Below, one piece after another: positions 1 through 64,000 of a DNA stretch of 64,000 nt; within the stretch, counting starts at the first letter, position 1; each line of letters starts with the position of its first letter. Source of the stretch: Lingula anatina (taxonomy: Eukaryota > Animalia > Brachiopoda); assembly GCA_051362555.1 (NCBI GenBank), contig CM120646.1, forward strand, positions 1,860,001-1,924,000, given 5' to 3'. The position numbers and the translations under genes were made by a program. The notes under the pieces were generated by a model, which was not told the DNA's origin, did not search any database, and was given only the letters and a program-made list of their open reading frames with translations.

Positions 1-3000
1 ATTACTGAGCACCTGACCAACAGCACTCTCTTGCTTTATCCCCTGAGATAATACAAGGTGGTGGACCTTCTGGCCTCCTGCTAGATTCTGGGGTGCCACC
101 CCTGGGTCCACAAACTGCACAGGCTCCATCTGAGGGGGGTTTGACCCAGTGAGGGCACTTATGCCCAGCTGTGCAGCAGAGAGGGCCCCTGGTTCCTGCT
201 TTATGGTCACACTTATCCCTCCAGTGGGGCTACCATGCCCGGGGATTATTGATCCAGGGGTGTTAACAGGGGTTCCAGCCCTCCCCAGGAGGTGAACGGG
301 AGTTCCTGGATGTGACCTGGCAGGACTGCTACGAGATGACCCAGGAAGAGAGACTAAATTAACTGGAGTGCCACCCCTGGGACTGCCGGGTTCTGACTTG
401 ATATACACCCCCTGGGCTGAGGTGGGTCTCTGGGGTGATGCCCCTGGGGTGGTACTCCCTGATCTCTGTGTCTGTGGAGTGCCCCCTTGTATCAACACAG
501 CTCTCCCAGGGGAGAAACTGGGTGAGGGGGTGCCTTTCACAATGCCTTTCAGCACAGACCCAGGCTTCAATATTGACACCTGACCTTGACCTGAATTTAT
601 AATCTGACCCTGAACTTGAATTCCCACTTGTGCCTGCTGACCTTGACCTACTTTCTGAGGCGACCTAAGAAGAGATGTAACGGCAGCAGTGACAGCTTGG
701 TTTGAGGAGTTATTCAGTCCACCTATTCTTGTCCCTGAGATTGTGAAGCTTTTTCCTAAAAGGCTTGTGGCTGAGTTTACAGCACCACTGGATGCCGTTT
801 TCGCCACTCCAGTATTCTGCCCTGAAACAGATCGACCTAATTTTGTAGGAGATTGTTGCAGTACAGGAGATGGATTCCCCTGCACAAGTGCACTGTTTTG
901 CAAAAATACAATTGGCTGGGAGCCTTGACCTTGGCCAAGTGACAGCATCTGACCTTGACCTTTGGGACTCAGTCTGCCTCCCAACAAGACATCCGAACCT
1001 GAATTCAATTGTAGGACTTTCCCCTGAGGTATGGCTGCACCCTGTGGGGCTGTGGCGCCCCCTGGTGTGCTTTTGACCAATAAATGTTGCGGAATGAGGT
1101 AGACTTTGCCCTGGGCATCAACACACCTGACGTAGACATTACTTGAGCCAGCTGCCGACACTTTGCTGTCTGCTGCAGGGAGTTTCACTTTCACTGGAGT
1201 TTGTTTACCTGGTGGCAATTTAGTCATTAGTATTTGATCTGTATTGCTATTTATCACTGGTAAATTCTCCTGTGTTACCACAGATGCCAAGGTGTTTTTA
1301 GCTTTGGTGTCTATTGGGGCTGATCCCATCAAAGGTAATGCAGCTGCAGCTTTTAGTCCTGGAGAATTGCTTCCTCCCAAATTGTCAGTTTTAAGTGAAT
1401 CACATTTTGTTTTTCCCACAGGACTTTTAGAGTTATCGCGAGGGGCTGTGCCGACCCCAAGCTTCTCCTGATGACCTGAATGAGAGTTGTCTATTTTCTT
1501 CATCTGTAATTGGCAAACAGGGTCAGAAAAGTTTTTAGTGGGCGTATTGCTTTCAGTACTACTCATGGCATTCTGAACCAAACCATTCTTTTTCACTGGA
1601 GTGACAACTTGATTAAATTTATCTCCAGCAGTTTTCACTTTAGCAGTGTCTGAGCTAGATTTTAGCTTAGAAGTACTTTCTTCTGTTCTTTTCATCTGGA
1701 ATTCTGTATGGTTTGTTACGCTTTCTGCTACTGGTGATGCTGATGTTGTCAATGTCGCAGCAGCTGTTTTTGCAACAGGGACTATACTCTCTGCTTTTTC
1801 TAGATCGACATCTACAACCTTAAAGTTAAGATGATATGTTTATTATGCTATTAGTCGATTTTCATAGAATTTGAGGTTTTATACCAAGACCTAATTAATT
1901 GGTTTTGATATAATTCCTGTAATGTTTAGATCTTTATGTCTTCCTGTACACCTCAGAAAAAAAATACTAGACTAAACATCATGTCCTTTTATTTGAGGAA
2001 TTGAATTGTTTTTAATTCTGAAACTTCAGTGGCTTTGCAGTTTATAAACACTATGACTTTGGGATATTTTCATACTCAGATAGTATACTTTTCATCAAAT
2101 AAATGCTTTTCCAACATGCAACAATCTACTTTTTTCCTGATAATAGAAAGGGGAGATGAAAGAGTCTGTACAAAAAAGGCACAGATTTCTAATAATGCTT
2201 TCAGACTTAAACAAAGAAGATCACTTATAATATGTAAAAACAACTTACTGTTTCAGCTCCCAAAGTCTGCAAGCCAGTGTAAGTCCTGTCCAGCTAGAAG
2301 TAAACAGAGGCAGTCGTTATCTTCCAACAGGCTTCAAATAGAGCTTTAAGGGACTCAATACAATTTTTGATGAAAAAATTTCCAGGGTCCTCAACAAGTA
2401 TCAAGTACTCACTGGTCATCACTTTATAGTGCTTAAACACATAAAATCCACAATTTGGAAAAGTTTGGGAATGTGAAATTCATATGGGCCTTTAAGTAAA
2501 ATTTCAATTCAGATACATGCTACCAATAATACACATTTTATCTTTCTTTGTATTAAGAACTGTGACGAAAGTAAATAAACCTTTTTTCTTTGTTTTGAAG
2601 CAAATTTCACAGATATTAAAGGCATACACTGCATGTCAGACCTTAATATTGCAAAAAAAAAAAAAAAATCTGTTTTTTCTGTGATTCCCCTCCACCAACA
2701 AGGCATAACTTATCCGTAAAGACAGAACTGACCCAGTCACTCACCTTCAACTGATGAATGATGTCCACGCTTTTATTGCGCTGATCCCTAAAGTGAAGCT
2801 GGACTCTGATGGGGAACTCCCCCCACCCCCTCCGCGTCAGGTGAAATGGAGGCTGACTAGAAGAAAATAAAAAAATATGCCAGGAATAGTGTGTGTGTGT
2901 GTGTGAATAAAGACTGTATTAATTGGCCAAGTATTAATCACTAAACTTGCAGTTGGCGTTGCTAGCAATAAAGAAGATATAAATAGATCAGGGCTCCGTA

Positions 3001-6000
3001 TCTTGAAAGGTTCGCTATGTTGTGCACGTGCGCAAGTGTCTCAATTCCATGGCCCCGTATCTCGAAATAGAATCGGTTATGGAATCGAGACACTTGCGCA
3101 CGTGCGCAACATAGCGAACCTTTCGAGATACGGAGCCCAGGGATGATATGTGCTAGCTATTGCGTGCCTGGGCGTGTATGATGTGATTTAATTTAAATTA
3201 GTTTATTGATTACACTCTGGACCCCTGGGGAACTTCATTAAATCCAAGGGTCATGGACATTAAATACAGAATTCTGGAATAGATCAGTAAGGTGTTTTGA
3301 TCACTGAGACTTCATCTCACCTAACTTCCACCAAGTCATTAGGTCTGTAACTGGGGTGAAGAAAAAAGCGCACTTTCTTTACAAAACCATCAATGTGCGG
3401 CTCCTCCTTAGACCCTCTGACGTATACCATCCATTTGTGCGTCGCGTGGTCATTCTCATCTCGCTTTTCAAAAGGAATATATCTGAAAATAATTGTAAAA
3501 TAGGTTTATATGTATCTTCAAGATTATTGTCAAATATTTAACTTTCTGCTGAAGAAAAAAGGGACAAAAAATTTATCATATAACCCAGTGCAATATTTTG
3601 AATTTGTAAGGCAATAAAATTATTCTGCATTTTTTGAAAAAACAATAAAGCAAGAAGAAAATGCTTGCATACAAACTTTTCATCAAATATTAAAAATATT
3701 ATACTATGGCTGAAGCAAATTTATTTAATTATAAATTTGATGAAAGCCATATCATATGACTAAGGCAAAATATCTGCCTGTAAGACTTAGGTTGCCATGA
3801 CTACAGTAACCACGTACTTGGACACATTTCCCACAACGATTCTCTTTTTTATCTTAAATCTTCCTCCCCTGGAGGGTGAAACAGCAGGGGCTGCTTGAGA
3901 ACACTGTGTCTGGGTGAAAATAATATCAGACAAATGAAAATGATTCTACAAGAACAAGTCAGTATCAGAGACAAAAATCACATACACTACACAGGCAGTG
4001 TTTTGTTCAGCACAACTTTGTAAACATTTACATTTTTTGCATCTTCAAAACATCACTGTTCTAACAACAGAAGCATTCCATATCAATTCCATATCAGCCC
4101 ATATCAAGTAAAAATGTAGATCTTGAAACCTTGTTCATTCTAAGTATTCTGAAACGCTTGAAAAATTGCAATGCAGACACCATCTTAAAATATAAAACGA
4201 TCAAAATACATGACATGTTTCCTGCTAACAAATATTATCCTTTAAACATTTGTTCTTCTTTAAACAAGTTGTGATGACCTGTACCTCTCTTCTCTCACTC
4301 TTCCCAGACACACTGCTCCCAGAACTCTGCTCCTTCAATCCAACTTGACCCCTTTCTTGAGCATGTGACCCCTGACCTGGACCTAGTTCTGACTGACCAA
4401 TCACCTCTGTATTCTTCACCGTTTTCCCCAAATGCTTTTTCACAGTAGGATGGATAGAAGGCATTGCTGGCTCTGACTTGGACTGTAAGTATGTAATGGA
4501 TAGTTAGATGTAATGGTGAAGTATTGGATTTTGTTTACCAAACTTGTTAACATGAGGACTGTGATTTGATTTAATGATATACAATAATGGTATGTAAATA
4601 ATAATAATTAAGCATAAATTTTGGTCTAATGACGCACACCAATAATAAATATTGGGCTTAATCTTCTTGTATAATGACAAGTAATGAAATGCTTAGCCCA
4701 GAAAAATAAGATTCCTTAAAATAAGTCAATGGTGTGATAAATCTCATCTTTTTCTTTGTCAACATTTTCTAAACTTCATTTCATCTTTCACAAGAACTAA
4801 GATGACATTTAATGTAATAAATGAGAGAGCACAGGATTATGGGATCTCAAGCCAAACTTATATCCCCAGCTTACAAACTAAATTTATGGCAACCCATATT
4901 ACCCTCAGTGGTACAAAATGTGACCTACGTATTGACGACCTTCAACTTCAAGTCATCAGCAGGGGACAAATCAGAGTCCTGTATAAACACCAACTCTTTT
5001 ACTTTAAAAGGACCATTACGTTTACCATTAACACAGCCTCTTTACCTGTGACGACCCAGCGTTGCTATAGTAACTGGCCACTATGCATGCTCTCAGTCTA
5101 TCCAACATTGTCCGTGTCTGTTGAAGCCTCTGGAAGTTAAAGACCAGAACAAATTACACCCCATTTCCATAGATTTTTAGATCGATCTATCCCTGTGGGG
5201 AGTCTCACTAGATTACTGTCAGCTTGGCCGGATTAAGCGTCTGTCCCGCTTACTAAAAGCTGTAAGGGGGTAATTAACTATGGTGCCCGCTCGGCTGACT
5301 GCAATTTAGCCTGAACCCAAGGAGTTAGGTCGATCTAAATCTTAATCTTTAGATCGATCTAAATCTCTGGGAAAGCACCCTTAGATCAAACTATGAAACA
5401 ATTCAAACTAAAACAAACAATACTTTACAACAAAGCAAGTTAATCTGACCAAAAAAGTATAGTTAAAGTAAATTCCAATTACAATACGTATCTATATAAT
5501 TCTAAACATATTAACCAAGGTATTTTATAAAACCATTTGTTATATGTAAGACTGAAAATAACCAATACTAATGAATGAATGGAGGGGTCTGTGCATTAAT
5601 AACATAGCAGTGTTAATCTTAAATTTAATTACAGTAAATACTAAAATTGTATTAAACATGATATTTCTATATACTAATAAAACCATATGTTATATGTAAG
5701 ACTGAAAAACTACCAATACTAATTAACAAATGGACCCCATGGTGTGCTTACCCTGTCAATTTCTTCAGCCTCAGCCTCCTTGTTTTTAAACTCCTGGGAA
5801 AATTGACTCTGAATTATAGCCTCAATTCTGTGGACTGTTGCATCTTTTGCTGAAAATGGAGAAAATTAATAAAAATTATGAGATGCTGCTTTTCTGACAA
5901 TTTCAGTCTTTTTTTAATTTATTTATTAGGTACTTACCCAGAAAACCATTCTTTGTCCGACAATGGCAAAAAGTGGGGAAAAACTTCATCACCCCGTACT

Positions 6001-6225
6001 GTGTCATAAAAAAAAGACTTGTTTAAACTTGAAACCAAAAATGTATTCCATGCTGCCAAAAAGATTTGAAAAGAATCAGAACTGGATCAATCCAGAGCAT
6101 CAGATATAACTACCATCTTTTTCTATCACCCTCCTCCTCTTGCTTTGAGAATCAACAATTTCATCATAATCGGGATCTTGGTCTACCAGTGTCCTCTTTA
6201 AATTCGAGCTCATAGTTGCTGCCAT
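1..6225 (-). CDS. YEATS2: YEATS domain-containing protein 2 (ATAC complex acyl-lysine reader), 5' part; runs off the left edge. Exons: 6225-6114, 5849-5752, 5129-5046, 4482-~4285, 3909-3818, 3482-3321, 2856-2745, 2293-2249, 1818-<1
   Basis: Spliced translation gives [23 protein letters not shown]...[25 protein letters not shown]...[13 protein letters not shown]...[87 protein letters not shown]...[21 protein letters not shown]. This is the recognisable YEATS2 N-terminus plus YEATS domain. Junctions are GT-AG and phase-compatible. Confidence 0.95.
2992..3137. mobile_element. Palindromic MITE with CAG target-site duplication (PIF/Harbinger-like), copy 1
   Basis: About 55-bp inverted arms, GGCTCCGTATC...GATACGGAGCC, flanked by CAG on both sides. 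A second copy lies at 37314-37458. Confidence 0.85.
5157..5380 (+). mobile_element. ~225-bp MITE family with TTA/TAA flanks (Harbinger-like), copy 1 of 4
   Basis: Subterminal inverted TAGATCGATCTA motifs. Related copies at 20793-21017, 29923-30148 and ~40875-41086. Confidence 0.8.
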
Positions 6226-7231
6226 GTTCTACCTGAGGAAAAAAGAAGTCAAGAACAGCATATATTATCATAATAAGAATTTTTTTAATAATCAAGTGTC
6301 AATAGGAATTAAGCAATATACAAACTTGTGCATAAAATTTAGTTAGATATAAATGCCTTGGAGGTAATGTAAATGTTAAAGCCAGTATCCTTATATAAAA
6401 TGTGTTACAATAATACAAACTGAAACTTTCATGTCATTACTACTACTGCTTGGGACATTGGTATGAAGTTTCATGTCTTTATTAATTAGCACACCTATTT
6501 ATGGTTTGTGATCGGAAGGATGTGTAAACACATGAAAAATACAGGTGTATATACCTGTAAAATTATAGACAAGTAGCATATCTACCAAACTGCAAACTAT
6601 TTTGCCTTGATCTGACCGGATGAAGTGTTCAGAGCACTGTTGATGGCAAGACCCGCTTCCTTTTCAGGAGTGGCCACTTTGAGGCGGTGGAGGTGAGCGA
6701 GGATGAGATGTGAGTACCCCCAAATTGCTGTGGACGAGCTATCTGGGGTCACTTTTTAGTTTTATGCACTTACACCTTTCATGCGTCTACATATATGACA
6801 TTGTGCATATCTTAAAACAACTTGTCTAGGAGTGCTAACACATGAGACTCAAGTACCTAGAGTAGTATGCAAGGCCGAAAACTGACAAAATCCCGATCCC
6901 AACCCCCTAGGAGATATTCCTGACACTTGGATTAAAGTGACAGCTTGATATCAGTGATATGATGTCTAATTCCACAGACAATAACGAGACAACACAGATT
7001 AAAACCTTCGTCTTTTTCAACGCAAAACCCGACTGTGGAAAGTAGGTCAAAGAAAGAGTTAAAGGGTGGGAAACGTACAACCAAACAAAGGAATGCATCG
7101 GCATTTTGTCCATTTAATGTTCTCTGCGGATTCAAATAAATGTGATTATTAATATCCCTGTTTTCTGAGAATTCTGGTTACTGTTGGCTGTCATCGGGAC
7201 GTATAGAACTGAAGTGAATGACGGGACTTAC

Positions 7232-7290
7232 CAATCAAGATTCATGTTCATGGACGCCGCCATTTTGGGAAATAGACCTCGATTTCAGTC
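7232..7290 (-). promoter_or_regulatory. Putative first exon of YEATS2 with a YY1-like AAAATGGCGGC motif and a GTAAGT donor
   Basis: Minus strand reads CCCAAAATGGCGGCGTCC...GATTG|GTAAGT at 7232/7231, about 1 kb upstream of the ATG exon. Confidence 0.55.
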
Positions 7291-8511
7291 GAGAAAATTA
7301 GGTCAAAGTTTTTAGAGTTTCCACGCGCCACAAATCCCTATTGATCGGGTTAATCCACCGAACACAACAATGTTTTAAAACCATCATGTAAATGTTTTTT
7401 CACAAATGTTATCTTAATGTTTATTATAATGTTCAAATATGATGTTGTAGATTTGAATTTTTTAAAATATGCCTTTTAACAGGGGTTTAAAAATATTTTT
7501 TATAGGCCCCTAACGATCGATAATATTTCCAGTAGGCCTAAATATAGGCCCTATATATATAAAAACATGTAGGCCCTAAGCCCCTAATTGTATTCACATG
7601 TGTTACCTTTATGTTTATGTGAGTACATGCAGTGTTATTTGCTCAGGTGTTAAAATATCGTAATAATGTCCAAGTTTAACAATAATGTTAACACATAGGC
7701 CTAGCTACGATAATTGATTATATTTCTATTAGTTGTTAACAATGGGGGTAGGCCTATTTATGGTGAAATGTGAATCTCATACGAACAGTTGTTATCCCTT
7801 TAACATTAACTTACTACCATGCACAAAACCACTGTTAATAAATCGTGCACAATGTGACACTTAACCCCCCCCCCCCGCCCTATCCCCCCCCCCCTCCCCG
7901 ATACTACTACTATATTTAAAAGTCAAGTTCAGCTACCTGAAGCTCGTTAGACCAAATGATTGAATATATATTGCAGCTTGAAAGTACTATATGGTACAGT
8001 TTATTTCACAAAGCATCTCGGACTCTATTAAATCATTGAATGAGGTTGCAGGGGAGATTTAAGATGAAAGGAGAGTGCATGCTTTCTCCCCTGTTTGTCA
8101 ACTATTAAAACACTACCACCATGATTTGGATCATGACAAAATAAATATTCATTACTTAACATTAATGGAGATCATAATTAATAGAAGATTTTTCTAACAC
8201 GTGCTAATAATGAAGGTACATCTCCATTTCAAAACTCAGAAGGCTGTCATCATTCTTTACTCTTGAAAAATTCCCGCCGGCTTACGGACGCGGATCAAGA
8301 CGGTGTGAATCCACGCCTGATTATACATGAAAGAAAAACGTTTCAGTCGCACATACAAGTAGGCCTAAATGAAGAGTCGGCTGTCAGTCTTGGCGGGTTC
8401 TTATTCCTATCAAGGACATGTCATTTCTGTTCAATTAAGTTAGACAGAACTGAGAAGACACGTGCTGAGAGGACACTGGGGATGAACACACGACATCACA
8501 TGCACACGACA

Positions 8512-11500
8512 ATGTTGTCTCCCGTTATTTACAGAGGTTGGGTTGTACTAGGGATTGCTATTCTTCTATTATTTATTGAAGGTGGAATTAAAGGTTCGTG
8601 GGGAACGGTAATCTTGTGTTACCAACAGGATGAAACATTTCCAGAGTCGTCTCTTGCACTGCTGGGTAAGGCTTTTTCTTTTGCTTTTGGTACATACAGG
8701 GTTGCTACTTAATATGGAATATTTTTTATCATTGTTATTTTTGAGTACTGATTAAATTTTTTTGGCTTGAGTCATTAAAAAAGTATGCCACTGAGTAATA
8801 AAAACATCCAATCTTCTGTTGTGAGATATTTTGGTCAATGATATCAAATCTGACATAAGATGCCATTCAAAAGAAAGGAACACCCCCAGAAAACCACATC
8901 AACAGTTTAATGTCAGTATTAACTTTAAGCTAAGATATTTAAGTAAATGATTAACTCCGGACAGTGATATGTTACACAGTCAAAGAACTCACTACAGTAA
9001 ATCATGAAAAGCCAGTAATTGCGGGTATGACCTCCAGCAGCCGCTTGCAGCTCCCTCTTCCTACATGGCATACCCTGTAACACGTTTTTTAGAGTTTGGA
9101 TGGGGATATCATTCCACGCAGTGATATTTGCCTGTCGCAGTTCATCACTATTTACCGGCCAATGACCATAGCTATTAATTCTGTGAGTTACTTTTGCCCA
9201 AAGATTTTCAATTAGGTTCATATCTGGAGAGTTTGCAGGCCAGGGCAGTTGCTGAACCCATTGGTTTTGAAGAAAAACAGTGATTCTGCGGCCTCGATGT
9301 GGGGTTGTGCAGTCGTCTTGGTACACAAAGTTGTTCTTGAAGATGGCTCTTACCAATCGAAGCATCGTTTGCTGTAGAATGTCTCTGTAGGAATCCTGGC
9401 TGAGGTTGCCTCTTACAAAAACCAACTGGTTCTGGGCACCGACATGAAATTCTCCTCAAACAGAGACGTTACAACCCCCTGCTTGCACCCTAGGTAGTAC
9501 ACAACCATCGTTTTATGTCCCTCGTACACGTCGGTGGACACGGATTCGACCATCAACCCTAAAAGATCCATATGTGGCCTCATTACTGAAAACGACGTGA
9601 TTCCAGTGTTTTGGCTCCAAACGCACGTGGTCCCCAGCCCATTGCAGGCGTCGCTGTATATGACCTGCTGTTAACAGTGGTTTCCCTACTGCCCTTCGTG
9701 CAAAATAACCGGCTTGCAGTAATCTCTTGTTCACGATTGACCTTGAAACGGGCGTTTGAATGACATTCTGCCTCTCTTTTCTGAGGACACTGGTTGCATT
9801 TGTACGACCAGCACGGCGTCCTCTAAGGAGAAGGCGATCCTGTCTTCTTGGTGTGATACGCGGACACCCTGGTCGAGGTATTGGAGCAGGTGCCCCTGTT
9901 GCAGCATTTCTTTGGAGGACTTTACAAACGGTTCTTGATAAATATTGAATTACCTGGCAATGGCTGTCCGTTTCTGGACATTTTCTCTGAGAGCAAGAGT
10001 CCCATAGTAAGCTGCTTTGCTTAGCTGTCGAACCATATCTTCAATAAGGTACCTGTCAAGTTTCAGTGCGATCCCTTTGTTGCTTCTCTAAACACACTCC
10101 AAAGATTGACCAAACCCATGCGTTTTTATACAAGGGCAGAAATTGCCGAAAAGACCACCCCTCACATTTCTGACCACAGAAAATGCAACTGCACGCATCA
10201 ATTGTTTCGAGAGTTGTATGGTAATTAGGAAACACACCTGGCTACTCAGGGAGTGACACCTCAGATTTGGATGTAAAGTAGTTAGAGAGAAAATAAATAT
10301 TTTGTGGAAAATTTACTCGCCAAAAAATAATATTCCATATTAAGTGGTAACCCTGTAGCATTAGTACTGGTACATTGCAGTTTGTTGCAAGAAATTTGAA
10401 ATCCTTTTAAATGGAGGAATTGACGAAATATGTTGTGGTGGTTTCATAGTAGCATGGAAGTAAGGACAGGAGCCAGGGAGGTTACAGGGTTATTTTAAGG
10501 GGGTGTCCGGTTTTTAGGAATAACAGGCTGCGGATGTGAAGCCGACCCACGCCCTCCTCTCCCATGGCATGGGGTTCGGGGCCTGCTGAAGGGCCCCAAG
10601 ATTTTTTGGCATTTTAAAGAGCGAAAGGTGTCATTTGGTACAGTTTAGAACTATGATTCAGCTAGTTAAATTCTTATTTTATAAGTGGACCATTGGCGTA
10701 ATTTTTTCAGACACCCCCTCCCCTAAATCCGCCACTGAAAAGCTAGCTTTGTCAGCAGCTTTGGGAAGGATCGTGGATTAAAGTTGAACCTGTCGCGCCT
10801 TACATGGTGTGCTGAATATGAATAAAAGAATAAGAAAGCTGTATAGATGGGCACTGGTCCTTTCTAAATCTGCATTCATATCTACGACGTAGTCTTTCTT
10901 TGGCTCATGGCCTAATCTCGGTGGTGTCATAAGTGTGATAGCACACAAAAAGCTACCAGTATGGCAGTATGAGAAGGCTATCACACATATTTGGACACTA
11001 GAGACATAGGCCTTACTAAAAATCACTATGAGAATTCGTCCCTTTTTGGTACCAGTGGCTGAAAATCAGGCGTCTGGTTAATGGACTAATATGGAAGTAA
11101 TAGTTCCATGGTTTGATGCACCTACATTTGGACATTTGCCCCCATTTGTAGTAGCCTCTTGATCGCCCAGACATTGTATTTGGTGTATGCCTTCACGCTT
11201 GAGATGTTAGAAGTGGACGGCTATATCCTGTGGCTTTCCGGTTTGTCGGTATTTATACCAGTCCTGTCAAGACAATTAATGTACCTCTCATCTCCTCGCC
11301 TGTACTGAAGTGTTTGGTTCCCAGTGTAATGAAACTGAGGGCCCGTGTAACAGAAAGCCCGCCCTCCATTTAGTTATAATGGTTAGGGTTAGCCTGACCT
11401 AAGTGGGTCAAAATCTAGGGCGAGGCTTACCTGTACAAATGAATGGGAAGCGGACTGTCTATCATGGGAGACTCTCTGTCATGTAACATCGGCAGGGGGT

Positions 11501-13003
11501 CGACATGATCAATGAAAGCCCTTAGCCTCCGTGGAATATGCTCAGGAAGAAAGGCGCTTTCTAATTCGAAGGGAGTCATTTGAGCACTTAGATTTGGGGC
11601 GATTGTGGTTTGAGCTCAGTCGATATGCTGTAGAACTGCTTTGATTTTTGTCCAATGGCTTTGGTATTTTCAGCTGTAAACTCGCAGGTTTTAGCAAAGT
11701 TTAAGATAGACGGGTGACAGTGGACGGTTAGGCGTTTTCGTTTTCTGTAATGAGCCATGTCTTGTTCAGACAGACATGAAGAGTATTCTGTTTTTCTTTG
11801 TTTTTCTCTTTAGTTATTGTTACCCTTTTAGGCGTCTCGCCTTCGAATGCTGGGATGAGTTTTAGTGGAGGTAGATAAGAATATTTAAATATTCCCTACT
11901 ATTCAGTGGTTCATATTAGAAGGGTGTCTCGCCCTTGGTATTCGACAAGAGGATGTTCTCACCCCTTCCACACGCGCCATTAAACGGATTAAATCTCCCC
12001 GCCTTCTTACACGCAATCCCTGCAAGGGCCTAGCAATCAAACCTCGGAGCCGAGATTTAATCCGTTTAATGGCGCGTGTGGAGGTAGTGAGACCATCAAA
12101 GGATTAAGCAATCCTTTGAAGAGAGGTCAGCCATATTTCGTCCGCGGATCAGTATGTCAGCGGATTACCGTTCTGAAGCTTGAAGTCTCGATTTAGAATG
12201 CCCGGGCTTGCTGGTGGCGCCTGTCACCGTGCTGTGTATGAATGGGGTTAAATTTTAAAAAAATCGCAATGTTATTATTACCAACGCAAAGTTTAAAAAT
12301 TGTATTTATTTTTTACAGGGGCCCCGCTTTCGGTGTACATAGCGTTCAAAACATCCCTCAGTAACCTTATCTACATGGCATTGTCTAAAGTTGGAGAGTT
12401 CAGTCTTCGGCAATTCACAGCTCTTGGAGCATCTCTCATGGTGCTGGGATTGCTTCTGACGTCTTTTGCGAATAGTCCACAGTTTGTGGCTGTATCTTTT
12501 GGAATTCTGTTCGGAACTGGCGGTGGATTATTTGTGCTATGCACACATTTAGTGATGGCACTTTGGTTCCCATGGACCCACCGGTTTCATGTTTTCTCAA
12601 ACAGTATGTTGGGTTCAATGGATTTTCTTGGTAAGTATGGGGCCACACCCACACAACTCCTTACAGGGATAACAACTGTTCGAAGAAAACGGTTTTTCAT
12701 GCGGTAAAAGACTATTTTCCCATATTTACCAATGGTTAATGAATCCATTCTGAAATTCAAAGTTATTCAAGTTTTTTTTTCTGAAATGTTTGATTTTGTG
12801 TTATAATTTTTGAAGAGATTATTACGGAGGTATCGCCATCTATGTTCTGAAGGCAAGCACACATTCCAGAATAAATAAAATAACCGCTGTTTTGGTGGTA
12901 AAACAGAATTTATTATATATCTATGGGCTGTTTACAATGTATTTCTCGTGAAATATGAATTTCGCGGACAATTGTTATCTTTTTAAACATCTCTCTCTCT
13001 CTG

Positions 13004-13038
<35 letters not shown>

Positions 13039-13677
13039 GAGTGTGTGTGTGTGTGTGTGTGTGTGTGCTTCCATTTCTCAATGATGCACGTAAAGTTATC
13101 CACATACTCTTAACTATTACTTCAGGTCCATCAATTTTAAATGCTGTCAATGCCAAAATGTGCTCCGACCCGTCCCTGGGATGGCGCTGGGCATTTAGAC
13201 TTTATGCTGCTGTTTTTGGATCCTTTGGTTTTCTTCTACTTGTGGTGTTCGGCAGTCCTCCAGTAGCATGCACAGAACAACAGGAAGATGGAGCAAATGA
13301 AAAGTATGTTAATTTTGATATCTGCTGTCAGAAGTAAGAATTTTTTCCTTATGGCCCAGAAAATATGCAGTTTCACCCACAAAAAAGGCAATATAATAAG
13401 CATCATCTGGTATATTTCTCTAAGTCGCATAAAAGGCATTCTAAAAGTACCAAAAACCTTTGCATGGGCATCATGGAATTTCCAAAAGCTCCGCCAATTA
13501 ACACTGAAATAAACAGACGCATATAAAATGCCTTTGACATTGAACCATACCACATTTTAAAACCAAGAAATTTACCAGTATACAATCCTTACAATGTTAA
13601 AAATAACTTCGATAGCAATCACTGCTAATTTCGATGATTTGATAAAGCCATCATAGGTGTCAAATATCCAAGAAAAA

Positions 13678-13708
<31 letters not shown>

Positions 13709-15886
13709 ATATTACTTCAAAAAAATTCATTTGCGGAGAAAATTCCAAGCCAATACAAATTGAAGAGGTTTTGCTAGTCGACCCCGTCCGGGTACCTGCT
13801 GCTGGCAGTGAAGTTCCTGGTCTGGCAGTGAAAGATAAATTGTTTGTTTGCTGGCTCTCAAGCCTAATGCGGCAGCTGGGCGGTATTTTCCCCCATGAAG
13901 TCGAGCATGCCTCCAGCCATATCTGAATATTTTGAAGTTATATTTTCACCTGTGTAATCCACAATGAGACGCAAGTGGAGTGAGATATGCAAAAAGCAAA
14001 CTTTACTTTTTCTAAAGATGTAAATGTAATTTGTTTTTGCTTTAAGAGTACAAAAATGGTCTTTCAGGTCAACGTTTATTCGGAAACCGCCATGGTCTGG
14101 GCGTTCTAAAGTTTTCATTCATGGAATCTGGGCTGTGGCAATGTGTTGTAAAGGATTTGCTTATTTCTTACCAGTGGTTATATTAGTAAGTATGTAAAGT
14201 AAACCTCATGGCTATTGTATGTTTCACTTGTTTAAATAGTTTTTTAAATGCAATTTAAATAGCATCCAATTAAACAGCCCTAGAAATCAATGGTAAAGAG
14301 CTGATTAAATAGCATTACGCCGAAAAAAACATCACGAGTGTGGCAAACAATTTTGAAACTTAGGAAACGAAAACAGATTAGCCGATCAAAAGGATTTTCT
14401 CAGCAGTTTTCAAAACAGTATAGACTTTTTTGAAACCCATTTTTGCCGCCTGAAGATCTATATTTCTTGTCATTAAAAGGCCACTTTGTTAAATAAAAGT
14501 ATTAAACAGCGTATTGGGATATAGGCTGCTGATAAGAAGCGATTGGACGTAGTAGAAAGTGAGTTAGAGTGTGCTTTCCAATCTCTACCAAACAGCTTAC
14601 AGCGTGTGATAGTAGGTTTTTACATAATTCTTGGTTGATTATGATTCTTAAATTTATCTGCAGTTGGATTTTAAGTTTGATACATAGTATATCTATTATT
14701 TTCCACGGATTTCGTTTCTTTAGCCAAAACATTTGATAGACCTTGGTTATAAAGAAAATGACGCAGTGAAGGTTTTAACAGTATTCGGGATCATGGGCAT
14801 GATTGGACAGACGTTTGCCTCATTTGTTGGAGATCATGTGAAGGGGAATATCATGGTAGCGAACTCTGTGGCGGCTACGGTGCTCAGTGTGAATAATATT
14901 ATAGCAGCATATTCGACATCTTTGACTGCTTCATATGTGTATTGTGCTAGTGAGTGCTTTTTAATTATTGGATTATGACCTATGTGATTAGCTTCCGTCT
15001 AGGTTTTTGCGAATATATTCTCTAACGTTATTTTAGTTACAGTGCTGTTAATTTGGCAAGAATCTAGCTAAACACGTATGGGGATTTTTTAACTATATAC
15101 GAATGCTTGAATTTAACGGCCCATGCGCATGTCATGGCTACCATTTTTACAGGAAGACCAGGATTGGATAATAGTCACATTATAAAAACTTTACGTGGCA
15201 ATTATTCTAAACAAAGCTTTAAATAATTTTTCTAGTCACTGGGTTTGTACTTGGCCCATACCTTGCCGGATATTATCCAGTCAACAATGAAATCATGGAC
15301 GGAGAAAATATCGATACGTTATTCATGACGATGCGTTTCAGCAAAGGTGTTGGAGGAACTGTGGGACCCTACTTGGCAGGTACATGTAGGTCTAGTTGTT
15401 ACTGATTTACAATTCCCCGTGAACTGCCAGGTTAATTGCCAGAAATAAGGGAATCATTTAAAGAATTTTAAATACCACACTGATATTTAAGAGACCTTGA
15501 AGAGCATTTTGTTTTCATTTCACAGTCATTAATATATGAAAAATATGATTTTGAAAAATATTTACATGTTAAATGACAAGTTTGTATTTATGACTAAGGT
15601 AAACATTGCGACATGGATTTATTTACTCGCAGTGCCTAGAAAGAGTGAAATTTGATGGTACTAATGCTCTGCTGTTGGAATCTTTCATATCAGTATTTGT
15701 CACTTATGCCCATACTATTTTTCAGGCTACATTCGTGGCGTCACAGGCAGCTACTACGCAGTGTTCCTGTCCATGGCGTCATGTTTTAGCGTATTCGTAT
15801 TTGCAGTGTCTTTGCTCATATTCATCAGGAAGTGGAGGGGTTTGAAAAGTCTAAAAAGAATGAAGGACATCCATGCGTTTAATTGA
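8512..15886 (+). CDS. MFS transporter, SLC16/monocarboxylate-transporter-like, copy 1 (430 aa). Exons: 8512-8665, 12319-12630, 13126-13303, 14068-14185, 14724-14949, 15236-15379, 15726-15886
   Basis: Exons sum to 1293 nt, in frame, with GT-AG junctions. Multiple hydrophobic helices and SLC16-like motifs: GWVVL, SFGILFGTGGG, LGWRWAFR, GxVGPYLAGYIRGVTGSY. Confidence 0.85.
8697..10355 (-). mobile_element. Tc1/mariner DNA transposon (1.66 kb) with a degenerate transposase, in intron 1 of transporter copy 1
   Basis: TIRs CAGGGTTGCTACTTAATATGGAATATT / AATATTCCATATTAAGTGGTAACCCTG with a TA duplication. Fragmented ORFs carry WNHVVFSNE, FVYQDD..PH and WPANSPDMNLIENLW. The paralog has the empty site ggtacaTAgcattag at ~21926-21940. 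Confidence 0.93.
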
Positions 15887-16328
15887 ATATTTAGTCCACC
15901 GTTTTATGCGATGGCTTACCTTTTCAAATAAACCCTTAAATATGGTTCGAGCTTTATTACTTTGGCATTTCCGCCCCATATTATATACCTACACAAATTT
16001 AAGACCTCGTATGTCACCCCACAAGCTGGGAAATTCAGAACAACATGATAGTTGGAAGGACATGGACGGCTTAATGTAAATATTCCCAGTCGATTCTGAT
16101 AGAATGTAGCAGTAGATTTGACGTCCTATTTCCAGTGCAGCCAAGCTGAGATTTATAGTTTAAAATTGTTAGCGTGAAAATTATTTCAATAATGCTACTA
16201 GGCCTTGACATGTATGCTTTGACTGGTCGCGATGACAATGTGGGGCATTGGTAAATCTTGGGTGACTAGAAGAGTTGTTATTATATCTACCTGTAGTCAG
16301 ATTTTGTCAATGAAAATCTTGACATTAA

Positions 16329-18569
16329 AGAATTTGCTTCATACCGTCAGAATGGCCTCAACGGAACATATTCTTCAGAAAACATGCCCAACTAACGATA
16401 TCTTTATCCAAAAACACAAATTAAAAGCTCATTTTGTAAATTTTTGGCTTTAAAAAACGTCCTATTTGCTCGGCCTGGGAGTTAATGAGCTACGTGGTCA
16501 CGTGGTCCGATGACGACAATCGAGCCACTGGAGAACAGAGCGTGCTTAGCTGTCAAACTGAGCTGCATTGTCTACCTGTAAGATGACTTCTCTGGCTTCT
16601 GATAAAAGTTAATACTCATTCAAATCTCTTACCCGAGGGATCTAAATCCTCATGAAGCTGTGTAAAACTATTCCCGTCTAGTCAATTCTTTAACGAGCAT
16701 TTAATTATGGTTATCCCAAGTTGTATAAAACACTGCATTTGAATGAGTAAAGGGTACTGTGGATTATTGCATATGAGGGCCATGTTATTTGTGAAATTCA
16801 ATTAATTTTATTAAACCGCTGACACTCCGATGTGGATACTTTTCTTAAACTGAGGTAAACGATGCCCGTTACCTTTACAAGTCCCATCTTAATAATAATA
16901 ATCTTAATCATCCATCTAACTGGAACTTCCTTTACCTCTTAATTAGAGGGTTAAATGGCTGGCGATATTTATCTCAGGTAAAAATCTACCTGTGCTTTAG
17001 TTTCAAAGAGCAGCTCCCGCAGACCTGGGGGTACTAGATAAAATCTGAACACAGGGTTTATTGAGGAGCTAGAGAAACAAAGGAAGAATTTTTCCTGCAC
17101 AGCTTCATAGGAATTTTAGCACGGACTTGATCCAGCTTAGACCTTCTAATTAACAGGGTGACATGGGCAATTTTCAAATACAAAATAAACAAATAATGAA
17201 ACTATATTTCAGTTAGCCTCCTCTTAAATAAATATACCGTTCTGGATAAATTAGAACATTTATTAAATCGACAGAAAATGTTTGACTTAAATGATGATTT
17301 TACTATTAATGGAAATTAAGCTACTATATGGGGCACATTTGCTGAGATTACGCTGTTCTTGATGTTTTGCGTTAGTCTACATTTTGCTGTGCGTGCTTGG
17401 AATTTTTAAATTTTTTATACTCACGTATGTAAAACTGCACATTTAGTAAACATTCAAGTAATGATTTTTCCCATGCTACTTATAGCAAACAATGCTCTTT
17501 TACCTTGATCTGCTACATGTTTTTGGGTTTGACAAAGCATACAAATTTGCAAAAAGTTTTGTGTACAGACGCAGAACTTGTATTTCAAGGTATAAAATGA
17601 TAAGTCTTTTAAATTATTTTATACTTCAGATGAAATAACATTCAGAAACAAATCCTCAAAGCATAAACGAATTAGGATTACGAACCATTTTAGTACATAA
17701 GTTCCTATTTTTTTCTTTAATATACCGCTCTTTTTTCTGTTTGTTCATCAACACGTTTTCTTCCACGGAAGTAATGCCTGGGCATACGCATGCTTCAAGT
17801 TACCCTGAGAGCAATTACTTTTATTAATGTTCGCGACGGTGTTTGAACTCAATTGTTTAAATATTGATATTAAACGTCATTTACAAATACCAATAAAATC
17901 ACCCCTTGAAATAAATGAGATATTTTGAAAAATATGAAAGCCCACCAATACGATTTTGATACCTGTTATTACCTGGGTTGGGAAGTGCAGCGGTGCATAA
18001 TTAACAGGTTAGTTGTAAACGAGCTTTTGGTCAACTACAATGCATTTAAAATGCATCAGCAATCAGTAAGTTTGCCAACTGATGACAGTTAATCTGAAAG
18101 ACTACCAGCTCTTGATATGATCTAAACCACCTGAGGTGACCATGATCTAGAGCATCGCAACTATTGTCACCGAAGTTAGTAAGTCACGGAAGACCGTCAC
18201 AGACAAAGAAAGATTGTCAACGAGAGCTGCAATTTTGGTGAATCCCACGGCAACACACCGAGGCATAACGAAAATTCCTTAACTCCGTTCAACACAACTT
18301 TCCTTAACTTCTCCGTCTGTATGCACCATGCAGCTCAGTTGAGTCTCATAGACCTTTATCGTGATTGTCGTCACAGTACCACGTGACCCAGATCTGTTGC
18401 TTCGTTTATGCATATTGAGGTGAGGTTTACTAAAACGCTTTTTGTCTACTAATAGATTGTTTTTATAATTTTTAAATGACGGGGATCGATTAAAACATAA
18501 CTGTAGTGTATAGATTAAGTGCTGGATCTTCAGAATTCGAGAAATGGATTTTTATATGATTATTGTCCT
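16329..18569. mobile_element. Non-autonomous DNA transposon with TTAA duplication (Kolobok- or piggyBac-like)
   Basis: TTAA-AG...CT-TTAA ends and subterminal inverted blocks (GGTCACGTGG..TGACGACAATC; AACTGAGCTGCAT). The paralogous site at ~26863-26875 reads gacaTTAAatctg without the insert. Confidence 0.7.
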
Positions 18570-20011
18570 TTAAACCTGTTAATCCGTCAGTCTTTAGAGA
18601 ACCTTTACATTTAATATGTTAAAACGTTGTTCATTTAGGACGGTTTATCTTTTGTATTGTTTCACATGTGATACCTTAAAGCCAAGATATACGTAACTAC
18701 CATTATTTGTCTTTTTCATTCAAGATAAAGAATTATTATTATTATTTTATTAGCGCCTATACTCCTACCAAAATATGTTCGTATAAACTTAATTTTATTA
18801 TTATTTTGTATACAAAATGTTAACTCCGTACATTTATTTGTTTATTAAATATGATATAAAAAGTGGCCATCGGTTGCTCTTTTTGTATTCACACATCAAT
18901 TTCCTGCTTTAATTCTGGGAACTTATCTTTCTTAGATTGGAGCTTTTTCTTTAGATGAGGCAGATAGACAGCCGTCGTTTCTTGCTTTATTTTCCTTCTT
19001 GTTTCATTTTTATCTAAAATATATAGATCGAACTTTAAGAATGTAATAAACAAATTTATACAAAGAATCGACCAATTAGCAATTGAAATGGCTGGTAAAT
19101 GTTTTGTTTTTTACGTCATATTTATTTAAAACAGCATTACATTTTTAGAGATTTCAACTCATCTTTCTGAAGTACCATAAGCTTTTTGCGGCGGGAATCT
19201 TTGGGATCATCCCACTGCACGTTATAGAATAGTGCCAATTAACTCATCAGAGGGCGTGTTAGCGATCAGCGCTAGAAGAAAACTTTGTGTATAAAAGAAA
19301 CCGTTTTGCGTACATTTTTCACTTGAAACTAATAAGATGGATAACTGTGACTATGTCAGATTTGTGTAATCTAAGCTTTACCGGTGTAAACTTTATAGAT
19401 CTTACCAGTGTTTAAGTAACACACCTAGGCAGGAAAATTCCGATCGCTGGGCGCTTATACTTGTCCCGTCACTGACTGTATCATCAACAGAACCCTTTGT
19501 TTATGAGATAAAAAGATATTGAAAAGACCAGTGCACAGAACTAACGAGGTAATAGGACGGTAGCTGGACTTTATGCACTAATCAACTTACGAGTTTCAGT
19601 AATCACGCAGGGAAAAGATGGACACGTATCGGTAGAATTAAATATTTTCAAGTTTTATAGCATGCTTTCTTTAGTAATCACGCAGAAAAGAAGATGAAAA
19701 GAAATTAGTAGAAATAAACATTTCAAGTTTCATTTCATACTTGCAGAAATGATAATTAATAGCTTACTGCAACATAAGTTAGCTTTCATAGTTTACATTT
19801 CCTTCACCTCTAGAGTGATTTTCCTTGAATTTTTGACCAATACAACTTTGACAATTTCTGAAAGAATCTGAATAACTTAAGTTCGAGGTATTGGGTCTTC
19901 TCCTCCACGGTCGAGCAACTTTCAGATTCTTCATCAGAGTGATACCCAGCTTCGAGCGGCCCATCCTTTAAACAAGGGATGAGCCAGTGGGGATGTTTCG
20001 TGGTGAGGGAC

Positions 20012-21372
20012 TTAACGTCCGCCGTCACTAAACAGATTTATGGCCCATTTAGTACTTGTTTGAGTTTTGTTTGGTATTCTGGCTGCCAAATTCTGAGAAA
20101 ATTCAGAACTAGTCAACGGCTTCTCGAACCTCTCCGGCTGCTCATCTTTAATGTCAGCTTTAAAGAGAGTTTGTGTTGGAATTTCCATCAGTTGAGTAAG
20201 AGAGGTGTCGTTTTCTGTTGTTACTTCTGCGTTGTCACCTACTGCATGACACAGACGCAATAGGTGTCACCGCTCATGAACCGTGCTTTAAGCCAGATAA
20301 AGCACTCGACGCTGAGCTTCACGCGAAAAAGAGCAGATAATTGTCTCGGCTTCGCCTCGCCAATAATCTGCTCTGTTTAGCGTAAAGCTCAGCCCCTCGT
20401 ACTTTATCTACAGGGGTATACCTTTAAGCCAGATAAAGCACTCGGAGCTGAGCTTTACGAGAAATAGAGCATATTATTTGCACGGCTTCGCATCGCCAAT
20501 TTTCTGCTTTTTTTCTCGTAAAGTTCAGCGCCTCGTACATTATCATATTTCCTACCCCCTCCACTCCAAAGGAAAATTGCTCGGCCATGAGGCCGTCATG
20601 TTCATCTCGAGCTCTAAAACCGAAAATTTTCATATTATAAAAATAAACACAGTAAGAGAGTTCAGTGCTAGTTGTGGTATTTAACACGCCGCTCTCCCAC
20701 AGTTGTAATTCGTCGTCCGACGTCACGGGATCTGCACGTTTTGGTACGACTCTGACCCCTTCCTTGAACAACGTTTTCCTTCTAGAGTCTAAGGGTGTAT
20801 TCCCAGAGATTTAGATCGATCTATAGATTAAGATTTAGATCGACCTAACTCACTGGGGGTTCACGCTAAATTGCCGTCAGCCGTGCGCGCACCATAGTTA
20901 ATTACCCCCTTACAGCTTTTAGTAGGCGGGACAGACTCTTAAGCCGGCTAAGCTGACAGTAATCTAGTGAGACTCCCCACAGGGATAACTCTATCTAAAA
21001 TCTATGGAAATGGGGTCTAAGGCCTCACGAAAACCTTTGAAATAGGGATCGTCCTCCTTGAGAAGCCACGCGTCCCTCCGATCGCACTCATTGCGGAGAT
21101 GTCTCTGTAGACCAGCAGTTAAACTTGTAAAAGTACCTGAATTTAAGATGAATATAGAAACGATATATAAACGTAATCATAATGATTAACTGAATTAACA
21201 GAAGCAGTTGTAGAATGAATTAACATATATCTATGCAATGCATGCACCCTTGTTATGGTAATTTACACTTCGTGCATTTAAATTACAATATTTAGAAATA
21301 CCTGACATGGACATTTTACCTCACCAATTATCTGCTCTATTTCGCGTAAAGCTCAGCGCCTGTTACTTTATC
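20012..21372 (-). mobile_element. Crypton-like (DUF3504/KCTD1-ZMYM-type tyrosine recombinase) remnant with palindromic repeats, interrupted by a MITE
   Basis: After removing the MITE, 21136-20560 reads TFTSLTAGLQRHLRNE...FKGFREALDSRRKTLFKEG...ADPVTSDDELQLWESGVL...VYFYNMKIFGFRARDEH. 20012-20260 has IPNKTQTSTKWAINLF. Palindromes with a GGCTTCGC(C/A)TCGCC core lie at 20291-20408 and 20427-20544, with a partial arm at 21323-21372. Confidence 0.7.
20793..21017 (-). mobile_element. ~225-bp MITE copy 2, inserted in the Crypton-like reading frame
   Basis: TAA on both sides; removal restores the ...REAL/DSRR... frame. Confidence 0.85.
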
Positions 21373-21748
21373 TTTACTTAAACATTAATGGGGATCATGA
21401 TTAACATAAGATTTGGCTAAACACTCACTAATAATGAAGGTACATATACATCTCAATTTAAAAACGCAGAACGGAATGCTGTCTTCATACCACACTCTTG
21501 AAAAATTCCCACCGGCTTACAGACGCCGGTCAAGGCGGTGTGGATTCGCGCCTGATTACGCATGAAAGAAAAAAACAAGTTTCAGGCGCACATACAAGTA
21601 AATGAAGCGTCGGTTGTCACTGTCTCGGTGGGTTCTTATTCCTATCAAGGACATGTCATTTCTGTTCAATATTAAGTAAGAAAAAACTGAGGAGACGCGT
21701 GCTGAGAGGACACTGGGGATAAACACACGACAGCAAAGACAAACGACA

Positions 21749-23610
21749 ATGATATCCCCTGGTATTTACAGAGGTTGGATTGTACTGGGGATTTGTATTC
21801 TTCTATTGTTGGTTGAAATTGGAATTGAAGGTTCGTGGGGAACGGTAATCTTGTGTTTCCAACAGGATGAAACATTTCCAGAGTCGTCTCTTGCACTGCT
21901 GGGTAAGGCTTTTTCTTTTGCTTTTGGTACATAGCATTAGTACTGGTACATTGCAGTTTGTTGCAAGAAATTTGAGATCCTTTTAAATGGAGGAATTGAC
22001 CAAATATGGTGGATTCAAAGTAGCATGGAAGTAAGGGCAGGAGCAGGGGCGGATCCAGGATTATTTGAAGGGGGGAGGGGTCAGTTTTTTAGGAATGACA
22101 GGCCGAAGATATGAAGCCGACCCTCGCCGACCCTCGCCCCCCTCGAAGGGAGTCATTTTAGCACTTAGATTTGGGGCGATTGTGGTTTGAGCTCAGTCGA
22201 TATGCTGTAGAGGTGCTTTTTTGTCCAATGGCTTTGGTATTTTCAGGTTTTAGCAAAGTTTAAGATAGACGGGTAAGTGGACGGTTAGGCGTTTTCGTTT
22301 TCTGTAATGAGCCATGTCTTGTTCAGACAGGCATGAAGAGTATACTGTTTTTCTTTGTTTTTCTCTTTACTTATTGTTACCCTTTTAGGCGTCTCGCCTT
22401 CGAATGGTGGGAAACAATGAGTTTCAGTGGAGGAAGATAAGAGTATTTAAATATTTCCTAGTAGGCCTATTCAGTGGTTCATATTAGAAGGGTGTCTCGC
22501 CCTTGATATTCGACAAGAGGATGTTCTCAACCACTCCTCGCCTCCTTACACGCAATCCCTCCAAGGGCTTAGCAATTACCCAGCAGACAAACGACATTGA
22601 CTCACCGTTGAATCAACGTTAATTTTGGTGGATCAACGTTGAATCAACGTAGAATCAATGTCGTTTGCCTGCTGGGTAAACCTCGGAGCCGAGATTTAAT
22701 CCGTTTAATGGCGCGTGTGGAGGTGGTGAGACCATCAAGGGATTAAGCAATTTATTTTGATGAGAGGTCCGCCATGTTTAGTCCGCAGATCAGTTAGTCC
22801 GCGGATCATCTATTCTGAATGCGGCCTAAGTCTCGGCGCCTGTCACCGTGCTATGTATTAATGGTGCTAATTTAAAAAATCGCAATGTAATTATCGCCAA
22901 CGCAAATTCAAAAAATTATATTTATTTTTCATAGGGGCCCCGCTCTCGGTGTACTTAGCAATCAAAACATCCCTCAGTAACCTTATCTACATGGCATTGT
23001 CTAAAGTTGGAGAGTTCAGTCTTCGGCAATTTACAGCTCTTGGAACATCTCTTATGGGACTGGGGCTGATACTGACGTCTTTTGCGAATAGTCCACAGTT
23101 TGTGGCTGTATCTGTTGGAATTCTGTTTGGAACTGGCGGTGGATTATTTGTGCTATGCACACATTTAGTGATGGCACTTTGGTTCCCATGGACTCACCGG
23201 TTTCATGTTTTCTCAAATAGTATGTTGGGTGCAATGGATTTCCTTGGTAAGTATGTCGCCACACACCACACAGCACCTTAAAGGGATAACAACTGTTCTT
23301 TTTCGAAAACAACGTTTTTTCCCTGCGGTAAAAGACGAGTTTCCCATATTAACCAATGGTTACCTAATTCATTCCGACATTCAAAGTTATTCAAGGTTTT
23401 TTACAAAAAGTTTGATTTTGTGTTATTATTCCTGAAGAGATTATTTCGAAGGTATCGCCATCTATGGTCTGATGGCAAGCACATGTTCCAGAATAAATAC
23501 AATAACCGCTGTTTTGGTGGTAAAACGGAATTATTATATTTCTATGGGCTGTTTACGATGTATTTCTCGTGAAATATGAATCTCACACGGACAATTGTTA
23601 TCTTTTTAAA

Positions 23611-23658
<48 letters not shown>

Positions 23659-26459
23659 TGTGTGGGTGTGCTTCCATTTCACAATAATACACGTAAAGTT
23701 ATCCTCGTACTCTTAACTATTACTTCAGGTGCATCAGTCCTAAATGCTGTCAATGCCAAAATGTGCGCCGACCCATTACTGGGATGGCGCTGGGCATTTA
23801 GACTTTATGCTGCTGTTTTGGGATCCTTTGGTTTTCTTCTTGTGGTGTTCGGCAGTCCTCCAGTAGCATCCACAGAACAACAGGAGGATGGAAAAAATGA
23901 AAAGTATGTTTCTTTTCATATCTGCAAGTAGAAGTAAGAATTTTACTCCTTATAGCCCAGGAAATATGCAGTTTCACCCGCAAAAAATGCAAAATAATAT
24001 GCATCACCTAGTGTATTTTCTCAAGGTAGCATAAATTGATAATAAACATTCTAAAAGTACCAAAAACCTTTGAATGGGGATCACGAAATATCCAAAATGG
24101 CCGCCATTTAACACAGAAATAAACAGACGCACATAAAATGCCTTTGATCTTGAACCATACCACATTTTAAACCCAAGAAATTTACCAGTATACAATCCTT
24201 ACAATGTTAAAAATAACTGCATTGCCAATCACTGCTAATTTCGATGATTTGATGGAACCATCATGGATGTCACATGCCCCAGCAAGTTCATTTACCACCA
24301 AATATATCTTTTTAAAAATGTAATATGCGGAAAATTCCAAGCCATCTACAAATTGAAGAAGTTTGGCTAGTCGACACCGTTCGGGGACATACCACACTGT
24401 CATAAAAGGAAGCTGCTGCTGGCAGTGAAGTTCCTGGTCTGGCAGTGAAAGATAAATTGTTTGTTTGCTAGCTCTCAAGTCTAATACGGCAGCTGGGCGG
24501 TATTTTCCCCCATGAAGTCGAGCATGCCTCCAGCCATATCTGAATATCTTGAAGTTATATTTTCACCTGTGTAATCCACAATGAGACGCAATTGGAGTGC
24601 GATATACAGAAAAAAAAACAAACTTTACTTTTTCTGAAGATATATATGTAATTTGTTTTTGCTTCAAGAATACAAAAACACGATCTTTCAGGTCGACATT
24701 CATTCAGAAACCGCCATGGTCTGTGCGTTCTAAAGTTTTCATTCATGGAATCTGGGCTGTGGCAATGTGCTGCAAAGGATTTGGTTATTTCTTACCAGTG
24801 GTCATATTAGTAAGTATTTAAAGTAAACATAATGACAATGGTATGTTTCACATGTTTAATAGTTTTAATAGCATTCGATTAATCGTCCCTTTTAATCAAT
24901 GGCAAAGAGCTGATGCGATTTTATTTTCTTTAATTCCAAAAATTGAATTACCCCATCACTACTGTGACTGACAGTTTTGAAACTTAGGACACGAAAACAG
25001 GTTAACCGATTTAAATGATTTTCTCAGCAGTTTTCGAAACAGTAAAGACGTTTAACGAAAACCCATTTTTGCCGTCTGAAGATCTATACTTCTTGCTTTT
25101 AAAGACCCCTTTGTTAAACAGAGGGATTGGCAACGGGTAAGAAGCGCTTGGACGTAGTACAAAGAGAGATAGAGTGTGCTTCCCAATCTCTACCAAACAG
25201 CTTACAGCGTGTGATAATAGGTTTTCAAATAATTCCCGGTTGATTATGATGCTGAAATTTATTTGCAGTTGGATTTTGAGTTTGATATAGTATGCCCATT
25301 GTTTTCCACGGGTTTCGTTTCTTCAGCCAAAACATTTGATTGACCTTGGCTATACAGAAGACGACGCAGTGAAGGTTTTAACAGTATTCGGAATGATGGG
25401 CATGATTGGACAGACGTTTGCCTCATTGGTTGGGGATTATGTGAAGGGATATATTATGGTTGCAAACTCTGTGGCAGCTACGGTGCTCATTGTGAATAAT
25501 ATTATTGCAGCTTTTTCGACATCTTTGACTGCTTCATATGTGTATTGTGCTGGTGGGTACGTTTTTAGTAACTGAATTATGACCTTTGTGATAAATTTTT
25601 TCTAACGTCATTTTGGGCACAGTGCTTTTAATGTGTCAAGATTCAAGCAAAATATTTTTACTCGCATGTGCATTTTTTTTAGTAAAAAGGTACGCTAGAA
25701 TTTAACTGCGCATTCACGTGCCATGGCTACCATTCTTACAGACAGAACAGGATCAGATAATAGTCACATTATAGAATTTTACGTGGCAATTATTCTAAAC
25801 AAAGCTTTAAATAATTTTTCTAGTCACTGGGTTTGTACTTGGCCCATACCTTGCCGGATATTATCCAGTCAACAATGAAATCATGGACGGAGAATATGTC
25901 GATACGTTATTCATGACGATGCGTTTCAGCAAAGGTGTTGGAGGAACTGTGGGACCCTACTTGGCGGGTAGGTCCAGTTGTTAAAGATTTACAATTCCCC
26001 GTGAACTGCCAGGTTAATTTCCGAAATGAAGAATTCATTTAAAGAACTAATGCCACAGTGATATATATAATATTGTAAAGAGCAAATAGTTTTTATTTCA
26101 CGGTCATTAATATATTGAAAATATGATTTTGAAAATAATTTACATGTTAAATGACAAATTTGTATTTATCACTAATGAAAACATTGCGATATGGATTTAT
26201 TTACTCGCAGTGCCTAGAAACAGGGAGATTTGATGCTACCAATGCTCTGCTGTTGGTTGCTACTGGTATTTGCCATTTATGCCCATACTATTTTTCAGGA
26301 CACATTCGTGGCGTCACAGGTAGCTACTTTGCAGTGTTCCTGTCCATTGCATCATGTTTTGCCGTGTTCGTTTTTGCAGTTTCTTTGCTTATATTCATCA
26401 GGAAGTGGAGGAGTTTGAAAAGTTTGGAAGGGATGAGGGACGTCAATGCGTTTAATTGA
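21749..26459 (+). CDS. MFS transporter, SLC16-like, copy 2 (429 aa). Exons: 21749-21902, 22935-23246, 23729-23903, 24692-24809, 25327-25552, 25824-25967, 26299-26459
   Basis: Same exon sizes and phases as copy 1, with exon 3 one codon shorter. 1290 nt in frame, no internal stops seen. Confidence 0.85.
22579..22676. mobile_element. 98-bp palindromic MITE (CCCAGCAG...CTGCTGGG, TA-flanked); second copy at 43055-43152
   Basis: Inverted ends with internal TCAACGTTGA units; absent from the homologous position in copy 1 (~12035). Confidence 0.8.
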
Positions 26460-27049
26460 ATAATTTGCCCACGATTTTACGCGGTGGATTACTTTTTACA
26501 AATAAACCCTTAAAGATGGTCCGAACTTTATTACTTTGGCATTTCCGCCCCATATTATATATCTACACAAATTTAAGATCTCGTATGTCACCCTACAAGC
26601 TGGGATATTCAGAACAACATGATAGTTGAAAGGACATGAACGGCTTAAGATCATAGAATGTTGCAGTAGATTTGACGATCTATTTCCAGTGCAGCCAAGA
26701 TGAGATTTATAGTTTGAAATTGTTAGCGTGAAAATTATCTCAATAATGCTACTAGGCCCTGACACGTACGCTTTGACTGATCGCAATGACAATGTGGGGC
26801 ATTGGTAAATCTTGGGTGACTAGAAGAGATGTTATTAGTCAGATTTTGTCAATTAAAATCTTGACATTAAATCTGTTAATCCGCCATTATTTAGAGAACT
26901 TTTACATCTAATATGTTAAAACGTTGTTCTTTTAAGACGGTTTATCTTTTATATTATTTCACATGTGATATGTTAAAGCCAAGACATATGTTACTACCGT
27001 TACTTGTCTTCTTTGTTCAAGATAAAGGATTATTATTATTATTATTATA

Positions 27050-27083
<34 letters not shown>

Positions 27084-29499
27084 TAGCGCCTATACTCTTA
27101 CCAAAAACATTTTTGTATAAATTAAATATTATTTTGTATACAAAGTATTTGTTTATTAAGTTTGGTATAAAAAGTGGCCATCTGTTGCTCTCTTTGTATT
27201 CAGGCATCAATTTCCTGCTTTACTTCTGCGAACTTCTTTTTCTTAGATTGGAGCTTTTTCTTTAGATGAGACAGACAGTTATTTAATGTAAATGTTGGGC
27301 TTTGTCGGTGCACGGGTCTAGGTGTGGCACTTGTAGCAATGCACCCTTGTCCAAAATTAGCAAAATTATATGCTAAATATCTCCCGAACCAAAAGTATTA
27401 TGGGAATACTTTCTGTAGATGTCCTTAGATTTGACCTTTGACCTTTATTTCAAGGTCAAACGGGCCAAAATTTTCTAAAAATGGAATTTTTTTGCCAAAA
27501 AATCATTTGTTCTGATTTTCAGAAACTACACATGTCTAGCCTATGATATTATCGGCAGGTGTTCCACTTAGGGTATTCTTTCATCTTTTTGAGTTTGGGG
27601 TCAATCAGTGCATTTTCTCGGGAGAAGCAGCCATTAGATGCTGAACCTGAAAACTCTAATTCTGCAACCGTAAATGCTAGAGACCTATTGATTTTTGCAT
27701 TTTATAGAGCTTGTCAAGCACAACACGTTTTCCCAACGGTTTACGAGTTGCACTGTGTCAAAGAGTACAACGATGCAACGTTCAGTGGTGAAAATAGAAT
27801 GTGAAATAACTCCAAAATTAATAGAAATACGCCCATAGTTACTATTGAACTTGAATAAGAAGTCATATATTAGCAATCTATTTGTGACCTTAAAATTGAT
27901 ATATATATATGTGATATGATACTATTTTCATTCTTTTTATTTCCTTTTAACTCTCCATATTTATTCTGATAATTATTCTATTATTCTAATTCATTCTTTT
28001 GGCAGTTCTTTTTCATTATTCAAATAATATTCATTAAATTGGACACACACACACACACACACATACACACACACACACAGCATCCCTACCTGCAGAGATT
28101 TATATTGGTAATTTTATTTTGTGGCCATTTTCTTGTCTCATTTATCTGATCGCAGACAACTGTCTTGCTGGAATGCTGATTTCACTGATACTCATCAAAT
28201 ATGTCTTTATCGTGTACATTTCAAAAGGCTTCGAGGATGTTTATTTCTCATCCCAGCATCCATCGCCAGAAAAAAATTCACACCGGAACAAATTATCATT
28301 TTGTCCATGAGATACATATATAATTGTACTTACTAAATGTGAGATGACAAAAAAGTTAAAAGCCGTCTTATAAAACATTGGCGCCCTGTTTTGTATTTGA
28401 TGAAAACGTTTGGAAGTTTTGATCCTTTGCTTCACAAAGCCGCATCAGACATAAGGGCATCTCTTGATGTCGACAGAGAGTGAGCAATCATTTACGCATT
28501 CATTAAAGTGCTTGCTACCTACATCTTCCGTCTATTATCTCATCGGCTTACCGAGACACAAATTTATAAAGCATTTTTGGGGTTTGTTTCTATAAAAATT
28601 CTGCAAATGCCAGATAAGCCGTTGTCATGTCCCCGAATAGCCTATGCAAAATGTATATACAATATATGTATATTTATCAATATATTTTTAACGAGGCTGT
28701 TAGGTAAAACTTGGTTCACTACGTTCATTAGTAACTTTTTAGATATGTCTAAAGCAATTGCAGCATCAGAACAGTCACAGTACATCAGTAATTATGCATT
28801 TGATCCGAAGTTATTGTGGCGAATCAGCTGAGGATCCAAAGCAGCATTATCCAACCGTGGCAGTCTAACAATTAATTTCCCTACAGCAGTCGCCATATGC
28901 AACTTTAATATTACCAAAACGGCCACCGTGGTTTAAGACCACTTTCGAAGCAAAGAGTTTTTTTGACTGAGGATCGCGGCTACTTTGGACACGAAGCAAA
29001 TGACGTACCATTATCGTTGTAGATTGTCCATTGTCAGCAGTTACACTATAAGTGAATTAATTAACCAAATATTGACCAAATACTGAGTTCATATCAGATT
29101 ACAACCGAAAGATTTGATTGCTTTTTACACTAAAAAGGATCCTACCTTTGTCAGCTTGAAAAGAAACTTGATGTGACAGTCTCATAAACCGATTATCAAG
29201 CACGGTTTCTAATTTCCAATAGTTTCCTAACTAAAAAAACAGAACTTTACGTGCATATATTTAAAAAAACTCACAAACTGAAAGACGCAAACTTTGCCAT
29301 CATTTTCATACAGCCACATCAAAGCTATTGCGCACAACAAACAATCAATAAAGAGCCCAAAGGCTGCCTTTCATGATGTAAAAGGACTGCTTAGTTTTCC
29401 ACCGATATCACGTTCACGTGATGGTGGAAACAGCTTCATTTTGCTACTACCAGCATTTTCAAATCTCTTTGAATTGTTTCTTTGGCAAGGGTTCTGTTA

Positions 29500-29597
29500 T
29501 GGATATAAGTGAATGCTTGTTACTCGCTTCCATCATTCTGTTCCTCGGAACACGTAGAGCAAAGACGAGACCATTGCAGTGCATTTGAGTGAACGTG
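29500..29597 (+). promoter_or_regulatory. Core promoter and non-coding exon 1 of peptide gene A
   Basis: TATAAG at ~29504, Inr-like TCATT about 28 nt later, and donor GT|GTAAGT. The same layout is conserved at 52846-52948 upstream of gene D. Confidence 0.6.
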
Positions 29598-29922
29598 TAA
29601 GTATCATTCCTCTTGCATTATAGCTTAAGCCTAGGTAACATTTGCCATCGTCCTTACGGTACATGTTTGCTGTCGGTGACACTCTTTCAGCACGATGACA
29701 GTGCTGAAGCAGGTGATCTCCATGCGAAATTGTGCTGATTCACGACCTCCGTGGCTTCTACGATTTTCAAGCTTAAACTTTTGACAAATTTTGAAAAACC
29801 TAAGCCCGAAGACTGTGGCAATATCGGTCGCAGATGGCATTGCAGAGTTTCCTTGCACCTGTCATATCAGCTTTTTAGTGCAGAATGATTTTAACCATTA
29901 CAGTTATATTTATAGAAACTTA

Positions 29923-30148
29923 CACCCCATTTCCATAGATTTTTAGATCGATCTATCCCTGTGGGGAGTCTCACTAGATTACTGTCATCTTGGCCTGCTT
30001 AAGCGTCTGTCCCGCCTACTAAAAGCTGTAAAGGGATAATTAACTATGGTGTCCGCTCGGCTGACTGCAATTTAGCGTGAACCCCCAGGGAGTTAGGTCG
30101 ATCTAAAACTTAATCTTTAGATCGATCTAAATCTCTGGGAAAGCACCC
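29923..30148 (+). mobile_element. ~225-bp MITE copy 3
   Basis: Near-identical to 5157-5380. Confidence 0.85.
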
Positions 30149-30948
30149 TAAGTTTGTATGTTTCAGATTACACGTGTCTGTCATTGTGGTCACCTCGCCA
30201 GTGGCCATAACCGTTCGACACATTTGTTCGCACTATACTAATAAGATTTTCTACTTATGATTTGCGAGGAGATGTATTATTTGGCACAACGGCTTGCTCA
30301 CTTCGAAAATCAGCATGTCCGGCTTATTTTTAACTGGTAGACTTATTTTTGTCTAATTTTCATAAGCGTATGTGGTGTTTTGCTATTCTGTGTCGTTAAA
30401 TATATTTATCCTAAAGGCTTTTATGTAAGCAGTTGTAACATATAAAAGTTGTATCAAAATTAAAAAAAGTTATTTTGTTTTCTGTTAAAGGTATTCTTTT
30501 TTTTTTTTTTTTTTTTTTTTTTGAACAATTTAGTCTTTTAATTGCTACCGTATACGTGCTATCCTTCTGATGGAGTCATTAGTTTGGTAATATGCTCATT
30601 ATGTCCGTTATATTTAAAACCAGAGGACAGGCCTCATTTCCATTCTGTTATTTTACTGATGTATTTCTTGTATAGAATATCTGTTCCTGATAAAATTGAA
30701 GCAGTTGTTTTTGCAACAGTTTCTTTGTTTAATGTGTCTATATTGGCCTTAAACGGCACCTACGTACGTATTAAGTTGCAATATAAATCTGTTATAAGTC
30801 CATGGTCCCTCATTGTGCCCAGTATTCGTAACCATGCGAGAGGTATGTCAAGTGTAAAAAACAAGTGCCCTGCAATTATCGCGACAATAAGCATGCAATG
30901 CTATCTTATAAATAATGCAGATTATATTTACCTTAAAAATTTCAGAAA

Positions 30949-33900
30949 ATGACTGGAACTCTAGCTGCCATATTGGTGGTAGCCTGTGTTATGGCTGCTA
31001 TCATACAGGAAGCCGAGGCAGCCTGTTGTCGTAAAGATAGAGGATGGTATTGCGCAGACTGCACGAAGGTGGGCATATAGTTTTTTGTTTGCTTTTTATT
31101 GTTACCACCGTTGAACTTATTGTGCGTTACTTCAGATAGTAATGTGGATGTAAGGTCTTGATGTACAGGACTGTACCTTAGGTTAAAAATTGACTAATGA
31201 TACACTGTCAGGCTACCAAATTGTTTCATGCCAAATATCACCTGTCTGTCCACATATTTTTTACATTTTGGTTCTATAGGCACATCTTTGCACCACGTTA
31301 CGGTTAATCGGTTCGTTTAAAAGAGTATTCAAAGGCCTGAAAGGCAAAGCCGTGGAAAGATTTACTTTGAAGCAGCCCGCAAACTGCAAAACGAGCAAGA
31401 TAATTCTTAACATATAAGCGTGGCTTGTACTACTGAACGAGGTGTAAAATTTGCCCCGTCCCTTACACACAGCGCAATAAAAAATCAATATGTTATACCT
31501 CTTGTGAAATTCTCGTTTTTTGTTTGACCAGTAGCAATTAATGTTTTATTATATATGTCACTCCTGTGCTTTACTTCAGTGCATATTTTAATAAAAGTGC
31601 ATATTTTAAAACAACATACCGTTAAAGCTTCAATGGCCCTGATTCATTTTACACTGTCAAAGGAAATTTCCAAGATAATTATTTAGTTTTTTTGCTTAGT
31701 GTGTATTGTTGATAATATCTATGCAAAGAGGCATCATTATGAATATTTATTATATTTAGCAGATGAGAGAATACTGTAAACGAAATGGCTGCACTTGAGA
31801 GTGTTTTTCCGAGTACTGGCGAATTTGTCAAAAGTAACCTCCATGGTCAAGATTCGTACCAAAGAGCAGATCAAGTATAACTGCAGTATTTTAAGATATC
31901 TTTGAGGCTATACCTTAGGTTCTAGATCTCGGTATTGCCAGCTCGATCTTGAAACCACGGCTAGTGCGTAGAACAAAATACTCGGCCGTGCTGTATTCGA
32001 TATACAAACACGTCATGTTCGAGTGCGTTCCACGGTCTGTTGCACTCCCGTCACTCACTAGTGTAGCAGCCTGCGGCTCGACAATACACTCGTAATATTT
32101 CACGTACAGCTCGGCCACTCCTATTCAGGCCTACCCAACTACCAGACTCGGCACCGTATGATCCTGAATTCACCGGTAGATCAGACCACACTACCCGTTT
32201 TCAAGGTGTGTGTCAGATCGCATTACACAGTATCATACCCTGAACAAATTTTGAGTGGTGATGCAATAATTTTCAACCCCGCTGAGGATCGTCACTATCA
32301 CATCGCGTACTAGGCAAGAGCGGTGTCGCGTCTGATACTGTGAAATGCGTACTGATACACACCTTGAAAACGGGTAGTGTGGTCCAATTTACCGGTGAAT
32401 TCTGGATCATTCGGTGCCGAGTCTGGTAGTTGGGTAGGCTTGCTATTGTATCTATCACATAACCCACATCAGCAATACGGCAATACTGCACTGTAAAATT
32501 GTGTTGATTTTGTGTTAATCAAAATTACAGAAATAATGTGAAAAAAGTAAGCTTTCCATCAGACACGGACTAAACAGGATTTAAGAGCCCCTCCACTTTC
32601 TCATCATCTCTCCTTAAACAGTACAGAACATTCTAATCCCAATACATGTCACGTGAGCCGCGTTCTCCAATCCAGAGGATGCTATGCAAAATACTTAACT
32701 TTGATTTTTTTAATGTTGTCATTTTCTCCATTAGTTGTTCAACAATTAAGTCTTTGTGAAAAAATTCCTTTAGAAGTAGAATGAAATCATTCGTTAATGA
32801 CTGTTTTTCTTTGTCATTTCACACTTTGAAGTATGGGGTGACACTTTTTTGGTAGGGATGTTTATATATTCAAAGCTATTTTAAACATTTATTTTTATGT
32901 TTATATGAAGATGGGATTGAAACTAATAAAAAGAAAATAGAAATTAAAAGAGACATAAATTTACCAAAGTGATCTTTTAAATAAGAAGCAGAGGTTTTTT
33001 AATTTCTCATTATGCCTTCAGAATTGTTGTTTTTCTTTCCGCCTTCGTTGAATTTACCCACTTTGTCATAGTAATGTATTGGGACTTCCTTGTTGTTTCA
33101 CGTTATTCAGCTACATGTAATAAGAGCATCATTTTACAACCTATCCTTTGTAATACGGATTCCAACTTGTTCGCATTAAGTACTCCTATACTTTACAGCC
33201 ATCACTTCACTGGTTTACAATATTTAACTAGAAAAGCTCTCAGAGAGCGCACACCTCCGCCAAGGCAGCAAAGTCTTCATCCAATGCCGTTTCACCCCTA
33301 ATTTTCGATATTTTATTATTGATTATTGATTGATTATTGATCTGGATCATCACCAAAAACTACTCATCTGTTCCTTGGCCCACTTCTGACAGTTCCTGAA
33401 AATTTCATCAAAATCGATCCATAACTTTTTGAGTTATGTTGATGACAGACAGGCAGAAAGACAAACAGAGGTGAAAACATAACCTCCTTGGCGGAGGTAA
33501 AAATATTGTACAAACAAAACTTAAGTCCAGGTTCTCCTTGAGGACACTGGCTTTGAGAGCATACATGAGCTTGCCAGTGTCATGGAGAACCGTAGGGTAG
33601 AAATCTATTTATGCTGTTGGTTAATTAATGAAGTTGACGGTCGACTGCGACCGATATGATTGATACTGACTGATTGAATATTGTAATTTTTCTTCCAGGC
33701 GACTCCATATTGCGGATATGGGAGTTGCAATATTTTTGGCTGCGCTTGCAAAGACGGTTGTCGCAAGAGCTGCAATCCCACATACCAGTATGAGTATGTA
33801 TTCAAGATATCAAAGTCCGTGTTATATTCTTCTCTTTCCTCGGTTGGTTTATTGTAGTACGGCCCCGTTTGAGAGTAAAACAAAAAGTAATACTTTCCGT

Positions 33901-34586
33901 GCCGACAACTGGCCGATCACTGAGCATTCATTCTGAAACGAAAGCGATGCTTGTGCTTCCTTTCCTCCACCACAGCGATGCCAGTTCATGGTCACACAAT
34001 AGACGCAGAAAGGACGCCGTCCAGTGTAAAGGGGGGTTTAATGAATTTTGAATTAATAAAAACAGCGATGGTAACAGCAACATATGGATGTCTAGAGGTA
34101 ATATAATCAAGATACGGTGCATGTAATGGACTAAATAATTTACGCAAATATTTAAATCCTTTCAGACGGTTTCTCCTTGATCCGGTCGGATGTAAGTGTT
34201 CGAAGAAACGCTCAATGTCGGATGGAGGCGGTGGCGTTATTGATCTTATGGACGCAGTCAGTGATTTTAATACAGACAAGTATGAAGTAGAAACTGTAAA
34301 TACATGTATATATAAGACACATTAGACACTTTGTTATTTATTTATTTATTTATTTATTTATTGTTGTTGTTGTTGTTGCTGTTGGCTATAACCACAGCAG
34401 AAGTACACATCAATATGCATGTGCGTGGTCATTAAAAAGTATTTTATTCATATTGTAAAAGATTTTGTTTCTGTTGTCATGGTTAATTTCATGAATATGA
34501 ACATGTTCTTATCCTGCGGTTTACGTTATTACCAAAATGAATATGTATATAAATTATTTTTCAGAGGTGATTACATGCATAATTGA
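30949..34586 (+). CDS. Mytimycin/Diedel-like 12-Cys secreted prepropeptide A (type I, 116 aa). Exons: 30949-31068, 33699-33793, 34166-34279, 34565-34586
   Basis: MTGTLAAILVVACVMAAIIQEAEA|ACCRKDRGWYCADCTKATPYCGYGSCNIFGCACKDGCRKSCNPTYQYERFLLDPVGCKCSK-KR-SMSDGGGGVIDLMDAVSDFNTDKGDYMHN*. GT-AG junctions with intron phases 0, 2, 2 shared with paralog D. Confidence 0.88.
32128..32440. mobile_element. MITE with ~80-bp terminal inverted repeats in a gene A intron
   Basis: GCCTACCCAACTACCAGACTCGGCACCG...CGGTGCCGAGTCTGGTAGTTGGGTAGGC. Confidence 0.8.
33226..33500. mobile_element. Helentron-associated (HINE/DINE-like) short element; longer relative at 54402-54813
   Basis: Subterminal inverted CCTCCGCCAAGG / CCTTGGCGGAGG, a core repeat and a (GACA)-type microsatellite. 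Confidence 0.65.
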
Positions 34587-37128
34587 TTTTGGAGAATTTG
34601 ACCTGGATCTGAAAAAAGCAATTGAATGACAGTAGTCACAGCATTTAGATGAAATCTGGCTATAGCTTGCTCGTACGACACATCTTATTATCAGCTTTAA
34701 ATAAAAAAAAATATGCAATTGGTTAATCTGCCATTGTCGCTAAATTTCGATTGTTGAATAACTGCTTTCTTCTCTTTTGCTCATTTCTGTAAAACTATTT
34801 CCTTATGGAATAAAGCGCTAGCTCAAATTTTGGAATGGGCTTTAGTATAGTGCAATTTAAAAAGGAATATGAAGATCGATCGGGTAAGTGATGTTAATGC
34901 CACTGTTTTGTGGGACAAAATGAGCATCTATACACTGCGACACCAGGCGCAGTCAAAGGGTATTTTGTTTGCATCCTGCATATTCGATTAACTTTAAGTA
35001 GTAAAAACAAACTACTAAATCTAGAGAACTGCATGAAAAAAAAAAACACCTACTTCCATAACAGAGACTGCCATTGTACAACTACTGGTGAATTAAAAAT
35101 CATTATTAAAGATTAAATTTCCTCAGTTGATAAGAACTAAATATAAATAAATTTCAATAAATGCAACGGTGAAATACATGCGGAAAGGCAACGGAAATAT
35201 ATCAAGAGAAAAACAGAAAAGAAATTGAAATGAAAATCTAGAAGAAACTTTGCCTACCTGAAAAAGACATATACAATATAGGTGAGACACACCCTGCCAC
35301 AAACATGGTTTATCTCGGGACTAAGAGAGCAAACAATGAAATAAATACGGAAAGTTTAAAGAAAATAAAAAGAGTGAAACAACTGAGTAAAAAACTATAA
35401 AGGAATAGAATTTTTCATCTAGAAGAAACTAAAATACGATGTATTATTTCAAGACAGCAGTGAGAAACCAGTCCCAGTACAAACGTGGCACACGTACAAC
35501 TCATCTCCGGGCCAGTTGATCGAGCGCACGAGAGAAAAAGAGATTTCGGAATCACATGAACGAAACACAGTTGCACGGCAAATACAGTCAAGATCTACAC
35601 ACCACTAACGCATTCAGTAATGCTTTCGAGTGAAAAGATTTCAGGCGAAGACAAGTCGAATAAGATAAGATGACAGTGACAACACACCACTAATGTATTA
35701 TGCTTCTATTTGCTACAGTAGTACTGACTACACACTTCTAAAATGATATTATTGCGACTGTTGAACTCTATTTTTGTTTGACATTTCTGCTGAGGCAATT
35801 TGCCAACGCAATCATAATCGTCAGTGAAAGCTATTTATTTCCTTTAAATCGTCTTCGACCCGTGAAACTGAAGCTTTCAAAACAGAGTCGTGATCTCTTT
35901 TCATATTACTTTCTTTAGTTTATAGATATAGTTCCTCAAGAAGTGACAGATCATTATCGTCCAATAAACCGAGGGTTTTGTGAAGTAATGTTTTAAAGTT
36001 AACTGTTAACCAGGTGCACGTGTTGGTAATGCATATGTCCTAATTATGTGGAGAATAAAAAAGATTTTTTTTTCAAATAATTACTGGCTGTCAGTTTTTA
36101 GAAAGCTTCTGTGACTTTTGTTTAGGATAACTTTGGCGCTTAATTATTATAGTGGTTGCAAAAACCCATTCAGTCATTCATACGTTTTTAAAAAACCATG
36201 CCGTTTTGCATCACGCTTTCTTTTATTTTGGCTTTTGGTAAATAAATATTCTGTCAAACGAACCGTTTTTCCATATTTCATGTCAGATCGATGATAACGA
36301 TTCTGCATTAGGCAAAAAAGGTTAAGGACTTTCACATCAAAGTTCTATTTTTTCAGTAGTCCGACTGACTATGGTACTAGCCCTGAATCATTTTGTGAGA
36401 TTAATTATACAAAATTCAAATCCGGACAAGATCTTTATTGCATACAGAAATGGTTTCACAGAATAAGGCAGAAGAGCGCGTAGAGAGAAGCTATGGGAAA
36501 TACAGACTCGTTACAATAAATTAGATCAAGGTTTTAAGGAAAATCTGAATATAATGCAAAATAATGAGGATTGTACGCATCTGGTTTTCAGCAATTCCAG
36601 ACCAATTTAATCATCCGTATCCATGCCCGCATCACGTCTTACTTTGGAGATTGCTCTAGTGTCTGAAACAGAGTTGATTTATGAAATGAACATGAATGCC
36701 TGGGTATCGTAGACGAACATTTACCTAGATATTTTATGAATTTAATTTGCAATGGTTTACAATCATGGCCCTGAGGAAGATAAACTTGAATTAACCTGAA
36801 TTGCGGTTTAGCATAATTTGATTATAATTAAATTGGACGGAAGCTAAAAAGACGTACAAGCATAATGTTAGGAGATAACAATTAAGACCGATCATGTTTT
36901 TTTTTCTTGAGCAATGCGAAAATTGCCAATGTCCCATAAATAGCGTTTTCCTTTTTTTTCAATTTTCTATGAAGCTGATAACAGCTGCAAGTTTCATTCA
37001 GGGAATATAACAAATAAGATGTAATATGAAATACAAATTTTAGAAGTAGAAATGCAAAATTCAGTATGTCAAAAATGAGACACGCTTTATTCTTACATTC
37101 CCTCCTTACCTGTATCCAGATCTTTGCA

Positions 37129-38636
37129 TCATATCTCTGGATCAGTACCGGCGTCTTCAGCGTCCCACACTGACCGTTTGTTTGTACACGTGCACTTGGT
37201 TGGTACCCCTACCCCCGTGAGGAGAAAAGGTCTGAAATATGCAAATTTATGTGTGTAAGTTATCATTCCAGGGTTTTATTTGAGTCGGCGACAACAATGT
37301 CGAGTGAAGTCAGGGCTTCGTATCTCGAAATGTTCGCTATGTTGCGAACGTGCGCAAGTGTCTCGATTCCATAACCGATTCTATTTCGAGATACGGGCCA
37401 TGGAATCGAGACGCTTGCGCACGTGCGCAACATAGCGAACCTTTCGAGATACGGAGCCCAGGAAAACAAAACAAAATTCGCGTACAATTTACTATTATAT
37501 GTGGGGCGCAGGTTTGGATAAATAATTTGTCTCAATCTTTGTTGTTTTGGAGAAAGAAAAGGAAGTAAGAATCTATTGAAGTGCGGGGTCTTGCTGGGCT
37601 CCCCCCGTTGTCAATCAACGCTTATATCAATTGAGTTATGCTCAAAATGTTAAAACATTGAAATGCAAGAGCAAAATCAATGTTAACGTGAAAGTTGGAT
37701 TGTCGATTGAAAAGAATAGTGATGGAAGAGAGCAGCATGAAATTTGGAAAACAGCATAAAACAGCATAAGTCCATAGAATACGTACATAAAATTACTTAA
37801 TTGTCTGCCGCAGTCACGTCGACACCCTCCAGCACAGGCACAGCCGAAAATGTTACATCCGCCGTATCCGCAATATGGAGTTCCCTAAAGACAAAAGTAA
37901 CACATCTATTTACATAAACATGTTAAACTAAACAGCGCAAAATGAAGTCCATTCGTTTTATTTCTCATGTAGAGAGCAATCAAAAATCGATGTTTTTGCA
38001 AGTAAAGGCCTTTTTATTAATTAATTAATTTATTTTTTGGCCACGTCAGTAACGTAGCGTTGTACTTTAGCCTTGTGTATGTTGACAAGGAGCTGAATAT
38101 GTTACAAAGTTGAGTTTCACATTCTGTCAGAAAAAAAATGCAAAAGTTTACTTAAAAATTTAATGTAAATTTAATTTCTGAAAAGTTTATGGTTTAATTG
38201 CCTATTAGTATGACACGTTATGCTCGATAAGAAGTATTGTTACGTCTGGTTTGAAAACGCACACTGTTACTGTTGCCGACAGTGTCGTCGGCAATTTTTG
38301 TTTCATTTGTTTGTGTTGTTTGTGTTGTTTGTGTTGTTGTTTTTGTATATGCAACAGTTACTTTCTTTAGAGTGAAAATATACACCAGGTCGCTTCTACA
38401 CATGTAAAAGGCCTATTCATTCACAACAGATAGTGTAACCTGTATTATTAATCAATAATTTTCATTCAAATGATAAAAAAACTAAGTAATACATAAAGTC
38501 AGACTAAATTACCCACCTCGGTGCAGTCTGCGCAGAACGTATGGACCACTTTTCTACAACAAACAGATTCAGTTTCTTCAATCAGAGTGGATGTTAAAAA
38601 CATTCCCAATAGAAAGCCAGCCAAAGCTCCTACCAT
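37129..38636 (-). CDS. Mytimycin/Diedel-like 12-Cys prepropeptide B (type II, 106 aa). Exons: 38636-38517, 37884-37787, 37231-37129
   Basis: MVGALAGFLLGMFLTSTLIEETES|VCCRKVVHTFCADCTEGTPYCGYGGCNIFGCACAGGCRRDCGRQLSNFIPFLLTGVGVPTKCTCTN-KR-SVWDAEDAGTDPEI*. Confidence 0.88.
37314..37458. mobile_element. Palindromic MITE copy 2 with CAG duplication, in a gene B intron
   Basis: Paralog C has the empty site aaagtCAGgaaaac at ~46281-46294. Confidence 0.9.
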
Positions 38637-38807
38637 CTTCTGAAATTTAAAACGAAAAATAATGTCATAGTCAGAGCTTTAGAGCACAGATTATGGTATG
38701 ATCACTACGGTAATCTTAAAAAAAAATTTGGACATAAACTTTGAGTAGACAAAGGAACTCGAGAAGTGGTGCATGGCGACAACGTGCTTTGACCTGTCAA
38801 GCAGCAA

Positions 38808-40657
38808 AGGATGAGTGCGAATAAGGGGGTAAAAGTGCCCACCTTTGTACATGAAAAATAAATCGTGAATAAATGGGAAAAAATGATGCCAAATTGTAGT
38901 TTGGGTCTTATACTTATATGATCCAATTAAAAAAATTTTTTTGGAATTTTGAAACTAAAAAATTAAGGTCAAAATGACCTTGTCATATCTTCATGAAAAT
39001 GTGTTTTAGGGGGGTTCTGAAGAACAATGCTACATATCTATAGTAATAGTAAGGTGACAACTGTGAAATTTTGCAATTGGGTACAGAAGGTGCCCATGTA
39101 AAAAAGAAAGACAATAAGTGGCCAATCATTGTTTGTGATCAATATTTTGATTGCTTTATTCTTACATGTAGTGCTGATTGAAAGGAGAATCTCACAGTGA
39201 CTTGAGGATAAAAGATGTTCATTTTTTATATGAGCCCCTGCCTCACACAAGCTAATTTTTCACGGTTGAAAAGACATGAATATAAGGTGAGACATATGTG
39301 AAAATCAGCTTGTCTGAGGGTTGGGCTTGATATGTACTCAAACTAAATAGGGACATTTTCAGTCCATCTGCTAGCAGTTGGCCATGTTTATTCCTGCCAT
39401 GATTTAGCTGCTATATGCTTACATAGGATGTACATGTAATGCATGCTATATAAAAAAAGGAAAATGTGGATAGGAAATAGAGTCCAAATACAGTAAGTAT
39501 ATCTTATTTCCATTCTTATTTCTTAGGATTAAGAAAGATTAAATGGAAAATGTGGTTCAGACATTCAAAGTGATATTAATTATCATAATAGCAGATGTGC
39601 AAATGGTGGCTCCTACTTTATATAGAGACCCATGCTGTAATAGACCTCTGCACATAAGGGTGGCTTGACCCAACCCTCTGTAATGGGCATGAAAGTACAT
39701 TTTGTACAACCAAAATTGTTGTGTAAATATCCCCTTTTACGTCTATTTTGCATAAAAAGTCAAATAAAAGGCTCCATCACACACACCCTAGTTTTGTTAC
39801 TTATGACCTAATTTTCTACACCAGCACTATTCATAATCTAGCCACCAGTACACATTATGGATTCAGACCTTCCATAGAAAAACTAGACCTATCAGTGGCT
39901 GGTACTTGCAGTGTATTTTCATTCAGTTTTTACTTTCATCTTATCGTTATTTTGGTACTCTTTATACCTTGTTTATTTTATGGTTAATGGAAACATTCCA
40001 AATAGCTGTTTAGAGTGCTTTTACACATGATTTTTTGTTGTTACTATAACAGCCTTTTTCTTTTAGCATTTTTTACTATTCCTTAGAGCCTTGTACAAAA
40101 TGTGTATTGGTTAACAATGCAATTATTTAGACCAACAAATGCTGGTCTGTGAGAAAAGGTATATAAAATTAATAAATACACTGAAACAAGTTTTCCTAGT
40201 TACAAGACTTTTATACAATAAAGTGAAATCAGTGATGGCTTCTGTGAGAAAATACCTTAATACACCACCACCCCTCCCTCTCTTCTCTAGGATTAAAAAA
40301 AAACATTTCTTTCATATTTGCTTGTGCCACACCACAAATGTTTAACATGGAACTCTTTTCTACACCACAAGACAAGTTTCATTAGAAAAAAATCATTTAT
40401 GTAATATATATGCTGAAACAAGTTGCTCTGATTCATACTATATATATGATTCATACTCTGATAGACTGCATACAACAGGTAAATCCGGCTAATACCCCCC
40501 CCCCCCCACATATAACTCATTAAAAATACTAAGTTACGATGCCTCAAACCAAATAATATTTTTCCATGCAACAAATATATGCATAAACTTTATAATAGCA
40601 AATTATTTTAAAATTTTGACGATGGGCACTTTGCCAATGGTTATCAGCACTCACCCT
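38808..40657. mobile_element. 1.85-kb non-autonomous TIR element specific to the gene B 5'UTR intron
   Basis: Ends AGGATGAGTGCGAATAA / TTATCAGCACTCACCCT plus inverted AAAGTGCCCA. The flanks are contiguous in paralog E (~61245-61275). Confidence 0.7.
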
Positions 40658-40874
40658 TTCAATGACGAGTGCAAGTCCATGGGTTTCTATTCATTGATTT
40701 ATTTCAATCTGCTTTTCTTAACATTTATGTTGTTATTGGTAACACTATTTAAATGTATACACGTTATAAAAAAGTCAATTGATTAAGTGTGATATTCAAT
40801 TCTAAAAATTCGATAATGATTTTAATGTAATGGTAATTTAAATGATTTAAAAATCCGCAATGTGAATGTAAGAC

Positions 40875-41086
40875 TGCATTCCCATAGATTCAAATCGATC
40901 CATCTAGATCGACCTAACTCAACGGGGGTTCACGCTTAATAGCGGTCAGCCAAACGTGCACGGTAGTTAATTACCTCCTTACAGCTTTTAGTAGGCGGGG
41001 CAGACATTTAAGCCGGCTAAGCTGTCAGTATTCTAGTGAGCCTGCCCACAGGGATAGATCGATCTAAAATCTGTGAAAATGGGGTC
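40875..41086 (-). mobile_element. ~225-bp MITE copy 4, just 5' of the LINE fragment
   Basis: Diverged copy of the 5157-5380 family; absent in the C paralog. Confidence 0.75.
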
Positions 41087-41089
41087 TTA

Positions 41090-41996
41090 GAAAAGACACG
41101 GGAACAATAGAGTTCTTCAACATCATGACGGGTGTCAGACAGGGGTGCATTTTATCGCCTTTTTTATTCCTGATGGTGGTTGATTTTGTGATGAGAGAGG
41201 CTACAGAAGAAGATGGAACCGGTGAGAATTGGGTAAATGGTAGTGAACTGAATGATCTAGACTTTGCAGATGACATCGCCTTGCTGGCGAAGGATGAAAA
41301 TGGCCTACAACAACTAACGTCTAATATGGAAATAGCAGCTCGCAAATTTGGACTGAAAATTAGCAGTGAAAAGACCAAAGTGATGTACGTGGGAGCTAGA
41401 AACATTACACCAATAAATGCTGGGACTGAACCAGTTGAGGAAGTAACGCGATTCACATGCTTAGGAAGCCTGATAACCATGAATGGTGATGCTGAAATGG
41501 ATGTCAAAAGCAGAGTCGGTAAAGGAGCTAGAGTGTTTAGAAGAATGAACAATATCTGGAAATCGACATCAATGAGCACACAGTTGAAGATATGCCTTTA
41601 TAACGCATGAAAAAGCACTGTGAATGTGGACAGAAGACTGGATGTTTTTTATCAGAGGTGCCTACGTCGAATAATGAGAGACCATATCACCAACGAAGAA
41701 GTGCTTAGGAAGGCAATGTCAAGACCATTGCATGAAACAGTCACCATTCATCGGATAAAATTGGCAGGACACTTCATTCGACTACCAGCTGAGGGGCATG
41801 CAAAAACTGTTATGACTTGGGTACCACCGGGAGGCAAGCGCAAACGAGGTAGACCGAGGATATATGCTGGAGGAGAACCTTCCAGAATGATCTGCAACGA
41901 GGGAACATCGGGTGGGAGGAGATAGAGAGGGCCGCTGCCGACCGAACAAGTTGGAAAAAGTTTGCCGCCCAATGTCCTACGTTGAACAGGAGGACC
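41090..41996 (+). mobile_element. 5'-truncated RTE-like LINE (reverse transcriptase C-terminal part), degenerate
   Basis: TGVRQGCILSPFLF, DLDFADDIALL and GGKRKRGRPR motifs, with frameshifts. Confidence 0.9.
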
Positions 41997-42541
41997 TCAG
42001 ACTATAAATAGGCATATAGTTCTGAATAATGTCAATTTTTTTTGGGTTTGGAAATGAACAATCTTATAAATTCAATCTCACAATTATTGCAAATATGCTG
42101 CAAATTTACAAAAAGTTCTTGAAAATATGCCGAAACCTCTGACTAACTGTTGTTGTTGTTGTTTTGAGAAGCCTACCTCAAAAAGTTATGGATGTATTTT
42201 AGTTACCTGAATAGGTCCGAAATAGGATAATCTATGCGTGATTAGATTTTGGTGATGACTTATCGTAAATTATTAATTACTTGTCTTTGCAGAGGTCATC
42301 AGATTTGGTGTATATGAACATGAAGATGCCTTATTGAACTACACTGAAAATCAAACCACAAGCACCCAAAAGATCAAATATTGTTTTTCTTACAACCTTC
42401 AATGTTAATTTTAACTTGGTATGAAATCTAGTCTGACCGGAATCTGTTGACCCCCACATTATCAATCATTTACTATTTTTTGTGAATACCCTTTTTTTTT
42501 TTTGTGAATGCAGCTGAATACCGATTCCTTGTAAAACATTT

Positions 42542-42854
42542 CCTGCACGAAAATGCAGTAGTATCGAAGTAGCAAAAAAGCATTAACGCAGTAATGGTGT
42601 GGAGCATATTTGCAGTAGAAATGCAGCATAGCCTACTGCAATTCTACTCCAAAAAGTACATAGGTTTGTACAGAGAGGAGCATTAATGCAGTAGATTAGC
42701 AGCATGATAGAAGCATGTTTCAAATATGCTAATTAGCTCCCAAATCGAAGCAGATTTGAAGCATGTTTGCAGTATGTTTGCAGTAGTCTACTGCGGTTTG
42801 CATTATGATTGCAGTAGTCTACTGCGCTGGAGTATCTACTGCGTTTTCTTGCGG
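42542..42854. mobile_element. Short inverted-repeat element with internal TGCAGTA repeats, specific to the B unit
   Basis: CCTGCACGAAAATGCAGTAG...CTACTGCGTTTTCTTGCGG; absent from the homologous C and E positions. Confidence 0.6.
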
Positions 42855-43538
42855 AAATTTAAATCCTGGAAGAAACTTTTTTGGTCCCGACAGCAATAAA
42901 TGTTTGAGATTTTATTTGGATCAAGCCAAGGTCGCTGGCATATACGAAATAAAATTGTCCGAAGATAATTCTCCAATTTTGAGATAGTGCCCTTTAACAC
43001 TTGCGCAGCTTATGACCTTACTACTCTGATTCATTATCATCAGCCAGAAGGTTCCCCAGCAGGCAAACGACATTGATTTCACGTTGATTCAACGTTGATT
43101 CACCAAAATTAACGTTGATTCAACGGTGAATCAGTGTCGTTTGTCTGCTAGGTTCGGTTCGGACCGCTGTGGCCCTCCACTAAACTCTATCCTGCGCCAG
43201 TCTGTAAGCATCCACAAAGTTTATTCTGTCCAAACTACTCTGATTACAATGCCTCAAACAAAATACAGGGTATGTAACCGCCCTATGGTTCGTGTAATAA
43301 TAATTGAAATATGTATTAAGTGATATTTACTTACTATTGTGCTCTAGTGATGTATAGAAAATAAAAATATGCACCGACTTCGAAAGACTATCGACTATGT
43401 AATGCTAACATATATCTGAATACCAAATTGTTTAAATGAGCAGAATATGACCAGTAACAATTCAATCCGAAGTTAAATTAAATCTGACAGGTGTTGTATA
43501 GTAGTTTACGCTGTCCATACATAATGAATGATACTTAC

Positions 43539-43630
43539 TGTTGGTAGATATATTACAAAGTGATAACCAGTAGTTTGCGGTCTTCAGTCTTGTAATGAAT
43601 GAAGCAAGCGGCGACTAGTATTTAACATGA
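43539..43630 (-). promoter_or_regulatory. Putative non-coding exon 1 and core promoter of gene B (homologs at 49165-49262 for C and from 63542 for E)
   Basis: Minus strand reads TTAAATA...GCTTGCTTC..TCATT...|GTAAGTATC, echoing the type I promoter and donor. The full layout is conserved in B and C; the donor end is also present in E. Confidence 0.5.
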
Positions 43631-46134
43631 AATTCACTGTTACAAAAACAAACTGAGTGCTTTTGCAATCATCCGAGAATGAAGGTACTTTTTAAGCGAT
43701 TTGTAGGTTAAAAAGCATTATTGCTTTGTCATTGCGTGCATTCTGTGGTAGACAAAAACACGTATCTTTCAAACCATGAAAGGCAGTTTTTAGGATGGTA
43801 GCGCATTTTGTATGAGACAGCTTTGATGCATAATTATTATAGCGGTTGAAAAAACCAATTCAATCATTTAGAAGCTTTGAACAGTTAGGTGGCTTTACAT
43901 ATTTTTTTTCTCAAAACATTGTCAATCTTTAAAGATATAGAATTAACAAACCGCTTATATTGATAAGTTTATTGATACGTATTATTATTATTATATTTAT
44001 GGAAGTGTTTTCTCTGCCGACCCAGCAGAAAATGCATACGTTAGTATGTGTTCATTTATCTCTGTGTGTGTGTGTGTGTGTATGTGTGTGTGTGTGTGTG
44101 TGTGCATTAAATTGTCACTGTCGCTTGAGGCATTACGTTGGTTACAGATGCTCTGGTATAAAACGCGTTTGTATTTCCATTGGAGAATGATCTTTTCATC
44201 TTTGGGGTGCAGCAGTTTCTTCAGGGTGTTTAAAAGGTATTAAGGAGTTCATCCTATATTCATTTTATGCACACGAGAGCTTCTCAATCGGTTCTCTTGT
44301 CTGTAGCATGAAAATCGTGCCATGGCGGGCTGTTGCATTTTGCGCCGTAGCTGAGATGTACTTGGAAAACTCAACTTTGCCAGTAGTAGTTTTCTTTAGT
44401 ACTTGCATATTTACCAACTGATAATCCGAAAGCAAAGTAAAAAAAAATGTTCATTTTTGTACTTTAAAGATAATGATCTGATTCACAACAACTCTATACA
44501 TCTAAAGAAGATAAGCAGTTGAAGCTACATTACACGCTAGCATCTGTGTATTTTACTTTTTTTAGAATTTCTTACTCTTGCGGATTGTAGTTGGACACTG
44601 TACGTAGGACTCTATTGTGATTAGTATCTGTAACTGAAATATCAACGATTTCTTAGGAATAGATTGAAAATCCAATTGGATTTATTCTTTTAATTGCTCT
44701 CTTTTTCTCAAGACCGTGCCTCAACAATTACATGGTCGATTCTGAAATTTTACGCGTCATTCTGTAAAGCAGAAAAAGACGGAGTTCACGCAATTGGCTA
44801 ACTGAGCCAGGACTTGAAAAGAAAAGGACTTTACAAAATGGAGTTTTAGCAAGAAGAGAAAGACACACGCACAAAAAATGAGCCAAAAACGGTTTCAAAC
44901 ACAGATGGAAACGCGCGTGGATTATAAGAACTGCAACATTGAAGAAGTGACAGATCATTATCGTCCAATAAACCGATTGTTTTGTGCAGGTATGTTTTTT
45001 TAAGTTAAGCGATTACGTCTTGGTAATGTATGTATGTATTCTAATTATGTGGAGAAAAACAAAGTTTTCCAAATAATTAATGGCTGTCAGTTTTTAGAAA
45101 GCTTCAGTGACTTTTGTTTGGGATAACTTTGATTCTTAATTATTATAGTGGTTGCAAAAACCCATTCAATCATTCGTACATTTTTAAAAAGTTATGCCGT
45201 TGTATATCATGCTTTCTTTCATTTTGGCTTTTTTCAAATAAATGTACTGTTAACTAATAGTTTGTGCAGAGAAATTCAACAAACCGTATTGCTATATTTC
45301 ATGTAAGATTGATGATAACAATTCTGCACTAGGCAAAAAAGTTAGGGACTTTTACAACAAAGTTCCATTTTTTCAGTAATCCGACTGACGATGGTTCTAG
45401 CCCTGAATCTCATTGTGAGAATACTTATACAAAATTTTAATCCGGACGAAATCTTTATTTCATACAGAAATGGTTTCACAGAATAAGGCAGAAGAGCGTG
45501 TAGAGAGAAGCTATGGGAAATACAGACTCGTTACAATAAATTAGATCAAGGTTTTAAGGAAAATCTGAATATAATGCACTGAAAGCAAAATAATGAGGAT
45601 TGTACGCATCTGGTTTTCAGCAATTCCAGACCAATTTAATCATCCGTATCCATGCCCGTATCACGTCTTACTTTGGAGATTGCTGTAGTGTCTGAAACAG
45701 AGTTGTTTTATGAAATGAACAGGAATGACTGGGTATCGTAGACGAACATTTTTCTAGATATTTTATGCATTTAATTTGCAATGGTTTACAACCATGGCCC
45801 TGAGGAAGATAAACTTGAATTAACCTGAATTGCGGTTTAGCATAATTCGATTATAATTATGTTGGACGGAAACTAAAAAGACGTACAAGCTTAATGTCAG
45901 GAGATAACAATTAAGACCGATCACTTTTTTTTTCTTAAGCAATGCGAAAATTGCCAATGTCCCATAAAAAGCGTTTTCCTTTTTTTCAATTTTCTGTGAA
46001 GCTGATAACAGCTGCAAGTTTCATTCAGGGAATATAACAAATAAGATGTAATAAGAAATATAAATTTTAGAAGTGGAAATGCAAAATTCAGTATGTGAAA
46101 ATTGAACAGCCCCTCCTTACCTGTTACCGGCGTC

Positions 46135-47336
46135 TTAAGCGTCCCACACTGACCGTTTGTTTGTACACGTGCACCTGGTTGCTGCCCTTGTCCCCGTGAT
46201 AAGCCAAGATCTGAAATATACAAATTTATGTAAGTTATCATTTCAGGGTTTTATCTAAGTGGGCGACAACAATGTCGAGTAAAGTCAGGAAAACAAAACC
46301 AAATTCGCGTACAATTTACTATTATATGTGGGGCACAGGTTTGGATAAATGCTTTGTGTTAATCTTTGTTGTTTTGGAGAAAGAAAAGGAAGTAAGAATC
46401 TATTAAGGGGTCCCGCTGGGCTCCCCCCCCTTCTCCCCGTTGTCAATCAGCGCTTATATCAATTGAGTTACGCTCAAAATGTTAAAACATTGAAATGTAA
46501 AAGCAAAATCAAAGTTTACGTCAAAGTTGGATTTTCAATTGAAAAGGATAATGATGGGAGAGAGCAGCATAAAATATGTAATATAGCATAAAACAGCATA
46601 AGTCCATAGAATACGTACACAAATCCACTTAATTGTCTGCCGCAGTCACGTCGACACCCTCCAGCACAGGCACAGCCGAAAATGTTACATCGGCCGTATC
46701 CACAATATGGAGTTCCCTAAAGACAAAGTAACACATCTATTTACATAAACATTTTAACATATACAGCGCAAAATGCAGTCCATTCCTTTTTTCATGTAGA
46801 TTGCAATCAAAAACCGATGTTTTGGCAAGGAAGGGCCTTTTAATTTTTTTTTATTTTTGGCCACGTCAGTAACGTAGGGTTATACTTAGCCTTGTGTATG
46901 TTGACAATGAGCTGAAAATGTTGCAAAGTTGAGTTTCACATTCTGTCAGAAAAAAACTACAAAAGTTTACTCAGAAATTTTATGTACGATTTCTGAAAAG
47001 TTTATGGTTTAATTGCCAATTAATATGACACGTCTGGTTTGAAAACGCACACTGTTACTTTCTTTAGAGTGAAAATATACACCAGGTCGCTTCTACACAT
47101 GTAAAAGGCCTATTCATTCACAACAGATAGTGTAACCTGTATAATTAATCAAGAATTTTTTCACTCAAAGAATAAAAAAAACAAAGTAATACATAAAGTC
47201 AGACTAAAATACCTACCTTGGTGCAGTCTGCGCAGAACAGTTTGGTCACTTTTTTACAACAAACAGATTCAGTTTCTTCAATCAGACTGGATGTTAAAAA
47301 TATTGCCACCAGAAAGCTAGCCAAAGTGCCTACCAT
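46135..47336 (-). CDS. Mytimycin/Diedel-like 12-Cys prepropeptide C (type II, 97 aa, shortened tail). Exons: 47336-47217, 46716-46619, 46210-46135
   Basis: MVGTLASFLVAIFLTSSLIEETES|VCCKKVTKLFCADCTKGTPYCGYGRCNIFGCACAGGCRRDCGRQLSGFVSWLITGTRAATRCTCTN-KR-SVWDA*. Confidence 0.86.
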
Positions 47337-47699
47337 CTTCTGAAATTTAAAAAGAAAAAATAATGTCATAGTCAAAGCTTTAGAACAAAGATTATGGTAT
47401 GATCAATACGGTAATCTTAAAAAATTATTGTACATAAACTTTTAGTAGACAAAGGAACTCGAGAAGCGATGCATGGCGACAACGTGCTTTGACCTGGGTT
47501 TCCATTCATTGATTTATTTCATTCTTCTTTTTGTTAACACTTATTTTGTTATTGGTAACACTATTTAACTATATATATATATATACGTTATAAAAATCAA
47601 TTGATTAAGTGTGATGTATATAATTCTCAAAAATTTGATAATGATTTTAATGCAATGGTGATTTAAATGATTAAAAAATCCGCAATAGGAATGTTAGAA

Positions 47700-48626
47700 C
47701 AGAGACGGGAACGACATAGTTCTTCTACATCATGACGGGTGTCAGACAGGGGTGCATTTTATCGCCTTTTTTATTCCTGATGGTGGTTGATTTTGTAATG
47801 AGAAAGGCTACAGAAGAAGATGGAACCGGTGTGAATTGGGTAAATGGAAGTGAACTGAATGATCTAGACTTCGCAGACGACATCGCCTTGATGGCGAAGG
47901 ATGAAAATGGCCTACAACAACTAACGTCTAATCTGGAAATAGCAGCTCGCAAATTTGGACTGAAAATTAGCAGCGAAAATACCAAAGTGATGTACGTGGG
48001 AGCTAAAAACATTACACCAATAAATGTTGGGACTGAACCTGTTGAGGAAGTAACGCAATTAACATACTTATGAAGCCTGATAACCATGAATGGTGATGCT
48101 GAAATGGATTTCAAAAGCAGAGTCGGTAAATGAGCTACAGTGTTTAGAAGAATGAACAATATCTGGAAATCGACATCAATAAGCATACAGCTGAAGATAC
48201 GCCTTTATAAAGCAGTGGTACTACCAACTGTACTTTATGCTAGCGAAACATGGAAAAGCACTGTGAAAGTGGACAAAACCGGATGTTATTCATCAGAGGT
48301 GCCTACGTCGAGTAATGAAGATCTCATACAGAGATCATACATCAACGAAGAAGTGCTTAGGAAGGCAAAGTCAAGATCATAAAACCATGAAACAGTCACC
48401 ATTTGTCGGATAAAATTGGCAGGACTCACCACTCGACTACCAGCTTAGGGGCATGTAAAAACTGCTATGACTTAGGTACCACCGGGAGCGCAAACGAGGT
48501 AGACCGAGGATATATACCGGAGGAGAACCTTCCAGAATGATCTGCAAAGAGGGAACATCAGGTGGGAGGAGATGGAGAGGGCCGCTGCCGACTGAACAAG
48601 TTAGAAAAAGTTTGCCGCCCAATGTG
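47700..48626 (+). mobile_element. RTE-like LINE fragment, co-duplicated copy of 41090-41996
   Basis: Same RT motifs and same intron position in gene C; several stop codons. Confidence 0.9.
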
Positions 48627-49614
48627 GGACATTATCAACCTCTGACTAGTTTTATCGTGGACAAACAGTTTAATACAGATTCCTTGTGGAACACATCCTG
48701 GAAGAAACTATTTTGGTCCCGACATGAAAATTATGTTTGGGATTTTATTAGGATCAATTCAAGTTCCCTGGCAGATACGATACAAAATTGTCCCAAGATA
48801 CCTGTACTTCTCCAACTTTAAGATAATGTCTTTTAACTCTATACGCAGCTTTAGACCTAACTACTTTGATTACAACGTCTTAAATAAAATAACGGGTACG
48901 TAACCACTCTATGGTTCGAGCAATAATAATCGAAATACGCATTAAGCGATATTTATTTACTATTGTGCTCTAGTGATGTATAGAAAATAAAAACATGCAC
49001 CGACTTCGAAAGACTATCGACTACGTTATGCTAGCCTATTTCTGAATACCAATTTGTTTAAATGAGCAGGATATCACCAGTATCAATTCTATACGGGGTT
49101 AAATTAAATATGTAAGGTGTTGTATAGTAGTTTACACCGTCCATACATAATGAATGATACTTACAGTTGGTAGATATAATAGAAATGGATAACCAGTAGT
49201 TTACGGTCTTCAGTCTTCAGTCTTTTAATGAAGGAAGCAAGCAGTGACTAGTATTTAACATGAAATTCACTTCTACCCAACAAACTGAGTGTTTTTACAA
49301 TCAACCAAGAATGATGGTACTTTTTAAGCGTTGTTAGCATCTGATTGGTTAATAAGCATTATTGCTTTGTCAGTGCGCGCATTCTGTGGTAGACAAACAC
49401 ACGTTTCTCTCAAACTATGACAGTCAGTTTTTAGGATGGTAGCGCTCTTTGTTTGAGTCAGTTTTGATGCATAATTATTATAGCGGTTGCAAAAACCAAT
49501 TCAATCATTTAGAAGCTTTGAACAGTTAGGTGGCTTTACATCATTATTTTTTTCTCAAAGCATTCTCAAGAGAGAGTTAACAAACCGCATATATTGACAC
49601 GTTTCTTGAAGTGT

Positions 49615-49682
49615 TATTATTATTAATATTATAATTATTATTATTATTATCTGTTGAATTTACACGCATCTCATCTCAGTCA

Positions 49683-49736
<54 letters not shown>

Positions 49737-49790
49737 CCGTTGAAGTAACACGTATCTCATCTCAGTCACATTATTATTATTATTAGTAGT
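49615..49790. repeat. (ATT)n microsatellite interspersed with a duplicated ~35-bp unit
   Basis: Long ATT runs separated by two copies of TTGAA...CACG.ATCTCATCTCAGTCAC. Confidence 0.85.
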
Positions 49791-49908
49791 AGAAGTAGGA
49801 GGAGGAGGAAAGTCTCTTCTCTGCCGACCCAACATAAACTCCTGGAGCTTGCAGTTTCTGGACTAAAAGTTTAATTTCATATTTATGTATTCATTTATTC
49901 ATTCATCT

Positions 49909-49947
<39 letters not shown>

Positions 49948-50807
49948 GAATTATCACTGTGGCTGAAAGCATTATCTTGAATACAGATGCTTTGGTATAA
50001 AACGCGGTTGTCTTTCCATTAGAGAATGATCTTTTGCTCTTTGTAGTGCAGTAGTTTGTTCAGGATGTTTTAAAGGTATTAAGGAGTTCATCCTATTGTA
50101 TGTAGACGATCTTTTTTTGGATCTTTTGTGTGTAGCATGAACCTTGTACCATGGCCGGTGAAGAGTGCCGTAGAGTCCGGTCCTTTCAGATATAATAGAA
50201 ATCGATAACCAGTAGTTTACTGTCTTCAGTCTTAGCCTTGTAATGAATGAAGCAAGCAGTAACTAGTATTTAACATGAAATTCACTTCTACCCAACAAAC
50301 TGAGTGTTTTTCCAATCATCCGAGAATGATCATATTTTTTAAGTGATCTGAAGGTTAAAGAGCTTTATTGCTTTGTCAGTGCGCGCATTCTGTGGTAGAC
50401 AAACCCACGTTTCTTTCAAACCATGATAGTCAGCTTTTAGGATGGTAGTGCTCTTTGTTTGAGACGGCTTTGACACATAATTACTAAAGCGATTCCAATA
50501 ATAAATTCAATCATTTGGAAGCTTTAAACGGGTAGGAGGTTTTACATTATTTTTCTCAAAGCTTAGTCAATCCTACAAAGTTAACAAATTATATTGATAG
50601 GTTTATTGATAAGTTTCAAAGTATTATTATTATAATTCTTATCATTGGCTTTTATTATTATTATTATTATTATTATTGAAGTTGCACATCATATTATGTG
50701 ATGGTACATAGTTAGACGTGTTAAAGTTTGGTGTCAACAAGACTACTCAAACCTCAAGTACTTGCGTAGAATTCTCGCAGTGTGTAGCAATATGGTCTTT
50801 TGAAGTT

Positions 50808-51047
50808 ACACACACTGGACAATAGAAGTGTCACCCCTACTGAACCACTACTTTGGGGGAGATGAATGACTGTGGAATGATATGCTCCTGGTATCATTTT
50901 ATTAACATCAAATTTCACAAAAGAAACGGTTCTGACTGAACAATTCAACTGCATCGATATTCTGACATTGCTTATATTCCGCCTCTTCAGGTTAATAACT
51001 TTGATTACTCTGATCCAGGGGGTGACACTTCTGTTGTTCAGTGTGTG
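50808..51047. mobile_element. ~240-bp Tc1/mariner-type MITE; second, inverted copy at ~56750-56988
   Basis: TIR CACACTGGACAATAGAAGTGTCACCCC. The 56750 copy is absent from the homologous intron of gene A. Confidence 0.8.
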
Positions 51048-52845
51048 CACACGCATCTCACCTCTGTTAGAAACGTACAAGTACCTGAATGCAAGTTCAC
51101 GTATAGGTCTGTGTGATTACATTTTCTTAGTGATGACTGTACAGCCAACGCTGTGGACGTTAATGCAAGAAACGCGTATTGTACGTGAATTTTTTTTTTT
51201 TTTTTTTTTTTTTGGACATTCTGTACACACATTCTAATAGTGCATTTATGTGCATATACCTTATAAAGGTTAATATATTCCATATATTCTGACTTATTCA
51301 CTGATCGCATGTTGGATATACCAAGTAATTCATCAAAAGTATGTGGAAAAATAACAATTGTTAAAAGTATGTTAAAATGTTTAAAGTAATAGGATATCAC
51401 TGGTAGCAATACACTGAGGTTAAATCAAATATAAATGATGTGGGAGAAGGGTCTCCCTATCCTCTGTGAGACTGTACTCATATGAATGTGATTGGCTGAT
51501 CATACAGAGGCCAAGTGGCACTGTCCAATCAGGCTGACTGAAATTAAGGAAGAAACACCTGGAACTTATTTTATAAGAGCTAAGCTCCCTGGAAAGCTTA
51601 CATAACATTGATAATCTCATCTCACCAATATGTGACCAATAAATTATATTTGCACTTGATAGATATTATCGGAATTGATAATCGCTAGTCTGATAATTGA
51701 TTGATAATCTGTTGACTTCAGTATTTCAATGAATTGAATAATGTAAAAAATAAAGAACTTTTATATATAATTCATAATCATCCAATGAATATAGTTTATG
51801 TTTATTTAACCGCACGTGTTTGAATCGGCAATTAGCGAGCGCTGAGCTGGAAAAAAAGGGCACTTTCATATAATGACAGTCGGTTTTTAGGAATTAACTT
51901 TGATGTATTTTGTTTGTGGCAGATTTGACGTGTATATGTTGTATTTGTTTTTCTAGTGAAAACATTTTGTGGTGTTAAAAGAAACAAAACCTTTCAAAAC
52001 ATGGCAGTTGGTTTTTAGGAAGCTTTGGAGCCTTTTGTTCAGGATAGAGTTGACGCATAATGATTATAGTGGTTCCAAAAACCTATCCATTATATGTAAG
52101 TTTTGACAGTTTGGAAGTTCTGTTTCTATTCTTTTTTCTTTCTATGCAGCGTTGTCCTCAGCTTATAACCAATGTAAGTCCTCGGTTTACCCTCTCAGTG
52201 GCTTTCCGGGACACAAATTTATCAAGCGTTTTGGGGGCCAATCTATAAAAGTTCTATAAATGACAGATAAGCTGGTGTCATGTTCCCGAATGGATTCGTT
52301 TTCGCGTTTACATGCATATTCAATGCTATTTTTAGAAAATTCTGAAGTTTTATCAGAACAGTCACAGTACCTCAGTAATGAAGTATTTGATCTGAAGTTA
52401 TTGCGATGAAACAGCTGAGAATCCAAAGCAAGCATAATATATATAATCATAATATATATAGATTGTCCGTTGTCAGTAGTTACACTATACATGTATATAC
52501 TAAATACTAAGTTCACTTTAGATTACAATTAAAGGGCAGGAAAAGGAACCTACCATTGTCAGCCAGAACAGAAGCTTCATGTAACTGTCTCATAAACCGA
52601 TTATTAGAGACGATTTGTAAATTTCAATAGTTTCCTAAATCTTATGTTCATATGTACATTTGAATATTTACAAACTGAACGACGCACTCTTTGTAATCAC
52701 CCTCATAATGACACACCAAATCTATTGCACTGAAACACTGCCATTCATGATGATAACGGCTGCAGTTTTTTACCTAAATTACGTTCATGCGGAGTAAAAA
52801 CTTTATTTTGCCACTACCAGCATTTTCCAATGTCTCTGAAACGGA

Positions 52846-52948
52846 ATATAAGTGCATGCTTGTTACTCACTTGCATCATTCTGTTCCACCAGAACACCTA
52901 GAGCAAAGACGAGAGCATCGCGGTGCGTTTGACTGAACAGAGAACGTG
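52846..52948 (+). promoter_or_regulatory. Core promoter and non-coding exon 1 of peptide gene D
   Basis: TATAAG, TCATT and donor GTAAGT; homologous to 29500-29597. Confidence 0.6.
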
Positions 52949-53859
52949 TAAGTATAACTCCTCTTGCATTATTACTTAAGCCTAAGTAACATTTGCTCTA
53001 CATTGTCCGTATTGTGCACGTTTGCTGCCCGTAACACCCTATTCGTGCGATGACCATGTGAAAGCAGGCGATGGCCGTGCGAAACTGTACGGATTCACGG
53101 CCTCCGTTGCCTCCACTATTTGTCAAGCTTAAACTTTTTACAAGTTTTGAAAATGCTTAGCCCATGGATCGTAGATCGCATGGCACTGTTGTGTTTCGGG
53201 CATTTACATTGGATTTGAGGTGGTCATGATGATGATGATTGAACCTGTGTTGGGTCTCTTTCCCTTCCACCTAAGGTTTAGCTAGGATAACAATGGTAAA
53301 TATGTTTAAACCTTAGTATAATGCACTTTCATGAATTTAAAGTTGTGCGTTTCCTTAATCTGACAACATGGGTGCTCAAAATGTAGAGGATTGCACCGAT
53401 ACAAAAGTTGTATCAAAAATCGAATGCCATTTTGTTTTTAGTTAATGGAACTCATTTTTATTCAAATTTTTGGGTTTTCTTTAGTTTTGATAGCGGGTAC
53501 GTGCATTCCTTCTCATTGAATCATTATTAGTTTGGCAATTTAGCCATTATATCCCTTATGTTTAAAATCAGAGGATAGACCACTCTCATTTACATTCTGT
53601 GATTTTGCTGATGTATTTATTATATAGAACATCTTCCCCTGCAATGATTAAAACAGTCGTTTTGTTTCTTTGTTTAATGTCCTTATATTGGCCTTAAACG
53701 GTATCTATTCAGTTGATATAAATCCGTTATATGACAATATATAAATTATATAAAGCCATTTGAGAGGTATTTCAGGAATAAATAACATTCCTTCATCGAT
53801 AGCACCAATGCTATCTAATAAATAATATACATATGTATTTACCTCTAAAATTTCAGGAA

Positions 53860-56800
53860 ATGGCTGGATCTCTAGTCGGCATTTTGGTGGTAGCCTGTGT
53901 AATAGCCACTGTCATACAGGAAGCCCAAGCAGTTTGCTGTGGTAGATACAAGGGTCCGTTTTGCAAAGACTGCACAAAGGTAGGCATAACAACTTTTGAT
54001 CACTGTTAATTGCAAACGCCGTTGAACTAGTAGCCAGCTGCTTCGATAGTGCTGCTAGCTGTGGAAAGACTAGGGCCCGTATTCCAGAATCTCCCTTTAG
54101 CGTTAAGGGAGACATAAAGTCGACCTTATACGAAATTTGTATTCCAAGACCTTTCTTTATCTCACTTGAAAGGAATCACTTAACAATCATCCTTAGCAAA
54201 GGAATCGGTCATTTCTAGAATCTGCCTTTGCTTAAAGATTTCCTGTATTTTCGGCTGAGGATTCCTTAAAATGCAAGGTTCGTCTGGAGTAACTTTTAGT
54301 CTTCCTTAAGCAGCCATCGTGTACAGTTCTCTTGTGAAAATCAGCTCCATGGAGTACTATGTAAACCAGCATGCCTACCTAATTTCAAAATCATTAAATT
54401 CAACTAGAAAAGCACTCCGAGAGCGGGGACCTCTGCGAAGACAGCAAAGTCTCCACCCAATTTTCATTCCATAATGATTTAGTTTTTTGATTTTTGATTA
54501 TTGATTGATCATTGATCTGGATCACTACCAAAAACTAATCTTCTGTTCCTTGGCCCACTTGTGACAGTTCCTGAAAATTTCATTACAATCGGCCCATAAC
54601 TTTTTGAGTTATTTTTGATTTTTGATTATTGATTGATTATTGATCTTGATGACCGCCAAAAACTAACCACTTCTAAGTTAACCCATTTCTGACATACCCT
54701 GAAAATTTCATCAAAATAGGCTCGTAACTTTTTGAGTTATAATGATGACAAACAAACAAACAGACAGATAGACAAACAAACAGGGGTGAAAACAACCTTT
54801 TTGGCAGAAGTAATACATTTGATCGAGGATAGGCTTTTCTCTGTTGACTAGTTGCATTAGTAGCAGCTTTTCTATATCAGAAAAGGGTCTACGACTTTGG
54901 TTTTCTCATCCTCCATTCTTTTCTCTTCTTGGCATACTTGCTTTATTCGCTAAATTTGGCTTAGATCAAAACATCCACATGCAATGATAATGTCCATATG
55001 CGCTGTTGCATGACTGAAGTTGATCAGTTGACCCCAATTATACAACATTACTGAGGCGTTTTTAACGAGGAGGGTGTCACAAAGGCCTTCTCTAACCAAC
55101 GAGGAGCTCCTTTATGTCAGTGTCCCTTACCTAAAGGCTGACTTTTGTCAAAGTAATTCCTTATCAAAGGAGAGGCTAAAGTGTGGTCTTAGAATACCAT
55201 TTCGTTAGGCCTTCCTTTACCAAGGAACACCTCATCAAAGGAAGCCTTTATAAAATTTGACCTTAGGCCTATTTTAAGGAACATCTTGGAATACGGGCCA
55301 ATATGTGAATTCTAAAAAAAAAAAAGATACTCTTTCAATCAAACACGGACTTAGCAGGATTTAAGAGCCCTCTTTCCAAGCCATTTGACATTTCTCGCCA
55401 TCTCTACTTAAACCAGACAGAACTTTCTAATCCGATGCCATGTCACGTTAACTGCTTTCTTAAATCCAGGGGCTGCTGTGCAAATACTTAACTTAGTTGT
55501 TAAAAAGTTAAGTTTTTGTGAAAAATCATTTTAGAAGTAGAATGAAATCTTTTGTCAAAGACTTTGTTTGTCTTGTCATTTTACACTTTAGTACGAGGTG
55601 ATACGTCTTTGGTAGAGGAATATATATCCAAAGCTATTGTAAATTTTTATCTTTATGTTTATATAACATATAATAAAATGATAATTATTCATTTCTTAAA
55701 CACCTCACACACCTCATACAAAAATGCAAACTACAAAGATAGGTTTGAAAGTAATCAAAAAAAAAAATTAATGTTAAAAAAGACATAAATTCACCAAAGG
55801 TTGAGATTTTTTATGTTTCATAATACCGTAAGAACTGTCGTAGTACTTATTCCACCTTCGTAAAATTAACCCACTTGATTGCAGTGCTTTGTTTGGACTT
55901 CATTGTTATCTAACGTGATTCAGCTTATACTGGTATCAATTTACAGCCCAGGGGCGGATCCCGTATTATTTAAAGGGGGTCCACGGATGCAAAGCAGACC
56001 CTCCCCCCCCCCCCCCTTGGCGTGGAGTTCGGGGCCCAGTGAAGGGCCCCCAAAAATTGGGATTTTAGAGGGCGAACGGTGCCATGATTCCCCTGACCCC
56101 CCCTGCAGCCTATCCTTTGTAATACATGTTCCAATTTGTTTGCAATTAGAACTATTCTACTTTGCAGCCATCACCTCATTGGTTTACAGCCTTAAAGTAG
56201 GCTTATGTTAAATTAAACACTACATGTATATCAAATACAGTCTGTAGTTGGCGGACTGCATATTGTAACTTTTCTTCCAGGGGACTCCGTATTGCGGATA
56301 TGGGGGCTGCAATATCTTTGGCTGCGCTTGCGAAAACGGTTGTCGCAAGAGCTGCGATCCCAAATTCAACTATGAGTATGTATTCAAGATATTAAAACCC
56401 ATGTCATATTGTTTTCCTTCCTCGATTGATTTTTTTGTCAGAAAATAGTCACCTCTTAATGGATTTTGACTAAATAAAAACAGCGATGGTAACAGCAACA
56501 TATGGATGTCTAGAGGTAAAATTATTTTAATAATTTTAAGGTATGTGTAATCTTAAAAGATACGGAGCATGCCATGGAGCAAATCATTTACACATACATT
56601 TAAATTTTTTTCAGTATGATGTTCGGTTATCCGCTCGCGTGCGGGTGTTCGAATAAACGCTCATTGTCAGACGGGGCTGTTCTTATGGACGTGGCCAGTG
56701 ACCATGACACAGGCAGGTATGGAGTAGTAACTGCAAATACGTGTATTTACACACACTGGACAATAGAAGTGTCACCCCCTGAATCAGAGTAATCAAGGTT

Positions 56801-57292
56801 ATAAAGCCTGGTCTACTTATAATGTAACTAATGAGTATAAAACCGCTGTACCATGGGATTGTATTGTTGGTCTTTTTGTGAAATTTGATGTTAATAAAAT
56901 GATACCAGGAGCATATCATTCCACAGTCATTTATCTCCCCAAAAGTATTGGTTCAGTAGGGGTGACACTTCTATTGTCCAGTGTGTGTATAAAACACGAT
57001 GGACACTTTGTTATTTATTTATTTACTTATTTATTTATAATTATTATTGTTGTTGTCGCTGTTGTTGTTGTTGTAGTCTATAACCACATCAGAAGAACAC
57101 ATCAATATACATGTGCTTGGTCGATAAAACGTACTTTATTCACATCGACTTAAGGTTTTGTAAAAGATTTAGTTTCTGTCGTCATGGATGGATTTCATGA
57201 ATATGAACATGTTCTTATCCTGTGATTTACGTATTTACCAAGATGAATATGTATATATCTTCTTTTTCAGAGATGATTACATTCGTAATTAA
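53860..57292 (+). CDS. Mytimycin/Diedel-like 12-Cys prepropeptide D (type I, 112 aa). Exons: 53860-53979, 56281-56375, 56615-56716, 57271-57292
   Basis: MAGSLVGILVVACVIATVIQEAQA|VCCGRYKGPFCKDCTKGTPYCGYGGCNIFGCACENGCRKSCDPKFNYDMMFGYPLACGCSN-KR-SLSDGAVLMDVASDHDTGRDDYIRN*. Confidence 0.88.
54074..55299. mobile_element. 1.2-kb Harbinger-like non-autonomous element with a nested HINE-like element (54402-54813)
   Basis: Perfect 13-bp TIR GGCCCGTATTCCA / TGGAATACGGGCC, and many internal CCTT/AAGG motifs. Confidence 0.7.
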
Positions 57293-59872
57293 TTTTGGAG
57301 GAGTTGACATGGGTCTGAAAAAGTAATTGAATGACAGTAGTCACAGCCTTTAGATGAAATCTGGGCATTGCTTTCTCGTTCGACACATCTTATTTTCAGC
57401 TTTAAATAAAAAAAATACGTAATTGGTTAATCTTGTCACTGAATTTCGATTGTTGAATAGCTGCTTTTCGTTTACTTTTGCTTATTTCTGTAAAACTTTT
57501 TCTTTATGCAATAAAGCGCTAGTTCAAATTCAAAATTTTGGGATGGTCTTTAGGTATAGTGCAAGTTAAAAAAGAATATGAAGATCAATCGGGTAAGTTA
57601 TGTTAATACCACTGGGTTGTGGAGAAAAGAAATGAGCAGCCATACACCGCGATACCCGGTCAAAAGGGCAGGGCTTTTTTCGTTTGCATCCTGCACTTCT
57701 ATTCGACTTTTCCTAAAAAAAAAATCTAGAGAACTTCATAGAAAAAGTCTAAGTACTTCCATAAGCCAGACTGCCATTGTACTACTACCGGTTAATAACC
57801 AATAATGACTTTCCTCAATTGATAAGAACTAAATATAACGGAAATAAATCACAACGGTGAAATACATGGGGAAGGCAAAGAAAAAATATTAAGAGAGAAA
57901 CAGAAAACTTGCAAAGAAATTGAAATGAAAATCTAGAAGAAACTTTGCCTACCTGAAAAATAGATATACAATATACGTCAGACACACCCTGCCACAAACA
58001 CGGCATATCTCGGGGCCAATTACAAGGGGGCAAACAATGAAATAAATACCAAAAGTTTAAAGAAAATAATAATTGAAACAGTTGAGTAAACAAACCTATA
58101 AAGGAATAGAATTTGTCATCTACAAGAAACTAAGCCTACCTGGAAAATTCAATACATTATTTTAAGACATCATTGAGAAATCCGTCCTTTCACAAGCGTG
58201 ACACGCGTACAACTCATCTCAGGGATAGGTGAGAGCACGAGAGAAAAGGGATTTCGGTATCAGAGCGAAACACAGTTGCAGGGCGAACACAATCAAGATC
58301 TACACACCACTAACGCATTCAGTAATGCTTTCGAATGAAAAGATTTTCGGGCGAAGACAAGACGAACACAATCAAGATGGCAGTGACAACACACCACTAA
58401 TGCATTATGCTTCTATCTGCCACAGTAGGACCACTGTATACTTCTCAACTGATATTATTGCGACTGTTGAACTATATTTTTGTTTGACATTTCTGTCGAA
58501 GCAATTTGCCAACGCAATCATAATCGTCAATGAAAGCTATTTATTTCCTATAAATCGTGTTCGACCCGTGAAACTGAAGCTTTCAAAACAGAGTCGTGAT
58601 CTCTTTTCATAGTACTTTCTTTAGTTTATAGATATAGTTCCTCAAGAAGTGACAGATCATTATCGTCCAATAAACCGAGTGTTTTGTGAAGTAATGTTTT
58701 AAAGTTAACTGTTAACCAGGTACACGTGTTGGTAATGCATATGCCCTTATAATGTGGAGAATAAAAAAAGAGCTTTTTTTCAAATAATTACTGGCTGTCA
58801 GTTTTTAGAAAGCTTCTGTGACTTTTGTTTAGGATAACTTTGGCGCTTAATTATTATAGTGGTTGCAAAAACCCATTCAGTCATTCATACGTTTTAAAAA
58901 ACTATGCCGTTTTGCATCACGCTTTCTTTTATTTTGGCTTTTGGTAAATAAATATTCTGTCAAATAATAGTTTGTGTCGAGAAATCCAACGAACCGTTTT
59001 TCCATATTCCATGTAAGATCTATGATAACGATTCTGCATTAGGCAAAAAAGGTTAAGCACTTTCACATCAAAGTTCTATTTTTTCAGTAGTCCGACTGAC
59101 TATGGTACTAGCCCTGAATCTTAAAGTGAGAATGCTTATACAATATTTAATTCCGGACAAGATCTTTATTGCATACAGAAATGGTTTCACAGCATGAGGC
59201 AGGAGAGCACGTATAGAGAGAAGCTATGGGAAATACAGACTCGTTACAATAAAATAGAAAAAGGTTTTACGGAAGATCTGAATATAATGCCTTAAAAGCA
59301 AAATAATGACGATTGTACTTAAATACATCTGGTTCTCAGCAATTCCAGACCAATTTAAGCATCTGCGTCCATGTCCATATCACGTCTTTCTTTTGGCATT
59401 GCTCTAGTGTCTGAAACAGAGTTGGTTTATGAAATAGACGGGAAAGAATGGGTATCATATACGAACATATACCTAGATATTCTATAAATTTTTAATTTGC
59501 AATGGTTTACAATAATGGCCCTGAGGAAGATAAATTTGAATTAACCTGAAATTGCGGTTTAGCGTGATTTGATTATAATTAAATTGGACGGAAGCTAAAA
59601 AGACGTACATGTATAATGTTAGGAGTTAACAATTCAGACAGAATTCAGACAGTAAAGGCGAAAATCGTCAATGTCCCATTAAGTAGCGTTTGCATTTTTT
59701 TTTCAATTTTCTATGAAGCTGATGACAGCTACAAGTTTCATTCAGGGAATTAAACAAATATGATGTAATATGAAATACACATTTTAGTAGTGGAAATGCC
59801 AAATACGGTATGTCAAAATTGAGACACGCTTTATTCTTGCAGTCCCTCCTTACCTGTCTCCAGATCTCTGGA

Positions 59873-61084
59873 TTATATCTCTGGATCAGTTCCGGCGTCT
59901 TCAGCGTCCCTCACTGACCGTTTATTTGTACATGTACACTTGGTTGGTACGCTTAAATTGACAAACCCATGATCCCTAAAATATGCAAATTTATATGCTA
60001 TGTAAAAGTTACTTTTTCAGTGTTTTATTAAAGTGGGCGAAAGAAAAAGGCGAGTGAAGACAGGAAAACAAAACCATATTCGCAGACAATTTAATTATTA
60101 TATGTGGGGCATAGGTTTGGATAAATGCTTGTTTTAATCTTTGGTGTTTTGGAGAAAGAAAAGAAAATGAGGATCTATTGGAGGGGCATGGTCTCACTGA
60201 GCCCACCCCAATCCATTGGATTGCGCTCAAAATGTCAAAACATTGAATGCAACAGATTGAAAATCAATGTTTACGTGCAAGTTGGATTTTGAAAAAAAAT
60301 AGTGATGGGAGAGAGCAGCATAAAGTGTACAGTATAAGTCGTACGTATAATCACTATATGTTCCACCGCAGTCACGTCGACACCCTCCATCACAGGCACA
60401 GCCGAAAATGTTACATCCGCCGTATCCGCAATATGGAGTCCCCTAAATGCAAAAGACACATCAATTTATATGTTAAACAATGCAGTGCACAATACAGTCC
60501 ATTAGTTTTATTTATTTTGTAGAGGGCAACCAAACATCGATGTTTTGGCAAGTATAAGGGCCTTTTCATTTTTTGGCTAATTCGGTAACGTATGTTGAAC
60601 TCAAGCCTTGCGTATGTTGACAGTAAGGTGAAAATAATATTGATTGTTGCAAAGTTGAGTTTCATATTCTGTCAGAAAAGAAATACCGAAGTTTACTAAA
60701 AATTCTTAATGTACGATTTCTGAAAAGTTTATGGTTTAATTGCTAATTAATATGACACGATATGCTCGAAAGGAAGCATTGTTACGGCTGGTTTTAAAAT
60801 GCACTCCATATTTGGAGTAAAAAAATACAACTGGTCGCTTCAATACATGTAATAGCCCTATACATTCACAACAGATTGTATACCTTGCATTATGAGTATA
60901 TTTTTTTCACTCAAATAATAAAAAGAAAACAAAATAACACATTAAGATAGATGCAAATACCCACCACGGTGCAATCTGCGCAGTATTGATGGGCCTTCTT
61001 GTGGCAACAAGCAGATTTAGTTTCTTCAATCAGAGTGGATGTTAAAAATATTGCCACCAGAAAGCCAGCCAAAGTTCCTATCAT
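59873..61084 (-). CDS. Mytimycin/Diedel-like 12-Cys prepropeptide E (type II, 106 aa). Exons: 61084-60965, 60442-60345, 59975-59873
   Basis: MIGTLAGFLVAIFLTSTLIEETKS|ACCHKKAHQYCADCTVGTPYCGYGGCNIFGCACDGGCRRDCGGTYSDYTDHGFVNLSVPTKCTCTN-KR-SVRDAEDAGTDPEI*. Confidence 0.88.
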
Positions 61085-62270
61085 CTTCTGAAATTTCAAA
61101 CGAAAAATAATGTCATAGTTACAGCTTTAGAGCTAAGATTTTGGTATGATCAATACGGTAATCTTAAATATTGTATTGTACATAAAGATTGAGTAGACAA
61201 AGGAACTCGAGAAGCGATGCAGGGCGACACCGTGCTTTGATCTGTAAAGCAGCAAGTTTCAATGACAAGTACAAGTGCATGGATTTCTATTTACTGATCG
61301 ATTACAATCTGCTTTTGGTAACACTTATTTAGTTATTGGTATTGGTAACACCATATAATTTAACTGTGTTTAAAAAAATTCCCTTTGTTATTCAATATAT
61401 AAAATGTTGATAATGATTTAGATGATTTATAAATCCGGATCATGGATACAGTTCTGAATAATGCTAATTCTTTCAGTTTGAAAAATCTACGATCATGTGA
61501 ATTTGATCCAGTTTGCAAAAAGAGTTCTAGTGAATTTGCTGCAAACTCACAAGAACTATTCCTGCAAATCCACTGCAAACATACAAGAAGTGTTTCCAAA
61601 TATGCCGAAAACACTGAATAACTGTTGTTATAACTACTGTTGTTGTTGTTGTTTTGAGAAGCCTAACTCAAAAAGTTATAGATTGAATTAGGAGACAATT
61701 ATCCGGATAGGTTTGAAATAGGATAACTTAAGCTAAATAAGATTTGGTGATAAAGAAGACTCACTGAACCACATTGAAAATCAAACCACAAACACCTAAA
61801 AGATCAATTTTTTTTTCTTAAACCCCTTCAATGCTAATATCAACTTTTAATATGTCTTCGATGCCAAATTGGTATGAAATCATGTCTGACTGAAATCTGT
61901 TGACCCCACCATATCAACCTCTGATTAGTTTTATTGTGAACAAACAGTTGAATACAGATTCCTTGTGAAACAAATCCTGGAAGAAAATTAATTGGCCCGA
62001 CAGCAAAATTATGTTTGAGATTTTATAAGGATCAATCCAAGTTCCCTGCCATATACGATACAAAATTTTCCCCAGATACCTGTACTTCTCCAACTTTGAG
62101 ATAATGTCTTTTAACTCTATACGCAGCCTTTGACCTTACTACTCTGATTTCAACGTCTAAAATAAAATAACGGGCACGTAGCCACCCTATGGTTCGTGAA
62201 ATAATAATTGAAATACGTTTTAAGCGATATTTACTTACTATTGTGCTCCAGTGATGTATAGAAAATAATA

Positions 62271-63352
62271 GAGAGTTTTGGTAAGTCCTTCCGTATGACG
62301 TGTAACGTATAGTTCAATACGTAATACGTTTTACGTACGCGAGAAAGCTAGCAGTGGTTTTGGCAGGTCTCACTCCGTATGTGGTTTTTTATAGGCCTAT
62401 ATATATGGATTACACGAACATGGGGCTGCTTGTGGATTCTTTTTAGATAGATGAATAATGGAAGATGTTGAATGGAATGTGTTATTTACGTCAATTGATG
62501 CTGCAGATCCTGAAAAAAAAATCAACTTAAATTGAATTTGATACTAGAGAGTTTTGGCAAGGCCTTCCGTACGACGTATAACGTGCGACGTCATCACTTT
62601 GTGCGTAGTTTTTCTCAAGGACAAGTCATAAGTCATACGGCACTACGTATGAATCGGTGATTACACGTAGGTAAGAAACGTATCGAATTTAATAGATTTA
62701 CGCTTATTTCTTTCAAGTTTAACATATTGCAGAGGAATATATAGGGTGTTAAGATTCCACTGAATCACTTTTAGACGCTGTCGGTAGAAATACTCTGTGA
62801 AAACAGCTGGAAAAATAGCCAGTCAATCAGTCGTCCGTAGTAGTATCAAATTCAATTTAAGTTGATTTTTTTTCATAAACAACAGGATCTGCGGCATCAA
62901 TTGACGTAAATAACACATTCCATTCATCATCTTAATTATTCATCTATCTAAAAAGAATCCACAAGCAGCCCCATGTCCGCATACGGAGTCAGACCTGCCA
63001 AAACCACTGCTAGCTTTCTCGCGTACGTAAAACGTATTACGTATTGAACTATACGTTACACGTCATACGGAAGGCCTTGCCAATTTTTCCAGCTGTTTTC
63101 ACAGAGCATTTCTACCGACAGCGTCTAAAAGTGATTCAGTGGAATCTTAACACCCTATATATTCCTCTGCAGTATGTTAAACTTGAAAGAAATAAGCGTA
63201 AATCTATTAAATTCGATACGTTTCTTACCTACGTGTAATCACCGATTCATACGTAGTGCCGTATGACTTATAACTTGTCCTTGAGAAAAACTACGCACAA
63301 AGTGATGACGTCGCACGTTATACGTCGTACGGAAGGCCTTGCCAAAACTCTC
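62271..63352. mobile_element. TA-flanked MITE containing an inverted copy of itself
   Basis: TIR GAGAGTTTTGG(C/T)AAG..CTTCCGTA at 62271, 62548, ~63083 (truncated) and 63352. Segment order a-b-c-b'-a'-c'. Absent at the homologous B and C sites. Confidence 0.8.
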
Positions 63353-63575
63353 TAATAAAAAAAACATGCACCAACTTCGAAAGACTATCGCCTACGTTAT
63401 GCAAGCCTATTTCTGAATACCAAATTGTTAAAATGAACAAGAAATTTCCAGTAACAATTCTATCGTAAGTTGAAATAAATCTGATAGGTGCTGTATAGTA
63501 GTTTACGCTGTCCATACATAATTAATGATAGGCCTACTTACAGTTGGTAGATATAATAGAAATGGATAACCAGTA

Positions 63576-64000
63576 CACTGTAAAAACAGTGTTTAGCTCT
63601 GAGACACATTTCTAAGCGCCTGTTTTGTCTCATTTTTTCCACGCGTTTAGCACCTAAGCACGTTTAGCCTATTAAACATGTTACACACTTTGACGCGCTT
63701 CACGCCTAATAAATGTAGGGTGTATTTGTTTAACTTTAAGGTTATAACGTTTTCAACTGTTTCAGTCACTCTCTCTCTCACACACACGCGCGCGCGCGCG
63801 AAGTCACGGTAACCTTTAACTGCTATAGCTATCTCTGTCTATAACAGGGTACCGTGAACTGTCAACATGGTTGATTCACACCATCATCTTTACAGCGGGA
63901 CTTATTCATCCTTGTGTTAGCTGACCTTGCGAGGAAGTTAATTGGAATATATTTCTGAAAAACAAGTTAGGAAAATTCCCTAGTTTACTAAAGACACGAA
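63576..64000. mobile_element. Probable DNA-transposon insertion starting CACTGTAAAAA; runs off the window
   Basis: Homology to the B and C units stops abruptly at ...AACCAGTA. The other end is not visible. Confidence 0.45.

Follow-up and report, generated by a model that had tools for sequence, protein, structure and literature searches.

Five genes in a 64,000-nucleotide stretch of the Lingula anatina genome (the window) appear to encode mytimycin-type precursors of the Diedel family, and their peptides are likely to serve in innate defence against microbes, with fungi as the most probable targets, a reading to which we give a probability of about 0.6. Judged from their sequences, mytimycin, Diedel and the five Lingula peptides form one widespread family.

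Gene models and layout of the locus

In a six-frame search, the CNIFGC core matched exactly five times, at 33726(+), 37857(-), 46689(-), 56308(+) and 60415(-). A degenerate DNA pattern also gave 5 matches, whereas 100 shuffles averaged 0.01 (0/100 reached 5), and no sixth copy or fragment was found by tblastn within the window. Gene A (30949..34586, plus strand, 116 aa) has coding exons at 30949-31068, 33699-33793, 34166-34279 and 34565-34586, and gene D (53860..57292, plus strand, 112 aa) at 53860-53979, 56281-56375, 56615-56716 and 57271-57292. The remaining genes lie on the minus strand: gene B (37129..38636, 106 aa) with exons 38636-38517, 37884-37787 and 37231-37129, gene C (46135..47336, 97 aa) with exons 47336-47217, 46716-46619 and 46210-46135, and gene E (59873..61084, 106 aa) with exons 61084-60965, 60442-60345 and 59975-59873; in every gene the last exon carries the stop codon. 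All splice sites are canonical AG acceptors and GT donors with matching phases (0 and 2, and again 2 for the fourth coding exon of A and D), and in 5/5 genes the first coding exon consists of 120 coding nucleotides and 3 nucleotides of UTR after the acceptor. These coordinate-built models bear out the original prediction: all five genes are intact and spliced, and their coding sequence opens with a 120-nt exon.

Each gene also has a putative 5' non-coding exon, proposed from conservation and donor motifs rather than from RNA. That of gene A would lie at 29500..29596 (+), with a TATA-like word near 29505 and a GTAAGT donor at 29597, and it is conserved with that of the paralogue D, placed at 52850..52947 (+; donor 52948), near which read depth is only a trace. 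Those of B (43539..43640, -; donor 43538, alternative candidate donor 43334), C (49165..49270, -; donor 49164) and E (63542..63575, -; donor 63541) are conserved with one another, and the outer boundaries in B, C, D and E are approximate. Self-BLAST revealed a segmental duplication (34305..60064) in which the convergent A/B pair (34305-37314) corresponds to D/E (56982-60064) at 83% identity, gene C being an additional copy of the B type. That the five copies might be uncollapsed haplotypes was ruled out because the proteins are only 49-77% identical.

Gene A is identical at 111/116 positions to the RefSeq Lingula anatina 'protein Diedel' (XP_013416208.1), which is of equal length and has an identical mature region. 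This match independently supports the exon joins of gene A and, by its sequence, the RefSeq protein is the allele of gene A or a very recent copy. Word-limited searches with gene A-based queries found no record for genes B-E. The cluster had been described as hidden and probably unannotated; with a near-twin of gene A already in RefSeq, it is not wholly hidden.

The peptides in relation to mytimycin and Diedel

In 5/5 precursors 24 residues precede x-C-C, and a signal peptide is predicted from a hydropathy peak of 2.3-3.4 and small residues at -3/-1; as a prediction, the 24-aa signal peptide expected earlier holds. Twelve cysteines lie upstream of a KR site in every precursor, with the spacing CC-7-C-2-C-6-C-4-C-4-C-1-C-3-C-3-C-(15 or 20)-C-1-C. 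This spacing had been called invariant: the 12 cysteines are constant, but the loop before Cys11 has 15 residues in A/D and 20 in B/C/E, and therefore the spacing is not strictly so. The KR site was found in 5/5 as anticipated, as was a C-terminal propiece, which is acidic (5-29 aa, net charge -1 to -5), with the small correction that that of gene C has only 5 residues. The predicted mature peptides are likely to be six-disulfide molecules of 61-66 residues, and their net charge ranges from +8 in C to 0 in E, the one neutral copy. Neither RGD nor KGD occurs in the five mature peptides, a single KGD being present in the gene A propiece only.

Homology to mytimycin, as originally proposed, is upheld by 23/33 ungapped identities between gene A and M. 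galloprovincialis mytimycin A (supplement of PMC8004829), a comparison made by eye; the nearest substitute for a computed alignment to a named mytimycin is that to P0104, an unnamed protein of mytilid type (47% over 62 residues). Mytimycins have a signal peptide of ~23 aa ending just before x-C-C and an array with a backbone of ten cysteines to which pairs may be added; type II has 12 cysteines with a terminal C-x-C. With the type II mytimycins of Mytilida (M. galloprovincialis A/I/J/K; Modiolus, Perna and Perumytilus; PMC8004829) the Lingula precursors share the signal ending before x-C-C, the 12-Cys array with terminal C-x-C (5/5), the spacing 0-7-2-6-4-4-1 over the first eight cysteines (as in mytimycins A/J/K), the CNIFGC block within a conserved centre (core pN 0.02-0.07 in four paralogue pairs), the dibasic site with its anionic extension, a 5' non-coding exon (putative in Lingula) and tandem expansion. 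The spacing differs after Cys9: unlike in type II mytimycins, Cys10 follows 3 residues after Cys9 and is succeeded by a 15-20-residue loop. The Lingula propieces also lack the EF-hand and, at 5-29 aa, are shorter than the ~75-aa extension of type II mytimycins. Because the EF-hand is absent from the in-frame C-terminal extension, we file the genes as mytimycin-type and not as strict mytimycins; one published mytimycin also lacks it. The host is a brachiopod, in which the role of these peptides is predicted only, whereas according to a 2021 genomic survey mytimycins occur in Mytilida alone, their fold being unsolved and their disulfide pairing unknown (PMC8004829).

The Diedel homology suggested at the outset was confirmed with Pfam PF13164, whose gathering cut-off of 21.3 bits was passed by the exon-2 pieces of A to E at 29.9, 24.2, 25.4, 27.0 and 24.6 bits; full-length XP_013416208.1 scores 20.2 bits, slightly below it. 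A profile match to PDB 3ZZO gave an E of 5e-14. With Drosophila Diedel (CG11501; PDB 3ZZO/3ZZR) the peptides share a 24-residue signal, the N-terminal CC and the SD2 core C-x4-C-N-I-F-G-C-x-C-x3-C, whose local fold is predicted to be alike. The ferredoxin-like SD1 is absent, 7 residues following CC versus ~32 in Diedel (a 25-residue gap against the Drosophila Diedel-like P0066), and so is Diedel's RGD, located in an insertion that the peptides lack. Unlike Diedel, they have C-x2-C, four extra C-terminal or loop cysteines, the KR site and the propiece; their cysteine spacing is 0-7-2-6 against 0-14-12-4-10, and the C-terminal parts are unrelated.

In the AlphaFold model residues 1-40 reach a pLDDT of 80-88, while the whole-precursor fold is poor (pLDDT 54). 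Diedel is the top Foldseek match (probability 0.96, rmsd 1.4 over 31 columns), weak at E 0.034, and the only one of 48,161 chains with Z of at least 2, again weak (Z 3.3, rmsd 2.6, 49 aligned). A viral fold library yielded nothing at E<=0.001. These structural matches to Diedel are not independent of the sequence match. The SD2 disulfide core with its N-I-F loop is present, as indicated by the 3ZZO profile match and by 3ZZR as the best, though weak, structural match.

The peptides had been regarded as a special hybrid of mytimycin spacing and a Diedel-type ending. This fails, since the ending C-x-C-x3-C occurs in 14/39 published mytilid mytimycins, from Modiolus, Perna and Perumytilus (File S4, PMC8004829), only Mytilus and Limnoperna having shortened it among these 39. 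The link is thus general and not a property of the Lingula cluster. Taken with the Pfam and mytimycin A matches, it indicates that mytimycin and Diedel share one disulfide core, the Diedel subdomain SD2, a homology that is solid at the level of sequence.

The Lingula sequences join these two families. The 2012 Diedel structure paper traced the protein's relatives no further than drosophilids, aphids and insect viruses (PMC3307722), and a 2023 review lists mytimycin without homologues among known AMPs (PMC10608444). Among the papers searched, none named both mytimycin and Diedel. Diedel's 1.15 A structure offers a template for the mytimycin core, and the block of mytimycin under purifying selection appears to correspond to the N-I-F patch exposed in Diedel, a relation that mutagenesis can test directly. 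With a common core, charges from +8 to 0 and no EF-hand, the five Lingula peptides form a natural series for separating the roles of core, loops, charge and tail. A mechanism shared by mytimycin and Diedel is a hypothesis.

The wider family and its EF-hand tail

The Diedel/mytimycin family comprises 1,049 clusters at 50% identity; its named members include proteins of fungi, mites, amphioxus, insects and insect viruses, and an EF-hand tail is often present. Two uncharacterised Lingula proteins, neither encoded in the window, keep the mytimycin layout with the same 12-Cys array and KR, and differ from the five by an EF-hand pair above the Pfam cut-off (XP_013393532.1) or one EF loop below it (XP_013415003.1). 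In a tree of 41 rows and 51 columns, from which a venom-labelled row and most unnamed rows were left out and whose deep forks are mostly open, the five genes group with XP_013415003.1 at 99/96, supporting the lineage-specific expansion that had been proposed.

The family EF-hand profile found no in-frame EF-hand in the five genes. Its sole match in six frames of 29-64 kb, at just 0.7 bits, is what remains, out of frame, of the latter half of an EF-hand loop (IDFGEF..DL) at 34582..34614 (+), overlapping the stop of gene A and the start of its 3' UTR; allowing one 7-nt gap raised the score to 12.9 bits, against <=3.0 in 12 shuffles given equal freedom. Candidate remnants in D, B, C and E, plausible on visual inspection, were rejected: their best scores (-2.1, 0.2, -2.0 and 2.1 bits) did not rise above shuffles, which were made for D, B and E and reached maxima of 2.2-4.7 bits.

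Fungal Diedel-domain proteins (Tricholoma, Infundibulicybe, Lasiodiplodia, Aspergillus) share the signal, CC and the core, in most cases together with a basic site and in several with a mytimycin-like EF-hand tail, but they lack the C-x2-C-x6 and terminal C-x-C of the Lingula peptides. That fungi make family members themselves is an odd fit with a general antifungal role and counts against defence. In an atlas search, which provides leads only, the mature region matched a Diedel cluster at 0.77, below the lead threshold, and the EF-hand paralogue's top match was an unnamed, mostly molluscan EF-hand cluster (0.96). The survey proposes that mytimycins acquired their EF-hand from a different gene as they evolved (PMC8004829); from the sequences compared here, the tail looks older than mussels.

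It is conceivable, though we hold it at less than even odds, that mytimycin and Diedel are branches of one ancient, patchy defence-peptide family whose shared N-I-F loop hits a conserved eukaryotic target. The SD2 knot and EF-hand tail would then extend across molluscs, brachiopods, amphioxus, mites, insects, fungi, insect viruses and apparently some prokaryotes, insects having grafted on SD1 to obtain a cytokine and the Lingula clade having dropped the EF-hand and diversified its loops. If true, mytimycin would gain its long-missing fold, and the loop would point to an unknown antifungal target.

Proposed function and alternatives

The core has hardly changed, whereas the mature peptides evolve faster than introns. 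Between B and C, mature non-Cys positions show a dN of 0.22 versus a dS of 0.03 (Fisher p 0.006), with intron divergence of 0.05-0.07 and a pN of 0.02 in the 18-codon core. Nonsynonymous change in the mature region exceeds neighbouring non-coding divergence in 4/4 pairs (p 0.0001-0.006); over the whole mature region dN exceeds dS only in B-C, not significantly (p 0.07).

We propose that the precursors are secreted and, by analogy with mytimycin, cleaved after residue 24 and cut by a convertase at KR. Residues 1-40 would fold like Diedel's disulfide-knotted SD2 with the N-I-F loop exposed, a 7-residue loop taking the place of SD1. Since net charge varies so widely among the copies, the frozen N-I-F loop may bind a conserved target rather than lyse membranes by charge, and selection on the inter-cysteine loops would vary the target range. 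The ancestral EF-hand tail was lost in gene A and probably also in the other four, so it would be dispensable for the action of the mature peptide. Mytimycin inhibits Neurospora crassa and Fusarium culmorum (PMC10608444), and Fusarium induces it (PMC8004829). Against the defence reading, no NF-kB-like site was found upstream of the Lingula genes with two patterns.

Among relatives with both functional studies and a structure the closest is Diedel, which acts as a cytokine and binds integrin and is not a microbicide; this, too, counts against the defence reading. The Lingula peptides could be host signalling ligands, secreted after injury or infection, whose N-I-F loop binds a host receptor and damps NF-kB/JAK-STAT or cell death. 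What is conserved coincides exactly with SD2 and its exposed Asn-Ile-Phe patch, a proposed interaction site, one copy is charge-neutral, and homologues carried by insect viruses limit apoptosis. We nevertheless consider this unlikely: the insertion bearing the integrin-binding RGD is missing, the fast loop divergence of recent paralogues is easier to reconcile with a foreign target that changes than with a host receptor, and KR with an acidic propiece is the layout of mytimycin, not of Diedel.

Less probable still is a largely silent or decaying cluster of birth-and-death duplicates, with open frames and most copies unexpressed. In eight RNA runs of unstated tissue, four inspected for A-C and a different four for D-E at 6-30% of the reads per run and with no control gene in the stretch, no GT-AG junction of the five genes was among those listed with at least 3 reads; depth over the coding exons was zero or close to it, and raw reads were placed on repeats only, apart from trace depth (up to 0.56) near D exon 1. 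This result also weighs against the defence reading. The propieces end at differing truncation points, the EF-hand is broken, and in mussels 18 of 106 mytimycin variants are pseudogenes and some of the clusters are not expressed (PMC8004829). Decay agrees poorly, however, with 60/60 cysteines, all splice sites and the core being intact where flanks have diverged 5-17%, with purifying selection on the core and excess replacement change in the loops, and with a RefSeq model of the gene A twin that uses the same joins.

Outward secretion into mucus, burrow lining or mantle edge, as a deterrent or antifouling agent against small eukaryotes and not as a blood-borne antimicrobial, is similarly improbable. 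In its favour, named family members come from parasitoid wasps and from the venom of a caterpillar, and others are abundant in a mushroom fruiting body, the Tricholoma member being its top transcript. Deterrent secretions typically contain disulfide-rich scaffolds whose loops are hypervariable, but brachiopods have no known venom system, and the closest architecture is that of haemocyte mytimycin.

Five precursor genes and their arrangement

A six-frame search of the window found the CNIFGC core motif five times, twice on the forward and three times on the reverse strand, against 0.01 occurrences expected by chance from shuffled DNA. Models built from coordinates gave open frames with canonical splice sites and common phases for all five genes, which lie in the order A (forward, 116-aa precursor), B and C (reverse, 106 and 97 aa), D (forward, 112 aa) and E (reverse, 106 aa). 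In each, the first coding exon comprises 120 coding nt, 24 residues stand ahead of x-C-C, and there are twelve cysteines, a KR site and an acidic C-terminal propiece, in agreement with the original prediction of five intact spliced genes with a 24-aa signal stretch. The predicted mature peptides have 61 or 66 residues (6.6-7.1 kDa) and net charges of +5 (A), +3 (B), +8 (C), +3 (D) and 0 (E). No sixth copy was found in the 64-kb window.

Self-comparison of the window revealed that the convergent pair A/B recurs as D/E over 3.1 kb at 83% identity, while gene C is a later copy of gene B. That A-E might be alleles was ruled out, their proteins being only 49-77% identical. Reverse-transcriptase fragments (Pfam RVT_1; 41087-41975 and 47694-48625) sit in the first introns inferred for B and C; since these fragments are 87% alike, the insertion likely predates the B/C duplication. 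A 275-bp inverted repeat within the first intron inferred for gene E (62542-62816 and 63083-63357, 98.5% identical) is likely a recent non-autonomous element. The window also holds a tandemly duplicated, membrane-transporter-like multi-exon gene (12039-16329 and 22678-26871), the copies of which are 84% identical with a weak MFS_1 match (E 0.041), and a Tc1-type transposase remnant (HTH_Tnp_Tc3_2, DDE_3) with a DUF3504 fragment (8925-10040 and 20424-20810).

The cluster had been supposed to be probably unannotated. With gene A exon 2 as query, we retrieved the RefSeq record XP_013416208.1, 'protein Diedel [Lingula anatina]', which equals the gene A model in length, shares 111 of 116 residues and is identical in the mature region. 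On this match the window most likely derives from Lingula anatina or a closely related species, and at least one of its genes already carries an automatic annotation; for B-E, word-based searches with gene A-based queries, a weak screen, returned no record.

Relation to mytimycin and Diedel

Compared by eye with mytimycin A (supplement of PMC8004829), gene A residues 25-57 are identical at 23 of 33 positions without gaps and the spacing of the first eight cysteines is equal, which bears out the predicted similarity. The twelve-cysteine order is that of type II in that mytimycin survey, the array with a terminal C-x-C. The window peptides had been regarded as a special hybrid of mytimycin spacing and Diedel-type ending. 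This did not hold, since the three residues between Cys8 and Cys9 that they share with Diedel also occur in 14 of the 39 mytilid sequences of File S4 (Modiolus, Perna and Perumytilus) and in 121/121 retrieved family proteins; the one-residue form is thus derived, in Mytilus and Limnoperna. In one sequence from Modiolus philippinarum, 16 of 18 residues agree with the Diedel core. An unnamed mytilid-like protein reached only 16.2 bits on Pfam Diedel (PF13164), which may explain why the link is easily missed.

The predicted likeness to Diedel was likewise borne out. Exon 2 alone scores 24.2-29.9 bits on PF13164 in all five genes (cut-off 21.3; the full-length gene A twin, 20.2), and Diedel 3ZZO is the sole PDB sequence match of the family profile (E 5e-14). 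When aligned pairwise with a Drosophila Diedel-like protein, the signal and CC find their counterparts and a 25-residue gap follows: A-E contain the disulfide core SD2 and lack the ferredoxin-like SD1. According to the structure paper (PMC3307722, in the part available), the SD2 fold is unique, holds four disulfides and exposes a loop of Asn77-Ile78-Phe79; relatives are named there in flies, aphids and insect viruses only. An AlphaFold model of the mature peptide, built on a 102-row alignment, was confident for residues 1-40 but not for the tail. Diedel was its top Foldseek match (prob 0.96, E 0.034, rmsd 1.4 over 31 columns) and the sole chain of 48,161 with Z>=2 in VIA-align (Z 3.3, rmsd 2.6, 49 aligned), although these scores are weak and rest on the same signal as the sequence match.

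Two further Lingula paralogues bear EF-hands: XP_013393532.1 has the complete mytimycin layout including an EF-hand pair, and XP_013415003.1 one EF loop, so the tail would not be a mussel invention. No in-frame EF-hand exists in A-E (0/5). Gene A carries the second half of an EF loop out of frame at 34582; this is the sole profile match in 35 kb and, at 0.7 bits, is close to the shuffle maximum of 0.3. With one 7-nt gap allowed at the start of exon 4 its score rises to 12.9 bits, whereas 12 shuffles given equal freedom reached no more than 3.0. The same approach found no remnant above shuffles in B, C, D or E. A tree from a short alignment, which leaves most deeper forks open, groups A-E and XP_013415003.1 in one clade (support 99/96). 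An EF-hand-bearing ancestor, its truncation and subsequent tandem expansion make up the simplest history. Within the decayed EF-hand, behind KR, the gene A propiece reads KGD (34565-34575) where the RefSeq twin reads RGD, probably by chance.

We place A-E in PF13164 and class them as a mytimycin-type variant lacking the EF-hand, neither strict mytimycins nor strict Diedels. The cluster alone is an ordinary defence-gene expansion; the interest lies in the link between the two families. In a literature search outside subscription papers, we found none joining mytimycin with Diedel or Diedel with Lingula, and none on a Diedel domain in a bivalve; mytimycin and brachiopod shared two papers, and in the one examined the words were unrelated. 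Diedel and EF-hand co-occurred in three papers, each listed as concerning insect secretions.

Proposed function

We propose, with a probability of about 0.6, that A-E are antimicrobial, probably antifungal, mytimycin-like effectors. The precursors would be secreted and then cut at KR, and the mature peptides would act on microbes, probably fungi, as mytimycin does, through the conserved N-I-F loop; the likeness builds on the antimicrobial activity of mytimycin, as given in the available parts of two reviews. It is unlikely that they serve instead as a Diedel-like host signal (compare the portions available of PMC6072105 and PMC9116668), and a role as outward deterrents is more doubtful still.

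That the genes are mostly silent copies is equally improbable, being disfavoured by an excess of replacement changes in the mature region around a little-changed core. The 18-codon core is nearly unchanged (pN 0.02-0.07), and mature-region replacement change exceeds nearby non-coding divergence in all four paralogue pairs, which are not independent of one another (p 0.0001-0.006). B and C, the youngest pair, differ by dN 0.22 and dS 0.03 at mature codons other than cysteine (p 0.006) and by 0.05-0.07 in their introns; for the mature region as a whole, p is 0.07. Among the three older pairs dS, too, is high, and mature-region dN/dS is below 1. Such an excess is usual for defence peptides facing a changing target. 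RNA reads were taken from four runs on 29400-49350 and four other runs on 52600-63700. Coverage in both stretches falls on repeats, repeat-free bins with coding exons have zero or near-zero depth, and no GT-AG junction was among those listed for the eight runs. Since the tissue was unspecified and the stretches contain no control gene, this shows only that expression was low or absent in those samples.

Breadth of the family

Of 506 candidates, 133 proteins matched a 23-row profile; named members among the 120 matches listed came from Drosophila, aphids, moths, wasps, granuloviruses, mites, amphioxus, basidiomycetes, ascomycetes and Lingula. The 102-row profile gave 1,049 clusters at 50% identity. 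Among 229 retrieved proteins, 227 have the core pattern. The C-x2-C-x6 lead-in of mytimycin type occurs in 43, an EF-loop pattern following the core in 76, and these two features together in 37. Only the three Lingula records show the type II pattern in full along with KR; a complete named mytimycin is therefore absent from the proteins retrieved.

Contig scans yielded 5 loci from 109 viral and 14 from 402 metagenomic candidate stretches. L008:1273-2607 is a 444-aa gene with signal, mytimycin-type core, EF-hand pair and trypsin-like domain; being intronless, with a Shine-Dalgarno-like word and downstream of an NmrA-family gene, it is apparently prokaryotic. At L009:1000-1700, a mytimycin-like core, polybasic site and EF-hand-like stretches lie across different frames (short introns or frameshifts). 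The viral contig L001 carries two tandem secreted genes (1953-2630 and 2731-3387), each with a compact Diedel core without SD1 fused to ~150 unrelated residues, and L011, L012 and L014 have Diedel-core genes in tandem intronless clusters with a four-cysteine C-terminal extension. In a mushroom, Tricholoma matsutake, the protein P0035 (158 aa) has a mytimycin-like layout that combines a Diedel core with a polybasic site and an EF-hand tail. One Diedel-domain gene of fungi has already been published: the available part of PMC6980582 reports a 158-aa gene of this kind as the top transcript of the fruiting body, and P0035 may be its product.
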